Below, one piece after another: positions 1 to 64,000 of a stretch of DNA of 64,000 bases; position 1 is the first letter of the stretch; every line of letters starts with the position of its first letter. Below the pieces are notes generated by a model. It was not told the DNA's origin. It did no database searches and worked only from the letters and a program-made list of their open reading frames with translations. Both the position numbers and the translations under genes were made by a program. The stretch comes from Acidobacteriota bacterium (lineage in GTDB: Bacteria; Acidobacteriota; Vicinamibacteria; Vicinamibacterales; CAVVIG01): the NCBI GenBank assembly GCA_028876655.1, contig JAGWRA010000176.1:7850-71849 (forward strand), given 5' to 3'.

Positions 1-229
1 CCGCCACGTGCGGCGTGCCGAGATGCGCGTCGAGGTGCGCGCCGCTCTCCCACTCTTCGTCGAAGACGAACTCGGCGGGATCGGCCGGGCTCTGCAGCAG
101 GTCGTAGCGGATGCACCCGGCCTCGCGCCGCGTCGGATCCAGGAGTCCCATCAGGACCCGCCGGACCGCCTCGACCTGCCCCGGCCCGGCTTCGAACCTC
201 GCCACGACGTAGATCCGTTCCGCAGTCAT
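1..229 (-). CDS. ABM-domain (antibiotic biosynthesis monooxygenase fold) protein, 3' end outside window
   Basis: Absent from the ORF track because it runs off the window edge. Reverse-strand translation from the ATG at 229..227 gives MTAERIYVVARFEAGPGQVEAVRRVLMGLLDPTRREAGCIRYDLLQSPADPAEFVFDEEWESGAHLDAHLGTPHVA. This matches the typical ABM/YgiN-like pattern (..F.F.E.W.S..A...H..). It replaces the Arg/Pro-rich plus-strand ORF 8..313. Confidence 0.75.
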   Translation of the reverse strand, partial: MTAERIYVVARFEAGPGQVEAVRRVLMGLLDPTRREAGCIRYDLLQSPADPAEFVFDEEWESGAHLDAHLGTPHVA

Positions 230-309
230 CACCCGCTCCCCTGCAATCGCCCGCGCCCCGTCCATCGCGGCGCGAGCGGCTACAATACCAGAATCCCGAC
301 GGTCTCCTC

Positions 310-783
310 ATGACACCCGACCCGCTGCCGATCGTGCTCGCCGGTCCGGCGGACGCCACGGGGGTACAGGCCTGCGTCGACGCCGCCTACACCGTCTGGA
401 TCCCGCGGATCGGCCGCAAGCCTTCCCCCATGCTCGCCGACTATCCGGCGCTCATCGGGCTCGAGGCCGTCCACATCGTGCGCGACGGCGACGACGTGAC
501 CGCCGTGCTGGTGCTGCGCCCCGCAGACGACCACCTGTTGATCGAGAACGTCGCCGTGCGGCCCGCATATCAGCGACGGGGTCTTGGCAGCCGCCTGCTG
601 GCGTTCGCCGACGAGCGGGCGCGGGCGCTGGGTCTGCCCGAGTTGCGTCTCTACACGCACGTGCTGATGGTGGACAATCAGCGGCTCTATCGGGCGCGCG
701 GGTTCGTGGAAACCGGCCGCCGCACGGAGAACGGATTTGCCCGGGTCTATATGACGAAGGAGATCACGGGGGATCGGGGTTAG
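310..783 (+). CDS. GNAT family N-acetyltransferase
   Basis: 157 aa. Contains the acetyl-CoA binding motif region 'IENVAVRPAYQRRGLGSRLLAFADERARALG' (Q/RxxGxG/A motif A of GNATs). Size is typical for the family. Confidence 0.85.
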   Translation: MTPDPLPIVLAGPADATGVQACVDAAYTVWIPRIGRKPSPMLADYPALIGLEAVHIVRDGDDVTAVLVLRPADDHLLIENVAVRPAYQRRGLGSRLLAFADERARALGLPELRLYTHVLMVDNQRLYRARGFVETGRRTENGFARVYMTKEITGDRG

Positions 784-808
784 GGATTAGGGATTGGGGA
801 TTCGGGGG
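768..808 (+). repeat. Degenerate tandem GGGGATT/TTAGGG-like repeat; six G-tracts forming a G-quadruplex motif
   Basis: Sequence is GGGGGATCGGGGTTAGGGATTAGGGATTGGGGATTCGGGGG. The six G3-5 runs are separated by 3-4 nt A/T-rich loops. It spans the GNAT stop codon (781..783) and ends 10 nt before the ATG at 819. Confidence 0.6.
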
Positions 809-818
809 TGGCGGCACG

Positions 819-1709
819 ATGACGCGACGTCTGGCGGGAGCGATCGTCTTCGCGGCACTGCTTGGCGCGGCCGGCGCCCATCCCGGCGCCGCACCACCGG
901 ATGGTGTCATCGAGCCGATGACCGGCATGACGCTCGTCGCGGTGCCGGCCGGTACCTTCACGATGGGAAGCCCGGAGGGTGAACGGGGGCGCAACGCCGA
1001 CGAAGCGCCGCACCGGGTCACCGTGTCCGCCTTCGACCTTGGGCGCACGGAAGTCACCCAGGCGGAGTGGACGGCGGTCATGGGCTGGAACCCGAGCCAC
1101 CACGCGGACTGCGCGTCCTGCCCGGTCGAACGGATCAACTTCTTCGAGATCCAGCAGTTCCTCGATCGGCTGAACGCCGTCTCGCATGGCGTCCAGTATC
1201 GCCTTCCCACGGAGGCCGAGTGGGAGTACGCCTGCCGCGCCGGCACGACCACTCCGTTCTCGACGGGCCGCACGCTGACGACTGATCAGGCGAACTTCAA
1301 CGGTGATTTCCCCTACGGCGGCGGCGCGCGGGGACTGAAGCGCGGTGAGACTGTGCCGGTCGCGAGCTTCGCCCCGAACGCGTGGGGCCTCTACGACATG
1401 CACGGCAACGTCTGGGAATGGACGAGCGACTGGTACGGTCCCTACCCTGCCGGACCGACGACGGATCCGACGGGACCAGCGACGGGGACGCTGCGTGCGA
1501 TCCGTGGCGGCAGCTGGGCGTTCGACGCCAACAGCGCGCGCTGCGCGCTCCGCTACACGCACGCGCCGATGCTGCGGGGCTACAGCCTCGGGTTCAGGGT
1601 GGCGGCGACGGTCAGCAGACGACCGGGCGAGCCCGGGGCCCTCGCGGACCCGGGCTCGCCCGGCGCGACGCTTTCTAGAAGTGGAACCCGACCTCGGCGT
1701 AGGCGGTGA
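819..1709 (+). CDS. Formylglycine-generating enzyme (FGE/SUMF1) family protein, secreted
   Basis: 296 aa with an N-terminal signal-like segment MTRRLAGAIVFAALLGAAGA. FGE-sulfatase domain hallmarks are present: 'RVTVSAFDLGRTEVTQAEW', 'WEYACRAGTTTPF', 'NAWGLYDMHGNVWEWTSDWY', 'RGGSWAFDANSARCALR'. The low-complexity C-terminal tail overlaps the convergent gene by 35 nt, so the true stop or tail is uncertain. Confidence 0.85.
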   Translation: MTRRLAGAIVFAALLGAAGAHPGAAPPDGVIEPMTGMTLVAVPAGTFTMGSPEGERGRNADEAPHRVTVSAFDLGRTEVTQAEWTAVMGWNPSHHADCASCPVERINFFEIQQFLDRLNAVSHGVQYRLPTEAEWEYACRAGTTTPFSTGRTLTTDQANFNGDFPYGGGARGLKRGETVPVASFAPNAWGLYDMHGNVWEWTSDWYGPYPAGPTTDPTGPATGTLRAIRGGSWAFDANSARCALRYTHAPMLRGYSLGFRVAATVSRRPGEPGALADPGSPGATLSRSGTRPRRRR

Positions 1710-4233
1710 ACGGCGCACCCGGGTAGGCCAGGATGTAGCCGCCGTTCGCGGTGCCGAAGTAGCCGCCCGACGAGATGTACTCGTACTGGTTGTACTGCTT
1801 GTTCAGCACGTTGAGCATCGCGACGCTGAAGTCGACGTAGCGGAACGGCACCTTCACACCGAGGTTCACGGTGCCGAACGCCGACATCGTCTGCGGGCTC
1901 GGCGCGCCGGTCGTGTTGTCGAAGAGGTGCTGCGCCCCGGTGAACTGGAACGAGGCCGTCGGTTCGATCTCGACGCTGTCGCTCGCCTTCACGTCGAAGT
2001 AGGCGCCGACGTTGAACATCGAGCTCGGCACGTAGGGCACCGGCGATCCGTTGTAGCTGACGCCGCCGGTCACGTAGTTCGAGTAGTTCGCCTTCTCGAC
2101 GCTGAGGTTCGCATAGAGGTGGACGGCACTGGCCGGTGAGTCGTCCAGATACATGTTCACGCCGTCATAGGCCGACGAGCCGTTGGCCTGGATGGTGCCG
2201 CCGGTCGCCAGGTCGATGTCGATCTCCTGGTCGTCGTAGTTCTCGTGGTAGTAGGCGGCGCCGAACAGCAGCGTCGAGAGCGGCCCCTGCCCGTTCGGGT
2301 GCACCTTGAAGCCGGCCTGGTAGTAGTGCTGCTTCGCGAAGTGGAACGTCCGCGGATCCACCTTCTGGAACGGGCCGCCGCCGCCGCCGACCTGCGGCGT
2401 CTTCAGCGCGCCCGAGTAGCCGCCGTAGAGGGTCAGCCACGGCGCCGCCTCGGCCGTCATGTTGACCGACGGCTCGACGCCGCCGGGGCTCTCGGAGTCG
2501 GTGCAGACGGCCCCCTGGTCGGTCGTGTTCCCCGACGTCTTCACCAGCGTGATCGGGCAGTGCGTGGAGAGGACGACGCCGGGCGCGAAGGTGAAGTCCT
2601 GCAGGGCGCCGTTGTCGTAGCTGGTCGAGTAGCGGACGACGCGGACGCCCGGCGTGATGTCGATCCGCGGCGACAGCTCGATCTGATCCTGCGCGTAGAG
2701 CGCGACGTCGTTGATGTGGAAGTAGCCCGACCGGATCTTCCCGCCGATGTTCACCACGTTGGTCGCCCCGCCGTACGCCGCATTGTAGAAGTTGTTCCGG
2801 CTGTTGTAGAGCGCGTGGATGTACGAGAGGCCTTCCCTCAGCGTGTTGTGCGGCAGGTCCTCGGTGAGCTCCGCCTTGTCCCCGACGGTGTTGGTGTGCG
2901 GATTGTTGTACTCGTTCTGCTGCGGGCCGGTGCTGTACACGTCGTTCAGCCGGTTGTGCAGCCGGCGGATGTGCATGTACCACGTCGTGTTCTCGAACAT
3001 CGTCCGGCTGTTGAGGACGAACCGCTCGCGCCCGTAGCCCAGCCCCATCACGTTCGTGTCGTCCTTGTTGTAGCTCGCGTACGGCAGCGTGCTGTAGAAG
3101 CCGGACGTGGCCTGGCTGTACACCTGGCTGCCCGGCTGCGCGTCCACGGTAATCCCCTGGTTCGTCGTCGGGATCACCTGCGCCCGGTAGCCCTCGCTGT
3201 GGGCGAAGTAGCCGCCACCGCTGAAGCTGCCGAGGCCGCCGAGGCTCTTCAGCACCTTGCCGTAGAACGCATAGTCCCTGCTCGGGTTGCCGAAGTTGTC
3301 GCCGATCCCCTGCCGGAAGCTGTTGCCGCTGCCGCCCCCGCCGCCCGCGACGGCCGACCAGCCGTTGCGGTTGCCGCTGTCGAGGGTGAACGCGTAGTTC
3401 TTCTGCGCGAACCGGCCGTAGGTCACCGAGAAGTCGCCGCCCGGCTTCGCCGCCGGCTGGATCGGCGTGAACTCGACCGACCCGCCGATGTTGTTGTAGT
3501 TCCGGCTCGCCGCGTCACCGGGCCCGTAGGTGACGTTCGCGTTCTGGATGAGGCTCTTCTGCGGCAGCGTGTTCGATTGCCACAGGTCGGTCGCCGGGTC
3601 GGACACGGGGATGCCGTCGAAGGTCACGGCCAGCGATCCGCTGTCGGTCAGGCCGCCGTACCCGCCCCAGCCCTGATGGACGCCGTTGACGGCAATCGTC
3701 GTCTTCGTCGCACCGGTGTTGCCGTACCCGGTGACGTTGGCGCCCGGCGTCAGCGAGACGATCTGGCCCGCGCCGGCCACCGGTCCGAGCGCGGCGATCT
3801 GGGTGCTGTCGAGCACGCGCAGCGTCTGGTCCGACTTGAAGACCTGCTCCTGCGTCGGCACGTGCGTCGCCGCGGTCACGCGGGTCCCCCGCACCTCCAC
3901 CGACTGCTGCACCGAGCTCAGGGAGATCGTCAGCGTCAGCGGCAGGTTCTCCCCCGACCGGAGCCGGACGTCCTGCTGATGGAAGGCGGCGAACCCCGGC
4001 TTCGAGACGGTGACCACGTAGCTGCCGGGCGGCAGGTCCGGGACGCGGAAGGTGCCGTCCGCCGTCGTCGCCACCGCACGCGTGATCCGCGCGCTCGTGA
4101 CGGTGATCTGGGCGCCGGGCACCACGGCGCCGGTCGGATCGAGCACCTTGCCGCTGATGCTCGAGGCGTAGGCCGCCGAGACGAACAGCGTGCTGCTGAA
4201 CAGGAACACACACACCAACAGAAGCCTGCGCAT
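1675..4233 (-). CDS. TonB-dependent receptor with N-terminal carboxypeptidase-regulatory-like domain
   Basis: The ORF in the track is 1675..4389. I place the start at the internal Met (4233), which gives the signal peptide MRRLLLVCVFLFSSTLFVSAAYA. A CarboxypepD_reg-like segment follows ('ISGKVLDPTGAVVPGAQITVTS...TTADGTFRVPDLPPGSYVVTVSKPGFA'). The rest is a long Gly/Tyr/Asn-rich beta-barrel ending in '..YAEVGFHF' with a terminal aromatic residue. Confidence 0.85.
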   Translation of the reverse strand: MRRLLLVCVFLFSSTLFVSAAYASSISGKVLDPTGAVVPGAQITVTSARITRAVATTADGTFRVPDLPPGSYVVTVSKPGFAAFHQQDVRLRSGENLPLTLTISLSSVQQSVEVRGTRVTAATHVPTQEQVFKSDQTLRVLDSTQIAALGPVAGAGQIVSLTPGANVTGYGNTGATKTTIAVNGVHQGWGGYGGLTDSGSLAVTFDGIPVSDPATDLWQSNTLPQKSLIQNANVTYGPGDAASRNYNNIGGSVEFTPIQPAAKPGGDFSVTYGRFAQKNYAFTLDSGNRNGWSAVAGGGGGSGNSFRQGIGDNFGNPSRDYAFYGKVLKSLGGLGSFSGGGYFAHSEGYRAQVIPTTNQGITVDAQPGSQVYSQATSGFYSTLPYASYNKDDTNVMGLGYGRERFVLNSRTMFENTTWYMHIRRLHNRLNDVYSTGPQQNEYNNPHTNTVGDKAELTEDLPHNTLREGLSYIHALYNSRNNFYNAAYGGATNVVNIGGKIRSGYFHINDVALYAQDQIELSPRIDITPGVRVVRYSTSYDNGALQDFTFAPGVVLSTHCPITLVKTSGNTTDQGAVCTDSESPGGVEPSVNMTAEAAPWLTLYGGYSGALKTPQVGGGGGPFQKVDPRTFHFAKQHYYQAGFKVHPNGQGPLSTLLFGAAYYHENYDDQEIDIDLATGGTIQANGSSAYDGVNMYLDDSPASAVHLYANLSVEKANYSNYVTGGVSYNGSPVPYVPSSMFNVGAYFDVKASDSVEIEPTASFQFTGAQHLFDNTTGAPSPQTMSAFGTVNLGVKVPFRYVDFSVAMLNVLNKQYNQYEYISSGGYFGTANGGYILAYPGAPFTAYAEVGFHF

Positions 4234-4402
4234 GGCGGAGAACCTCCCCCTGTCGTACGAATCCGATGTTCTGAGGCAGCGGCGACGCCCAGGCGCCCTG
4301 CAGGTGGGGTGGCGCCCCCAACCTCGCCGCGCGAATGACGCGGAGGAGTATCGGGGCCCGCCATTACGCCCCGGTATCGCGCGAGGCAAATCGACGGAAA
4401 CC

Positions 4403-4437
4403 CATCAATAGATTCGATGGAGATCTATTTATTGATG
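4403..4437. promoter_or_regulatory. AT-rich imperfect palindrome upstream of the TonB-dependent receptor gene (candidate operator/promoter element)
   Basis: Sequence is CATCAATAGAT-tcgatggag-ATCTATTTATTGATG. The outer arms CATCAATA/TATTGATG are perfect reverse complements. This is the only AT-rich patch in the 4234..4469 intergenic region, about 170 nt upstream of the receptor start. Confidence 0.25.
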
Positions 4438-4469
4438 AGCTGCCGGAGCGGCGTGGGACGCGCGGGGGA

Positions 4470-6761
4470 TCAGTCGGCGACGCCGTCGACGCGGGCTTCG
4501 GTGAACGGGCCGTCGCCGGCCGCCGCCTCGACCACCGGGCGGGCGGGCAGTTCGACGATGAACGTCGATCCGCACCTTTCGCCCTCGCTCTGCGCGCGGA
4601 TGGTTCCGCCGTGGATCTCGACGAGGTGGCGGACGATGGCGAGGCCGAGGCCGACGCCGCTGTGCGATCGGGTGGTGGAGCTGTCGGCCTGCCGGAAGGG
4701 CTCGAAGATGTGCGGCAGGAAGTCGGGCGCCATGCCGATGCCGGTATCGGTGACCCGCACGATCACGGCTCCGTCGGTCCGCTCGAGCACCAGCATGACG
4801 GCGCCGCCCTGCGGCGTGAACTTGATGGCGTTGGACAGCAGGTTCCAGAAGATCTGCTGGAGGCGCTCGGCGTCGCCGAGCACCACGTCCGGCGAGGCGT
4901 CGAAGCGCCAGTCGAGCTTCACGCCCTTGGCGTCGGCGGCGGGGCGGACGGCGTCGAGGGCGGTCTGCAGCACCGGGCCGAGCTCCACGGGGCGCACGTC
5001 CAGCCGCAGCTTGCCGGCGGTGATGCGCGAGACGTCGAGCAGGTCCTCGATCAGGCGGACCTGCATCTGCGCGTTGCGCTCGATCACCTCGACGGCCCGC
5101 GCCTTCCGGCTCTCGTCGAGGTGGCCCATGTGCAGCATCTTGGCCCAGCCGAGGATCGCGTTGAGCGGCGTCCGCAGCTCGTGCGACACGGTGGCCAGGA
5201 AGGCGTCCTTCGCCCGGTTGGCGGCCTGGGCCTCGGCGTGCGCCTCCCGCTCGCGCTGCAGCAGTTCCTCGCGCTCGCGCTCCGCCCGCTTCCGTTCCGT
5301 CAGGTCCAGCAGGAAGCCGACGACGAGGTTCTGCCGCCCGCCGAGGAACGCGGTGCCGACCAGCGCGGGGACGACGCTCCCGTCCTTGCGGATGTAGCCG
5401 GCCTCGAACGGTTCGTGCCGCCCCACGCGCCGCGTGTCCTCGAGCGCCTGATCGATGACCGGGCGGTACTCGTCGGGCGTGAGCGCTCCCCAGTTCACCC
5501 GGCCGGCCTGCAGGTCGCCGCGCGTGTAGCCGACGATCGAGAGGAAGGCGTCGTTGGCCTCGATGATCCGGCCGCCGAGGTCGGCGATGATGATGCCGAT
5601 GATGTTGGCGTCGACCAGCCGCCGCAGGCGCGACTCGCTCTCGCGCAGCGCCTCCTCCGAGATCCGCAGTTCGGCGGCCGCCCGTTCGGCCTCCGACCGC
5701 GCCTGCGCCTCCAGGCGCGCCACGCCGAACAGCACGAGGCTGATGATCAACCCGCCGGCCAGGATGAGCGGCAGCTGGCTCGCCGAGGACTCCTCGTAGA
5801 AGTCGGGGCGCGTCGTGAACGCCAGGTCCCAGCTGCGGCCGGCCAGCACGAACGAGGCCGTCGTCGTGAACCGCGGGCCGAGCGCCGGCCCGGCGTGGGC
5901 CGGCGTCCCGCTGTCGTACAGCATGTGCGCCGCGTCGTGCGTCGTGCCGTCGAACACCTGCAGGCTGACGTGGTAGCGGGTGTGGGCGTCGAGGATCTCC
6001 TTCAGGACGTCGCCGGCGCGGAACGGGCTGTAGACGAACCCGATGAGCGAGGCGCGCCGTGCGGCCTCGGTCTCGGGCACCTGGCCGCCCTCGTAGACCG
6101 GCACGAAGATCAGGAACCCCGGCTGGCGGCGGCCGTCGACCTCCTCGACCAGCATCACGCGCCCCGACGCCGCCGGCATGCCGGTGTCGCGCGCCCGCTC
6201 CATCGCCGCGCGCCGCACCGGGTCGGTCCACATGTCGTAGCCGATCGCCGTCCGGTTCCGGCCGCTGAACGGATCGAGATAGATGACCGGGTAGTACTCG
6301 GGGCGATCGCCGGCCGGGTCGATGTGGAACGCCGACGCCCCCTGGATGCGCATCGACTTCACCAGCTCGGGGACGTCGTCCTTCGCGGTGCGCGCGATGT
6401 AGCCGATCCCCTGGATGCCGGGATAGCGCTGCGGCAGGTCGAGCCGGGAGACGAACGCCTGGAAGCCGAGCCGGCTCACCGTGCCGCTCTCGGCGAACAG
6501 GCCCGTGCCGGCGCGCAGCAGCGCCGTGTAGGTTTCGATGCGGCCCTGGATGCTGTCGCGGACGTCCTGGACGGCGTTCTGGAAGCGGATGCGATCGCGC
6601 TGGCGCGCCGCCATGGCGACGTAGCCGGCGGCGGCCACGCTGAGGACAACCGACAGCACCAGCACGAAGTACGGCACCCACGGCCGGAAGGGGCGATCGG
6701 AACGGCCGGTGCTGGCAGCCACCTCTGTTACCCTACCACGGTTGCCGGCATCTGCTATCAT
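4470..6761 (-). CDS. Sensor histidine kinase (CHASE - TM - PAS - HisKA - HATPase_c)
   Basis: 763 aa. N-terminal TM segment 'PYFVLVLSVVLSVAAAGYVAMAA'. CHASE-like periplasmic region ('YYPVIYLDPFSGRNRTAIGYDMWTDPVRRAAMERARDTG'). Second TM 'LPLILAGGLIISLVLFGVA', then a PAS-like segment. H-box 'FLATVSHELRTPLNAILGW'. ATPase N/G boxes 'WNLLSNAIKFT', 'VTDTGIGM', 'GVGLGLAIV'. No receiver domain and no adjacent response regulator. Confidence 0.85.
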   Translation of the reverse strand: MIADAGNRGRVTEVAASTGRSDRPFRPWVPYFVLVLSVVLSVAAAGYVAMAARQRDRIRFQNAVQDVRDSIQGRIETYTALLRAGTGLFAESGTVSRLGFQAFVSRLDLPQRYPGIQGIGYIARTAKDDVPELVKSMRIQGASAFHIDPAGDRPEYYPVIYLDPFSGRNRTAIGYDMWTDPVRRAAMERARDTGMPAASGRVMLVEEVDGRRQPGFLIFVPVYEGGQVPETEAARRASLIGFVYSPFRAGDVLKEILDAHTRYHVSLQVFDGTTHDAAHMLYDSGTPAHAGPALGPRFTTTASFVLAGRSWDLAFTTRPDFYEESSASQLPLILAGGLIISLVLFGVARLEAQARSEAERAAAELRISEEALRESESRLRRLVDANIIGIIIADLGGRIIEANDAFLSIVGYTRGDLQAGRVNWGALTPDEYRPVIDQALEDTRRVGRHEPFEAGYIRKDGSVVPALVGTAFLGGRQNLVVGFLLDLTERKRAEREREELLQREREAHAEAQAANRAKDAFLATVSHELRTPLNAILGWAKMLHMGHLDESRKARAVEVIERNAQMQVRLIEDLLDVSRITAGKLRLDVRPVELGPVLQTALDAVRPAADAKGVKLDWRFDASPDVVLGDAERLQQIFWNLLSNAIKFTPQGGAVMLVLERTDGAVIVRVTDTGIGMAPDFLPHIFEPFRQADSSTTRSHSGVGLGLAIVRHLVEIHGGTIRAQSEGERCGSTFIVELPARPVVEAAAGDGPFTEARVDGVAD

Positions 6762-6841
6762 GCCCCGGCACCGCGCCCGGCGGCGCAGCGCGTGGGCCCG
6801 CCGCCGCTTCCGTCAATCCGGCATCCGCAGGAGACGCCTCG

Positions 6842-7024
6842 ATGGACAAGCTCTGCTGGCTGTTGATCGGACTGGCCGCGCTCGCGTACGTGATCGGAGC
6901 CGTGCTCGCATTCACGCACGGTGCATTCGTGCTCGCGCCCGTCGGGTTCTGGCGCGGGGCCATCGGCCTGCTGGTGTTCGCGATCGCCCTCCGGGTCATG
7001 GGCGGCGCGGTCACGGTGAAGTGA
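6842..7024 (+). CDS. Small hypothetical membrane protein (60 aa, two predicted TM helices)
   Basis: Hydrophobic sequence MDKLCWLLIGLAALAYVIGAVLAF...GLLVFAIALRVMGG, preceded by a GGAGA Shine-Dalgarno-like motif. No family recognised. Confidence 0.4.
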   Translation: MDKLCWLLIGLAALAYVIGAVLAFTHGAFVLAPVGFWRGAIGLLVFAIALRVMGGAVTVK

Positions 7025-7058
7025 CGACCGGGGCCCGCCCGGCCCCCCCTGTGGAGAG

Positions 7059-7826
7059 GTGATCATGACGACGCGCTACGTGCGCTACGAGCAGAACGGC
7101 CGGGCCGCCTTCGGCCGCCTCGAGGGCGATCGCATCGCCGGGCTGTCGGCGGCTCCGTGGGACGGCGGCCGTCCGACGGGCGCCGACGTGCCCGCCGCCG
7201 ACGTCCGGCTGCTGGCGCCCTGCACGCCGTCGAAGGTGATCGCCGTCGGCCTGAACTACAAGAGCCACCTGCAGGGGCGTCCCGAGGCGGGCTATCCCGG
7301 CATCTTCCTCAAGTTGCCGACGTCGATCGTCGGCCCGGATGCGGACGTCGTCCTGCCGCCGGGCGCCGGCAACGTGCACTACGAAGGCGAGATGGTGGTC
7401 GTGATCGGCCGCCGGGCGTCGCGCGTGTCCCGGGCGGAGGCGGCCGGCTGCATCTTCGGCGTCACCTGCGGCAACGACATCAGCGAGCGCGACTGGCAGA
7501 AGAAGGACCTGCAGTGGTTCCGCGCCAAGGCCTCGGACACCTTCGGGCCGCTCGGCCCTGCGGTCGTGCAGGGGCTGGACTACACCGATCTCCAGCTGCA
7601 GACACGCGTGAACGGCGAGGTCCGCCAGAGCGCGCGCACGAAGGACCTCATCTTCCCGATCGACGAGATCGTGAGCTTCGTGACGACGTTCGTCACGCTG
7701 GAACCCGGCGACATCATCTATACGGGCACGCCGGGGACGACGCAGGCCATGCAGCCGGGCGACGTGGTGGAAGTCGAACTGGAAGGGGTCGGCGTGCTGC
7801 GGAACCGGATCGCGGCCGGCGCGTGA
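7059..7826 (+). CDS. Fumarylacetoacetate hydrolase (FAH) family protein
   Basis: 255 aa, with a GGAGAGG ribosome-binding site upstream. FAH-family motifs present: 'KVIAVGLNYKSH', 'HYEGEMVVVIGR', 'GVTCGNDISERDWQ', 'FRAKASDTFGPLGP', 'LEPGDIIYTGTPGT'. Confidence 0.9.
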   Translation: MIMTTRYVRYEQNGRAAFGRLEGDRIAGLSAAPWDGGRPTGADVPAADVRLLAPCTPSKVIAVGLNYKSHLQGRPEAGYPGIFLKLPTSIVGPDADVVLPPGAGNVHYEGEMVVVIGRRASRVSRAEAAGCIFGVTCGNDISERDWQKKDLQWFRAKASDTFGPLGPAVVQGLDYTDLQLQTRVNGEVRQSARTKDLIFPIDEIVSFVTTFVTLEPGDIIYTGTPGTTQAMQPGDVVEVELEGVGVLRNRIAAGA

Positions 7827-7862
7827 CACCGGACGGCCCCTCGCGGAGGGGCCACGGCGGCT

Positions 7863-8084
7863 TCAGCCGCGAGCCGCGCGGTTCTTCGGACCGGTGATCA
7901 GCAGGACGATGAAGCAGAACAGCGTGGTGGCGACGAGCGCGGGGATGGGACTGAGCAGCGGCGACAGGAACAGCGCCATCAGCAGCGAGCCGAAGAAGAA
8001 TCCGAGGAACCCGATCCGGCGATGCCGCCCGGCATAGCCGATCAGCAGGCTCAGCAGGATCCACAGGACAATCAGCAAGCTCAT
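7863..8084 (-). CDS. Small hypothetical membrane protein (73 aa)
   Basis: Strongly hydrophobic (MSLLIVLWILLSLLIGYAG...FFFGSLLMALFL...FCFIVLLITG). A GAGGG SD-like motif lies 4 nt upstream of the ATG on the minus strand. No family recognised. Confidence 0.4.
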   Translation of the reverse strand: MSLLIVLWILLSLLIGYAGRHRRIGFLGFFFGSLLMALFLSPLLSPIPALVATTLFCFIVLLITGPKNRAARG

Positions 8085-8177
8085 CGGCCCTCGCCGGGTG
8101 GCAGGTCTTCCGGCGGGACGCCGGGTGGCGTCCCGCCGGCCAGGATTCAGCTGATGAACGGCAGGAGAGAGGGCCGC

Positions 8178-8621
8178 CTAGGCGACCGCCTTGCCCTTCT
8201 CGTACTCTTCCGCGAAGTGCTTCCGGACCTTGTCCGGGTCGAAGTCGAGGAACGTGCCGCCCGACTCGAAGTGCTGGATGAAGACCTTGCCGATGGCGTA
8301 GGTGGCGGCGCTGGCGAAGATGGTCGTCGTGAACATGCCGACCACCGGGCCGATCACCGGGACGCCCTTCATCAGGCTGCCCAGTTCACCGAAGCCCAGC
8401 TTGGTCGACACGATGCCGCCGAGCAGCGCCGTCACGATCGACTTGCCGCGGTCGTGCGAGAAGGGCAGCTCGTAGTGCTTCGCCAGGTCGGCGAGCATCT
8501 TCAGCTGAACGCCCGTGATGGCCGCGATGTCGAAGATCGGAATGGGAACCAGCCCGGCTGCACCGGAGTACAGCACGAACTTGTTCATGATGCGGTTGGC
8601 GCCGAGTTCCTTTTCGGTCAT
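8178..8621 (-). CDS. DUF697 domain-containing membrane protein (YcjF-like)
   Basis: The track ORF 8178..9110 is over-extended. The internal Met at 8621 is preceded by GGAGGAGAC (minus strand) and gives a 147-aa protein. 'GLVPIPIFDIAAITGVQLKMLADLAKHYELPFS...ALLGGI' is the characteristic DUF697 core. Confidence 0.7.
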   Translation of the reverse strand: MTEKELGANRIMNKFVLYSGAAGLVPIPIFDIAAITGVQLKMLADLAKHYELPFSHDRGKSIVTALLGGIVSTKLGFGELGSLMKGVPVIGPVVGMFTTTIFASAATYAIGKVFIQHFESGGTFLDFDPDKVRKHFAEEYEKGKAVA

Positions 8622-8829
8622 GTCTCCTCCTGCGTGCGATGGCTCCTGGGAACCGTCAGCAGTAGGCGAGTATACATGACGGTCCGGGGCCAGGCAAATG
8701 GCCGGCAGGCCCGTTGCACAGCTCTTACGCCCGCGAAATGCCCCGGCGGCGGCACCGCGACGGGCCGTGCCATAATGCGGATCAGGCCCGCAGAAGTCCC
8801 GCCAGACGCGGCCGTATCCGGAGCACGTC

Positions 8830-9723
8830 ATGTCCACCCCGTCCTCCCCGCTGTCACCGTCTGCCTCGCCCCCCGCTCGGTCGCCCGCGGTCCTCAGCGG
8901 CCGCGTCCGCGATAGCGGGTTCTTCCAGTTGCCGGCGCGACCGGTCTTCGACGCCGCGCTCGTCGACGACGTCCTGTGCGGCCGGCTGGCCGGCTGCTTC
9001 TTCAAGGGGTTCGTCGACGAGGCGACCGCGGGGCGGATTGCGGCGAATTTCTGGTCGCACCCGGCGCTCGAGACGCGGAACGACAGCGTGCCCGCCTGGG
9101 TGCTCGGCACCTACCACTACGGGCGGACGCTCGACGACTACCTGGATCGGGCCGCGCACGCGCGGGCGGCGCTGGCCGGCGTGTTCACCGGCGCACGCCA
9201 CGTCTTCGACGAGGTGATGCAGGCGCTGGCCGCCCGCCTCGGCACGCGCGGGATCGCCCTGCGCGTCGCGCGCCACGGCGCGCGCGACGCCGCCCCCTTC
9301 GTCATGCGGTCCTGGCGCGGCTCGGGCGACTTCGCCCTCGACCCGCACGACGACGGGGCGCAGCTGCGGCAGCGGGCGCAGGCGGGATTCGAGATTCAGG
9401 GGATTGCCGACGAGGTGCCGGTCGTGGCGATGAACATCTGCCTCGAGAACGACGGCGACGGGCAGCTGCACTACTGGAACGTCGAGCCCGGCGAGGCCGA
9501 TCGGCGGGCGTTCGGCCTCGAAGAAACGGGCTACCCGTACCCGGTGCACGCGCTCGACGGCGTGTCGAAGCTGGTCGTGCCGGTCGAGCGGGGCGACGTG
9601 TACTTCTTCAACGGCCGGCTGATCCACGCCGTGCAGGCGCTCGGCGCCGGACACGGCTACCGGTCGACGATCTCCTGCCTGCTGGCCTTCCGCGATCCGC
9701 AGACGGTGATCTACTGGGCGTGA
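8830..9723 (+). CDS. Putative Fe(II)/2-oxoglutarate-dependent oxygenase (candidate tailoring enzyme)
   Basis: 297 aa. Motif pattern is 'ALDPHDD' (HxD), then about 100 aa later 'GRLIHAV' (distal His), then 12 aa later 'YRSTIS' (RxS). This order and spacing are typical of the 2OG-Fe(II) oxygenase facial triad plus the 2OG-binding Arg. The family call rests on motifs only. Confidence 0.5.
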   Translation: MSTPSSPLSPSASPPARSPAVLSGRVRDSGFFQLPARPVFDAALVDDVLCGRLAGCFFKGFVDEATAGRIAANFWSHPALETRNDSVPAWVLGTYHYGRTLDDYLDRAAHARAALAGVFTGARHVFDEVMQALAARLGTRGIALRVARHGARDAAPFVMRSWRGSGDFALDPHDDGAQLRQRAQAGFEIQGIADEVPVVAMNICLENDGDGQLHYWNVEPGEADRRAFGLEETGYPYPVHALDGVSKLVVPVERGDVYFFNGRLIHAVQALGAGHGYRSTISCLLAFRDPQTVIYWA

Positions 9724-9751
9724 CGGCCGCCGGCGGCCCGGCCGCCGCGTC

Positions 9752-12700
9752 TCATCCCGCCGTCTTCTCGCGCAACAGCCGCTCCACGTCCCCGGCTGAC
9801 ATCCCGTCCAGCTGCTGGCGCAGCTCGGCGATCGCCGCCAGCCGGCCCGGCACCGGATCGGCGCGCTCGAGCGCCGCCGCGAAGTGCTCGATCGTGGGCG
9901 ACTCGAAGAGCTGGCGCAGCGGCAGCTCGACGCGGAAGGCCTCGAACACGCGCCACATCACCTGCGTGGCGAGCAGCGAGTGGCCGCCGAGCGCGAAGAA
10001 GTCGTCGGTCGCGCCCACCCGCTCGGCCTGCAGCACGTCGCGCCAGATCCCCGCCAGCACCGCCTCCACCGCCGTCCGCGGCTCCACGAAGCGGCGCGCG
10101 TCGCCCGGCCGGTCGGCCGCGCGCGTCCGCAGGGCGGACCGATCGATCTTGTTGTGCGCCGTCAGCGGGAAGGCCTCGACGATCAGGATGGCCGACGGCA
10201 CCATGTAGTCGGGCAGCTTCGCGCGCAACGCCGCCAGGCAGGCCTCTTCGGTGAGCGCCACTCCGTCACGCGGCTGGACGAACGCCACGAGCCGCTTGTC
10301 TCCCGGCCGATCCGCCAGCACGAGGACGACGGCTTCCTTCACGCCGGGGACGGCCCCCAGCACGTTCTCGATTTCCCCGAGCTCGATCCGGAACCCGCGC
10401 AGCTTCACCTGGCTGTCGCGGCGGCCGAGGAACTCCATCGTCCCGTCGGCGAGGTGCCGCGCGAGGTCGCCGGTGCGGTACAGGCGGCCGCCGGGCCGGC
10501 CGAAGGGATCGGGGACGAAGCTCGCCGCCGTGAGCGCCGGCAGGTTCAGGTAGCCCCGCGCGTTCCCGTCGCCGCCGATGTAGAGATCGCCGGGAACGCC
10601 GATCGGCACCGGATTCATCCGATCGTCGAGGATGCAGGTCGTGGTGTTCGCGATCGGGGTGCCGATGGTCACCGAATGGCCGACCTGGTCGGGCCGCGTC
10701 AGGATGCCGCACGCCGCAAAGGTCGTCGTCTCGGTCGGACCGTAGCCGTTGATCAGGGTGACGCCGGGATTGGCCGCGAGCAGCTTCCGGGCGTGCGGCA
10801 CCGAGATCGCGTCGCCGCCGACCAGCAGGTGGCGGACGCCGGCGAACACCTCCACGCGCTCGTCGACCATCAGGCTGAAGAGCGCCGAGGTGAGGTAGAG
10901 CGAGGTCACGCCCTGCGTCCGGATCGTCTCGCCCAGATCGTGCAGCGACGGGATCTCGGGCGGCATGATGACCAGCTGCGCCCCGTTGGCGAGCGCGCCC
11001 CAGATCTCGAAGGTCGAGGCGTCGAACGACACCGGCGCGATCTCCAGGATCACCAGCGACGGTTCGAAGCGCATGTAGTTGGTGTCGCGCACGAGCCGGA
11101 CGACGCCCCGGTGGGGGATGCAGATGCCCTTGGGCAGGCCGGTGGAGCCCGACGTGTAGGTCGTGTAAATCAGGTTGTCGGGATGCGCGAGATTGGGCAG
11201 GTCGGCGGCCGGTTCGGCCGCCAGTTCGTCCTCCCGCTGCTCCGGGACGTACACGTCGCGGCCGAACCGGGCCAGCTCCGCGGCGCGCCCCGCAGGGGCG
11301 AGCAGCAGCCGCGCCTGGACCTGCTCGAACAGGTACCCGAGCCGATCGGGCGGGTCGCCCGGATCGAACGGCACGTAGAAGCCGCCGGCCTTCAGGATGG
11401 CGACGAGGCCGACGATCATGCCGATCGATCGTTCGGCGCAGATCGCCACGGCGACCTCCGGGCCGACGCCCCTGGCGCGCAGCCGGCGCGCCAGGCGGTT
11501 CGCGCGCGCGTTCAACTCGCCGTACGTCAGGCGCGCCGTCCCGGCGCGGAGCGCCACGGCGTCGGGCCGGCGTGCGGCTTCGGCCTCGAACAGCTCGTGG
11601 ACGCACCGGTCGCGCGGGTAGTCGGTGACCGTGTCGTTCAACTCGACGGTCACCCGGCGCCGCTCGGCGTCGGTCATGACCGGCAGGTCGGCGACGCGCG
11701 CGCCGGGGTCGGCGGCGACGGCGTGCAGCAGCACGTCGAGGTGCTCGATCGTGCGGCGGATCGTCTCGCGCTCGAAGAGGTCGGTGTTGTACTCGATGCT
11801 GCCGACCAGCCCCTCGCGCGCATCCTCCATCGTCAGCGTCAGGTCGAAGCGCGAGGTCGCCGACGGCACGTCGATCTGCTCGATCGTGAGGTCGCCGAGC
11901 CGCAGCGTGTCGCGGTGCGCCTGCAGCAGGGAGAAGGCCACCTGGAAGAGCGGGTTCTGGCTGAGCACCCGTTCGGGCTGCAGCTCCTCGACGAGCTTCT
12001 CGAACGGCACGTCCTGGCGCCCGTACGCCTCGCGCGCCACGGCGCGCACGCGGCCGACGAGCCCGGCGAACGTCGGGTTGCCCGACAGGTCGACGCGCAT
12101 GACGAGCGTGTTCGTGAAGAAGCCGATGAGGTCCTCGAGGTGGCGGTGGCCGCGATTGGCGATCGACGATCCGATCGCCAGGTCGGTCTGGCCCGTGCGG
12201 CGCGACAGCAGGACGGCGAACGCCGCCAGGAGCGTCATGAAGAGCGTGGCCCCCTCGCGGCGGCTCAGATCGTTCAGCGCGCGCGACAGGGCGACGGGCA
12301 GGACGAACGACTCGGAGGCGCCGGCATAGCTCTGCACGCCGGGCCGGGGATGGTCGGTCGGCAGCTGCAGCACCGGCACGCCCGCGAGGTACCCCTTCCA
12401 GAAGTCGAGCTGACCGCGGAGCAGGTCGCCCTGCAGCCAGCCCCGCTGCCACATGACGTAGTCCACGTACTGCACGGCGAGCGGCGGCAGCGGCGACGGC
12501 CGCCCCGCGCTGTACGCCTCGTAGAGCCGGGCCAGCTCGCGGATGATGACGCCGGACGACCAGCCGTCGGACACCAGGTGATGGATGACGACGGCCAGCA
12601 CGTGGCGATCCGGGGCGAGCGTGAGGAGCGTCGCGCGGAGGAGGGGCGGTGCCGTGAGGTCGAACGGCGTGAGGTTCTCCTCGCGGAGGCGCCGCGCGAC

Positions 12701-13204
12701 CGCGTCGTCCTGCGCGGCGGGCGGGAGTCCGGACAGCTCGATCCGCGCCAGCGTCAGGGCGGCCTCGGCCTGGATCCGCTGCGCCGGGCGGCCCTCGACG
12801 GACACGAAGCCGGTGCGCAGCGTCTCGTGCCGGCGCACGAGCTCGTTGAGGCTCCGCGCGAGCGCGTCGACCTGCAGCGCGCCCTGCAGGCGGACGGCCG
12901 CGACGATGTTGTACGCGGCGTTGCTGGCCGGGGCCAGCTGCGTGACGAACCACAACCGCTGCTGCCCGAACGACAGCGGCAGGTCGCCGGTCCGCGGCAC
13001 GGGGACGAGGTCGGCCTGCGGTTGGCCCCCCTGCTGGTCGCGCAGCAGGGCCAGCAGCGCGTCGCGATGCGCGCCGAGCCGATCGCGCAGCGCCGGCGTC
13101 AGCGCCTTTTCGGGCCCGCGCACGCGCAGGCGGCCCGCCTCCACGCGCAGGCTGAGACCCCGCGACGACAGCTCGTCGAGGAGCGCGATCAGCTCGTCCG
13201 GCAC
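9752..13204 (-). CDS. Non-ribosomal peptide synthetase, single module: docking-C-A-T (Val-like code)
   Basis: 1150 aa. C domain (LSFGQQRLWF, HHLVSDGWS). A domain ([63 protein letters not shown]). PCP ([14 protein letters not shown]). The Stachelhaus code extracted by eye is DAFYLGGTFK, nearest to the Val-type DAFWxGGTFK. Confidence 0.95.
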   Translation of the reverse strand: MPDELIALLDELSSRGLSLRVEAGRLRVRGPEKALTPALRDRLGAHRDALLALLRDQQGGQPQADLVPVPRTGDLPLSFGQQRLWFVTQLAPASNAAYNIVAAVRLQGALQVDALARSLNELVRRHETLRTGFVSVEGRPAQRIQAEAALTLARIELSGLPPAAQDDAVARRLREENLTPFDLTAPPLLRATLLTLAPDRHVLAVVIHHLVSDGWSSGVIIRELARLYEAYSAGRPSPLPPLAVQYVDYVMWQRGWLQGDLLRGQLDFWKGYLAGVPVLQLPTDHPRPGVQSYAGASESFVLPVALSRALNDLSRREGATLFMTLLAAFAVLLSRRTGQTDLAIGSSIANRGHRHLEDLIGFFTNTLVMRVDLSGNPTFAGLVGRVRAVAREAYGRQDVPFEKLVEELQPERVLSQNPLFQVAFSLLQAHRDTLRLGDLTIEQIDVPSATSRFDLTLTMEDAREGLVGSIEYNTDLFERETIRRTIEHLDVLLHAVAADPGARVADLPVMTDAERRRVTVELNDTVTDYPRDRCVHELFEAEAARRPDAVALRAGTARLTYGELNARANRLARRLRARGVGPEVAVAICAERSIGMIVGLVAILKAGGFYVPFDPGDPPDRLGYLFEQVQARLLLAPAGRAAELARFGRDVYVPEQREDELAAEPAADLPNLAHPDNLIYTTYTSGSTGLPKGICIPHRGVVRLVRDTNYMRFEPSLVILEIAPVSFDASTFEIWGALANGAQLVIMPPEIPSLHDLGETIRTQGVTSLYLTSALFSLMVDERVEVFAGVRHLLVGGDAISVPHARKLLAANPGVTLINGYGPTETTTFAACGILTRPDQVGHSVTIGTPIANTTTCILDDRMNPVPIGVPGDLYIGGDGNARGYLNLPALTAASFVPDPFGRPGGRLYRTGDLARHLADGTMEFLGRRDSQVKLRGFRIELGEIENVLGAVPGVKEAVVLVLADRPGDKRLVAFVQPRDGVALTEEACLAALRAKLPDYMVPSAILIVEAFPLTAHNKIDRSALRTRAADRPGDARRFVEPRTAVEAVLAGIWRDVLQAERVGATDDFFALGGHSLLATQVMWRVFEAFRVELPLRQLFESPTIEHFAAALERADPVPGRLAAIAELRQQLDGMSAGDVERLLREKTAG
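13031..13204 (-). other. TubC-like N-terminal (beta-hairpin) docking domain of the minus-strand NRPS
   Basis: The first ~55 aa are MPDELIALLDELSSRGLSLRVEAGRLRVRGPEKALTPALRDRLGAHRDALLALL. This matches the remembered TubC_N pattern: helix, 'G..L...gd.LR.raP.gaLtp.lr..l..hK.ellalL'. Confidence 0.55.
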
Positions 13205-13412
13205 CGTCGGCTCCCGGGGTGCACGGCTGGCGCCGCCGCCGGATTCCCGACAGGTGACGCGGGCGTAACCTGCACGAAAACCGGCATGAAACCCTGCAGA
13301 ATGCGCCTGTTTTGGAGTTGCGGAACCCGGGAAAACATCAGAAAATCATCAGTCTGTCGCATCGGGGGCCGCGGACCGCCGATCGTCCCCTGCCAGCCGC
13401 GAACGAAGCTTC
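13205..13412. promoter_or_regulatory. Divergent promoter region between the minus-strand NRPS and the FAAL-PKS operon
   Basis: 208-nt intergenic spacer between divergent megasynthase genes. It contains the only lower-GC stretch nearby (..GAAAACCGGCATGAAACC..TTTTGGAGTTGCGGAACCCGGGAAAACATCAGAAAATCATCAG..). No consensus -35/-10 or sigma-54 element could be assigned. Confidence 0.35.
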
Positions 13413-16400
13413 ATGCCGCCATCAGATCGCTCGCCATCAGCACTTGCACGCCGGTCGTGGTTTGCGCACGCCGCCGGCGGCGACGTCGATCAGGAGGCGG
13501 CGACGATCGTCGATATTCTACGCTGGCGTGCGGCGCATCAGGCTGAAAAGCTGTCGCACCTGTTCCTGGCCGACGGCGAGCGCGACGAGATCCGGATCAC
13601 CTACGCCGGGCTCGATCGACAGGCCCGCGCGATCGCGGCCGACCTGGTGGCGCGCTGCGCGCCCGGCGAGCGGGCGCTGCTGCTCTACCCGCCCGGCCTG
13701 GAGTTCATCGCGGCCTTCTTCGGCTGCCTGTACGCCGGCATCGTCGCGGTGCCCGCCTATCCGCCGCGCAACCGCAGCCACATGCCGCGCATCAGCGCCA
13801 TCCGGGCCGACTCGGGCGCCCGCTTCGCGCTGACGACGGAGAAGACCCTCGCCGGCATCCAGGCGAATCTCGACGCCTATCCGGATCTGGCCGGCCTGCA
13901 GTGGCTGGCGACCGACGAGGTCGACGCGGCCGGGGCGGAGGGCTGGCGTCCCGCGGCGTTGGCGGCCGACGCGCTCGCGTTCCTGCAGTACACCTCGGGA
14001 TCGACCGGCATCCCGAAGGGCGTGATGGTGAGTCACGCCAACATCCTGTACGACTCGCTCTACATCCAGCGCTCGTTCTCGCTGCATCCCGGCAGCGTGT
14101 CGACGTCGTGGCTCCCCAGCTTCCACGACATGGGGCTGATCGACGGCGTCATCCAGCCGCTCTACACCGGCTTCCCCGGCATCCTGCTGTCGCCGGTCAG
14201 CTTCATCCAGAAGCCGGTCCGCTGGCTCGAGGCCGTCTCGCGCTACCGCGGCACGCACTGCGGCAGCCCGAACTTCGGCTACGACCTCTGCACGGAGAAG
14301 ATCACGCCCGAGCAGAAGGCGACGCTCGACCTGCGCTGCTGGGAGAGCGCGTACAACGGCGCCGAACCGGTGCGCAAGGACACGCTGCTGCGCTTCACCG
14401 AGGCGTTCCGCGACACCGGCTTCTCGCTGCGCGCCTTCTATCCGTGCTACGGCATGGCCGAGACGACGCTGATGGTCTCGGGCGGACACGTCACCACCGA
14501 CCCGGTGTTCTGCCGCGTCGACAAGGCGGCGCTCGAGCAGGGGATCGTGCAGGAGTCGAGCGATCCGGCTCCCGATCGCGCCGTCGACCTCGTCGGCTCC
14601 GGCCGCATGATCCTCGGCACGGACGTGCGCATCGTCGACGCCGGAACCGGGCAGCAGTGCCCCGCCGGACGGGTCGGCGAGGTCTGGGTCTCGGCGCCCA
14701 GCGTCTGCATGGGCTACTGGCAGCGCGCCGGGGAGACCGCGGCGACCTTCGAGGCGCGCACGGCCGACACGGGCGAGGGGCCGTTCCTGCGCACGGGCGA
14801 TCTGGGCTTCCTCCGCGACGGCGAGCTGTTCATCACCGGGCGGATCAAGGACCTGATCATCCTGCACGGCCGGAACCTGTATCCGCAGGACATCGAAGCG
14901 ACGGCCGAGCGGGCCCATCCGGCGCTGCGCGCCGGCGGCAACGCGGCGTTCTCGATCGACGAGGACGGCGCGGAGCGGCTCGTGCTGGTGCAGGAGCTCG
15001 AGCGGACGGCGCTCCGCAACCCCGACGTCGAGGCGATTGGCGGCGCCATCGCCCGGGCCGTGGCCGACGAGCACGAGGCGCCGATCCACGAAATCGTCCT
15101 GATCAAGACGAGCACGATCGCCAAGACGTCGAGCGGCAAGATCCAGCGCCGCGCCTGCCGCGCGCGACACCTGAGCGGCGAGCTGGAGGTCGTCGGACGC
15201 TGGCAGGACGAGGCGGTCGCCTCGCAGCCCGCGGCCGATCGCGAGCGCCTGGCGCCGCCGGAGCCCCTGGCGCCGGCCGCCGCGGCCATCGCCGCCTGGC
15301 TCGCGTCGCGGATTGCCGCCGTCACGAAGCGGCCGGTCGAGGGGATCGACGCCGCCGCACCCTTCTCCTCGTTCGGCCTCGACTCGGTCACCCTCGTGGG
15401 GCTGTCGGGCGATCTGTCGGCGTTCGTCGGCCGCGACCTGCCGCCGACGCTCCTCTACGACTTCCCGTCGATCGCGCAACTGAGCCGGACGCTCGCCGGC
15501 GCGGCCGCCACGGCAGCCCCGGGCCCCGCGCGCGGGCCGGCCACGGGACGCGGGCCGATCGCCATCGTCGGCATCGGCTGCCGGCTGCCCGGCGGCGCGC
15601 ATGGCCCCGAGGCGTTCTGGCGGCTGCTGCGCGACGGCGTCGATGCCATTGGCGAGGTGCCGGCCGATCGCTGGGACGCCGCGGCGGTCGAAGCCGCCTC
15701 GGGCGCCGGCGACGCCTGGCGCGTGCGGCTCGGCGGCTTCCTCGACGAGGTGGACCGGTTCGACGCGGAGTTCTTCGGCATCGCGCCGCGCGAGGCCGCC
15801 GGGATGGACCCGCAGCAGCGGCTGCTGCTCGAAACGGCGTGGGAAGCGCTCGAAGATGCCGGGCTGCCGCCCAGCCGCCTGAGCGGGACGCCGACCGGCG
15901 TATTCGTCGGCATCAGCACGCACGACTATCTCGCGCGCCAGCTGCACGGCGGGGACCCGGGCCGTCTCGACGCGTACAGCGGCACCGGCAACGCGTTCAG
16001 CGCGGCGGCCGGCCGGCTGTCCTACGTGCTCGGACTGCAGGGGCCGAGCCTGGCGATCGACACGGCCTGCTCTTCCTCGCTCGTCGCCGTCCACCTGGCG
16101 TGCCGCAGCCTGCAGTCGGGCGAATGCGACCTGGCGCTGGCGGGCGGCGTGAACCTGGTGCTGTCGCCCGAGATGAACGTCGCGTTCTCCCGCGCCGGCA
16201 TGCTCGCCCCCGACGGGCGCTGCAAGACGTTCGATGCCGGCGCCGACGGCTACGTCCGCGCAGAGGGCTGCGGCGTCGTCGTCCTCCGACCGCTGGCCGA
16301 CGCGGTGGCGGCCGGCGATCCGATTCTCGCCGTCGTCGCGGGGACCGCCGTCAACCAGGACGGACGGAGCAACGGCCTGACCGCCCCGAACGGCCCCGCA

Positions 16401-19400
16401 CAGGAGGCGGTGATCCGCCGGGCGATCGACGAGGCCGGCGTCCCTCCCTCGTCGATCGGCTACGTCGAGACGCACGGCACGGGGACACCGCTCGGCGATC
16501 CGATCGAAGTGCGCGCACTCGGCGCCGTGCTGTGCGACGGGCGGACGACGCCGCTCCCCATCGGGTCGGTAAAGACGAACCTGGGCCATCTCGAGGCGGC
16601 GGCCGGGGTCGCGAGCCTGATCAAGGCGGTGCTCGCGCTGCGGCACGCGGCGATCCCGCCGAACCTGCACTTCCGGGCCCCGAACCCGTACATCCCCTGG
16701 GACACGCTCCCCGTGACCGTGCCGACGGCGCTGCTGCCGTGGCCGCGCGGCGGCGACCAGCCGCGGCGCGCGGGCGTCAGCTCGTTCGGCTTCACGGGGA
16801 CCAACGCGCACGTAATCATCGAGGAAGCGCCTGCCGCGCCCGCCGCCACCGTCGTGGAGCGCCCCGTGCAGGTGCTGGCGCTGTCGGCGCGCGACGAGGA
16901 GAGCCTCGCGGCCCTGTCGGACCGCCATGCCGCCTTCCTCCTCGAGGCCGACCGCATGCCGCTCGCGGACGTCTGCTACACGGCGTCGGCCGGCCGCGAT
17001 GCGTTCGCCTGCCGCCGGGCCGTCGTCGGCGCCACGCGCGAGGAACTGGTGGAGGCGCTGGCCCGCCCGGCCACCACCGCGCGCGGCCCGGCCCGCGCGC
17101 CACGCATCGCCTTCCTGTTCACCGGGCAGGGGTCGCAGTACGCGGGCATGGGGCGGCGGCTCTACGAGACCGAGCCGGTGTTCCGCGCGGTCATCGATCG
17201 GTGCGACGACCTGTTGCGCGCCTCCCGGCAGGAATCGCTGCTGGCGGTGCTGTACCCGGCAGAGGGCGAGGCCGGACCGATCGACGAGACGGCCTGGACG
17301 CAGCCCGCGCTCTTCGCCTTCGAGTGCGCGCTGGCCGGACTGTTCCGATCGTGGGGGATCACGCCGGCCGTGGTCATGGGGCACAGCGTCGGCGAGTTCG
17401 CCGCGGCCTGCGTGGCCGGCGTCTTCAGCCTGGAGGACGGCCTGCGCCTGGTCGCCGAGCGCGGACGCCTGATGCAGGCGCTGCCGGCCGGCGGCGGCAT
17501 GCTGGCGGTGTCGGCTGGCGAAGCGGCCGTGCGGCAGGTGCTGGACGGGCGGCGGGATGTCGCGCTGGCCGCCATCAACGCGCCCGACGAGACCGTCCTC
17601 TCCGGATCGGCGGACGCGCTCGACGCGCTGGCCGAGGCGTTCGCGCACCAGGGAGTCCGGACGCAGCGGCTCGTGGTTTCGCACGCCTTCCACTCGCCGC
17701 TCATGGCGCCGATGGTCGACGCGTTCTCGCAGACCCTCGCCGGCACGACGTTCGCGCGGCCGGCGACCGCGCTCGTCTCGAACCTGACGGGACGGCTGGT
17801 CGGCGCGGAGATCGCGTCCCCTGAGTACTGGCGCCGGCACGTGCTCGAGCCGGTGCGTTTCGCCGAGGGGATCGAGACGCTCGAGGCGGAGGGCTGTACC
17901 CACGTCGTCGAGATCGGCCCCAGGCCGACGCTGAGCGCGCTCGGCCTGCGGAGCTGGCGCGGCCCTGCCGCGACCTGGATGCCCGCCGTCCGCCCGCGCG
18001 TCGACGACGCCAGGCAGGCGCTGCAGGTGCTGGCAACGCTCTGGGAAGCGGGGGCGGCGGTCGACTGGACCGGGTTCGCGCGCGGCTTCGGGTACCGGCG
18101 GACGGCCGGCCTGCCGACCTATCCGTTCCGGCGCGAGCGCCACTGGATCGACGAGTCGCCCGCGGCGTCGCCCCACGGGGCGCTGGCGGGCGGCCTCCGT
18201 CATCCCCTGCTCGGCCGATCGCTGCCGGACGTCGCGGCCCTGCCGGGTGCGCGGCTGTGGCAGCGGGACGCCGGCGATCCGCCGCCCGGCGCCTGGGCGG
18301 CGTACCGCGTCGACGGCACGAGCGCGCTGCCGGCCGCCGCGTACGTGGAGCTGGCGATGGCGGCGGGGCATGAGCTGCTCGGCGAGGAGGCCGGCGGCCT
18401 CGCGCAGTTCGAGATCCTGGGCGCGCAGCACGTGACGGCTGGCGGGACCGCCCTGCAGACGATCGCGCGGCCGCTCGGTCCCGACGAGGCTCTCTGCGAG
18501 ATCTACGCGCAGCCCGCGGATGGCGCGGCGTGGCGGCTGACGGCCAGCGCGCGCCTGACGCGCCGGGCGGCGCCGGCCGCCGTCTCTTCCCCCGTCCCGC
18601 CGGCACGGCGGCCGATCGACCTCGGCATCATGTTCTTCAACGGCAGCGAGGATCTCGATCGCCGCCGGCAGTACCGCCTCGTCATCGAGGCGGCCCGGTT
18701 CGCCGACCGCCACGGCTTCTCGAGCGTGTGGGTCCCCGAGCGGCACTACACGGCGTTCGGCGGGCTCTATCCGAATCCGTCGGTGCTGCAGGCGGCGCTC
18801 GCGCGCGAGACGCGCCGGCTGCGGCTGATGGCCGGCAGCCTGGTGCTGCCGCTGCACCATCCGCTGCGGGCCGCCGAGGACTGGGCGCTCGTCGACAACC
18901 TGTCGGGCGGCCGGGTCGGCCTGTCGATCGCGTCGGGCTGGAACCCGGATGACTTCGCGATGGCGCCCGAGCGGTACGCCGATCGTCACGAGACCGTGTT
19001 CCGCGGCCTCGACCTGCTGCGCCAGCTGTGGCGCGGCGAGCTGGTGGACGCGCAGAGCGGGTCCGGGCGTTCGATCCGGATCCGCACCTACCCCACGCCG
19101 ATCCAGCCCGAGCTGCCGGTCTGGGTGACGGCCGCCGGCAATCCGCGGACGTTCGCGCGGGCCGGCGAGGCGGGCGCCCACCTGCTGACGCACCTGCTCG
19201 ACCAGGACGTCGAGGCGCTCGCCGGCAAGATCGCCGTCTACCGCGACGCGCGGGCGCGGGCGGGCCACGATCCGGCGGCCGGCCGCGTGACGGTGATGCT
19301 GCACACGTTCCTCGGCGAGGACGTCGAGACGGTGCGCGAGCAGGTGCGGCAGCCGTACTGCGAGTACATCAAGGCCAACATCGGGCTGTTGAAGGGGCTG

Positions 19401-22116
19401 GCGTACAGCCGCGGCAGCGACATCGACCTCGCGGCGCTGTCGCCGCAGGACCTCGACGAGTTCGTCGGCTTCCTCTACGACCGCTTCTTCGCGACGCGCG
19501 CGCTGCTCGGCACGCCGGAATCGTGCGTCGATCTGGTGCACGCCCTGCACGGCGCCGGCGTCGACGAGCTCGCCTGCCTGATCGACTTCGGGCCGCCCAC
19601 CGACCTGGTCCTCGAGAGCCTGCCGCACCTCGCCCGGCTGCGCGACCGCGTCAGCGGCGGACCGGCATGCGTGGCGCTCGCGCGGCCGGCCGAGCCGGTC
19701 AGCCGGATCCAGACACGGTGCGATCAGACGATGCCCGGCCCGGTCTTCTACCGCCGGCTGCACGATCGCGGGATCGCCTTCGGCGACGAGCTGCAGCGCG
19801 TCGACCGGTTCTGGCGCCGTGACGGCGAGGCCCTGGCCCGGCTGCGCGACGACCGGCCGGCCGGCACGACGGCCACGCTCGACGCCGCGCTGCAGGCGTT
19901 CGTGGCGGCGTTGCCCGCCGGCGCCTTCACCCGCGCGAGCGACGGCGTCTACGTCGCGACCAGCGCCGATCGCGTGGCGTTCGGCGAGGCCGCCGGACCG
20001 GCGGCCTGGAGCCACGCGACGATCACGCGCGGCAGCCTGGGCGACGACGAGATCTTCGCGGGCGACGTGACGCTGCTCGATCCTCACGAGGCCGTGGTCG
20101 CGCGCATCAGCGGCTTCCAGGTGCGCCGCGTCCGGCCGTCGGCCGCCGCGCGCCTCGCGGATGGAGGCGACCGCCTCGAGTCGTGGCTCTACAGCGTGCG
20201 CTGGCAGGCGGCCCCTCGCCACCCGGGCACGCCGGTCGCGGATGCCGCGCCGGGCCGCTGGCTGCTGCTCACCGACGAGGGTGGCGTCGGCGCCGCCCTG
20301 GCGGATCGGTTGCGCGTGACGGGCGACGACGTCGTCGAGGTGCACGCGGCCGGCGGAATCCCGATCGCGGCGGACGCCGCGGATCCCCTGTCGCCGGCGA
20401 CCTTCGATCGCCTCGTCCAGCGCGTCACAGCCGGATCGGGCCGCCTGAAGGGGGTGGTGCATCTGTGGAGCCTCGATGCGCCGCCGTCGTCCGGGCTGAC
20501 GCTCGACGCGCTGTCGGCCGCCGAGGCGTGCGGCTGCGGCGCGGCCGTCCACCTGGTGCAGGCCATGGTCCGGGCTGGCCTCGAGAGCCGGCTGTGGATC
20601 GTGACGCGTCAGGCGCAGGCGGCCGGCGACGACGCCGCGGATTGCGCGGTGGCGCAGGCGCCGATCTGGGGGCTCGGACGCGTCATCGCCGCCGAGCACC
20701 CCGATCTCTGGGGCGGCCAGCTCGATCTGCCGGCTGCCGGGACGAGCGCACCCGCCGACGCGATGGCGTGGCTCGTCGACGAGCTCACGCGGCCGGACGG
20801 CGAGGATCAGGTCGCGCTGCGGCACGGGGAGCGCCGGGTGGCGCGCCTGCTGCGGGCTCCGGCGCCCGAGCCGGACGCGGTGCGGTTCGAACCGGAGCAG
20901 CTCTACCTCATCACCGGCGGGCTCGGTGGCATCGGCCGGCGGATCGCCGGATGGATGGTGAGGCACGGCGCGACCGACCTGCTGCTGACGGGCCTGCACG
21001 ACCTGCCGGCCGGCGACGAGACGGCCGGCGCCGCCGCGCTTCCGGCCGACGTGCGCGAGCGGCTGGCGGTCATCCAGAGCCTGGAGGCGCAGGGGGCGCG
21101 CGTCCGGTACGTGCGCGCCGATGCCAGCGATCCGGCCGAGATGGCGGCGGTCGACGCGGCCATCGCCGCCGCGGATCGGCCGCTCGGCGGCATCATCCAC
21201 CTGGCGGGCGTGCCCGAGACGCGGACGATCGTCGAGCTCGACTTCGCGCGCGACCGGCGCGTGATGGCGCCGAAGGTGCGCGGCGCGTGGATCGTCCACG
21301 AGCTCTCGCGGCGCTGGCAGGCGGGCTTCCTGGTGGCCTTCTCGTCAATCTCGGCGGTGTGGGGATCGCGCGGTCAGCCGCTGTACGCCGCCGCGAATCA
21401 CTTCCTCGACGCGCTGACGGCGCACCGGCGGAGTCTCGGCCTGCGGACGCTGACGGTGAACTGGGGGCCGTGGGCCGAAGGCGGCATGGTGTCGGCCGAC
21501 GACCTGCAGCTGCTGGCGCGCATGGGGCTGCGGTCGATCGAGCCGGTCGACGGCACGGCCGCGCTCGGCCGCCTGCTGGCCTCCGGCCGATCGCAGCAGG
21601 TCGTGGCCAGCGTGGACTGGCCGCTCTTCCGCGACTTGTTCGAGTCGCGCGGTCCGCGGCCGCTGCTCGCGCAGGTCGAGACGCAGGACGCCGGAACGGG
21701 ACACGCGGCGGCCGTCACCGAGCTGGCGCGCGCCCTGGCGGCGGTCGCGGCGGACGAGCGCCTCCGGAGGCTCGTCGCGCACCTGCAGCAGCAGGTGGCC
21801 GCGGTGCTGGCGCTGCCGGGCGGCCGGCTGCCGGATCCGCGCACGGGGTTCTTCGAGATGGGCATGGACTCGCTGATGGCGCTGGATCTGAAGAAGCGGC
21901 TGCAGGCCGATTTCGGTCTGGAGCTGCGCGCCACGGTGGTCTTCAACTATCCGACCGTGCAGGCGCTGGCCGGCTTCCTGTCGGATCTCCTCGCCGCGCC
22001 GGCCTCGCCGCCGGCGCCCGCCGCACCGGCCGCGGTCGATCCCGAGTCGCTGTCGGAAGCCGAACTGGTGCGCCTGCTGGACGAGCAGCTCGAAGCGATC
22101 GATACGCCGGGGGAAC

Positions 22117-22124
<8 letters not shown>
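13413..22124 (+). CDS. Hybrid loading/PKS megasynthase: FAAL-ACP-KS-AT-DH(N half)-LLM-DH(C half)-KR-ACP
   Basis: 2903 aa. FAAL ([24 protein letters not shown], fatty-acyl-AMP-ligase-like N-terminus). ACP (FGLDSVT). KS ([51 protein letters not shown]). AT ([28 protein letters not shown], which indicates a malonyl-type AT). DH-like halves and an LLM insert are listed as separate features. KR ([21 protein letters not shown], no LDD motif). ACP ([12 protein letters not shown]). The stop overlaps the next start by 8 nt. Confidence 0.95.
18201..18570 (+). other. DH-like N-terminal hot-dog half (PKS module 1)
   Basis: Begins '[23 protein letters not shown]..', a variant of the HxxxGxxxxP motif, and runs about 120 aa to an Ala/Pro-rich linker. 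Confidence 0.45.
18615..19640 (+). other. Embedded luciferase-like monooxygenase (LLM; MupA/Atu3671-type natural-product LLM) domain, module 1
   Basis: Sequence reads '[114 protein letters not shown]...[26 protein letters not shown]...[21 protein letters not shown]'. This is the conserved pattern of FMN-dependent LLM domains found in NRPS/PKS proteins. Confidence 0.85.
19731..20135 (+). other. DH-like C-terminal hot-dog half (PKS module 1)
   Basis: '[17 protein letters not shown]' is a degenerate GxxYGPxF motif. 'LDAALQAF' matches the DxxxQ/H motif. The segment ends '..ISGFQVRRV' before the KR structural subdomain. Confidence 0.45.
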
Positions 22125-28029
<5,905 letters not shown>

Positions 28030-28037
28030 GTTCGCCG

Positions 28038-31000
28038 ATGACCAGGCACGATCAGACCACCGGCGACGAGGCCCGGGCCCGCGAGGCGTTGTTCGAGCTC
28101 CTGTTGCGCGAGCGTGGCTTCGGCACGGACGGTCCCGCGGGCATCCGGCCGCGCGGCGGCACCGGTCCGGCGCCGCTGTCGTTCGCGCAGCAGCGCCTGT
28201 GGTTCCTCGACCAGCTCGAACCCGGGAACGCCGTGTACAACGTGCCGGGCGTGCTCCGCCTCACGGGCGCGCTCGACGCCGCGGCGCTCGGCCGCGCGCT
28301 GAACCGGATCGTCGCGCGGCACGAGGTCCTGCGCGTGCGGTGCGCGGAGGCCGACGGCCAGCCGTCGCAGGTTCCGCTCGACCTCGTCCTGACCCTGGCC
28401 GAAGAGGATCTGTCGAGCCTGGCGCCCGCGGTGCGCGAGGCGCGCATCCGCGAACGGGCCGCGGCCGAGGCCGACCGCCCGTTCGATCTGGCGCGCCCGC
28501 CCTACCTGCGGGCCACCCTGCTCCGTCTCGGCCCCGCCGATCACCTGCTGCTGTTCACGATGCACCACATCGTCAGCGACCAGTGGTCGCTCGGCATCCT
28601 CGCCGGCGAGCTGGCGGCGTTCTACGAGGAGGAAACGGGCGGCACGGCAGCGGCGCTGCCGGCGCTGGACCTCCAGTACACCGATTACGCCGCCTGGCAG
28701 CAGGAGTGGCGCACGAGCGCGGCCTTCGCCCAGCAGCTCGCCTGGTGGCGCAATCGCCTCCAGGGGTTGACGCCGCTGGAACTGCCGGCCGACCATCCGC
28801 GTCCGGCGGAGGCGTCGTTCCGCGGCGCCTCCCGGCACTTCACGATCGACGCCGCGCGCCGTGCGGCCGTCGAGCGGCTCGGCCAGACCGCCGACGCAAC
28901 GCCGTTCATGACGCTGCTCGCGGCGTTCCAGGTGCTGCTCTACCGGCTGACGCGCCAGGGCGACGTGGCGATCGGCACGCCGGTGGCGAACCGGTCGCAG
29001 GCCCAGCTGCAGCATCTCATCGGCTTCTTCACCAACACGCTCGTGATGCGGGCGTCGGTGGACGGTCACGCGTCGTTCCGCCGGCAGCTCGCCGAGGTCC
29101 GGCGCACCTGCCTCGACGCCTACGCGAACCAGGAGCTGCCGTTCGAGGCGCTGGTCGAGGCGCTCCAGCCGCGCCGCGAGCTGAACCGCCATCCGCTGTT
29201 CGACGTCCTCTTCGTCCTGCAGGCGCCGCTGCCGTCGCTTCGCATGCCCGGGGTAGAGGCCCGCTTCGTCGAGCAGGACACGACCACGTCGAAGTTCGAT
29301 CTGACGCTGACGCTGCGCGAGTCGGCGGCCGGCTGGGAGGGCTGGGTCGAGTACCGCACCGATCTCTTCGAAGCGGCGACCATCAACGGCTTCATCGATC
29401 GCTTCGCGCGGCTGCTCGACGCGGTCGTCGCGGCGCCCGACGCGGCCATCGACGACCTGCCGCTGATGTCGGCGGACGAGCGGCAGCGGGTGCTGGCGGG
29501 CTTCAACGACACGGCGGAGGCGTTCGACGGCGACGGCCTCGTGCACGGACTCTTCGAGCGGCAGGTCGAGCGGACACCGGACGCCGTCGCCCTGGTCTGC
29601 GGCGAGCAGCGGCTGACCTACGCCGCGCTGAATGCGCGCGCCAACCGGCTAGCGCACCTCCTGCAGGCCGCCGGTGTGCGGCCGGACGTGCCGGTCGGCA
29701 TCTGCCTCGACCGGTCGGTCGAGACGATCGTCTCCGTGCTCGCCGTGCTGAAGGCCGGCGGCGCCTACCTGCCGCTCGATCCCGGCTATCCGGTCGACCG
29801 GCTCGCCTTCATGCTGCGGGACGCCGGCGCGCGTCTGCTGCTCGTCCATCGCGCGACGCGCGGCCTGCTGCCGCCCGACCCGGACGTCCGCGTCCTCGAC
29901 CTCGACGAACTGGCCGCCGATCTCGCAGGCCGCCCGGCGGAGAACCCGTCGAGCCCCGTGACGCGCCATCACCTGCTGTACTTCATGTACACGTCGGGAT
30001 CGACTGGCCGTCCGAAGGGGGCGACGCTCAGCCATCACGCCCTGCACAACCTGATCCGCTGGCACCTGGCGACGCTGCTGAACGGGGCCGCCACGCTGCA
30101 GTTCGCGCCGCTCAGCTTCGACGCGAGCTTCCACGAGATCTTCGCGGCGCTCGGAAGCGGCGGGGCGCTGCACCTGATCGCGGAGACCGAGCGCCTCGAC
30201 CTCGACGCGCTGGCCGGGCACCTGCAGGCGGCACGCATCGCCAAGGTCATCCTGCCGGTGGTCGTCTTCCAGCAGCTCGCCGCGGCGTACCGGGATCGTC
30301 CGGCCCCGTTCGCCGCGCTGCGGGAGATCATGGTCACCGGCGAGCAGCTGCTCCTGACGCCGGCCATCCTGGACTTCTGCCGGCAGCTGCCGCACTGCCG
30401 GCTCCACAACCACTACGGGCCGTCCGAAGCGCACGTGGTGACCAGCTATACCTACGACGAGCCGCCGGCCGCGCTGCTGCCGCCGCCCCCGATCGGCCGG
30501 CCCATCGCCAATACGCAGATCTACCTGCTCGACGACCGGCTGAACCCGGTGCCCGTCGGGATCACCGCCGAGCTGTACATCGGCGGCGCCAACCTCGCGC
30601 GCGACTACCACCATCGGCCTGACCTCACGGCGGAGCGATTCGTGCCCGATCCGTTCGCTGCGGCACCGGGCGCGAGGCTGTACCGGACGGGCGACCTCGC
30701 GCGATGGCTGCCCGACGGCAACATCGAGTACCTCGGGCGCCGCGATCAACAGGTGAAGATCCGCGGCTTCCGCGTGGAGCCGGGCGAGGTCGAGACGCTG
30801 ATCGGCGAGCACCCCGACGTGGCCCAGGCCGCGGTCGTGGTGCGCGAGGTCGTGCCCGGCGAGAAGAGCCTGGTCGCCTTCATCGTCTGGGCCGAGGGCC
30901 GGCGCGGCACGTGGGAGGCGCTGCGCGATTTCGTCGCCTCACGGCTGCCGGCCTATCTCGTGCCGTCGTTCTTCGTGGAACTGCCGGCGCTGCCGCTGAC

Positions 31001-31406
31001 GCCGAGCGGCAAGATCGAGCGCCGATCGCTGCCGGCACCGTCGGCCCGCGACCTGCGCGCCGAATTCGTCGAGCCCCGCACGGCGACGGCACGCTGGCTC
31101 GCGTCCGTGTGGGCGGAGCTGCTGGGCGTCGAACGGGTCGGGGTCCGGGACAACTTCTTCGAGCTCGGGGGGCACTCGCTGCTGACCACGCGCCTCGTCT
31201 CGCGCGTCCGTCAATCGCTGCAGATCGACGTGCCGCTGCGGCTGGCCTTCGAGCAGCCGACCATCGAGGGCTTCGCGCACGGCCTCGCCGCCCGCTGCGG
31301 CGGCGCCGGCGTGCTGGACACGATCGTCGAGACGTTCCAGCAGGTCGAGACCCTGTCCGACGAACAGGCCAGCGCGCTGCTGTCGGACCTGCAGGAGCCG
31401 CAGTAG
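28038..31406 (+). CDS. NRPS module C-A-T (unassigned A-domain specificity)
   Basis: The track ORF 27381..31406 is over-extended into the upstream PKS. The in-frame ATG at 28038 sits 8 nt after the PKS stop and gives 1122 aa. C domain (LSFAQQRLWFLDQLEPGNAVYNVP, 'HHIVSDQ'). A domain ([70 protein letters not shown]). PCP ([12 protein letters not shown]). Code extracted by eye is DAHIMTHVVK. Confidence 0.95.
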   Translation: MTRHDQTTGDEARAREALFELLLRERGFGTDGPAGIRPRGGTGPAPLSFAQQRLWFLDQLEPGNAVYNVPGVLRLTGALDAAALGRALNRIVARHEVLRVRCAEADGQPSQVPLDLVLTLAEEDLSSLAPAVREARIRERAAAEADRPFDLARPPYLRATLLRLGPADHLLLFTMHHIVSDQWSLGILAGELAAFYEEETGGTAAALPALDLQYTDYAAWQQEWRTSAAFAQQLAWWRNRLQGLTPLELPADHPRPAEASFRGASRHFTIDAARRAAVERLGQTADATPFMTLLAAFQVLLYRLTRQGDVAIGTPVANRSQAQLQHLIGFFTNTLVMRASVDGHASFRRQLAEVRRTCLDAYANQELPFEALVEALQPRRELNRHPLFDVLFVLQAPLPSLRMPGVEARFVEQDTTTSKFDLTLTLRESAAGWEGWVEYRTDLFEAATINGFIDRFARLLDAVVAAPDAAIDDLPLMSADERQRVLAGFNDTAEAFDGDGLVHGLFERQVERTPDAVALVCGEQRLTYAALNARANRLAHLLQAAGVRPDVPVGICLDRSVETIVSVLAVLKAGGAYLPLDPGYPVDRLAFMLRDAGARLLLVHRATRGLLPPDPDVRVLDLDELAADLAGRPAENPSSPVTRHHLLYFMYTSGSTGRPKGATLSHHALHNLIRWHLATLLNGAATLQFAPLSFDASFHEIFAALGSGGALHLIAETERLDLDALAGHLQAARIAKVILPVVVFQQLAAAYRDRPAPFAALREIMVTGEQLLLTPAILDFCRQLPHCRLHNHYGPSEAHVVTSYTYDEPPAALLPPPPIGRPIANTQIYLLDDRLNPVPVGITAELYIGGANLARDYHHRPDLTAERFVPDPFAAAPGARLYRTGDLARWLPDGNIEYLGRRDQQVKIRGFRVEPGEVETLIGEHPDVAQAAVVVREVVPGEKSLVAFIVWAEGRRGTWEALRDFVASRLPAYLVPSFFVELPALPLTPSGKIERRSLPAPSARDLRAEFVEPRTATARWLASVWAELLGVERVGVRDNFFELGGHSLLTTRLVSRVRQSLQIDVPLRLAFEQPTIEGFAHGLAARCGGAGVLDTIVETFQQVETLSDEQASALLSDLQEPQ

Positions 31407-31411
31407 ACGCG

Positions 31412-34400
31412 ATGCCCCCGCGTCCCCCAGTCGATCGGCAGGCCCTCCTCGCGCGACTGCTCGCGCAGAAGGGGATCCGTGTCGGCGGTCCCGGCGTCAT
31501 CCCGCGCCGTCCGCCCGGCACCCCACCCGTCCTGTCCTTCGCCCAGCAGCGCCTCTGGTTCGTCCAGCACCTCGAACCGGCGAGCACGGCGTATCACCTG
31601 ACCCAGGCGATCCGCCTGCGCGGGCCGCTGCAGGTCGACGTCCTCGACCGCGCGATGGCGACGATTGCCGCGCGGCACGATGCCCTGCGCATGGCGTTCC
31701 CGGAACGCGACGGCCACGGGACCGTGGTCGTCGAGCCGGCACGATCGTCCGTGCTGGAAGTCGTCGACCTCGCAGACGTGCCGGCCGACGGGCGCGACGC
31801 CGAGATCGCCCGCCTCACGCACGACACCTTCGAGCGGCCGTTCGATCTGGCGGTACCACCGCTCTGGCGGGCTCGCCTGATCGGACTCGGCGATGTCGAT
31901 CGCCTGCTGCTGCTCTGCGCGCACCACATCGCCCTCGACGGCTGGTCGCTCGGGCTGTTCATGCGCGAGCTGACGGCGCTGTACGCCGCCTACGCGGCAG
32001 GGCGGCCGTCGCCGCTGCCCGACCTGTCGATCGACTACGCCGACTACGCGGCGTGGCAGCGCGCGCGCGCCGGACAGGGGGCCTGGCAGGACGACCTGGC
32101 CTGGTGGGCCGCACGGCTCGCCGACGTGCCGGCGCTCGAACTGCCCTCCGATCGGCCACGCCAGCCGACCACGTCCGCGGCGGGCGCCATCCGTCGCTTC
32201 CTGCTGCCGGCCGATCTCGTCGGCGCGGTCCGCGAACTCGCCCGCCAGGAGGACGCCACGCCGTTCATGGTGCTGATGGCGGGCTTCCAGGTGCTGCTGC
32301 AGCGCCAGACCGGCCAGACGGACTTCGCGGTCGGGACGCCGAGCGCCAACCGGGAGCGGCCCGAGATCGAACAGGCGATCGGCCTGTTCGCCAACATGCT
32401 GGCGCTGCGGGCCGATGTCAGCGGCACGCCGACCTTCCGCGACCTGATCCGCCGCACGCGCCGGACGGCCGCCGAGGCGTACGCCCATCAGGAGCCGCCG
32501 TTCGAGCGGATCGTCGAGCGCGTGCAGCCCGAACGGACGCCGGGCCGGCATCCGATCTTCCAGGTCGCGCTGACGCTGCAGAACACGCCGCCCGCGCGCT
32601 GGGAGATTCCCGGCGTCGCGCTCGACGTCCTGCCACCGGAGGTGCATGGCGCGAAGTTCGACCTGACCGTGGCGCTCGACGAGCAGGACGGCGGTCTCGC
32701 CGGCACCGCCGAGTACCGCACGGCGCTCTTCGACGCCGGCACGATCGATCGGCTGATGGAGCGGTTCGCAATCGTCCTGCGTGCCGCCACCACCGAACCG
32801 GATCGCCCGGTGACCGACCTGCCGGTCCTCACCGCGGCCGAGCAGGCGCAGTTGCGGATGCCATCACGCACCGCGGCGGCGCCCGTGGATCTCCGATCGC
32901 TGCACGAGCGATTCACGGCACAGGCGCGCCGGACCCCGGATGCGGTCGCGCTCACCTGTGGCGACCAGGCGATCGCGTACGGCGCGCTGGATGCGCGCGC
33001 GGACCGGCTCGCCGCGCGGCTCGCCGCCGCCGGCGTGCGCGCCGAGACGCGTGTGCCGCGGTTCCTCGATCGCACGCCATCGATGATCGTCGCCATCCTG
33101 GCCGTGCTGAAGGCCGGCGGCGCCTACGTGCCGATCGATCCGGCCTATCCGGCCGACCGCATCGCGTTCGTCCTTGCCGACTGCGGTGCCAGCCTCCTCC
33201 TCACCGAGCGCCCCCTGAAGGACCGCCTGCCGGACACGCCAGTCGCCGTGCACTGCCTGGAAGACTGGATGGACGAGCCGGCCGGGCCGGCGGCCGGCCG
33301 TCCGTTCCAGCCGATCGCCGTCGCACCCGCGCAGGCCGCCTACGTGATCTACACCTCGGGCTCCACCGGCCAGCCCAAGGGCGTCGTCGTGTCGCATGCG
33401 AACGCCGGCCGGCTCTTCGACGCCACCCGCTCCTGGTTCGACTTCGGCCCGGACGATGTCTGGACGCTGTTCCATTCGTACGCGTTCGACTTCTCGGTGT
33501 GGGAGATCTGGGGCGCCCTGCTCTTCGGCGGCCGTCTCGTCGTCGTCCCGTACTGGGTGAGCCGCTCGGTCGACCAGTTCTATCAGCTCCTCGCCGACGA
33601 AGGGGTGACGGTGCTGAACCAGACGCCGTCGGCCTTCGCGCAGCTCGTGAGCTACGAAGGATCGCTGCCGGCCCCGGCCGATCTCCGGCTGCGCTTCGTC
33701 GTCTTCGGCGGCGAGGCGCTGGAGTTGCAGGCGCTCGCGCCCTGGTTCGCGCGGCATGGCGACGAGCGGCCGCGCCTCGTGAACATGTACGGCATCACGG
33801 AGACGACCGTCCACGTGACGTACCGTCCGATCACCGCCGCCGACGTCGCGGCGGGCGCGGGGAGCGTGATCGGCGAGCCGATCCCGGACCTGCACATCGT
33901 GCTGCTGGATGCCCGCCTGAACCCGGTGCCGGCCGGCGCGACCGGCGAGATCTTCGTCGGCGGCGCCGGCGTGGCCCGCGGCTATCTCGGCCGCCCCGGC
34001 CTCACGGCCGAGCGCTTCGTCCCCGATCCGTTCGGCCCGCCGGGCGCGGTGCTGTACCGGTCGGGGGACCTCGCGCGCCGGCGGTCGGATGGCGACCTCG
34101 AGTACCTGGGGCGCGCGGACCACCAGGTGAAGATCCGGGGCTTCCGGATCGAGCTCGGCGAGATCGAGTCCACGCTCGCGCGCCATCCAGCCGTCGCCCA
34201 GGCCGTCGTCGTCAGCCGTCGTGACGGCGCCGGCGATCGGCTGGCCGCCTACGTCGTGCCGCGCGGGACGGAGCGGCCGTCGGCGAGCGCGCTGCGCGAC
34301 TTCCTGCTGGCCTCGCTCCCCGACTACATGGCGCCGGCCGCCTTCGTCACGCTCGACGCGCTGCCGTTGACGCCGCACGGCAAGGTGGATCGCCGCGCGC

Positions 34401-37400
34401 TCCCCGCGCCGGACCTCTCCGCCACATCCGCCGCCGGCGACGAACCACCGGCGACCGCCGTGGAGCGCGACCTGGCCGACGCCTGGGCGGAGGGGCTCGG
34501 CGTGCCCCGCGTCGGCGCGACGGACAACTTCTTCGCCCTCGGCGGCGACTCGATCCTGAGCATCAGGGTCCGGTCGCTCGCGCGCGCACGCGGCTACGAC
34601 TTCGCGCTCGCCGATCTCTTCCAGCATCAGACCGTCCGTGAACTCGCGCGCATCGTCCGTCCCACCGAGGACGCCGTGGGGGCTGACGGCAGAGACGCCC
34701 GCCCGTTCGCGCTGATCCCGGAGGCCGATCGCGCGGCGCTGCCGGCCGATGTCGAAGACGGCTGGCCCGTCGCGGCGCTGCAGGCCGGCATGCTCTTCCA
34801 CGCCGAGCTCGACCCGCTGTCGGCGGCGTATCACGACATCTTCAGCTTCCACCTGCGCGCGGCCTGGAGCGAGACGGCGTTGATCGAGGCGGTCGCCGGC
34901 GTCATGGCCCGTCACGCCATGCTGCGGACGTCGCTGCACAAGGGGGGCTTCAGCGAACCGCTGCAGCTGGTGCACCGGCACGTGCAGGCTCCGATGACGG
35001 TCGAGGATCTGCGCGACCTGCCCGCGGCCGATCAGGAGGAGCGCATCGCGGCCTGGATGGCCGCCGAACGCCAGCGGCGGTTCGACTGGTCCATCGCGCC
35101 GCTGCTGCGGCTGCGCGTCCACCGGCGGACCGACGAGACGTTCCAGTTCTCGCTGACGGTGCATCACGCGATTCTCGACGGGTGGAGCCTGTCGTCGCTG
35201 CTGACCGAGCTGTTCGGCCGCTATCTGGACGGGCTGGCCGGACGTCCGCCGGCGCCACTGGACCCGCCGGCCGGGTCGTTCCGCGACTTCGTCGCCCTCG
35301 AGCGCGCGGCCGTGGCCGATCCGGCCGCGCAGCGGTTCTGGGAGGAGCGGCTGGCCGGCGCGCAGGCGCCCGCTCTGCCGGCCCGGCGCGAGCCGCGGCC
35401 GGCCGACAACCCGCGCCATACGACGCTGGGGCGGCTCGCCTGGGACCGGCCGGTCGTCGATCGGCTGCAGGCGATCGCCGCAAGCAGCAGCACGTCGCTC
35501 AAGGGCACCCTGCTCGCCGTGCACCTGCACGTCCTTGCGGCACTCGCCGCGCAGACGGATCTGGTGACCGGCCTCATCAGCAACGGCCGGCCCGAGGAGG
35601 CAGGGGCCGACGAGGTGCTCGGCCTGTTCCTGAACACCGTGCCGCTGCGGGTGTGCGTGGCCGGCGGATCGTGGCGCACGCTGATCGAGGCCGCCTTCGC
35701 GGCCGAGCGCGAGCTGCTGCCCTGGCGTCGCTATCCGCTCGCGCAGATGCAGCGCTGGTGGGGACGCCGGGAGCTGATCGAGACCGCGTTCAACTTCGTG
35801 CACTTCCACGTCTTCGCGCCGCTCGTCGGGCGCGACGACTTCCGGCTCCTCGAGACCCGCTATCACGAGGAGACCAACTTCAAGCTCTTCGCGCAGTTCG
35901 CGATCGACCCGGCCACGGGCGGGCTGACCCTGGGGATCACCTACGACCTCGGGACGTTCTCGGAGGAACAGGCGGCGGAGATCACCGGGTACTACCAGCG
36001 CGCGCTCGACGCGCTCGTGGCCGATCCTGACGGACGTCAGGAGGCCCTCGAATTGCTGTCCGCGGCCGAAGCCACGCGCCTGCTCGACACGTTCAACCGG
36101 ACGACGCTGGCGCACGACACGGACCGCTGCCTCCACGAGTTGTTCGAGGCCGCCGCGTCGCGCACGCCCGACGCGACGGCGATCATCGATGGTCATCGGC
36201 GGCTGTCGTACCGCGAGTTGAACCGCCAGGCGAACCGCTGGGCCCGCGCGCTGCGCCGGCGCGGCGCCGGGCCCGACGTCCGCGTGGGCGTCAGTCTCGA
36301 TCGCTCGGCGGACCTGGTGACCGTCCTGCTGGCGATCCTGAAGGCGGGCGGCGCGTACGTCCCGCTCGATCCCGCCTACCCGGCGGCACGGCTCGCCGGC
36401 ATGGCGGCCGACGCCGCCCCGGCGTTCGTGGTGACGAGCCGGACGCAGCAGGGTCGCGTGCAGAAGGCCGGCATTCCCGCGCTGCCGATCGAGGAACTCG
36501 CGGCGCTGCCCCCCTCGGACGAGGACGCGGCAGACGTGGCCGCAGGGGTCTCGCCCGGCAACGTGGCGTACCTCATCTACACGTCGGGGTCGACCGGCCG
36601 TCCGAAAGCCGCGGCCATCCAGCACCGGAACGCCGTGACGCTCGCCGACTGGGCCGCGGCAGCGTTCCCTGCCCCGGCGTTCGCGGGCGTCCTGGCGTCG
36701 ACGTCGATCAGCTTCGACCTCTCCGTCTTCGAGATCTTCGTCACGCTGGCGCGCGGCGGCACGATTGTGCTGGCGGCCGACGCGCTCGCCCTGCCGGCCC
36801 TGCCGGCCGCCGGCGACGTGACGATGATCAACACCGTGCCGTCGGCGATCGCGGAACTGCTGCGCCAGCGCGCGATCCCCTCGTCGGTCCGGACGGTCCT
36901 GCTCGCGGGCGAGCCGCTGCCGGCCAGCCTCGTCGATGCGCTGTACGCCCTCGGCCACGTCACGGACGTGTACGACCTGTACGGCCCGTCCGAGGACACG
37001 ACGTACTCGACGTTCGGCCGCCGCGAACCAGGCGGCCTCGAGACGATCGGGCGGCCCGTCGCCAACACGCGCGTCTACCTGCTCGACGACTGGCTGCGGC
37101 TCGCGCCGCTCGGCAGTCCCGGCGTGATCTACATCGGCGGCGAGGGGGTCGCGCGGGGCTACTGGAATCGCTCCGATCTGACCGCCGAGCGCTTCCTGCC
37201 CGATCCGTTCGCGCCGGCGCCCGGCGCGCGCATGTACTGCACGGGCGATCTCGCACGGTTCACGGCCGACGGCCGGCTGATCTTCCTGGGCCGGGTCGAC
37301 CAGCAGGTGAAGGTCCGCGGCTTCCGGATCGAGCCGGGCGAGATCGTCGCGGCCCTGGAACGACAGGATGCGGTGGCCGAGGCTGCCGTCATCGCCCGCG

Positions 37401-39334
37401 AGGACGAGCCCGGCCGCCGCCGGCTCGTGGCGTACGTGGTCGCGCAGCCGGGCGCCCCTCTGGACGTCGCCGCCCTGCGGACGGCGCTCGGCGCTGCGCT
37501 GCCGGACTACATGGTGCCGGCGGCCTGGGTCACGCTCGCCGCCCTGCCGCGGACGCCGAACGGCAAGCTCGACCGTCGAGCGCTGCCGGCCCCTGACGCC
37601 GGGGCGCGGCCCGACGAGACGCCGTACGTCACCCCCCTCGCCGGCACCGAAGAAACGCTGGCGCGGATCTGGGCCGACGTCCTGCGCGTGCCCCGCGTCG
37701 GGCGCCACGACGACTTCTTCGCACTGGGCGGCGACTCGATCCTGCTGCTGCAGATCCTCGCGCGGGCGCGCGCCGCCGGCCTGCCGTGCACGGCGCGACA
37801 GGTCCTCCGCGCCCAGACGATCGCGCGGCTGGCCCCTCTTGTCGACTCGGCGGTCGAACCCGGAACCACCGGGGTCGATCAGGCACCGGAGGGCCCGCTC
37901 CCGCTCCTCCCGATCCAGCGCTGGTTCTTCGAGCAGGACCTCGCCGAGCCGCACCACTGGAACCAGTCGCTGCTGCTCGAGACGCGCGTGCACCTGGCGC
38001 CGGACCGCCTGACCGCGGCTGTCAGCGCGCTGGTGCGGCGTCACGCGGCGCTCCGCCAGCGGTTCGTGCAGGACGGGGCCGCGGGGTGGACCGCGCGGAT
38101 CGATCCCCCGGGGCCGCGCGACTGCCAGGTGCGCGCGGTGGATCTGCGCGGCCTGCCCGACGAGGCGATCGCACGGGCGGTGGAAGAGCAGTGCGCGCAG
38201 GAGCAGGGCGGGATCGATCTCGCGCACGGGCCGCTCGTCCGCGCCGTCTCGTTCGACCTCGGCCCGGATCGGCCCGGGCGCCTCTTCCTGGTCGTGCACC
38301 ACCTCGCCGTAGACGGCGTGTCCTGGCGCGTCCTGCTGGAAGACCTGTTGACGCTGTACGAGCAGGACGCCGACGGCTCCGGGCTGCCGGCCGCCGGCTC
38401 GCCGCTCCGGGCCTGGTCCGCCGCGTTGCACCGCCGCGCGAGCGACCCGCTGCTGCAGGCGGAAGCGGGCTGGTGGCGCTCGGTGGCAGACGCGGATGCC
38501 GCGGCCGCAACGATTCCGGTCGATCACGCGACCGACACGGCCGCCAACGTCGCCGGCGCAGCGGCCATGGTCTCGGTCGACCTGAGCCGCGAGCTGACGT
38601 CCCGGCTGCTGCGCGACGTCCCGGCCAGGCAGCGGGTGCGGATCAACGACCTGCTGCTCGCCGCCCTCGGCGATGCGCTCGAGCGGTGGACGGGCTCGCG
38701 CGATCACGTCATCCACCTCGAGGGTCACGGGCGCGAACCGATCGACGATGCGGTGGACGTGACGCGGACGGTCGGCTGGTTCACGTCGCTGTTCCCGTTC
38801 CGCCTGACACGTCCGGCCGGCCCGGTGGCGGCCGACGCGGGCGGGCCACTCGCCTGGCTCGCCGCCGTGCGCGCCAGCCTGCGCGCGCTGCCGGGGCACG
38901 GCCTCGGGTATGGGATCCTTCGATATCTCGGCTCCGACACCGATTTCAGCCGCCGCCTCTCGGCCGCACCGGTGCCGGCGGTCAGCTTCAACTACCTCGG
39001 CCAGTTCGACCAGGCGCTCGACGAGGCTGGCCCGTTCGCGCCGGCCCGCGAACCGGGCGGACCGCTCCTCGGCCCGCGCAACCGCCGCGCGCACCTGATC
39101 GACGTCAACAGCGTGGTCGTCGGCGGCCAACTGCACGTCGATCTCCACTATGGCCGGCACATCCACGCGCGCGAGACGATGACCCGCCTGGCGGACGAGT
39201 ACGTCCGCGCGCTCGAGCGCCTGGTGCAGGCGGCACTGGCGGCACCGGCCGCCGGGCCGGCGCCCGAGGACTTCGCCCTGGCGGACGTGAGCCAGCAGGA
39301 GCTGGACGCGGCTCTGGAAGAGATCGATCTGTAG
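31412..39334 (+). CDS. NRPS, two modules: C-A(Thr)-T-C(atypical)-A(Ala-like)-T-E
   Basis: The track ORF 30704..39334 is over-extended. The ATG at 31412 sits 5 nt after the previous stop and gives 2640 aa. C1 (LSFAQQRLWFVQHLEP, HHIALDGWS). A1 has NMYGITETTVHVT and by-eye code DFWNVGMVHK (Thr-type DFWNIGMVHK). T1 is 'FFALGGDSILSI'. C2 starts 'VAALQAGMLFHAELDP', with HHAILDGWS. A2 code is DLFNLALTYK. T2 is 'FFALGGDSILLL'. E domain (LLPIQRWFFEQ, HHLAVDGVSWRVLLEDL, EGHGRE). Confidence 0.95.
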   Translation: MPPRPPVDRQALLARLLAQKGIRVGGPGVIPRRPPGTPPVLSFAQQRLWFVQHLEPASTAYHLTQAIRLRGPLQVDVLDRAMATIAARHDALRMAFPERDGHGTVVVEPARSSVLEVVDLADVPADGRDAEIARLTHDTFERPFDLAVPPLWRARLIGLGDVDRLLLLCAHHIALDGWSLGLFMRELTALYAAYAAGRPSPLPDLSIDYADYAAWQRARAGQGAWQDDLAWWAARLADVPALELPSDRPRQPTTSAAGAIRRFLLPADLVGAVRELARQEDATPFMVLMAGFQVLLQRQTGQTDFAVGTPSANRERPEIEQAIGLFANMLALRADVSGTPTFRDLIRRTRRTAAEAYAHQEPPFERIVERVQPERTPGRHPIFQVALTLQNTPPARWEIPGVALDVLPPEVHGAKFDLTVALDEQDGGLAGTAEYRTALFDAGTIDRLMERFAIVLRAATTEPDRPVTDLPVLTAAEQAQLRMPSRTAAAPVDLRSLHERFTAQARRTPDAVALTCGDQAIAYGALDARADRLAARLAAAGVRAETRVPRFLDRTPSMIVAILAVLKAGGAYVPIDPAYPADRIAFVLADCGASLLLTERPLKDRLPDTPVAVHCLEDWMDEPAGPAAGRPFQPIAVAPAQAAYVIYTSGSTGQPKGVVVSHANAGRLFDATRSWFDFGPDDVWTLFHSYAFDFSVWEIWGALLFGGRLVVVPYWVSRSVDQFYQLLADEGVTVLNQTPSAFAQLVSYEGSLPAPADLRLRFVVFGGEALELQALAPWFARHGDERPRLVNMYGITETTVHVTYRPITAADVAAGAGSVIGEPIPDLHIVLLDARLNPVPAGATGEIFVGGAGVARGYLGRPGLTAERFVPDPFGPPGAVLYRSGDLARRRSDGDLEYLGRADHQVKIRGFRIELGEIESTLARHPAVAQAVVVSRRDGAGDRLAAYVVPRGTERPSASALRDFLLASLPDYMAPAAFVTLDALPLTPHGKVDRRALPAPDLSATSAAGDEPPATAVERDLADAWAEGLGVPRVGATDNFFALGGDSILSIRVRSLARARGYDFALADLFQHQTVRELARIVRPTEDAVGADGRDARPFALIPEADRAALPADVEDGWPVAALQAGMLFHAELDPLSAAYHDIFSFHLRAAWSETALIEAVAGVMARHAMLRTSLHKGGFSEPLQLVHRHVQAPMTVEDLRDLPAADQEERIAAWMAAERQRRFDWSIAPLLRLRVHRRTDETFQFSLTVHHAILDGWSLSSLLTELFGRYLDGLAGRPPAPLDPPAGSFRDFVALERAAVADPAAQRFWEERLAGAQAPALPARREPRPADNPRHTTLGRLAWDRPVVDRLQAIAASSSTSLKGTLLAVHLHVLAALAAQTDLVTGLISNGRPEEAGADEVLGLFLNTVPLRVCVAGGSWRTLIEAAFAAERELLPWRRYPLAQMQRWWGRRELIETAFNFVHFHVFAPLVGRDDFRLLETRYHEETNFKLFAQFAIDPATGGLTLGITYDLGTFSEEQAAEITGYYQRALDALVADPDGRQEALELLSAAEATRLLDTFNRTTLAHDTDRCLHELFEAAASRTPDATAIIDGHRRLSYRELNRQANRWARALRRRGAGPDVRVGVSLDRSADLVTVLLAILKAGGAYVPLDPAYPAARLAGMAADAAPAFVVTSRTQQGRVQKAGIPALPIEELAALPPSDEDAADVAAGVSPGNVAYLIYTSGSTGRPKAAAIQHRNAVTLADWAAAAFPAPAFAGVLASTSISFDLSVFEIFVTLARGGTIVLAADALALPALPAAGDVTMINTVPSAIAELLRQRAIPSSVRTVLLAGEPLPASLVDALYALGHVTDVYDLYGPSEDTTYSTFGRREPGGLETIGRPVANTRVYLLDDWLRLAPLGSPGVIYIGGEGVARGYWNRSDLTAERFLPDPFAPAPGARMYCTGDLARFTADGRLIFLGRVDQQVKVRGFRIEPGEIVAALERQDAVAEAAVIAREDEPGRRRLVAYVVAQPGAPLDVAALRTALGAALPDYMVPAAWVTLAALPRTPNGKLDRRALPAPDAGARPDETPYVTPLAGTEETLARIWADVLRVPRVGRHDDFFALGGDSILLLQILARARAAGLPCTARQVLRAQTIARLAPLVDSAVEPGTTGVDQAPEGPLPLLPIQRWFFEQDLAEPHHWNQSLLLETRVHLAPDRLTAAVSALVRRHAALRQRFVQDGAAGWTARIDPPGPRDCQVRAVDLRGLPDEAIARAVEEQCAQEQGGIDLAHGPLVRAVSFDLGPDRPGRLFLVVHHLAVDGVSWRVLLEDLLTLYEQDADGSGLPAAGSPLRAWSAALHRRASDPLLQAEAGWWRSVADADAAAATIPVDHATDTAANVAGAAAMVSVDLSRELTSRLLRDVPARQRVRINDLLLAALGDALERWTGSRDHVIHLEGHGREPIDDAVDVTRTVGWFTSLFPFRLTRPAGPVAADAGGPLAWLAAVRASLRALPGHGLGYGILRYLGSDTDFSRRLSAAPVPAVSFNYLGQFDQALDEAGPFAPAREPGGPLLGPRNRRAHLIDVNSVVVGGQLHVDLHYGRHIHARETMTRLADEYVRALERLVQAALAAPAAGPAPEDFALADVSQQELDAALEEIDL

Positions 39335-39337
39335 ACG

Positions 39338-42300
39338 ATGGCGAAGAACCTCGAAGACGTCTACGCGCTGTCGCCGCTGCAGGAGGGGCTGCTGTTCCAC
39401 AGCCTCTACGATCCGCGGTCGTCCGCCTACTTCGATCAGCTCATCGTCGCCATCCAGGGGACGCTCGACGAGGATGCCTTCGCGCGCGCCTGGCAGGCGC
39501 TCGTCGATCGCCATCCCGCGCTGCGGACCGCCTTCGCGTGGCGCAGCGGCAAGCGTCCGCTGCAGGTCGTCGCGCGGACGGCGCGGCTGGACGTCATCCG
39601 GCACGACTGGCGCGGCGAGCCGGACGCGCTGGCGCCGGCACGCCTCGAGGCGTTCCTCGAGGAGGACCGCCGCCGCGGCTTCGAACTGTCGCGCCCGCCG
39701 CTCTGCCGGCTCGCCATCATCCGCCGCGCCGAGGCCGAACGGGTCATCGTCTGGAGCCGGCACCACCTGCTGCTCGACGGCTGGAGCGTGTCGCTGCTGC
39801 TGCGCGAGCTGCTCGAGCGGTACGGCGCCCTCACCGGCGGCGCGCCGGCGCCCGAACGGCCGGCCCCGCCGTATCGCGACTTCATCGACTGGCTGCAGCG
39901 GCAGGATCGATCGGCCGCCGAGGCGTTCTGGCGGCGGACGCTGGACGGGTTCACGACGCCGACGCCCCTCGGGCTCACGCGCGCCACCGGAGAACGCCGA
40001 GCCGATCCTGCCGCGGCTGATGTCGAGCGGATCGACCGCCTGCCGGCCGGCCAGACCGAGGCCATCGTCGCGGGCGCGCGCCGCGCGCGGGTCACGCTGA
40101 ACACGCTCGTGCAGGGGGCCTGGGCGCTGCTGCTCGGCCGCCTGAGCGGCGAGACCGACGTGCTGTTCGGCGAGACCGTCGCCGGCCGGCCCGCCGACCT
40201 GCCGGGCGCCGACGCGATGATCGGGCTGTTCATCAACACGCTGCCGGTGCGCGTGCCGCTGCCGGCGGCGGTCACGGCCGGCGACTGGCTCCGGTCGCTC
40301 CAGGACGCCGGCACCGACGCGCGCCGCTACGACTATTGCCCGCTGGTGGACGTGCACGGGTGGAGCGAGGTGCCGCGCCAGACGCCGCTCTTCGACAGCC
40401 TCGTCGTGTTCGAGAACTACCCGGCGAGCACGCGCGAAGCGGTCATGCCGGGATTCACGATCGGGTCCGCCGAGACGTGGGAGCGGACGAACTATCCGCT
40501 GACGCTGATCGTGTCGCCGGGCACGCAGCTGGAGCTGCGCTGGATCTTCGACGCCGGGCGGTTCGACGAGACGGCCATGGTGCGATGGATGGAGGCGTTC
40601 CGCACCATCCTGGACCAGCTGGCTGCGCGGCTCGACGCTCCGCTCGCCCGCATCTCGCCGCTCGACGATGCCGAGCGGCGGATGCTGCTGCACGACTGGA
40701 ACGCCACGGCGCTCGCATTCGACCGGCAGGTCTGCCTGCATCAGCTGGTCGAGGCACAGGCGGCCGCGACACCCGAACGGACGGCCATCGTCCATCGCGG
40801 CGCACGCGTCAGCTACGCGGCCCTGAACGAGCGGGCGGACGCGATCGCGCGAGGCCTTGCGGCCCTGGGCGCCGGTCCCGAGGTCCCGGTCGGGCTGTGC
40901 GCCCGCCGGACACCGGCGCTCCTGGCGGGCATGCTCGGCATCCTGAAGACGGGGGCGGCGTACGTGCCGCTCGATCCGGCGTATCCGGCCGAACGGCTGT
41001 CCTTCATGGTGCGCGACGCCGGCATCCGGCTGCTCGTCACCGAGCGGGCGCTCGCGGGTCGATTCGACGAGGTGACGCCGGTGCTGCTCGACGCGGACGC
41101 GGAACCGGCTGCGCCTCCCGTGCGACGTTCGCCGGATGTCACGCCGGAGAACCTGGCCTACGTCATCTACACGTCGGGGTCGACCGGACTGCCGAAGGGG
41201 ACGGCCATCACCCACCGCAGCGCCGTGGCGCTCGTGGCGTGGGCCCGTCACGTGTTCAGTGACGGCGAACTGGCCGGCGTGCTGGCCTCCACGTCGGTCT
41301 GCTTCGATCTGTCCGTCTTCGAGGTCTTCCTGACGCTCGCCGCCGGCGGCACCGTCGTGCTCGCCGAGCATGCGCTGGAACTGCCGTCGCTCGGCGCCGC
41401 AGGATCGGTCACGCTCATCAATACCGTGCCGTCCGCGATCGCGGAGCTCGAGCGGCAGCAGGCCATTCCCGCGTCGGTCCGGACGATCTGCCTGGCCGGC
41501 GAGCCGCTGACGGCCGCGCTCGCCGATCGCCTCTACGCGCTTCCCGGCGTGGAGCGGGTCTACGACCTCTACGGTCCCTCCGAGGACACGACCTATTCGA
41601 CCTTCACGCAGCGGGCGCCGGGCGGACCGGCCACCATCGGCCGGCCGATTGCCAACACGCAGCTCTATCTCGTGGATGGCCACCTCGAGCCGGTGCCGGC
41701 AGGCGTCATCGGCGAGATCGTCCTGGGCGGCGACGGACTGGCGCGCGGCTACCTCGGACGCCCGGCACTGACCGCCGAGCGGTTCGTGCCCGATCGCTTC
41801 AGCGGACGGGCCGGCGCGCGCCTCTATCGCACGGGCGATCTCGGGCGGTTCCGCCCCGACGGACGGCTGGAGTTCCTCGGCCGCGCCGATCATCAGGTGA
41901 AGATCAGGGGCTTCCGGATCGAGCCCGGCGAGATCCAGGCGCGGCTCGAGGAGCATCCCGGCGTCGCGGACGCTGCGGTCGTCGTCCGCCGCGACGAGCG
42001 GGGCGACCCGCACCTGGCGGCGTACTACACCTCCTCGGACGCCACGGCCGCCGCCCCGGGCGCGCTGCGCGACTACCTGGCGCAGCGCCTGCCGGCCTAC
42101 ATGGTTCCCGACGCCTTCTGCCGGCTCGACGCCCTGCCGCGCACGCCCAACGGCAAGCTCGATCGCGCGGCCCTGCCCGATCCCTCCGGCAGCCGCCCCG
42201 CGTCGGCCGTCGCTCCGCGCACGCCGACCGAGCGGCAGCTCGTCGACCTCTGGCAGCAGGTGCTGGGCCTCGACACGGTCGGCGTCACCGACAACTTCTT

Positions 42301-45300
42301 CGACCTCGGCGGTCATTCGCTGCTCGCGACGCGCCTGATGGCCCGCGTCCGCGAGACGCTGCAGGTCGAACCGGCGCTGCGGCTGGTCTTCGATCACCCG
42401 ACCGTCGCGGAGCTGGCCGCAGCGCTCGACGAGGCGGCCGCGACCGCGCCGCTCGATCCCGGGGCGCAGATCGGACGCCGGGCGACAGCCGGACCAGTTC
42501 CGCTGTCGCACGCCCAGCAGCGACTCTGGTTCCTGCAGCAGCTCGATCCGGCGAGCGCGGCGTACAACATCCCGATCGCGCTCACGTTCGACGGGCCACT
42601 CGACCTCGACGCGCTCCGGCGCGCCCTGGACGCCGTGGCGGCGCGTCACGAGGTGCTGCGCACGCGGATCGCCGCCACCGACGGCCGTCCGTCGGCGATG
42701 CCCGATCCCGACCGCGGCCCGGCGCTGCACGTGGTCGATCTGCGCGACCGTCCGGCAACCGACGCAGCGGCCGAGGCCCGGCGTGTCGCCGCCGCGGAGT
42801 CGCTGACGCCGTTCGACCTCGAGCGCGATCCGCTCGCGCGCGTCACCGTGGTGCGCACGGGCCCGGAGCACGGCCTCCTGCTGATCACGCTCCACCACCT
42901 CGTCGGCGACGAGTGGTCGCTCGACCGCCTCCTGCAGGACGCCGGCCGCGCGTACGCCAGGGCCGCACGCGGCGCCGATCCGGCGCTGCCGCCGCTCGCG
43001 CGGCAGTACGGCGACTTCGCCGTCTGGCAGCCCCAGTGGCTGGAGGGTGCGGCCGCCACCCGGCAGCGCGAGTACTGGCGGCAGCAGCTCGCCGGCCTCG
43101 AGCCGCTCGAGCTGCCGACCGATCGTCCCAGGCCGGCCGAGCGGACCACGAACGGCGGCACGGTCTCCGTGGAGATCCCGCCGTCACTCGCCGCGGCCCT
43201 CCGCGAGTTCAGCCGGCGCGAGGGCGTCACGCTCTACACGACGCTCCTCGCCGTCTTCCAGGCGTTCTTGTCGCGATACACCGGCCAGACCGATGTCGCG
43301 TGCGGCTCGCCCGTCGCGGGCCGGCAGCATCCGGAAGTTGCCGAGGCGATCGGGTTGTTCGTCAATACGCTGGTGCTGCGCACGGTGGTGGACGGCCAGC
43401 GGCCGTTCCGCGAGTTGCTGGCACAGGTGCGGTCGGTGGCGCTCGACGCGCAGGCCCGCCAGGACGTGCCGTTCGATCTGGTCGTCGAAGACCTCCATCC
43501 CGGGCGCGATCTCGGCCGCCATCCACTGTTCCAGGCGATGTTCTCGCTGGAGCGGCCGGCCGTGCCACAGACCGCCTTCGCCGGACTGACGCTCAGGCCG
43601 CTCGAGGTCGAGAACCGAACGGCGAAATTCGACGTCAGCCTGACGGTGCTCGATGCCGCGGGCACGCTCACGGCATCGCTGCAGTACAGCACCGACCTGT
43701 TCGAGCGCGAGACGGCGGCGCGCATGCTGGAGCACTATCTCGTGCTGGCCGGCAGCGCCGTTCAGACGCCCGACGCTGCGGTCTCTAATCTCGCGTTGAT
43801 GACGCCCGCCGAACGGCGGCGCGTCGTCGAGGACTGGAACGGCACCGCACGGGCCTTCCCGCCGGTGCCGGCACTCCACCGGCTCTTCGAGGCACAGGCG
43901 GCCCGGACGCCGGATGCCGTCGCCGTCCGGTTCGAGGATCGGGATCTGACGTACTCGACGCTGGACGAGCGGGCGAACCGGCTCGCCCGACACCTGCAGG
44001 CGCTCGGCGTCGGCCCCGACGTGGTGGTGGGCGTCCTGCTCGATCGCTCGATCGAAATGGTCGTCGCCCTCTACGCCATCCTGAAGGCCGGCGGCGCGTA
44101 CCTGCCGCTCGATCCCGAGTATCCAGTCGAACGCCTGCGGTTCATGGTGGAGTCGTCGGCAGCACCGGTGATCATCACCAGCAGCGCGCTGGCCGGTCAG
44201 GTGCCGGCCACGGAGGCGGCCCTCGTCGACCTGGATCGGGAGGCGGCGGTCATCGCCCGGCACGACGGCCGCACGCTGCCACTGGCGTCGAGCGGCAGCC
44301 ATCTCGCCTACGTGATCTACACGTCGGGGTCGACCGGCCGGCCCAAGGGCGTGATGGTGCCGCACGAGGCGATCGTGAACCGCATCCAGTGGATGCAGGC
44401 CGAGTACGGGCTGACCGCCTCCGATCGGGTGCTGCAGAAGACGCCCTTTTCGTTCGACGTCTCCGTCTGGGAGTTCTTCTGGCCGCTGGCCGTCGGCGCG
44501 GAGCTGGTGGTGGCGCGGCCAGGTGGTCATCGCGACAGCCGCTACCTGGCGGAGATCGTCGCATCGGCCGGCATCACGACACTGCACTTCGTCCCGTCGA
44601 TGCTCGACCTGTTCCTGCAGGAGCCCGGCCTCGATCGCCACTGCCGATCGCTGCGGCGCGTCTTCGCGAGTGGCGAGACGCTGATGCCCGAACTGGAGGC
44701 CCGCTTCTTCGCGCAGCTGCCGGCCGAGCTCCACAACCTGTACGGCCCCACCGAAGCGGCGGTCGACGTGACCAGCTGGGCGTGCGAGCCCGGGTCGCCC
44801 CGGGCGTCGGTCCCGATCGGCCGCCCCATCGCCAACATCCAGACGCACGTCGTCGACGGGCGGATCGAACCGGTCCCGATCGGCGTGCCGGGCGAACTGC
44901 TGCTGGGCGGCATCGGCCTGGCGCGCGGATACCTCGATCGGCCCGACCTGACCGCCGACCGATTCATCCCGAACCCGCTCGGCCCGGCGGGGAGCCGCCT
45001 GTACCGCACGGGCGATCGGGTCCGCTGGCAGGCCGACGGGACGATCGCCTACCTGGGCCGGATCGACCATCAGGTGAAGATCCGCGGATTCCGGATCGAG
45101 CTCGGCGAGATCGAAGCGGCGCTGATGCAGCATCCCGCGGTGCGACACGCGGTCGTCGTCGCGCGCGACGAGGCCTCCGGCCACCGGCGGCTCGTCGCGT
45201 ACGTGGTGCCGGCAGACGGAACCGACGATGCCGGCGTGCTGCAGCGACACCTGCGGACGCAGCTGCCCGAGTACATGGTGCCGTCCGTGTTCGTCTGGCT

Positions 45301-47092
45301 CGACGCGGTCCCGCTGACCCCGAGCGGGAAGGTCGATCGCCGCGCCCTGCCGCCGCCGGTGCCGGTGCGTGCGGCTGCCGACGAGGCGTCGGCCGCGCCG
45401 CGCACGCCGGCCGAGATGGCGCTGGCCGAGATCTGGCGGGCCGTCCTCGTCCGGCCGTCCATCGGGCGCGACGACAACTTCTTCGAGCTGGGGGGCGATT
45501 CGATCCTCAGCGTGCAGGTCGCCTCGCGCGCGCGCACGGCCGGCCTCGCCGTCACGCCCCGGCTGCTCTTCCAGCACCAGACGATCGCGGAGCTCGCCTC
45601 GGCGCTCGCCGCACAGCCCGCGTCAACGACGATCGCCGCCGGCACGGACGCCCCCATGGCCGGCCCGGTGCTGATGACGCCGATGCAGCACTGGTTCTTC
45701 GCGCAGGACTTTGCGGAACCGCAGCACTGGAACCAGGCCGTCCTGCTGGAGGTTCCGCCCGACTTCGATGGCGCCCGCGCCCGGCGGTGCCTCGACCTCG
45801 TCGTCGCGCATCACGACGCGCTGCGGCTCCACCTGGCCGAGCCGGGCGCGCTGGCCGACGGCCGTCACCCCACCCGTCTCGCCTGCGCGCCGGCGGGTGG
45901 CTCGACGCCATTCGTCCGGCACGACTGCCAGACGGCCGATGAGGCGGAATGGCCTGACGTGCTGGCAGCCGGCGTTGCCGCCGAGCAGGCCGCCATCGAT
46001 CTGGGGCACGGTCCGCTCATCCGCACCGCCTGGTTCGATCGCGGCCCGTCCCGGCCTGGACGACTGCTGATGGCGATCCATCATCTGGCGATCGACGCCG
46101 TCTCGTGGCGGATCCTGCTGGACGACCTGGCGTACCTGGTCGAGCGCGACCTTCGCGGCGAGCGGCTGGAGCTTCCGGCCCGGACGGGCTCGCCGAGCGC
46201 CTGGTCGAGTCAGCTCTCGCGATGGGCCACCGGCGCGGCGGCTGCACGGGAAGTGGACTACTGGCTGGCCCGCGGCCAGGCGGTCACCGGATCGATCCCG
46301 CGCGACATGGACGTTCCTGGCGACGGCACGCAGGGCGCCACCGAAGCCACCGTCCGCCTCGAGCTCGACGCGGAGACCACGGCCAGGCTCGTGGTGGAGA
46401 CGGCAGGCAGCCACGGCCTCGGGATCGACGAACTGCTGCTGGCCGCGCTGGCGCGCACGCTCGCCAGCTGGTCGGGCCGCCGGTCGATCTGGATCGACGT
46501 CGAGGGCCAGGGGCGGCGGCTGCCGGATGACGCCGATGCCGACGTCGACCTGTCGCGCACGGTGGGCTGGTTCACGGCCATCTTCCCGGTGCGCATCGAC
46601 GCGCCGCCCGACGACACGGGTGCGGCGTGGCTGGCGGCCGTGCGCGACCAGCGCCGCGCCGTGCCCCATCAGGGCGTCGGCTTCGGCGCGCTGCGCTGGC
46701 TGCATCCCGCCGACCGCGTGCGCGAGCGCCTGGCCGCACTGCCGCCCCGCGAGGTCGTGTTCAACTATCTCGGACGCTTCGAAACCGGCGCGAGCGCCGG
46801 CCCGTTCCGGCCGGCACCGGAACCGGTCGGCCCGACGCGCGCCCCGGGCAGCCGGCGGCCGTACCTCCTCGAGGTGAACGGCGGCCTGACCGGCGGCCGG
46901 CTGGTGCTCGACTGGGCCTGCAGCACCGACGGCCACCGGCCGGAGACCCTCGAGCGGCTCTCCGCCAGCTTCGTCGACGCCCTCCGGTTGTACGCCGGTG
47001 CCGTCGCGCCGGCGCCGGACGCGGCCGCTGCCTTTGCCGATTCGGGCTTGAGCAGCCGCGACCTGGACCGGCTGCTCGGCCGCCTGACGTAG
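39338..47092 (+). CDS. NRPS, two modules: C(DCL-type)-A(Ala-like)-T-C-A(Ser)-T-E
   Basis: 2584 aa. The N-terminal 'LEDVYALSPLQEGLLFHSLY' is typical of C domains that accept from an upstream E domain; [10 protein letters not shown]1 code by eye is DLFNCALTYK. T ([12 protein letters not shown]). C2 (LSHAQQRLWFLQQLDP, 'HHLVGDE'). A2 code is DVWHFSLVDK (Ser-type). T (FFELGGDSILSV). E domain (MTPMQHWFF, HHLAIDAVSWRILLDDL). Confidence 0.95.
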   Translation: MAKNLEDVYALSPLQEGLLFHSLYDPRSSAYFDQLIVAIQGTLDEDAFARAWQALVDRHPALRTAFAWRSGKRPLQVVARTARLDVIRHDWRGEPDALAPARLEAFLEEDRRRGFELSRPPLCRLAIIRRAEAERVIVWSRHHLLLDGWSVSLLLRELLERYGALTGGAPAPERPAPPYRDFIDWLQRQDRSAAEAFWRRTLDGFTTPTPLGLTRATGERRADPAAADVERIDRLPAGQTEAIVAGARRARVTLNTLVQGAWALLLGRLSGETDVLFGETVAGRPADLPGADAMIGLFINTLPVRVPLPAAVTAGDWLRSLQDAGTDARRYDYCPLVDVHGWSEVPRQTPLFDSLVVFENYPASTREAVMPGFTIGSAETWERTNYPLTLIVSPGTQLELRWIFDAGRFDETAMVRWMEAFRTILDQLAARLDAPLARISPLDDAERRMLLHDWNATALAFDRQVCLHQLVEAQAAATPERTAIVHRGARVSYAALNERADAIARGLAALGAGPEVPVGLCARRTPALLAGMLGILKTGAAYVPLDPAYPAERLSFMVRDAGIRLLVTERALAGRFDEVTPVLLDADAEPAAPPVRRSPDVTPENLAYVIYTSGSTGLPKGTAITHRSAVALVAWARHVFSDGELAGVLASTSVCFDLSVFEVFLTLAAGGTVVLAEHALELPSLGAAGSVTLINTVPSAIAELERQQAIPASVRTICLAGEPLTAALADRLYALPGVERVYDLYGPSEDTTYSTFTQRAPGGPATIGRPIANTQLYLVDGHLEPVPAGVIGEIVLGGDGLARGYLGRPALTAERFVPDRFSGRAGARLYRTGDLGRFRPDGRLEFLGRADHQVKIRGFRIEPGEIQARLEEHPGVADAAVVVRRDERGDPHLAAYYTSSDATAAAPGALRDYLAQRLPAYMVPDAFCRLDALPRTPNGKLDRAALPDPSGSRPASAVAPRTPTERQLVDLWQQVLGLDTVGVTDNFFDLGGHSLLATRLMARVRETLQVEPALRLVFDHPTVAELAAALDEAAATAPLDPGAQIGRRATAGPVPLSHAQQRLWFLQQLDPASAAYNIPIALTFDGPLDLDALRRALDAVAARHEVLRTRIAATDGRPSAMPDPDRGPALHVVDLRDRPATDAAAEARRVAAAESLTPFDLERDPLARVTVVRTGPEHGLLLITLHHLVGDEWSLDRLLQDAGRAYARAARGADPALPPLARQYGDFAVWQPQWLEGAAATRQREYWRQQLAGLEPLELPTDRPRPAERTTNGGTVSVEIPPSLAAALREFSRREGVTLYTTLLAVFQAFLSRYTGQTDVACGSPVAGRQHPEVAEAIGLFVNTLVLRTVVDGQRPFRELLAQVRSVALDAQARQDVPFDLVVEDLHPGRDLGRHPLFQAMFSLERPAVPQTAFAGLTLRPLEVENRTAKFDVSLTVLDAAGTLTASLQYSTDLFERETAARMLEHYLVLAGSAVQTPDAAVSNLALMTPAERRRVVEDWNGTARAFPPVPALHRLFEAQAARTPDAVAVRFEDRDLTYSTLDERANRLARHLQALGVGPDVVVGVLLDRSIEMVVALYAILKAGGAYLPLDPEYPVERLRFMVESSAAPVIITSSALAGQVPATEAALVDLDREAAVIARHDGRTLPLASSGSHLAYVIYTSGSTGRPKGVMVPHEAIVNRIQWMQAEYGLTASDRVLQKTPFSFDVSVWEFFWPLAVGAELVVARPGGHRDSRYLAEIVASAGITTLHFVPSMLDLFLQEPGLDRHCRSLRRVFASGETLMPELEARFFAQLPAELHNLYGPTEAAVDVTSWACEPGSPRASVPIGRPIANIQTHVVDGRIEPVPIGVPGELLLGGIGLARGYLDRPDLTADRFIPNPLGPAGSRLYRTGDRVRWQADGTIAYLGRIDHQVKIRGFRIELGEIEAALMQHPAVRHAVVVARDEASGHRRLVAYVVPADGTDDAGVLQRHLRTQLPEYMVPSVFVWLDAVPLTPSGKVDRRALPPPVPVRAAADEASAAPRTPAEMALAEIWRAVLVRPSIGRDDNFFELGGDSILSVQVASRARTAGLAVTPRLLFQHQTIAELASALAAQPASTTIAAGTDAPMAGPVLMTPMQHWFFAQDFAEPQHWNQAVLLEVPPDFDGARARRCLDLVVAHHDALRLHLAEPGALADGRHPTRLACAPAGGSTPFVRHDCQTADEAEWPDVLAAGVAAEQAAIDLGHGPLIRTAWFDRGPSRPGRLLMAIHHLAIDAVSWRILLDDLAYLVERDLRGERLELPARTGSPSAWSSQLSRWATGAAAAREVDYWLARGQAVTGSIPRDMDVPGDGTQGATEATVRLELDAETTARLVVETAGSHGLGIDELLLAALARTLASWSGRRSIWIDVEGQGRRLPDDADADVDLSRTVGWFTAIFPVRIDAPPDDTGAAWLAAVRDQRRAVPHQGVGFGALRWLHPADRVRERLAALPPREVVFNYLGRFETGASAGPFRPAPEPVGPTRAPGSRRPYLLEVNGGLTGGRLVLDWACSTDGHRPETLERLSASFVDALRLYAGAVAPAPDAAAAFADSGLSSRDLDRLLGRLT

Positions 47093-47107
47093 ACCGTCAC
47101 CGGACTC

Positions 47108-50100
47108 ATGACCGTACCGATCGACCGCGCCAACCTCGAAGACGTCTACGAGCTGTCCCCTCTGCAGCAGGGGCTCCTCTTTCACGCCGTGCGCGACACG
47201 GCGGGCGGCGCGTACCTCGAGCAGCTCAGCCTGGTGCTGCGCGGCCCGCTCGATCGCCGCGCGTTCGAGGAGACGTGGCGGCAGCTGATGGCCCGGCACG
47301 CCGTCCTGCGCAGCGCGTTCCTGTGGGACGACCTCGAGAAGCCGGCGCAGCTCGTGCTCCGGCAGGTACCGGTGCCGCTCGACGTGCTCGACTGGTCGGA
47401 CCTGCCGGCCGGCGACCAGCCCGCGCGGCTCGACGCGTTCCTCGCCGGGGACCGCGCCCGCGGCTACGCCCTGGATCGCGCGCCGCTCATGCGGCTCACA
47501 CTCGTCCGGCTGGACGACGACCGCCATCTGCTCGTCTGGAGCCACCATCACCTGCTGCTCGACGGCTGGTCCACCGCCCTGCTGCTCCAGGAGGCACTGG
47601 CGATCTACGGATCGATCGTCGAGGGACGGCCCACGGCGCTCGAGGCGCCCCGGCCCTATCGCGACTTCATCACGTGGGTCCGCCGCCAGGATGCCGCGGC
47701 GGCCGAGGCGTACTGGCGCCGCGCGCTCGCCGATCTGGACGGCCCGACCCCCGTCCCGCTCGCCACGCCCGCCGGCACGCGTGACGCGGCGCCGATCTTC
47801 GACGAGCAGCGGATGGACCTCTCGCCGGAAGACACGCAGGCGTTCCACGCGACCTGCCGGCGCGAGCGGCTGACACCGGGAACGGTGCTGCAGGGGGCCT
47901 GGTCGATCCTGCTCGGCCGCCTGACGGGCCGCCGCACGGTCGTGTCGGGCACGACGGTCTCGGGCCGGCCCGCAGGGCTGCCCGGCGCCGATCGCATGGT
48001 CGGCCTCCTGATCAATTCGCTGCCGGTCCGCGCCGACCCGGAAATGGATCGGCCGGCCGCCGCGTGGCTGCGCGACTTCCAACAGCAACTGGCCGACATG
48101 CGCCAGTTCGAAGCGGTGCCACTCACCCGGATCCAGCAATGGTCGTCCATGCCCGCCGGCGCTCCGCTCTTCGAGACGCTCGTCGTCTTCGAGAACTATC
48201 CGGCGCCCGCCGGCGGCGCGGGTGGCGCCAGCGGGCTGCGCGTCGAGGACGTGCGCGCGTACGAGCGGACCCACTATCCGCTGACGCTGGTCTCGGCCCC
48301 GGGCGACACGCTGCCGCTCCGTCTCCTGCACGACCGCACACGCGTCTCCGCGCCCGCCGCGCGCCGCCTGCTGTCGGCGCTGCGCGAGCTGCTGCGGTCC
48401 TTCGTCGCCGATGCCGGTCGTCCCGCCGGCGACCTGAACCTGCTGACCGGCGCAGACCGCCGCGAACTCGACGCGTGGAACCGGGCCGTGCCCGAGGCGC
48501 CTGACGGCGGACCGGTGACGGCCGCGATCGCCGCGCATGCCGCAGCCGCCGGCGACACACCAGCCGTCCGCTCGGACGATGAGGTGCTGAGCTATCGCGC
48601 GCTGGACGTCCGGGCGAACCGCCTTGCGCACTTCCTGCAGCGGACCGGCGTCGGTGTCGAAGATCGCGTCGGCATCTGCATGGACCGGACGCCGGCCCTC
48701 ATCGTCTCACTGCTCGCCACGCTGAAGGCGGGGGCGGCGTACGTCCCGCTCGATCCGTCCTATCCAGCCGACCGGCTGGCGCTGATGGCCGCCGACGCGA
48801 AGGTCCGGCTCGTGCTGGCCGACCGCGCCAACCGCACGACGCTCGACGCGGCAGGTCTCTCGGGCGTGCCGATCCACCTGCTCGAGGAGGAGGCAGCCGC
48901 CATCGAGGCGATGCCCGCCGCGGCGCCGGACGTGTCGATCGATCCCGACACGCTCGCCTACGTCATCTACACGTCGGGGTCGACCGGGCGGCCGAAGGGC
49001 GTGGCGGTCTCGCATCGGAACCTGATGAACCTGGTCGGCTGGCACGGCCGGGCATTCGGCCTCACCTCGGCCGATCGCTGCACGCTCGCCGCCAGCTTCG
49101 GCTTCGACGCCTCGGTCTGGGAAACCTGGCCGGCACTGGCCGCCGGTGCGACGCTCGACCTGGTGCCGGCCGGACTGCTGCTCGATCCGCCGGCGCTCAG
49201 GGATCGGCTCGTCGAACGGGCGATCACGGTCAGCTTCGTCCCGACACCCGTCACCGAGCAACTGCTGGCGCTCGACTGGCCGCGTGACGCCGCGTTGCGC
49301 CTGCTGCTCACCGGCGGCGATCGCCTGACGCACTTCGCGAGCGACCGCCTGCCCTTCACGCTCGTCAACAACTACGGGCCGACCGAGCACACCGTGGTCG
49401 CCACCTCCGGCCCCGTCGGCACCACGGCCGACGAGACCCGGATGCCCGACATCGGCCGGCCGATCGCCGGCACGCGCGCCTACGTGCTGGACGCGCGTCT
49501 CAATCCCCTGCCGCCCGGAGCGGACGGCGAGCTGTTCCTGAGCGGCCCCAGCGTCGCCCGGGGCTACCAGGACGCGCCGGATCAGACGGCCGAACGCTTC
49601 CTGCCGGATCCGTTCACGACCGTCCCCGGCACGCGGATGTACCGCACGGGCGATCGGGTACGGCTGCTCTCCGACGGGCGGATGGCGTTCGTCGGCCGGA
49701 CGGACGACCAGATCAAGCTGCGTGGCTTCCGCATCGAACCGGCCGAAATCGAAGCGGTACTGGCAGCCCACCCGGCCGTGCGCGAGGCGGCGGTCCTGCT
49801 GCGCGAAGACCGGCCCGGTCACCCGCGCCTCGTCGCGTACGTCGCCCAGCACGACGACAGCGTCCCCTTCGCGTCGCTCGAGGCGTTCCTCGGCTCGCGG
49901 CTCCCCGAGTACATGGTCCCGCGGGTCTGGGTGGCGCTCCACACCTTCCCGATGACGCCGAACGGGAAGATCGATCGCCGCGCGCTTCCCGTCCCCGAGG
50001 CACCGGCTGCCGCGGATGCAACGCCAGGAGCCTGGGTGGATGCCTTCGAGGAACTGTTGGCGGGCATCTGGCAGGACCTCCTGTCGCTCGATGTCCCTCC

Positions 50101-53100
50101 GTCGCCCGAGGACGACTTCTTCGCCAGCGGCGGTCACTCGCTGCTCGCCCTGCGCCTCGTCACGGCCATCCGGCGGACCTGGGCGCTGGACGTGCCGCTC
50201 ACGGTCCTCTTCGAGCGCTCGTCATTGCGGCGGATGGCGGCCGCCATCCGCGAGCGCTCGCAGGCGGCGGCGTCGGCACCGCTCGCGCCGCCCCTCACGC
50301 ACCAGCGGCGCGACGGCGACCTGCCGCTCTCGTTTCCGCAGGAGCGGCTCTGGTTCCTCGAGCAGCTGCCGAAATCGGCGCAGGCGTACCACATCTCGCT
50401 CGGCTTCCGCCTCGACGGTGTCCTGCGGCAGGAGGTCCTCGAGCGGACGATCGGCGAGATCGTCCGACGGCACGAGGTCCTGCGCACGACGTTCCATCTC
50501 GTCGACGGCCGTCCGGTCGCCCGCGTCGAGCCGGCCGGCCCGGTCGCGTTCACGACCGCCGACCTCGCGACCCTGCCGCCGGAGGCACGCGACGAGGCGC
50601 TGGCCTCGATCGCGGAGGAAGAGGCGGCACACCCCTTCGCGCTCGACCGCGGCCCCCTCGTGCGCGGCCTGATCGTCAGGCTGGCCGACCGGCAGCACGC
50701 GCTGCTGATCACGGTGCATCACATCGCCGCCGATGGCTGGTCGATGGGCGTGCTTACGCGCGAGTTCCCGGCGCTGTACGCCGCCTTCGCTGCCGGCCGC
50801 CCCTCGCCACTTCCCGAGCCCGAGCTCCAGTACAGCGACTTCGCCGTCTGGCAGCGGGCCTGGCTGGACGCGGCGACGCGCGACCGGCTGCTCGACTTCT
50901 GGCGCGGGCAGGTGGCCGGCGCCGAGCCGCTCGACCTGCCGGCCGACCGGCCGCGGCCGGCCGTCCAGAGTTACCGGGGCCGCACGATCGGCTTCACCGT
51001 ACCGTCCACGACCGCCGACGCACTTCGCGCGCTCGCCCGCGACGCGCACTGCACCCCGTACATGGCGGGCCTGGCGGCCTTCTCGGTGCTGCTCGCCCGC
51101 CTGTCGGGCCAGCGCGACTTCCTGATCGGTTCCCCGGTCGCGGGGCGCGACGCCGCAGGCGCCGAAGGGCTGGTCGGCTGCTTCGTGAACACGCTGGCGC
51201 TCCGGTGCCGGCCGGGCATGGACCAGCCGTTCCGCGCCTGCGTGGACGCAGTCCGCAGCCGGCTGCTGCAGGCCTACGCCCACCAGCAGCTCCCATTCGA
51301 GCAGCTCGTGCAGGCGGTCGTCCCCGAGCGGGACCTCAGCCGCGCGCCGCTCTTCCAGGTGATGTTCGTCTGGCAGCACGCGTCATCGGCCCCGGTCGAC
51401 CTGCTCGATCTGCGGTGGACGCCGTTCGCCGTCGACGGTGGCGCCGCGAAGTTCGACCTCACTCTGACGATGACCGAGGGGAGAGACGGCCTGGCGGGCA
51501 ACGTCGAGTACAGCACCGATCTCTTCGATGCGGCCACGATGGAGCGGTTCGTCGGTTACTGGCTGCGCCTGCTGGACGCCGCGGTCGCGACGCCCGACAC
51601 CGCCGCCGGCGACCTGCCCATCATGCCGGATGCCGAGCGCGACCTGGTCGTCCGGACGTGGAACGGGACCGCCAGGGACTGGCCCGACGCCAGCCGGCTG
51701 CTGCACGAGCTCGTCGAGGCGCAGGTGCGGCGGACGCCGGACGCCGTCGCCCTCCGGTTCGAAGGGGCATCCCTCACGTATCGCGAGCTCGATCGGCGCG
51801 CCGGCGCTCTCGCCGGCCGGCTGCGGCGCGCCGGCATCGGTCCCGACGCCATCGTCGGCATCTGCCTCGAGCGGTCGTTCGATCTCGTCGTGTCGCTGCT
51901 GGCCACGTTCAAGGCCGGCGGCGCCTACCTGCCGCTCGATCCGGACTATCCATCCGAGCGGCTGCGCTTCATGCTCGGAGAGTCGGCCGCGCCGGTCGTG
52001 CTCACCTCGTCCGCCCTGCAGGGCCGCCTGCCATCGCACCCCGGCGTGACGCTGTGCGTGGACCGGGATGAGGAGTCGCCTCGCGATCCCGACGCGCCCG
52101 CGCGACCGGCGGTGGACCCCGACCACCTGGCGTACGTGATCTACACCTCGGGTTCCACGGGCCGGCCGAAGGGGGCCGGAATCTCGCACCGCGCGATCGT
52201 GAACCGGCTGCTCTGGATGCAGGAGGCCTTCCACCTCACGCCGGCCGATCGCGTCCTGCAGAAGACGCCGTACAGCTTCGACGTCTCCGTCTGGGAGTTC
52301 TTCTGGCCGCTGACGATCGGCGCCGAGCTCGTCATCGCGCGGCCGCGGGGCCATCAGGATCCCGCCTACCTCCGCGACCTCATCGTCGAGCGGGGCGTCA
52401 CCGTGCTCCACTTCGTGCCGTCAATGCTCGAGATCTTCCTGGACGCCGCGGGGATCGAGGCGTGCACGTCGCTGACGCAGGTCTTCTCGAGCGGCGAGGC
52501 GCTGTCGCCCGACCTGCAGGCGCGCTTCTTCGGCCGGCTGGGGGCGGCGCTGCACAACCTGTACGGTCCGACCGAGGCGGCCGTCGACGTGACGAGCTGG
52601 ACCTGCACGGCGGACGCGGGCCCGGCGCCGGTGCCGATCGGCCGGCCGATCGCGAACATCCGGACCTGGGTGCTGGACGAGCGCCTGCAGGCGGTCCCCA
52701 TCGGCGTGCCCGGCGAACTGTATCTCGGCGGAGTCGGCCTGGCGCGCGGCTACCTGCACCGGCCCGGCCTCACCGGCGAGCGCTTCGTGCCTGCGCCTTA
52801 CGGTCCCTCCGGCGAGCGGCTGTACCGGACGGGCGATCGCGTCCGGTTCCGGCCGGACGGCGCGATCGAGTACCTCGGGCGGCTGGATCACCAGGTCAAG
52901 CTGCGCGGCTTCCGGATCGAGCTGGGGGAGATCGAGGCGGCGCTGGCGCGCCACCCGGGTGTCCGTCAGTCGGTCGTCGTGCTGCGTGACACCGCACCGG
53001 GCGGGCCGCAACTCGTCGCCTACCTGGTGGGGGACGGGCCGCTTGCCCTGGGCGACCTGCGGACGCACCTGCTGGCGACGCTGCCCGATTATATGGTGCC

Positions 53101-53551
53101 GGGCGCATTCGTCCTTCTCGACGCCCTGCCGCTGACCGCCAGCGGGAAGGTGGATCGCCAGTCGCTGCCGGCGCCGGAGGGCGCGGCGGTCGTCGCGGGC
53201 GCTGGCCGTACGGCCCCGCGCTCAGCGGTCGAGTCGCTGGTGGCCGCGTTGTGGGCCGAGCTGCTGCATCGCGAGGCGCTGGCCGTAGAGGACAACTTCT
53301 TCGAGCTGGGTGGCCACTCGCTGCTGGCCACGCAGATGCTGGCCCGCGTGAAGGACATCATGCAGACGCCGCTGCCGATGCTCAGCATCTTCGAGGCGCC
53401 GACGGTCGGCGGCTTCGCGCAGCTCATCGACGCGGCCGCCGCGTCGCCCGGACGGGCCGAGGAGATCGCACGGGCGTGGCTGACGCTGCGCCGCCTCTCG
53501 CCGGACGAGCGGGCGCGGCTGCTGGCACGGGAACACGGGGACGCGGTGTGA
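47108..53551 (+). CDS. NRPS, two modules: C(DCL-type)-A(Leu)-T-C-A(Ser)-T; no release domain
   Basis: 2147 aa. N-terminus '[19 protein letters not shown]'; [10 protein letters not shown]1 code by eye is DAWFLGNVVK (canonical Leu). T ([12 protein letters not shown]). C2 ([23 protein letters not shown]). A2 code is DVWHFSLVDK (Ser). T ([14 protein letters not shown]). The protein ends with a ~45-aa tail '..[20 protein letters not shown]' and carries no TE or R domain. Confidence 0.95.
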
Positions 53552-53645
53552 AAGCCACGGCCACCGGGCCCGCGGAACTGATGGTATAGTCGCCAGAATG
53601 GCCGGCCGGCGCCGTGCCGGCCGCATCGAAAGGACGTGACACCGT

Positions 53646-54656
53646 ATGAAGCGTGCGCTGCTAACCATCTGCCTCAGTCTGACGATCGGCCTCGCCGGTG
53701 TGACGCTCCTCGCGGCACCGGCTGCCGCGCAGGGCGAGACACCCGCCCGCGTCACCCTGGTCCTCACCGACGGCACGCACCTCGTCGGCACCGTCACCAA
53801 GCAGGAAGGCGACAAGGTCTACTTCAAGTCCGACGCGCTCGGCGATCTGGTGCTCGACAAGAAGAGCATCGCGAGCGTCGGCGCCGCACAGGTCCCCACG
53901 ACGGCCGGCGGCACGAGCGCGACGGCGGTCAACCCGACGGCGGGCACGGAGGCTGCGGCCAAGTGGAGCGGCACGATCAACGCGAGCTACGCGTTCATCT
54001 CCGGCCTCGCGCCCACGCTCGGCTCGGCCAACAGCAATTCGGTCCAGGCCTCCGGCTTCGTCGAGCGCTCGACCCGGAAGGACGCCATCGCCGTCATCAG
54101 CAGCTACACGCTGCAGAAGACCGATGGAGCCGCCTCGGACACCGCGAACGACTTCCAGGTGACGGCCGCCTACAACCGGCCGCTCAGCTCGCGGTTCGCC
54201 TTCCTCAGCCGCAATACGGTCGACATGAACCGGGTCCTCCAGTACAAGTACTCGTTCACCACGCTGGACGGCCTCGCCTTCATGCCGGTGGCCCAGAAGA
54301 AGGTGAAGCTGACCGTCGCGCCAGGCGTCGCCTACACGCACTCGGAGTTCGAGGACACGGGCATCATCGCGCAGACCCTCAGGACGCTGAACTTCAACGG
54401 CATGGGGATCGGCGCCTACGAGACGCTGCTCATCCAGTTCAACCCGGCGATGTCGCTGAGCCAGTCGCAGATCTACATCTACACGCCGAGCAGCGGCCGC
54501 AATCAGGAATCGGGGTCGATCAAGCTGCTCGGGATGGTCTCGCCGCGGGTGGGGCTGTCGATCGGGTTCGACTATCAGTACGACGACATCCTGCCGTCGC
54601 CGCCGTTGACGAACTTCTACCGGACCTTCACGTCGGGCATCCAGTTCAAGTTCTGA
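53646..54656 (+). CDS. DUF481-like outer-membrane beta-barrel protein
   Basis: 336 aa, with an AAGGA ribosome-binding site. Signal peptide MKRALLTICLSLTIGLAGVTLLAAPAAAQ. N-terminal 'VTLVLTDGTHLVGTVTKQEGDKVYFKSDALGDLVLDKKSIASV' module, then alternating-polarity strands. C-terminal '..FDYQYDD..FTSGIQFKF' ends in a terminal Phe typical of OM barrels. The family call comes from remembered patterns only. Confidence 0.6.
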   Translation: MKRALLTICLSLTIGLAGVTLLAAPAAAQGETPARVTLVLTDGTHLVGTVTKQEGDKVYFKSDALGDLVLDKKSIASVGAAQVPTTAGGTSATAVNPTAGTEAAAKWSGTINASYAFISGLAPTLGSANSNSVQASGFVERSTRKDAIAVISSYTLQKTDGAASDTANDFQVTAAYNRPLSSRFAFLSRNTVDMNRVLQYKYSFTTLDGLAFMPVAQKKVKLTVAPGVAYTHSEFEDTGIIAQTLRTLNFNGMGIGAYETLLIQFNPAMSLSQSQIYIYTPSSGRNQESGSIKLLGMVSPRVGLSIGFDYQYDDILPSPPLTNFYRTFTSGIQFKF

Positions 54657-54667
54657 TCGCCAGGAAC

Positions 54668-54709
54668 GGCGGGAACCGGTGGCGCGAGACCGCGCCACCG
54701 GTTCCCGCC
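54668..54709. terminator. Perfect 19-bp stem / 4-nt loop hairpin between convergent genes (bidirectional terminator candidate)
   Basis: Sequence is GGCGGGAACCGGTGGCGCG-AGAC-CGCGCCACCGGTTCCCGCC. It lies 12 nt after the DUF481-like stop codon and abuts the carbamoyltransferase stop codon (54710..54712). There is no U-tract. Confidence 0.65.
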
Positions 54710-56710
54710 TCAGGCCTCCGCCGGATCCAGCCACACCATCCGCGCCGACCACAGCTGCACGAGCTCGTCCAGCAGCCCTTCCACCGCCTTCGCGTCCAGC
54801 GCCTGCCGCCGCGCCAGCTCGCCGAGCGTGCGCGTGCCGTCGGCCTCGGCCAGCAGGGCGAACATCGCCGGCGACAGCGTGGCCGACTTCCCCTGGTGGT
54901 AGCTGAAGGCGATGCGGCAGCTCGCCTCCACCCGCCGCGCATCGACGTGCCTCGTCTCGCGCGACACCACCACCGCCGGCGGCAGTGACACGCGCAGCGC
55001 CAGCCAGTCCTCGGTCTCCGGCGCCCGCTTGGACACCAGCCAGTCGCCGACGACCAGGTGGTGCAGGTCGGTCGTCAGGAAGCAGACCACCGCGTCGGCG
55101 ACCGAGTCGACGATCGGCTCGGCGTGGTTGTTGAACGACGTGTTCAGCACGATCGGCACGCCGGTCAGCTTACCGAAGGCCTCGATCAGCGCCCAGTACC
55201 GCTCGTTCGAGGCGCGGTCCACGGTCTGGATCCGCGCCGTGCCGTCGACGTGGGTCACCGCGCCGAGCAGCTCGCGCTTGTCGGGCTGCACGCCCACGAC
55301 CACGGTCATGTAGGGAAAGCGCTTCTGGGTGGCCGGGACGACGAAGAACTCGTCGACCGCCTCCTCGAGCACCGACGGCGCAAACGGCCGGTACGCCTCG
55401 CGCTTCTTCACCATCCGGTTGATGATGTCCTTGTGCTCGGCCGGCCGCGGGTCGGCGAGGATGCTGCGGTGGCCGAGCGCCCGCGGTCCGAACTCCGCCC
55501 GCCCCTGCACCCATCCGATCACCTTCTGGTCGGCCAGCAGTTCGGCCGCGGTATCGACGATGTCGTGACGGCGCTCGACGGCGAGGAACCGCGACCACCG
55601 GCCGAGCTCGCGCCCGACCGCCGCCTCGTCTCCCGTGTCGGTCCCCCAGAAGACCTCGGCGATCGGCTCGACCGATTGCCGCCCGCCCTCGGCGAGCTCG
55701 ACCGCCAGCGCCGCACCGAGCGCGCACCCCGCGTCGTGCGAGGCCGGCTGGACGAACATCCGATCGAACCATCCCGAGTAGAGCAGCTTGCCGTTCAACG
55801 AGCAGTTGTGCGCCACGCCGCCGGCCAGGCAGATCTGGCGCTGTCCGGTTGCCTGCCGGAAATGGCCGACGAGGTGACCGCCGACGATCTCGAGGGCCTC
55901 CTGCAGCGCCGCAGCCAGGTCGTGATGGATCTGGCTGAACGGCTCCCCCTTCTTCCGCGGCGACAGGTACTCGAACAGGCCGGACACCCGATCGAGATGC
56001 AGGCGGTACTCGCCATCGGGCAGCAGGTCGTAGAAGGCGCCGAACAGGCGCCTGAACCTCGACGGGTCGCCGTAGGGCGCCATCCCCATCACCTTGTACT
56101 CGTCGAACATCTCGTAGCCGAGGAAGCGGATCACGTCCCGGTACAGGAAGCCCAGCGAGTCCCGCTCCGGGATCGAGCGCAGCAGCTGGAGATCGTGCCC
56201 GCGCGCGTCGAACACCAGGCCCGCGACCCCCTCACCCTGCCCGTCGATCGTCAGGACCAGCGCCTGATCGAACCCCGACAGGTGATAGGTGCTGACCGCA
56301 TGCGCCCAGTGGTGGCTGACGAATCGGATCTTCCGCTCGTCGATCGTCCGGCCGAACTCGCGCAGCAGGATCCGCTGCACCATGCCGCGGGGCGTCAGCA
56401 GCTCGCAGCGCGACGGGTTCCGCAGGTGCATCAGCTGCAGGACACGCTGGCAGTAGTCCTCGGTCGCATAGAACGCCACCGCGTCCAGGTCCTCGAGCCG
56501 GACGCCCGCGGCCTCGAGGCAGGCGCGGATCGCCGGTCCCGCGGTCTTGTTGGTGTGCTTGATGCGGTTCAGCCGTTCCGCCTCGAAGGCGGCGGCCACC
56601 CGCCCGTCGCGCACCAGCACGGCGGCGGAATCGTGCACCTCGTCGAACGCGAAGTCGAAGACCGTTTCGTGAGCGGCATCGAGACCGCCGGTGAACCCGA
56701 GCACGAGCAT
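54710..56710 (-). CDS. Carbamoyltransferase (NodU/CmcH family) with C-terminal PqqD/RRE-like extension
   Basis: 666 aa. N-terminus is 'MLVLGFTGGLDAAHE...HDSAAVLVRDGRVAAAFEAERLNRIKH'. Also present: 'HHWAHAVSTYHLSGF', 'LAGGVAHNCSLNGKL', 'FVQPASHDAGCALGAA', 'GRAEFGPRALGHRSILADPR', 'VDGTARIQTV', 'GVPIVLNTSFN'. The canonical domain ends near 'LVVGDWLVSKR', and 104 further residues follow. Confidence 0.9.
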   Translation of the reverse strand: MLVLGFTGGLDAAHETVFDFAFDEVHDSAAVLVRDGRVAAAFEAERLNRIKHTNKTAGPAIRACLEAAGVRLEDLDAVAFYATEDYCQRVLQLMHLRNPSRCELLTPRGMVQRILLREFGRTIDERKIRFVSHHWAHAVSTYHLSGFDQALVLTIDGQGEGVAGLVFDARGHDLQLLRSIPERDSLGFLYRDVIRFLGYEMFDEYKVMGMAPYGDPSRFRRLFGAFYDLLPDGEYRLHLDRVSGLFEYLSPRKKGEPFSQIHHDLAAALQEALEIVGGHLVGHFRQATGQRQICLAGGVAHNCSLNGKLLYSGWFDRMFVQPASHDAGCALGAALAVELAEGGRQSVEPIAEVFWGTDTGDEAAVGRELGRWSRFLAVERRHDIVDTAAELLADQKVIGWVQGRAEFGPRALGHRSILADPRPAEHKDIINRMVKKREAYRPFAPSVLEEAVDEFFVVPATQKRFPYMTVVVGVQPDKRELLGAVTHVDGTARIQTVDRASNERYWALIEAFGKLTGVPIVLNTSFNNHAEPIVDSVADAVVCFLTTDLHHLVVGDWLVSKRAPETEDWLALRVSLPPAVVVSRETRHVDARRVEASCRIAFSYHQGKSATLSPAMFALLAEADGTRTLGELARRQALDAKAVEGLLDELVQLWSARMVWLDPAEA
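54713..55024 (-). other. PqqD-like / RRE-like winged-helix extension fused to the carbamoyltransferase
   Basis: The last 104 aa are '..LALRVSLPPAVVVSRETRHVDARRVEASCRIAFSYHQGKSATLSPAMFALLAEADGTRTLGELARRQALDAKAVEGLLDELVQLWSARMVWLD'. Short beta strands are followed by 'LxxxxxxLLxxxDGxxTxxELA' and a helix 'LLDELVxL...', the hallmark pattern of PqqD-family domains. Confidence 0.45.
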
Positions 56711-56722
56711 GATGGGATCCTG

Positions 56723-59700
56723 TCAGGACCGCGCCGGCTCGCCGGCCGGTGCCGGCGCGAGGAAGCCGATGCGGACGAAATAGTCGAAATACCGGGTCAA
56801 CAACGCCTCGTCGATGACCGGGCACGCGAGGCCGATCGTTTCCAGCGCCTCGACGGTGACGGAGCACCGCGCCTGCGGCACCGGGCCGGGCGGCGGCAGT
56901 TCCACCGACGGATCCTGCACGGCGGCCGGCGGCACGGGAAACAGCGGCAGCAGCGGCCTCAGCGCGTTGTCATCCCCGGCCGCGCAGGCCGCCACCAGCC
57001 GCTGGTGCCAGGCCCGATACGGAATCGACGCCAGCGGATAGCCACGCTCCCGGATGAAGCCGAACATCCGATCCCACTCGAAGGCATGCGGGTTGACGAC
57101 ATGGAACGCCGGCACCTGCCGGGAGGCCGGCACCCGCGACAGCCCCACGATGGCCCGGCTGACGTGATCGACCGGCGACATGTTATCGATCGGGTGGACC
57201 GCCGGTGCCGCACCGAGCTGAATGAGCCCCTTGATGGCGCGGCTGGCGAAGTCGTCGGTGTTCCACGCCCCCGTCCGGCTGTCGCCGACGATGCGCGCAG
57301 GACGATAGATGGTCACCGGCAGGCCGCGCGCGCGGGCGAGGTGCACGAGCCGCTCGGCCACCCACTTGCTCTCGGCGTAGCCGGTTGCCAGTCCCTCGGG
57401 CGGCGGCTGCCCGTCCCGCTCGCCAGCCCTGTAATACGCCGCGCCCAGCACGTCCATCGTCGAGACGTAGTGCAGCGGCTTCGTCCGGCGGCGGCAGGCG
57501 AGGCGCAGCACTTCCCGCGTCCCGCCGACGTTGGCGGCCTCGAGCGCGCGGAACGGCTGTGCGAAGTTCACGAGGGCGCCGTTGTGATAGATCGCGTCGA
57601 TGCCGGTGGCGAGATCTTCCCAGGCGGCGGCGTCGATGCCAAGCCCCGGCCGCCCGAGATCGCCAGGCACTGCCGAGATGCGCGATGCGTAAGCCGGTCT
57701 CCACAGCTCGAACGCCTCGAGCGCCCGCTGCAGTCGTTGCCGGCCCGCCTCCGCATCCGCGGCTCGCACGAGGCAGACGAGGTCGGCCGTCGTCTCCTCG
57801 AGCAGCGCCGCCAGCAGGTACGTCCCCAGGAAGCCCGTCGCCCCCGTCAGCAGGATCCGTCGTGGCTCGTCCGGCGCCACATCCTGCGCGGGCACGATGT
57901 CCTCGTCGAGCAGCGCCCGCGATTCCAGCCGGTGGGGATCGGTGGGACGCGACACGAGCGGAATGCCGGCCGCGAGCAGACGGACGGCACGGGTGAACGC
58001 CTCAACCGTCGGCGCTTCGAAGAGAACCCGCAGCGGCACGTCGACGCCGAAGACGCGTTGCACCGCCGACAACAGGCGCGCCGCCAGCATCGAGTGGCCG
58101 CCGAGATCGAAGAAATCGTCGTGAATGCTCCGCACCCCGGCGGCGAGCACCTCCGACCACAGCGCCGCCATGCGCCGCTCGTCCTCGTCACGCGGTGCCA
58201 CCGCGCCGGCCTGCTCGCCACCTGCCCGGTCCGGCACGGGCAGGGCGCGCCGATCGATCTTGCCGTTCGGCGTGAGCGGCAGGGCATCGAGCGCCATCAC
58301 CGCCGACGGGATCATGTAGCCGGGCAGCCGATCGCGGAGCGACTCGCGCAGCGCCGCTTCCTCGACCGTGACACCGGCGTGGCAGACGACGTAGGCCACG
58401 AGCCGTCGATCGCCGGGGACATCCTCGCGCACGACGACGACCGCCTGCCGGACGGTGGCATGGCGGGCGAGCGCCGCTTCGATCTCCCCCGGCTCGATCC
58501 GGTGCCCGTGCAGCTTCACCTGATCGTCGGACCGCCCGGCGAACATCACCCGCCCGTCGTCGCGGAACGCGGCGCGGTCACCCGTGCGGTACATGCGCGC
58601 GCCGGGCCTGGAGCCACGAGGCTCGGGCAGGAACCGCTCCGCCGTCATGCCCGGCTGGCCGAGGTAGCCGCGGGCCAGTCCGTCGCCGGCGATATAGAGA
58701 TCGCCGACGACGCCCGGCGGGACCGGCTCGAGCCGATCGTCGAGGACGTAGAAGCGGGTGTTCGCGATCGGCCGCCCGATCGGCACCGACCCCGGCGCGT
58801 CGTCAACTGGCTCGATCGACGACCAGATGGTCGTCTCCGTCGGTCCGTACAGGTTCCAGACCGCATGGCCCGGGCTCACACGCCGCAGGTATGCCGCGAG
58901 ATCGAGCGGCAGCGCTTCTCCCCCGGCGAGGATGCGGACGCCACCGGGATTGGTCCAGCCTGTTTCCTGCAGCAGGTGCCACGTCGCCGGGGTCGCCTGC
59001 ATCACGGTGATCCGTTCTGTCTCGAGCTGCCGCGCGAGTGCCCGTCCGTCCGACGCGGTGTCGCGGCCGGCCAGGACGACCGTCGCTCCCGTGGTGAGTG
59101 GCAGCCAGAGCTCGAGGCCGGCGATGTCGAAGGAGACCGTGGTGACCGCGAGCAACCGGTCGCTGGAATCCAGCCCGGGGTGCTGCCGCATCGCCGCGAG
59201 GAAGTTCATCACCGCCCCGTGCGGAACCTGCACCCCCTTCGGCCGGCCGGTCGAGCCGGACGTGTAGATCACGTAGGCCAGCTGCGCGGGATCCGCGGGT
59301 AGCGGCTCCGCCTGCGGCAGCTCCGCCATCCACTCTTCCCGGGTGGCGACAAGGTCGACCTCCCGGCAGGAAGGTGGCAGGGGACGCGAAGTGCGGCCAT
59401 CGGTCAGCAGCAGCGGCATGCTGGCATCCTCGATGGTGAACGCCAGGCGGTCGGGCGGAAACGACGGGTCGACCGGCACGTAGGTGCCACCGGCGCGCAG
59501 CACGGCCATCAAGGCGACGACGAGGTCGATCGACCGGTCGAGGCAGACGCCGATGCGGACTTCCGGGCCGGCACCCAGGCGGATGAGGTGCGTCGCCAGC
59601 CGCGCGGCGCGGTCGTCCAGGTCCCGGTACGTCGCGACGTCGTCTCCGCATTCGACGGCCTGCCGGTCGGGCCACTGCCTGGCCGCCGCGGCCAGGGCGA

Positions 59701-61201
59701 CCGCCAGCCCGCCACCCGCCTCGTACTTCGCCTCGGTGCGGTTCCACTCGACGAGCATCCGCTCGCGCTCGGCGGCGCCGACCAGCGGCAGAGCGGCTGG
59801 CGGGGCGTCCGGCGCCGCCACCATGGCGCCGAGCAGGTTCGTCAGGTGGTCGGTGAGACGCGCGGCCGTGGCGTCGCTGAACAGGTCGGCGCAGTACTCG
59901 AGCTGCCCCGCGAGCCGGTCGCCACGCTCCTGGACGGTGAGCGTCAGGTCGAACTTGGCGAGGCCGGCTCCCAGGTCCACCTGCTCGAGCGGCTCGTCCC
60001 CGGCGGGCTTCAGCAGGATGAGCATCACCTGGAAGATCGGGTTCCGGCTGAGATCGCGCGCCGGCTTCAGGGCGTCGACCAGTTGCTCGAACGGCAGGTC
60101 CTGGTGGGCGTGCGCGCCGAGGACGACCTCGCGGACGCCCGCCAGCGCCTCACGCACCGTCGTGCAGCCCTCGAGCCGGCAGCGCATGACGAGCGTATTG
60201 GCGAAGAGGCCGATGACGTCTTCCGTCTCGCGCCGCGTCCGGCCCGCGATCGGGCTGCCGATGGCCACATCGTCCTGTCCGGCGTACCGGGCGAGCAGCA
60301 TCGCGAAGCCGGCGAGCAGCACCATGAAGAGCGTGGCCTCGTGCGCGCGCGCGAACGCCTTCAGCGCTCTGGTGAGATCGGCGTCGAGGACAAATGCCCT
60401 GGTGCGGCCGTGGAACGACTGCACCGGCGGGCGAGGGTAGTCGGCCGGCAGTTCCAGCGGCGGGACGCCCTGCAGCGCACCAACCCAGTAGTCCAGCTGC
60501 CGCCGCTGCTCGGCTCCCTTGAACCATTCGCGCTGCCACGCGGCGTAGTCGGCGTACTGGATCGTCAGGGGCGGCAGATCGGGCTCGCGGCCCTGGGCCA
60601 CGGCGGCACTGCAGGCGAAGAACTCCCTCGCCAGCCGCTCCATCGACCAGCCGTCGGACACGACATGGTGCATGACGAACAGCAGCACGTGGCGGGAGGG
60701 CGCGAGCCGCACGAGCGTGGTCCGCAGGAGCGGCCCGGCGGCCAGATCGAACGGCTGCTCGATCCGGGCCGTCGCCGCCTGCTGCAGCGCCGCTTCCTGC
60801 CGTTCCGCCGGGACCGCGCCCAGGTCGACCAGTTCCAGCGGCAAGGCGATCGACGGAGCGATCGCCTGCACCGGCGTCCCGTCCACCTCACGGATCGTCG
60901 TGCGGAGCGTCTCGTGGCGGGCGGCAAGGATGGCGAGCGCGCGTCTCGCCCACTCGACCTCGATCGCGCCGTCGACGCGGAAGGCCAGCGCCAGGTTATA
61001 GGCCGGGCTGTCGGGCTCGAGGCGATCGAGGAACCACAGGCGCTCCTGCGCGAACGACAGCGGCGCCGTGTCCGAGGCAGGACGCCGAGGGATGGCGACC
61101 GCCGCGGGCCGCTTCGACAGCAGGTCGAAGAGGGCCCGCTTGCCGGGCGAGAGATGCGCGAGCGGATCGTGAGGCCTGTCGCTCATGCGGCCCTCAGGCA
61201 T
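56723..61201 (-). CDS. Terminal NRPS module C-A(Gly)-T-R (thioester reductase release)
   Basis: 1492 aa. An alternative start at Met6 (61186) has a GAGGG SD. C domain (LSFAQERLWFLDRLEP, HHVVSDGWS). A domain ([40 protein letters not shown]); code by eye is DILQLGLIWK, the canonical Gly code. PCP (FFDLGGHSMLAA). R domain (ILLTGATGFLGTYLL Rossmann motif, YAESK catalytic YxxxK). The start overlaps the upstream PKS stop by 8 nt if 61201 is used. Confidence 0.95.
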   Translation of the reverse strand: MPEGRMSDRPHDPLAHLSPGKRALFDLLSKRPAAVAIPRRPASDTAPLSFAQERLWFLDRLEPDSPAYNLALAFRVDGAIEVEWARRALAILAARHETLRTTIREVDGTPVQAIAPSIALPLELVDLGAVPAERQEAALQQAATARIEQPFDLAAGPLLRTTLVRLAPSRHVLLFVMHHVVSDGWSMERLAREFFACSAAVAQGREPDLPPLTIQYADYAAWQREWFKGAEQRRQLDYWVGALQGVPPLELPADYPRPPVQSFHGRTRAFVLDADLTRALKAFARAHEATLFMVLLAGFAMLLARYAGQDDVAIGSPIAGRTRRETEDVIGLFANTLVMRCRLEGCTTVREALAGVREVVLGAHAHQDLPFEQLVDALKPARDLSRNPIFQVMLILLKPAGDEPLEQVDLGAGLAKFDLTLTVQERGDRLAGQLEYCADLFSDATAARLTDHLTNLLGAMVAAPDAPPAALPLVGAAERERMLVEWNRTEAKYEAGGGLAVALAAAARQWPDRQAVECGDDVATYRDLDDRAARLATHLIRLGAGPEVRIGVCLDRSIDLVVALMAVLRAGGTYVPVDPSFPPDRLAFTIEDASMPLLLTDGRTSRPLPPSCREVDLVATREEWMAELPQAEPLPADPAQLAYVIYTSGSTGRPKGVQVPHGAVMNFLAAMRQHPGLDSSDRLLAVTTVSFDIAGLELWLPLTTGATVVLAGRDTASDGRALARQLETERITVMQATPATWHLLQETGWTNPGGVRILAGGEALPLDLAAYLRRVSPGHAVWNLYGPTETTIWSSIEPVDDAPGSVPIGRPIANTRFYVLDDRLEPVPPGVVGDLYIAGDGLARGYLGQPGMTAERFLPEPRGSRPGARMYRTGDRAAFRDDGRVMFAGRSDDQVKLHGHRIEPGEIEAALARHATVRQAVVVVREDVPGDRRLVAYVVCHAGVTVEEAALRESLRDRLPGYMIPSAVMALDALPLTPNGKIDRRALPVPDRAGGEQAGAVAPRDEDERRMAALWSEVLAAGVRSIHDDFFDLGGHSMLAARLLSAVQRVFGVDVPLRVLFEAPTVEAFTRAVRLLAAGIPLVSRPTDPHRLESRALLDEDIVPAQDVAPDEPRRILLTGATGFLGTYLLAALLEETTADLVCLVRAADAEAGRQRLQRALEAFELWRPAYASRISAVPGDLGRPGLGIDAAAWEDLATGIDAIYHNGALVNFAQPFRALEAANVGGTREVLRLACRRRTKPLHYVSTMDVLGAAYYRAGERDGQPPPEGLATGYAESKWVAERLVHLARARGLPVTIYRPARIVGDSRTGAWNTDDFASRAIKGLIQLGAAPAVHPIDNMSPVDHVSRAIVGLSRVPASRQVPAFHVVNPHAFEWDRMFGFIRERGYPLASIPYRAWHQRLVAACAAGDDNALRPLLPLFPVPPAAVQDPSVELPPPGPVPQARCSVTVEALETIGLACPVIDEALLTRYFDYFVRIGFLAPAPAGEPARS
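56726..57870 (-). other. Thioester reductase (R) domain
   Basis: Contains 'RRILLTGATGFLGTYLLAALLEE', 'DAIYHNGALVNF', 'GYAESKWVAERLV' and 'VTIYRPARIVG', the SDR-type NRPS terminal reductase pattern. Confidence 0.85.
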
Positions 61202-64000
61202 CGGGCGGACGCATCAGCTCGCGCAGCCGCGCCTCCGCCTCCTCGTCGGAGAGCCCCTCGATCTCGGCCAGCAGCCGCGCCTGTTCGCCGGCGGCGTCGG
61301 CGGCCGCCGCGAGCCGGGCGACGGTCGGCCGGTCCAGCACGTCCTTCAGCGACAGCGACAGGTCGAAATCGGCCCGGAGCCGGCTGATGAGCTGCGTGGC
61401 CAGCAACGAGTCGCCGCCCAGGTCGAAGAAGTGGTCGTCGACGCCGATTCCGGTCACGCCGAGCAGCGCCTCCCACACCCCGGCCAGCTGGCGTTCGAGG
61501 GCCGTCGCCGGCGCCCGGTAGGGCGTCGGCAGATCGGGACGCGGATGATGCGTGCGATCCGCGGCCTCCCCGGCGCCTTCCGGCGCCGTGGCGCGGGGGC
61601 GCGACGCCGGCACCGGCGCGCGCAGGGACTCGAGCCGCGAGGAGACGACGACCTGCGGCAGCCGCAAGGCCACGATCCGCGCGAAGGCCTCGCCCCCCTC
61701 GGAGGGGCTGATGCCGGCGTCGAGCGCCGCCTGGCGATCGGCCTGCAGCGACGCAGGCACCGGCGTCCCGGCCGCCATGCCGACGTCGCGCCAGGCGTCC
61801 CAGTCGATCGCCACCACGCGCGTCAGCGGGTCGGCCGCACGTGCCTGCGCGTACGCATCCAGGTAGGCGTTTGCCGCGCAGTAGTCCACCTGTCCGGCGC
61901 CGCCGGTGAGCGCCGCCACCGACGAGCAGAGCACGACGAAGTCGGGCGTATGGCGCTTCAGGACCACGTCGAGCACGCGCGTGCCGCGCAGCTTCGGCGC
62001 CAGCACGTCGTGCGCCGCGTCGAGCGTCTTCAGCTGGATTACGCCGCCACCGGCAACACCGGCCGCATGGATGACGCCGGCCAGCGGGCCGAACCGCCGG
62101 ACGGCGCGATCGAGGAGGTCCCGCATCGCCGTGCCGTCGGTGACATCCACCCCCGCCACCAGCACCTCGGCGCCCGCCGCTTCCAGCTCGCGGACGGCGG
62201 TCATCTGCGCGGCGCGTGGATCGCCGGGGTGAGCGGCCATCCACCCGTCCCACTGATCGCGCGGCAGGAGACCGCGTCGGCTCGTGAGCACGAGCTTCGG
62301 CTGCAGGGAGGCGGCCAGCCAGCGCGCGAGCGACAGGCCGACACCGCCGAGTCCGCCGGTGATGAGATACGTGCCCCCCGGGCGAAGCCCCGCCGGCACG
62401 TCCGATCCGCCGGGCCGCACGTCGAGCGACACCGGCTCGAACGCCTGCGTCCACCGGCGTCCGCCGCGGTACGCGACCAGATCGTCATCGGCGTCGAGAT
62501 CGAACTCGTCGACGACCTGTCCCGCAACCGGTCCCCACCCGCCCGTGCCCACGGGCGCCTCGACGTCGATCGCCACCGCCCGGATCGCCGGCCGTTCCGC
62601 ACGGATGACGCGCACCGGCCCCAGCACGGTGGCCTTCTCGGGAAAGCGTCCGTCGCCGCCGGCAATCTCGTGCGTGTGGCTCGTCACCACGCCGAGCCGG
62701 AAGGGACAGTCGGCCGCCCCTTCCCCGAAGGCCTGCAGCATCAGGACCAGGCTGTCGAAGCCATGACGCTGCAGCCGCTGCAGCACGCTCGGGTCGCTGA
62801 TCGGGACGTCGCGCGCGGTCACGGTCCAGAGATGCGCGACGCGATCCGGCATCAAGCCTTCGGCACGCAGGTGCGCGACGAGCGCCGCCCAGTCGTCCGG
62901 GCGCGAAGGGTCGAGCGCGCACGCGCGGGGCCCGAGCGGCGCGAAGCGCCCCCCGATCGTGACCTTTACGACGTCGGCACCGGCGGCCGTCAACCGGTCC
63001 ACGAGCGCCGCGCCCAGTCCCTGATCGTCGGCGAGCACCAGCCAGCGCGGACCCGCACCGGACCGGTCAGACGCCAGCAGACGATCGGCGGGCGACTGCC
63101 GCCAGACGGGCGCCGCGAACCACCCCGTCGTCGTCTCACGCGGCCGGGTGACGGGTGCCTCCGCCTCGGGCTCACCGCCAGCGGGAGTCACCGGCGCGGC
63201 CTGGAAGGGATCGGACCAGTAGCGCTGCCGCTCGAACGGATAGGTCGGCAGCGGCACCCGCCGTCGGCGCTCGCCGGCCCAGTAGCCGCTCCAGTCGACG
63301 TCGACCCCCTGCGTCCAGAGCGCCGCCAGCGCCCCCTGCATCCCGGCCAGGGCATCAGTCGCGTCCCCATCCTGCAGCGTCGGCACGACGAGCGTCTCGC
63401 CCGCGGCCGCATGGCGCCGGACCAATCCGGCGAGCGTGCGTCCGGGCCCGGCCTCGAGCAGCACACGCTCTTCGTCCTCGAGCAGCGTCGCCAGGCCGTC
63501 GCCGAACCGGACGGTCTCGCGAACGTGCCGCACCCAGTACTCCGGCGCGGTCGCCTCCTCCGGCGTAACCCACCGTCCGCTCACGTTCGAAACGTACGGC
63601 ACCGACGGCGCGCGCAGCGGGACCTTCGACACGGCGTCGCCGAAGGCCTCCAGCATGGGGTCCATCATGGACGAGTGGAACGCGTGGCTCGTCTCCAGCG
63701 CCGTCGCGGCCACGCCGGCCGCGGCCAACGCCCCCTCCAGCTCGCGCATGGCTCCGGTCGGGCCGGCGAGCACGCACGAGGCCGGCCCGTTGACGGCCGC
63801 CAGCGAGACGGCGTCCGTGGCGTAGCGCCGCGCGTCGGCCTCGGCCAGCGCCACCGCCAGCATCGTCCCGCCGGGCAGCGCCTGCATCAGCCGGCCGCGC
63901 AAGGCGACCAGCCGCAGCGCGCTCTCGAGGTCCATCACGCCGGCCAGGCACGCGGCCACGTACTCGCCGAGGCTGTGACCGAGCATCGCCGCCGGCCTGA
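61194..64000 (-). CDS. Type I PKS, C-terminal part (..AT-KR-ACP); N-terminus beyond window
   Basis: The reading frame stays open to the window edge (..[17 protein letters not shown] is the AT active-site GHSxG). HAFH motif (malonyl-type). Post-AT 'YPFERQRYW'. KR ([22 protein letters not shown]). Carrier domain (FFDLGGDSLLATQL). C-terminal tail '..LLAEIEGLSDEEAEARLRELMRPPDA'. Confidence 0.9.
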   Translation of the reverse strand, partial: RPAAMLGHSLGEYVAACLAGVMDLESALRLVALRGRLMQALPGGTMLAVALAEADARRYATDAVSLAAVNGPASCVLAGPTGAMRELEGALAAAGVAATALETSHAFHSSMMDPMLEAFGDAVSKVPLRAPSVPYVSNVSGRWVTPEEATAPEYWVRHVRETVRFGDGLATLLEDEERVLLEAGPGRTLAGLVRRHAAAGETLVVPTLQDGDATDALAGMQGALAALWTQGVDVDWSGYWAGERRRRVPLPTYPFERQRYWSDPFQAAPVTPAGGEPEAEAPVTRPRETTTGWFAAPVWRQSPADRLLASDRSGAGPRWLVLADDQGLGAALVDRLTAAGADVVKVTIGGRFAPLGPRACALDPSRPDDWAALVAHLRAEGLMPDRVAHLWTVTARDVPISDPSVLQRLQRHGFDSLVLMLQAFGEGAADCPFRLGVVTSHTHEIAGGDGRFPEKATVLGPVRVIRAERPAIRAVAIDVEAPVGTGGWGPVAGQVVDEFDLDADDDLVAYRGGRRWTQAFEPVSLDVRPGGSDVPAGLRPGGTYLITGGLGGVGLSLARWLAASLQPKLVLTSRRGLLPRDQWDGWMAAHPGDPRAAQMTAVRELEAAGAEVLVAGVDVTDGTAMRDLLDRAVRRFGPLAGVIHAAGVAGGGVIQLKTLDAAHDVLAPKLRGTRVLDVVLKRHTPDFVVLCSSVAALTGGAGQVDYCAANAYLDAYAQARAADPLTRVVAIDWDAWRDVGMAAGTPVPASLQADRQAALDAGISPSEGGEAFARIVALRLPQVVVSSRLESLRAPVPASRPRATAPEGAGEAADRTHHPRPDLPTPYRAPATALERQLAGVWEALLGVTGIGVDDHFFDLGGDSLLATQLISRLRADFDLSLSLKDVLDRPTVARLAAAADAAGEQARLLAEIEGLSDEEAEARLRELMRPPDA

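What the first reader, a model, noticed from the sequence alone, without database searches (positions are those of the whole stretch)
8830..64000. Giant, non-colinear FAAL-PKS/NRPS lipopeptide assembly line split over three transcription units, with reductive release only
More than 55 kb of this window, continuing past its end, is one megasynthase locus. The plus-strand operon encodes a fatty-acyl-AMP-ligase loading unit, two PKS modules and seven NRPS modules, but it ends in a bare T domain. The only release domain visible is the R domain of a C-A(Gly)-T-R protein on a convergent minus-strand operon, which also carries at least one more PKS module. A further C-A-T module is encoded divergently at the far left. 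By-eye A-domain codes give acyl-(2 ketide units)-X-Thr-[Ala-like, E]-[Ala-like]-[Ser, E]-Leu-Ser, plus Val-like, ketide and Gly. No TE or MbtH-like gene was recognised. I know of no characterised cluster with this combination, but I cannot search databases here.
Basis: partly seen in the sequence, partly recalled or inferred. Interest (0 to 1): 0.7.

Follow-up and report, generated by a model that had tools for sequence, protein, structure and literature searches.

The report
Orphan acidobacterial lipopeptide-polyketide gene cluster
This is a real, very large and uncharacterised gene cluster, from an uncultured soil-type Acidobacteriota bacterium, that builds an oxidised fatty-acid-peptide-polyketide hybrid; it is unusual in its details but it is an ordinary kind of system.

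Summary

[quoted passage not shown] - The C domain after the Thr module is a dehydrating McyA/AmbE-type domain.
- An O-carbamoyltransferase, a DUF481 gene and an Fe/2OG hydroxylase-like gene are also present.

The closest relatives are Vicinamibacterales/Acidobacteriota MAGs. Two other lineages keep the convergent plus/minus arrangement at 63-85% protein identity.

The contig ends inside the minus-strand KS. In an ortholog that operon holds at least three PKS modules before C-A(Gly)-T-R, so "Val-ketide-Gly" is too short.

My best reading is one non-colinear line of at least 14 modules that ends in reductive release (0.55). This is unproven. The start of the minus operon is unseen, and a PKS-carbamoyltransferase-DUF481 cassette stands without this NRPS operon in Opitutaceae.

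No named close homologue was found, and MIBiG could not be searched. I rate it a new member of a known kind, interest 0.4.

The parts
8830..9723 (+). Fe(II)/2-oxoglutarate oxygenase-like gene (orf297), a candidate amino-acid hydroxylase
   Evidence: NCBIfam HilA (L-isoleucine dioxygenase) 101.7 bits, below its equivalog cutoff. Weak WelO5 hit. H173-x-D175 plus a distal His point to a hydroxylase-type triad rather than a halogenase. No PDB sequence hit. Membership in the cluster was not tested in orthologs.
9752..13204 (-). NRPS_L: TubC-type N-terminal docking domain (13040-13186), LCL C (11654-12979), A with Val-like code DAFYLGGTFK (10148-11590), T (9869-10060)
   Evidence: Pfam (TubC_N 37.4 bits, cutoff 26). 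Domain map; code. A divergent neighbour of PKS1, conserved in L023.
13413..22124 (+). PKS1: FAAL (13527-15191), ACP (15309-15485), KS (15555-16673), AT with HAFH motif (17112-18056), DH N-half (18201-18617), LLM (18636-19568), DH C-half (19689-20162), KR with W motif (20904-21479), ACP (21783-21980)
   Evidence: Pfam. FAAL families in NCBIfam and TIGR04020 at 489 bits, cutoff 244. The post-LLM piece aligns to CurJ DH residues 147-303, including the catalytic Asp. HPLLG His in the N-half. Best PDB hit for the LLM is the PuwE Ox domain 6KET, 5e-118.
22117..28029 (+). PKS2: KS (22225-23349), AT with QAFH motif (23806-24744), LLM (24997-25929), KR (26851-27423), ACP (27763-27942); no DH
   Evidence: Pfam. 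TIGR04020 at 469 bits. Motifs. Identical to database protein P0001.
28038..31406 (+). NRPS1: C-A-T, A code DAHIMTHVVK (substrate unknown)
   Evidence: Start at ATG 28038. The ortholog code DAHILTHV-K is conserved in L023.
31412..39334 (+). NRPS2: C-A(Thr)-T, CmodAA-type C (34766-36076), A(Ala-like)-T-E
   Evidence: The second C is only 26-29% identical to the other C domains. Its best PDB matches are McyA 8jbr (1.4e-112) and AmbE CmodAA 7r9x (4e-64); the next hit is 1.9e-43. E motifs.
39338..47092 (+). NRPS3: DCL-A(Ala-like)-T, LCL-A(Ser)-T-E
47108..53551 (+). NRPS4: DCL-A(Leu)-T, LCL-A(Ser)-T; ends in T plus a 40-aa tail, with no TE or R
   Evidence: The ortholog in L020 is 73% identical with the same codes.
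53646..54656 (+). DUF481 protein, conserved partner of the carbamoyltransferase
   Evidence: Pfam. Found next to the carbamoyltransferase in L001/L020/L048 at about 75% identity, and weakly (22-26%) in seven Opitutaceae loci.
54710..56710 (-). O-carbamoyltransferase (NovN/GdmN type)
   Evidence: Pfam Carbam_trans_N and Carbam_trans_C. Full-length PDB matches NovN 9s2t and GdmN 7vyj, E about 1e-165. Lies 12 nt downstream of NRPS_R.
56723..61201 (-). NRPS_R: C (59759-61066), A(Gly) (58259-59692), T (57986-58174), thioester reductase R (56762-57856)
   Evidence: Pfam. TIGR01746 at 369 bits. Code DILQLGLIWK. TGATGFLG and YAESK. Orthologs are 71% identical and keep the Gly code.
61194..64000 (-). 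PKS_R: C-terminal 934 aa (AT-KR-ACP) of a KS-AT-KR-ACP protein that runs out of the window and is cut by the contig end
   Evidence: Pfam. The full database copy P0281 (1536 aa) starts 'RFPGAP' inside the KS. The ortholog is 1561 aa, KS-AT-KR-ACP.

Best explanation
This is a single biosynthetic gene cluster from a Vicinamibacterales-like Acidobacteriota bacterium. It encodes one long, non-colinear hybrid PKS/NRPS assembly line.

Shown from the sequence:
- A FAAL-ACP didomain would load a fatty acid.
- Two malonyl-type PKS modules would extend it. Each carries an in-line FMN-dependent LLM domain.
- Seven NRPS modules would add X, Thr, D-Ala-like, Ala-like, D-Ser, Leu and Ser.
- The C domain after the Thr module is of the dehydrating CmodAA type.

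Inferred steps:
- The LLM domains oxidise the ACP-bound ketide. Alpha-hydroxylation is most likely, by analogy with the PuwE Ox domain. In module 1 this would act together with an apparently intact KR and DH. The result would be a polyoxygenated acyl head.
- Thr becomes dehydrobutyrine.
- The chain leaves NRPS4's terminal T domain and passes through the stand-alone Val-like module NRPS_L. Its exact place is unresolved: after NRPS4, or between PKS2 and NRPS1.
- The chain then enters the convergent operon. By orthology this operon holds KS-AT-KR-ACP, KS-AT-KR-DH-ER-ACP and KS-AT-KR-ACP, then C-A(Gly)-T-R.
- The R domain releases a C-terminal glycinal or ethanolamine.
- The NovN/GdmN-type enzyme O-carbamoylates one hydroxyl. 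The acceptor is unknown.
- The HilA-like oxygenase may supply a hydroxylated amino acid, for example for the unknown A domain.
For: Individual elements:
- LLM: TIGR04020 at 489 and 469 bits; closest solved relative is the PuwE Ox domain, assigned to the 2-hydroxy group of puwainaphycin's fatty acid (PMC4219810).
- DH halves keep their His and Asp.
- CmodAA assignment.
- R domain intact.
- Carbamoyltransferase.

Complementarity of the units:
- The plus line has a loader but no release domain, and ends in T plus a tail.
- NRPS_L has an N-terminal docking domain and an LCL, non-starter C domain.
- The minus line has the only release domain.
- Its furthest-upstream protein seen in L048 (1517 aa; the visible part is AT-KR-ACP and Pfam lists a KS) is about the size of PKS_R. 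That leaves no room for a loading domain.

Conservation:
- The NRPS3/NRPS4-DUF481 and CarbT-NRPS_R-PKS_R arrangement is kept in L001 and L020/L048 at 63-85% identity with the same A codes.
- NRPS_L-PKS1-PKS2-NRPS1 is kept in L023.
- In L022 the same FAAL/LLM head is followed on one strand by KS-AT-KR-ACP-type PKS genes of similar size (1530, 1516 and 2230 aa).
- This KS class sits directly after NRPS modules in another cluster.
- L006 shows a second acidobacterial cluster where PKS-C-A-T-R-CarbT lies beside further NRPS genes.
Against: - The start of the minus operon was not seen in any genome. The window contig ends in the KS, and L048 reaches only 10 kb upstream. A dedicated loader there cannot be excluded.
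- The PKS(KS-AT-KR-DH-ER-ACP)-CarbT-DUF481 cassette exists in Opitutaceae. In L011 an unrelated adenylate cyclase follows DUF481. The cassette is therefore an evolutionary unit of its own, and DUF481 marks its edge exactly where NRPS4 abuts it.
- L022's tail modules are only 41-47% identical to L048's, which is generic similarity.
- Docking tails gave no discriminating signal. PKS2's '..EIEI' tail is conserved whatever the downstream partner.
- Synteny among fairly close relatives could persist without a functional link.
- The LLM chemistry is by analogy only. For the related microsclerodermin MOX domain a different oxidation was proposed (PMC6163206).
Confidence: 0.55

Rival explanations
1. 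Two independent assembly lines happen to lie tail to tail. One is a FAAL-primed lipo-octa/nonapeptide line (plus operon with NRPS_L) released by an enzyme encoded elsewhere. The other is a separate PKS-(Gly)-R line with its carbamoyltransferase and DUF481, which has its own loader upstream of what could be seen.
For: - The PKS-CarbT-DUF481 cassette occurs in Opitutaceae without a flanking NRPS operon in L011.
- The distant relative L024 has at least 4 PKS modules before C-A-T-R-CarbT.
- The FAAL/LLM head occurs with a different tail in L022.
- The start of the minus operon is unseen.
Against: - The plus line would have no release function within 64 kb.
- No loader lies within 10 kb upstream of PKS_R in L048.
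- The juxtaposition is conserved in three lineages.
- The two halves are exactly complementary: a loader on one side only, a release domain on the other side only.
Confidence: 0.3
2. It is one line, but with a different module order. NRPS_L (Val-like) acts between PKS2 and NRPS1, docking its TubC-type domain onto PKS2's short acidic '..LTEIEI' tail. NRPS4 then hands the chain directly to the first minus-strand KS.
For: - NRPS_L is the only protein with a beta-hairpin-type docking domain.
- PKS2 is the only carrier-ending protein that lacks the 'LSxEE..LL' helical tail.
- NRPS1, NRPS2 and NRPS_R share a similar N-terminal helix. In the two known pairs this helix follows an 'LSxEE' tail.
Against: - PKS2 and NRPS1 are separated by 8 nt.
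- The '..EIEI' tail is also present in L022, where the next protein starts with a KS and no TubC-type partner is seen. The tail therefore does not track the partner type.
Confidence: 0.2
3. The cluster is an already characterised one, or a close congener, that I failed to recognise.
For: MIBiG, antiSMASH and BiG-SCAPE could not be run. The literature library is limited to open-access texts.
Against: - The best named hit to PKS2 is AjuB, at 56% identity over 45% of the query.
- No named hit to PKS_R exceeds 49%.
- All relatives above 60% identity are unnamed metagenome or MAG proteins.
- Literature searches for Acidobacteria/Vicinamibacter lipopeptides and for reductase-carbamoyltransferase systems found nothing matching.
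Confidence: 0.05

Closest known systems
Puwainaphycin/minutissamide synthetase (PuwC-D FAAL/ACP, PuwB, PuwE with its Ox domain; PDB 6KET)
   Same: Both use FAAL-ACP priming of a fatty acid, PKS extension before the first C domain, and an in-line LLM-type Ox domain. LLM1 matches the PuwE Ox domain at 5e-118. Puwainaphycins also contain Dhb (fragmentation data in PMC4219810).
   Different: Here there is no aminotransferase domain. There are two consecutive LLM-bearing modules, one with the LLM inside a DH. There is no TE or macrocyclisation. The line is reductive and continues into PKS modules.
Microcystin McyA and AmbE CmodAA dehydrating condensation domains
   Same: The C domain after the Thr module is closest to McyA (1.4e-112) and AmbE CmodAA (4e-64). 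The layout A(Ser/Thr)-T-C-A(Ala)-T-E mirrors my recollection of McyA, A(Ser)-M-T-C-A(Ala)-T-E.
   Different: There is no N-methyltransferase. The substrate is Thr. Dehydration is not demonstrated.
Linear gramicidin LgrD and myxalamid MxaA terminal C-A-T-R modules
   Same: A terminal C-A(Gly)-T-R with an intact thioester reductase. By my own knowledge, LgrD reduces Gly to the aldehyde, which is then converted to ethanolamine.
   Different: The upstream donor is a PKS ACP. A carbamoyltransferase follows in the same operon. No LgrE-like aldoreductase was seen.
NovN, GdmN and Asm21 post-assembly O-carbamoyltransferases
   Same: Full-length similarity at E about 1e-165.
   Different: The acceptor hydroxyl is unknown. 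The gene sits in a conserved pairing with a DUF481 gene and a KS-AT-KR(-DH-ER)-ACP PKS across Acidobacteriota and Opitutaceae.
Large orphan NRPS/PKS clusters of soil Acidobacteria (Crits-Christoph et al. 2018; cited from my own knowledge)
   Same: A giant hybrid cluster in an uncultured soil Acidobacteriota lineage with no known product.
   Different: The order is Vicinamibacterales-like, and the domain combination is the specific one described here.

Membership tests
FAAL-primed hybrid PKS/NRPS lipopeptide synthetases (puwainaphycin/iturin type) | FAAL-ACP loading didomain at the head of the line | tested here: met
   AMP-binding plus PP-binding at PKS1 residues 39-691. The best NCBIfam hits are FAAL families (PRK05850 422 bits, FadD32 406 bits), all below their full-length cutoffs.
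FAAL-primed hybrid PKS/NRPS lipopeptide synthetases (puwainaphycin/iturin type) | Aminotransferase domain that makes a beta-amino fatty acid | tested here: not met
   No aminotransferase family hit in PKS1 or PKS2.
FAAL-primed hybrid PKS/NRPS lipopeptide synthetases (puwainaphycin/iturin type) | Terminal TE and macrocyclisation | tested here: not met
   No thioesterase domain in any protein of the window. An R domain is present instead.
TIGR04020 natural-product LLM domains (MupA/Atu3671 family) | Score above the curated cutoff over the full-length model | tested here: met
   489 and 469 bits against a cutoff of 244, covering model positions 1-335 of 341.
TIGR04020 natural-product LLM domains (MupA/Atu3671 family) | FMN-dependent oxygenation of a carrier-bound intermediate | not testable with these tools
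   Rests on analogy only: the PuwE Ox domain and the LLM domains reviewed in PMC8739492.
CmodAA dehydrating condensation domains | Sequence clusters with McyA/AmbE rather than with LCL, DCL or E domains | tested here: met
   (McyA 380 bits and AmbE 220 bits, against 152 bits or less for the rest). (26-29% identity to the LCL and DCL domains of the window, 18-21% to its E domains).
CmodAA dehydrating condensation domains | Located directly downstream of a Ser/Thr-activating module | tested here: met
   It follows A(DFWNVGMVHK, Thr)-T in NRPS2.
CmodAA dehydrating condensation domains | Dehydration activity yielding Dha or Dhb | not testable with these tools
   Needs the product structure or an in vitro assay.
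NRPS terminal thioester reductase (R) release modules | C-terminal SDR domain after a T domain, with a GxxGxxG motif and catalytic YxxxK | tested here: met
   TIGR01746 at 369 bits, cutoff 213. TGATGFLG and YAESK. Position after the T domain.
NRPS terminal thioester reductase (R) release modules | Two- versus four-electron reduction, and the nature of the released terminus | not testable with these tools
   Cannot be read from the sequence.
NovN/GdmN-type O-carbamoyltransferases | Both Carbam_trans_N and Carbam_trans_C domains, with full-length similarity to characterised members | tested here: met
   (143.5 and 230 bits). (residues 1-664 aligned to NovN and GdmN).
TubC-type beta-hairpin docking domain pairs | N-terminal TubC_N domain | tested here: met
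   PF18563 at 37.4 bits, cutoff 26, on NRPS_L residues 7-55. Conserved in L023.
TubC-type beta-hairpin docking domain pairs | Identifiable partner tail on the upstream protein | tested here: inconclusive
   The tail comparison across the window, L022, L023 and L048 did not single out a partner.
Single colinear or non-colinear assembly line (one BGC) | The units co-occur across genomes | tested here: inconclusive
   They are kept together in the window, L001 and L020/L048. Both halves also occur with other partners in more distant genomes.

The most novel reading that the evidence does not exclude
The locus encodes a single assembly line of at least 14 modules, split over three units. Its product would be a new chemotype: a polyoxygenated fatty acyl head, a Dhb- and D-residue-containing peptide, a reduced polyketide spacer and a carbamoylated, reductively released Gly terminus. 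Its first module would represent a recurrent module type, KS-AT-DH(N-half)-LLM-DH(C-half)-KR-ACP, that I could not find described. About 18 of the top 150 database representatives span the whole arrangement. About 50 more are roughly 1150-aa proteins that begin at the LLM; the three I scanned are LLM-DH(C)-KR-ACP. In this module type, oxygenation and dehydration would be coupled on one carrier-bound intermediate.
Probability: 0.3. Interest if true: 0.6.

Novelty: new member of a known kind. Interest (0 to 1): 0.4.

Why it matters
If it is one line, it is a concrete and conserved target for heterologous expression or synthetic-bioinformatic synthesis, from a phylum with almost no characterised natural products. 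It would also be a natural example of a long assembly line whose release module lies in a convergent operon.

The LLM inserted between the two hot-dog halves of a DH recurs widely in public data. It deserves biochemical study because the chemistry of in-line LLM/Ox domains in cis-AT PKS modules is still largely inferred.

Otherwise it is one more orphan hybrid BGC.

Tried and rejected
1. Myxobacterial origin. I first suspected this from the GC content, the TubC_N domain and the TonB receptor. I rejected it because the closest loci are Acidobacteriota/Vicinamibacterales MAGs.
2. Extending the window's own contig. It is masked from look-ups. P0281 shows that it ends inside the KS about 1.8 kb past the window.
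3. Searching with the ER-ACP fragment of L020 to walk upstream. This returned only short contigs and the distant L024.
4. The metagenome scan with PKS_R. It gave only a 10-kb ortholog contig, L025.
5. Bengamide as a precedent for tandem alpha-hydroxylating modules. I rejected it because bengamide uses methoxymalonyl-ACP extender units (PMC6163206).
6. Myxoglucamide as a relative. It has a different architecture, with a discrete C-FMN monooxygenase protein and a TE.
7. The hypothesis that PKS2's acidic tail is a specific partner for NRPS_L's docking domain. The L022 control was inconclusive.
8. Orthology between L022's tail PKSs and L048's minus-operon PKSs. They share only 41-47% identity.
9. 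A strict pairing of the R domain with the carbamoyltransferase. The Opitutaceae loci have the carbamoyltransferase after an ACP-ending PKS and no R domain. A terminal-alcohol acceptor is therefore only one option.
10. Promoter and terminator scans of the divergent and convergent gaps. They found nothing.
11. P0380 as a possible relative. It lies in an unrelated small NRPS-PKS cluster.

Full report
**What is in the sequence**

The window is about 72% G+C. Third-position GC picks one clear frame per gene.

From 9.7 kb to the right end, nearly every base belongs to megasynthase genes. The only gaps longer than 60 nt are the 208-nt divergent spacer at 13205-13412 and 94 nt after NRPS4.

Pfam scans and a local domain map built from window exemplars give these genes:
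- NRPS_L, 9752-13204(-): TubC_N dock-C-A-T.
- PKS1, 13413-22124(+): FAAL-ACP-KS-AT-DH/LLM-KR-ACP.
- PKS2, 22117-28029(+): KS-AT-LLM-KR-ACP.
- NRPS1, 28038-31406(+): C-A-T.
- NRPS2, 31412-39334(+): C-A-T-C-A-T-E.
- NRPS3, 39338-47092(+): C-A-T-C-A-T-E.
- NRPS4, 47108-53551(+): C-A-T-C-A-T.
- DUF481, 53646-54656(+).
- A carbamoyltransferase, 54710-56710(-).
- NRPS_R, 56723-61201(-): C-A-T-R.
- PKS_R, 61194->64000(-): ..AT-KR-ACP.

Plus-strand junctions are overlaps or gaps of 3-15 nt. PKS_R, NRPS_R and the carbamoyltransferase are equally tight. These are two operons plus the divergent NRPS_L.

I aligned the nine A domains to a GrsA fragment recalled from memory; its numbering is self-consistent with the published positions. 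The ten-residue codes are DAHIMTHVVK (unknown), Thr, two Ala-like, Ser, Leu, Ser, Val-like and Gly.
- Both E domains carry the E2 and E5-E7 signatures, and the NRPS2 E domain also has E4.
- The C domains that follow them form a separate DCL-like pair.
- The R domain passes TIGR01746 and keeps its nucleotide-binding and YxxxK motifs.
- No TE domain and no MbtH motif occur in the window.

1. Each plus-strand PKS module contains a luciferase-like monooxygenase domain of the natural-product family TIGR04020 (489 and 469 bits, cutoff 244). The closest solved relative is the Ox domain of PuwE, 6KET, at 5e-118. That domain was assigned to the 2-hydroxy group of the puwainaphycin fatty acid (PMC4219810). 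Other in-line LLMs have likewise been proposed as alpha-hydroxylases (PMC8739492). For the microsclerodermin MOX domain, however, a different oxidation was proposed (PMC6163206).
2. In module 1 the LLM is inserted between the two hot-dog halves of a DH.
   - The N-half (Pfam PKS_DH_N) keeps HPLLG.
   - The post-LLM piece aligns to CurJ DH residues 147-303, with the catalytic Asp in LDAALQ.
   - A search of 1.84 billion representatives with DH(N)-LLM-DH(C) found 2009 relatives at E<=1e-30.
   - About 18 of the best 150 span the whole arrangement.
   - About 50 are roughly 1150-aa proteins that begin at the LLM. The three I scanned with Pfam are LLM-DH(C)-KR-ACP.
   - The architecture is therefore recurrent. 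I found no description of it in the held literature.
3. The C domain after the Thr module is not LCL or DCL (26-29% identity to those domains). It is closest to McyA and to the AmbE CmodAA domain. This predicts dehydrobutyrine.
4. The carbamoyltransferase aligns over its full length to NovN and GdmN.
5. The ORF at 8830-9723 is an HxD..H oxygenase most like the isoleucine dioxygenase HilA, at a sub-threshold score.

**Source and relatives**

A genome scan with the carbamoyltransferase returned Acidobacteriota/Vicinamibacterales MAGs at 83-85% identity. Opitutaceae followed at 60-64%.

L001 and L020 keep NRPS3/NRPS4-DUF481 convergent with CarbT-NRPS_R-PKS_R at 63-85% identity. They have the same Leu, Ser and Gly codes. 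L023 keeps NRPS_L-PKS1-PKS2-NRPS1 at 73-82% identity.

The window's own contig is 73,653 bp. It ends inside the KS of PKS_R, because P0281 (1536 aa) begins 'RFPGAP'.

L048 is the same population as L020 (identical tails). It shows the operon as PKS_A (1517 aa; the visible part is AT-KR-ACP, Pfam lists a KS, and the start was not reached), PKS_B (2214 aa, KS-AT-KR-DH-ER-ACP), PKS_R (1561 aa), C-A(Gly)-T-R and CarbT. At least three ketide extensions therefore precede Gly.

**One line or two**

For one line:
- The loader and the release domain sit on opposite units.
- NRPS_L is a stand-alone elongation module with docking elements.
- The arrangement is conserved in three lineages.
- In L022 the same head is followed on one strand by PKS genes of the same general class.
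- This KS class follows NRPS modules elsewhere.

Against:
- The operon start is unseen.
- The KS-AT-KR-DH-ER-ACP/CarbT/DUF481 cassette occurs in Opitutaceae. In L011 an unrelated gene lies beyond DUF481.
- A distant relative has four or more PKS modules before C-A-T-R.
- Docking tails did not resolve partners or the position of NRPS_L.

I put the single-line model at 0.55 and independent neighbouring lines at 0.3.

**Comparison and verdict**

Each element has a precedent:
- FAAL priming and the Ox domain in puwainaphycin.
- CmodAA in McyA and AmbE.
- Gly-R in linear gramicidin (my own knowledge).
- Carbamoylation by NovN and GdmN.

No named protein is close. The best named hit is AjuB at 56% identity over 45% of PKS2, and nothing named exceeds 49% for PKS_R. 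Literature searches found no matching product. MIBiG could not be queried.

This is a real, conserved, orphan hybrid BGC: a new member of a known kind with an uncommon domain combination. Interest is 0.4.

Noticed in passing
window 8178-9110 (-): A DUF697 gene. The Pfam hit covers only the C-terminal ~130 aa, so the true start is probably near 8700 and the apparent overlap with orf297 is probably an artefact of the ORF call. A DUF697 gene also sits next to the FAAL/LLM head in L022 (60% identity) and near the carbamoyltransferase in L018 (48%). It may be a recurrent neighbour of these clusters.
   Followed up: partly
window 53646-54656 (+); L004, L007, L009, L011, L015, L016 downstream of CarbT: A DUF481 gene lies convergent to the carbamoyltransferase in the acidobacterial orthologs (about 75% identity). 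It also does so, at 22-26% identity, in seven Opitutaceae loci. The pairing is cross-phylum and its role is unknown; export or self-protection is a guess.
   Followed up: partly
L048 3360-10004; L011 2970-9557: These PKS modules have the non-canonical order KS-AT-KR-DH-ER-ACP, with KR before DH and ER. The carrier domains of this PKS class look PCP-like (FFxLGGDSL, preceded by an 'APRTExE' linker).
   Followed up: partly
database representatives P0143, P0146, P0158 and about 50 others: A large family of roughly 1150-aa proteins starts directly at the LLM. The three I scanned with Pfam are LLM-DH(C-half)-KR-ACP. This implies modules split between two proteins at the DH(N)/LLM boundary, or systematic gene-call truncation.
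   Followed up: no
L006 5570-11992 and 13290-21992: Another Acidobacteriota cluster has C-A(Ser code DVWHISLVDK)-T-R followed by the carbamoyltransferase. Further NRPS modules then follow on the same strand, so the release module sits in the middle of the gene order.
   Followed up: partly
L013 15542-16477 (Cohnella faecalis): An LLM domain (44% identity to LLM1) appears to be inserted within an NRPS A domain, next to a 48%-identical carbamoyltransferase.
   Followed up: no
window 819-7826: The left flank is unrelated housekeeping or sensing genes: an FGE-sulfatase-like protein (819-1709 +), a TonB-dependent receptor with a CarboxypepD_reg domain (1675-4389 -), a CHASE-PAS histidine kinase (4470-6761 -) and an FAA-hydrolase family protein (7059-7826 +). 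This is the likely left boundary of the cluster.
   Followed up: partly
window 34469-34654, 37658-37852 and 45422-45607: The T domain before the CmodAA domain carries the 'GGDSI' serine motif, as do the two T domains that precede E domains. The other NRPS T domains detected by the motif search have 'GGHSL'.
   Followed up: no
window 23806-24744: The AT of PKS2 has QAFHS instead of the malonyl-type HAFH motif found in AT1 and the PKS_R AT. Its extender-unit specificity is uncertain.
   Followed up: no

Follow-up and report, generated by a model that had tools for sequence, protein, structure and literature searches.

In MtaG and MelG, the MOX domain is an insertion of the luciferase-like monooxygenase (LLM) family within an NRPS A domain, and carries out the alpha-hydroxylation of glycine that leads to a terminal amide. 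MupA-type enzymes act on-line on the alpha carbon of an ACP-bound beta-keto thioester, with FMNH2 supplied by a separate reductase, and for hydroxylation MupA requires no more than such a substrate and an FMN reductase (PMC10952193). The OX domain of the puwainaphycin synthetase PuwE is the proposed source of the 2-hydroxy group in the lipopeptide fatty acid (PMC4219810). In the occidiofungin (ocf) cluster, ocfI was annotated as a "flavin-dependent monooxygenase" and ocfJ as an "NRP synthetase", and their domains were not described (PMC9494966). The C18 amino acid of occidiofungin carries a hydroxyl group at C6 and an O-linked xylose at C7 (PMC10897925).

The window analysed here is the whole stretch of 64,000 nucleotides from an Acidobacteriota bacterium (GCA_028876655.1 JAGWRA010000176.1:7850-71849). 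In its first PKS protein (PKS1), an LLM domain is inserted between the two hot-dog halves of a dehydratase (DH) domain.

Domain organisation of PKS1

An initial annotation had read, after the acyltransferase (AT), a DH-like N-terminal half (DH_N), an Ala/Pro linker, an LLM of ~340 aa, a DH-like C-terminal half (DH_C) and the ketoreductase (KR). This order was borne out by Pfam and NCBIfam searches. The nested region had been put at positions 18201-20135 (residues 1597-2241), which was right to within 3 residues, and the motifs quoted for it (the HPLLG-type start, GIAFGDEL, LDAALQ and the Ala/Pro linker) were all found in the PKS1 translation. The features of PKS1 are as follows:

13413..22124, + strand: PKS1 ORF, 2903 aa, FAAL-ACP-KS-AT-DH_N-LLM-DH_C-KR-ACP
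13527..15191, + strand: fatty acyl-AMP ligase (FAAL) loading domain (AMP-binding residues 39-436, DIP2-like C-terminal subdomain 480-593) and loading ACP, which follows the FAAL (Ser of GLDS at residue 658); domain search
15555..16673, + strand: ketosynthase (KS), residues 715-1087; Cys, His and His all present
17112..18056, + strand: AT, residues 1234-1548; GHSVG and HAFH motifs
18201..18563, + strand: DH N-terminal hot-dog half, residues 1597-1717; PF21089, PpsC DH alignment, AF2
18201-18203, + strand: codon of His1597 (HPLLG)
18564..18623, + strand: Ala/Pro-rich linker, ~20 aa
18624..19643, + strand: LLM of the MupA/Atu3671 family, residues 1738-2077; TIGR04020, PDB 6KET
19689..20144, + strand: DH C-terminal hot-dog half, residues 2093-2244; PF14765, CurJ DH alignment, AF2
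19881-19883, + strand: codon of Asp2157 of LDAALQ (DxxxQ)
20904..21479, + strand: KR catalytic subdomain, residues 2498-2689; GGLGGIG motif and Tyr of YAAAN present
21783..21980, + strand: module ACP, residues 2791-2856; domain search

Sequence inspection found the catalytic residues of both the KS and the KR in place. Chain extension starts with this module, downstream of the FAAL loading domain.

The dehydratase halves

DH_N, the LLM and DH_C each passed the curated threshold of their profile, and the three matches lay between the AT (1234-1548) and the KR (2498-2689). PKS_DH_N (PF21089) matched residues 1597-1699 (E 3.3e-10; 40.3 bits, cut-off 27), and PS-DH (PF14765, the C-terminal hot-dog profile) matched residues 2093-2244 (E 4.2e-25; 88.7 bits, cut-off 23.7). 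Judged by these scores, the resemblance of the putative DH flanks and of the LLM to their profiles is far beyond chance. In a sequence search of the PDB, the N-terminal flank of the LLM aligned with residues 29-151 of the PpsC DH (E 1e-7) and the C-terminal flank with residues 149-303 of the CurJ DH (E 4e-10); these alignments place the LLM at the inter-hot-dog linker, where the halves are separated by ~375 aa (linker, LLM, linker). On this profile and alignment evidence, residues 1597-2244 were confirmed as a predicted PKS dehydratase double hot-dog that carries the LLM in the linker between its halves. The insertion proposed by the initial annotation was thus upheld by profile matches, by PDB alignments and by the strict co-occurrence of the halves in the 31 units described below.

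In a first AF2 model, DH_N had a pLDDT <50. In a second model DH_N was folded, with hot-dog strands and a central helix (pLDDT 73-89), and the pTM of the whole model was 0.56. The pLDDT of DH_C was about 80-90. The two flanks are predicted to pack as a single double hot-dog.

The DH motifs had been described as partly degenerate, and they are: HPLLGRSLP has His1597 and falls one residue short of HxxxGxxxxP, its Pro coming a position too soon, and YGPxF is absent from DH_C, where AFGDEL (of GIAFGDEL) stands instead. HPLLGxxLP is the consensus of the DH_N motif among the hot-dog-flanked LLM units. LDAALQ aligned with the LVDSCFQ motif of CurJ. Across the 31 units little is left of the YGP motif, and the Pro of HxxxGxxxxP has either moved or disappeared.

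The window's catalytic His and its Asp in DxxxQ would suit an active DH with the LLM working on its product, the KR reduction and dehydration yielding a 2-enoyl thioester for the LLM to epoxidise or hydroxylate; alternatively, an alpha,beta-dihydroxy intermediate would be dehydrated to an alpha-keto acyl chain; LLM-family epoxidases and Baeyer-Villiger oxygenases have been reported besides hydroxylases (review, PMC8739492). This was judged very improbable, given the degenerate YGPxF, the altered HxxxGxxxxP spacing, the beta-keto stage at which MupA acts, and a homologous occidiofungin product that retains its alpha-OH and beta-O and has no double bond or ketone there.

The LLM domain

Bac_luciferase (PF00296) matched PKS1 residues 1742-2052 (E 7e-53), and TIGR04020, the MupA/Atu3671 FMN-dependent LLM family, matched with 495.1 bits (cut-off 244.45) over model positions 2-341 of 341. 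The domain was 47% identical to the PuwE OX domain 6KET (PDB search, E 5e-120; Foldseek TM 0.93), shared the TIM-barrel luciferase fold of 1LUC (Foldseek TM 0.83), and was modelled by AF2 with a pLDDT >90 throughout. Its PERH motif begins at residue 1775. A family alignment of 62 sequences contained 45 invariant columns, all of which the PKS1 LLM has by construction, as the query was included. The LLM therefore looks intact, as far as sequence and model can tell. It was 91% identical to the LLM of the window's nearest relative, a Vicinamibacterales genome, against 56% for DH_N and 67% for DH_C, a sign of strong purifying selection on the LLM.

Many members of the LLM superfamily are F420-dependent oxidoreductases and weak matches to F420 families were obtained with NCBIfam, so that the domain might be an F420-dependent reductase, or else an inactive relic, and the architecture chemically inconsequential. 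This is hardly credible: the TIGR04020 score is twice its cut-off whereas each F420 family fell far under its own, and both the identity with the solved OX domain and the excess of LLM identity over that of the flanks (56-67%) speak against it.

Distribution of split and fused forms

The survey drew 95 LLM domains from 83 sources, namely the window and 82 fetched loci. The architecture search called for in the initial annotation returned 31 units with both DH_N and DH_C around the LLM; the arrangement is widespread, not rare. An LLM with a single DH flank was not seen among the 95, save for two ended by the edge of the locus, and the co-occurrence of both halves in 31/31 units argues for one unit. 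In at least 20 of the 31 cases the unit belongs to the module that comes first behind a FAAL, with a long fatty acyl chain as substrate.

In 24 of the 31 units, DH_N and the LLM lie on separate proteins, the break coming exactly at their junction; the other 7, including the window, are fused. In most lineages, the upstream protein runs on for 2-28 residues past DH_N, or 49 in a single locus, and its downstream partner opens with the first LLM strand, which leaves no space for canonical docking domains. The split double hot-dog may be a new PKS docking device, in which the processing wing (LLM-DH_C-KR-ACP) would be tied to the KS-AT core solely by complementation of the halves. We regard this proposal as tentative, with somewhat less than an even chance of being right; if true, the single chain of the window would be a covalent version of the split interface, and in a stronger form of the proposal the retained His/Asp pair would have the hot-dog supply the enolising part of a composite active site for hydroxylation.

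Conservation of the DH halves

Among the hot-dog-flanked units, mean pairwise identity was 58% for the LLM as against 31.5% (DH_N) and 32% (DH_C), and the DH halves evolve at about twice the rate of the LLM. The divergence of DH_N correlated more closely with that of DH_C (r 0.74) than that of the halves did with the LLM (r 0.59). The catalytic His was present in 23/31 units and the Asp in 26/31; 21 units, OcfJ/OcfI among them, have both, and 10 lack one or both. In a neighbour-joining tree (no support values), DH_N and DH_C were constant companions of the window's LLM clade, save in derived sub-clades, and LLMs of the PKS2 type, which lack the halves, were nested inside the hot-dog-flanked part.

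Because the halves evolve fast, keep His and Asp in only 21/31 units and are missing around the PKS2 LLM, a structural or docking role appears more likely for them than catalysis. The suggestion that the DH is a scaffold is therefore plausible, but His1597 and Asp2157 are both retained in the window, and the pair in two thirds of the family, which is more than a purely vestigial domain would lead one to expect. The hot-dog might instead take an active part in the LLM reaction: the DH His, together with Asp, would take the alpha proton and the enolate attack the flavin C4a-hydroperoxide, or the DH tunnel would grip the long acyl chain and offer C-alpha to the LLM. The retained pair, the frequent position directly after a FAAL and the constant company of the halves within the LLM clade would all fit. 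We nevertheless hold such a partnership to be unlikely, since His and/or Asp are gone in a third of the units (10/31), the halves change at roughly double the pace of the LLM, PKS2-type LLMs of the same assembly lines have no hot-dog at all, and MupA needs just its ACP-bound substrate and a reductase.

Proposed pathway

Downstream of PKS1, whose stop overlaps the PKS2 start by 8 nt, the window carries:

22117..28029, + strand: PKS2, 1970 aa, KS-AT-LLM-KR-ACP, a second LLM module without hot-dog halves
24982..25926, + strand: PKS2 LLM, residues 956-1270, directly preceded by the post-AT linker and directly followed by the KR
28038..53551, + strand: four NRPS genes with 7 A domains (gene starts approximate)

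The LLM of PKS2 was 63% identical to that of PKS1. Of the ORFs that were scanned, none was recognised as a flavin reductase.

The HAFH motif of the PKS1 AT predicts malonyl-CoA as substrate, and hence an alpha carbon that is CH2. The KS and the malonyl-specific AT would make a beta-ketoacyl-ACP, the LLM would hydroxylate its alpha carbon with O2 and FMNH2 from a free flavin reductase, and the KR would reduce the beta-ketone to give a 2,3-dihydroxyacyl-ACP, the dehydration step being skipped. The hot-dog halves would be a retained shell that positions the LLM at the usual DH site beside the KS-AT core and, in most relatives, would also link two polypeptides, because the cut in the chain lies exactly where DH_N meets the LLM. 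PKS2, whose LLM has lost its shell, would hydroxylate and reduce a second time, so that the downstream NRPSs, the predicted acceptors of the hydroxylated acyl chain, would receive a 2,3,4,5-tetrahydroxy fatty acyl chain.

In occidiofungin, C6 and C7 would correspond to the alpha and beta carbons of the OcfJ/OcfI module, and a reading by colinearity would assign the C6-OH to OcfI. Because the occidiofungin lipid has an alpha-OH and a beta-O at these carbons, the most likely chemistry for the PKS1 module is that the beta-ketoacyl-ACP is hydroxylated at its alpha carbon, as predicted, and afterwards reduced by the KR, without dehydration. The alpha-hydroxylation proposed in the initial annotation is supported by MupA biochemistry as well as by the occidiofungin structure. 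Chemistry, timing and DH inactivity of the module are what we infer from these comparisons, and the reading as a whole (a nested LLM that alpha-hydroxylates, a KR that reduces, and hot-dog halves kept as a non-dehydrating shell) is in our judgement probably correct.

Comparison with known systems

The host of the MOX domain in MtaG and MelG is an A domain, whereas that of the window LLM is the DH of a KS-AT-...-KR-ACP module, so that there is no MOX-type match. MupA (mupirocin), OocM and CalD match TIGR04020 like the window LLM and are trans-acting alpha-hydroxylases of trans-AT PKSs. They differ in being free-standing, partnered by a KS0-ACP "hydroxylation bimodule" and without hot-dog flanks, whereas the window LLM is embedded in its module. 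The PuwE OX domain (6KET), the nearest solved structure, is embedded in cis too. It lies after an aminotransferase, between PKS and NRPS modules and without DH halves, unlike the window LLM within its DH, and in the neighbour-joining tree (no support values) PuwE-context LLMs fell outside the major part that holds the window LLM, in the other one.

Both window halves are homologous to those of canonical PKS DHs (CurJ, CurK, CurF, PpsC and GphF DH1), with the His (HPLLG) and the Asp (DxxxQ) placed alike. The window DH differs in being interrupted by ~375 residues at the inter-hot-dog linker, in its shifted Pro and in its degenerate YGPxF.

The initial annotation had known of no characterised DH-split insertion. 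Our literature search found no published description of a DH-nested LLM, and in this respect the claim stands; the unit itself, however, is present in the genetically characterised occidiofungin pathway. A Burkholderia contaminans locus was identified as the ocf cluster by gene order and sizes (against the table in PMC9494966), and the domain search of this locus gave FAAL-ACP-KS-DH_N for OcfJ and LLM-DH_C-KR-ACP for OcfI. In B. contaminans and B. ambifaria, OcfJ/OcfI share with the window the domain order and the position as first extension of a lipopeptide line, and OcfI is 48-49% identical to the window over the LLM-DH_C region. The OcfJ module has no AT, whereas the window module has one in cis, and after OcfI the ocf line goes on to a KR module and one bearing an aminotransferase, in place of a second LLM-KR module. 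The product of the occidiofungin module is undehydrated, unlike the outcome of a canonical PKS dehydratase. ocfJ and ocfI are separate genes that overlap by 4 nt exactly at DH_N/LLM and give two polypeptides, and the window encodes one chain; the unit, mostly split into two proteins, is thereby part of the biosynthesis of occidiofungin, an antifungal.

Domain organisation of PKS1

The GC content of the window was 67-75%. Its first PKS gene (13413-22124, + strand) encodes PKS1, a protein of 2903 aa, in which a luciferase-like monooxygenase (LLM) domain lies between the N- and C-terminal hot-dog halves of a PKS dehydratase (DH_N and DH_C). The domains, in PKS1 residues, were as follows.

PKS1 domains (Pfam matches unless specified otherwise)
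39-436: AMP-binding domain of the FAAL type, with a DIP2-like C-terminal subdomain
about 622-693: carrier domain, the first of two PP-binding stretches, GLDS serine at 658 (placed approximately; the Pfam table coordinates are those of the second stretch only)
715-1087: KS
1234-1548: AT
1597-1699: PKS_DH_N, PF21089 (E 3.3e-10, 40.3 bits, cut-off 27)
1742-2052: Bac_luciferase (E 7e-53)
2093-2244: PS-DH, PF14765, the profile of the C-terminal hot-dog (E 4.2e-25, 88.7 bits, cut-off 23.7)
2498-2689: KR
2791-2856: ACP

The DH_N-LLM-DH_C segment that the initial annotation had placed at 18201-20135 corresponds to PKS1 residues 1597-2241, and all the motifs quoted there were present. The LLM matched NCBIfam TIGR04020 (FMN-dependent LLMs of the MupA/Atu3671 family) from end to end (495 bits, cut-off 244). 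A reading of this domain as an F420-dependent reductase was rejected: the F420-type LLM families all scored far under their own cut-offs.

Insertion point and fold

The insertion point was located by sequence search against the PDB. The N-terminal flank aligned to residues 29-151 of the PpsC dehydratase, beginning at the catalytic HPLLG (E 1e-7), the middle part to the OX domain of PuwE (PDB 6KET, E 5e-120), and the C-terminal flank to residues 149-303 of the CurJ dehydratase (E 4e-10), with LDAALQ falling on the catalytic LVDSCFQ of CurJ. According to these alignments, the two flanks add up to a single normal-length dehydratase, whose interruption lies in the linker that joins the hot-dogs. 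The central proposal of the initial annotation, an LLM spliced between two dehydratase halves, is thus upheld by the profile scores and the PDB alignments.

AlphaFold2 models were obtained with two alignments. With the fused homologues (19 sequences), each flank adopted the hot-dog pattern of strands and central helix (DH_N pLDDT 73-89, pTM 0.56). With 62 proteins, mostly of the LLM-DH_C type, DH_N fell under pLDDT 50 owing to the low alignment depth in that region, and this model was uninformative on the fold. The modelled LLM was a TIM barrel (TM 0.93 to 6KET). Foldseek on the whole model returned LLM matches only and none for the DH halves. Packing of one half on the other is an inference.

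Distribution of split and fused forms

Homology searches with DH_N-LLM-DH_C retrieved a very large family of ~1100-aa proteins that begin at the LLM and continue with DH_C-KR-ACP, with hosts including Burkholderia, Acidobacterium capsulatum and Streptomyces. In Burkholderia contaminans and A. capsulatum, the gene directly upstream encodes FAAL-ACP-KS-...-PKS_DH_N and terminates just past DH_N (E 3e-21 for DH_N of the Burkholderia protein), with a 4-nt overlap between the DH_N-ending and the LLM-starting genes. The upstream proteins of both loci (L001 5577-10004, OcfJ-like; L004 4057-8004, A. capsulatum) run from KS through the KS-AT linker to DH_N with no AT, so the loading of their modules must rely on a trans-acting or another AT, unlike the window and most other loci, where the AT is in cis.

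With one genome per species scanned, more than 584 LLM relatives were obtained, of which 77 loci were retained. Flank HMMs, built from query-occupied alignment columns only, were then applied to the window and 82 fetched loci; these 83 sources had 95 LLM domains. Both flanks, DH_N upstream and DH_C downstream, were found for 31 of the 95 LLMs, and no LLM among the 95 had a single flank, bar two cut by the end of their locus. These 31 units came from Acidobacteriota, Cyanobacteria, Ktedonobacteria, Burkholderia, Streptomyces, Myxococcota and Bacteroidota. DH_N and LLM were on different ORFs in 24 units. The seven fused units were those of the window, four further Acidobacteriota, a Bradyrhizobium and a metagenome contig. 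The first extension module, right after the FAAL, was the location of at least 20 of the 31. Curated thresholds, PDB alignments and 31 independent units exclude chance or an annotation artefact as the origin of the arrangement.

When 1.84 billion representative proteins were searched exhaustively, 2009 matches fell below 1e-30, and about 17 of the top 150 carried all three parts on one chain. The closest relative was a Vicinamibacterales genome with the same two-LLM layout (segment 75% identical, LLM 91%). The window is therefore a fused member of a common but unrecognised architecture.

Variants were seen among the cyanobacterial downstream proteins (P0037, P0040, P0062, P0072, P0074), in which a methyltransferase (MT) replaces the KR (LLM-DH_C-MT-ACP) or any reductive domain is missing; LLM-DH_C-ACP is found for example in P0057 (Scytonema), followed by an NRPS in locus L005. 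The nested LLM thus combines with different processing domains.

Role of the hot-dog halves

Mean pairwise identity was 31.5% for DH_N, 58% for LLM and 32% for DH_C, and the window and its nearest relative shared 56%, 91% and 67%, respectively; the DH halves have evolved at roughly twice the rate of the LLM. Across the units, the catalytic His was retained in 23/31, the Asp in 26/31 and both in 21/31, the YGPxF motif was largely lost, and the Pro of HxxxGxxxxP was displaced or lost. LLMs that have no halves, including that of the next PKS protein (PKS2), were nested in the hot-dog-flanked part of a neighbour-joining tree (calculated with no support values), which suggests a secondary loss of the halves with function kept. 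The divergence rate, the loss of residues and motifs and the halves-free LLMs are evidence against catalysis. Evidence for some retained role comes from the presence of both catalytic residues in two thirds of the units (the window and OcfJ/OcfI included) and from the halves never occurring singly.

In the split units, the upstream proteins terminate 2-28 residues past DH_N (one at 49) and the downstream proteins begin at about LLM residue 3. This leaves no room for ordinary docking domains, so complementation of the hot-dogs is the obvious candidate for joining both proteins and a possible docking mode; that it holds the split proteins together is a tentative proposal, which we consider somewhat improbable.

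Proposed chemistry and cluster surroundings

By motif inspection, the AT of the PKS1 module was malonyl-type (HAFH), and KS and KR were intact. MupA, of the same NCBIfam family as the LLM, requires no more than a beta-keto substrate on an ACP and an FMN reductase (PMC10952193). The most likely order is that a beta-ketoacyl-ACP would be formed, the LLM would hydroxylate its alpha carbon, and the KR would reduce the product to a 2,3-dihydroxyacyl-ACP. The features of the window referred to below were:

819-1709 (+): FGE-sulfatase gene (PF03781)
1675-4389 (-) and 4470-6761 (-): TonB-dependent receptor with a CarboxypepD_reg N-terminal domain, and CHASE-PAS histidine kinase
9752-13204 (-): NRPS module, TubC_N docking domain then C-A-T
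22117-28029: PKS2, KS-AT-LLM-KR-ACP (LLM at 24982-25926)
54710-63986 (-): convergent operon with PKS AT-KR-ACP (cut by the window end), NRPS C-A-T with a terminal reductase domain, and carbamoyltransferase

The LLM of PKS2 was 63% identical to that of PKS1, with the post-AT linker immediately before it and the KR immediately after it; no hot-dog signal was detected in PKS2 up to E 10. Two rounds, on PKS1 and PKS2, would give a 2,3,4,5-tetrahydroxy acyl chain, which four NRPS proteins (seven A domains in all) would then receive; the predicted product is an acidobacterial lipopeptide with a 2,3,4,5-tetrahydroxy fatty acyl chain. The PKS1 stop and PKS2 start overlap by 8 nt (22117-22124, ATGGCTGA), which suggests translational coupling. 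The same pairing of a nested LLM followed by a bare one was seen in loci L006, L017 and L019. In Opitutaceae MAGs (Verrucomicrobia; L015, L023, L031, L034), two successive PKS modules each carry a bare LLM, and these cluster with the PKS2-type LLM of the window in the neighbour-joining tree, which has no support values.

The divergent NRPS module directly upstream of PKS1 may be part of the same assembly line. A thioesterase was not observed where the plus-strand NRPS genes end, and the reductase of the convergent operon may therefore serve for chain release. Upstream of the cluster, the receptor is of a type common in Acidobacteriota and Bacteroidota, and fits the Vicinamibacterales nearest relative.

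Comparison with known systems

On-line alpha-hydroxylation by LLMs is known chemistry; its enclosure within a dehydratase fold, in the form FAAL-ACP-KS-(AT)-DH_N/LLM-DH_C-KR-ACP recurring across several phyla, appears new to the literature, and no description of a DH-nested LLM was found in open-access papers. An insertion of 340 aa or a break of the chain is tolerated in the linker between the halves, which makes this linker a suggested insertion or split site for PKS engineering. Recognition of the cassette lets a vicinal 2,3-diol be predicted in genome mining where lipid and peptide meet, and corrects weak annotations such as that of ocfJ.

Corramycin, myxoglucamide and puwainaphycin were rejected as known products of a nested LLM: their Ox domains are in other contexts. 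The order of the genes in the Burkholderia locus and their exact sizes agreed with those tabulated for the occidiofungin cluster in PMC9494966:

ocfN: 720 bp
ocfM: 951 bp
ocfK: 987 bp
ocfJ: 4428 bp, 'NRP synthetase' in the occidiofungin literature
ocfI: 3324 bp, 'flavin-dependent monooxygenase' in the occidiofungin literature

No domain-level description of ocfI or ocfJ was found in open-access papers. An FGE-sulfatase gene flanks both the window cluster and the ocf cluster (L001 1-120), possibly by coincidence. OcfJ carries FAAL-ACP-KS-DH_N and OcfI LLM-DH_C-KR-ACP. The C18 amino acid of occidiofungin has the amine at C3, H2 at C4, hydroxyls at C5 and C6, and O-xylose at C7 (NMR table, PMC10897925). 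Read by colinearity, a C12 acyl starter would give C7-C18 and the OcfJ/OcfI module would add C5-C6, so that C6 would be its alpha carbon, hydroxylated, and C7 its beta carbon, reduced with no dehydration. The C6-OH/C7-O pattern is exactly that expected from an LLM and a KR with a silent DH, and the cassette would account for it. The nested arrangement is widespread and present in a known antifungal pathway.
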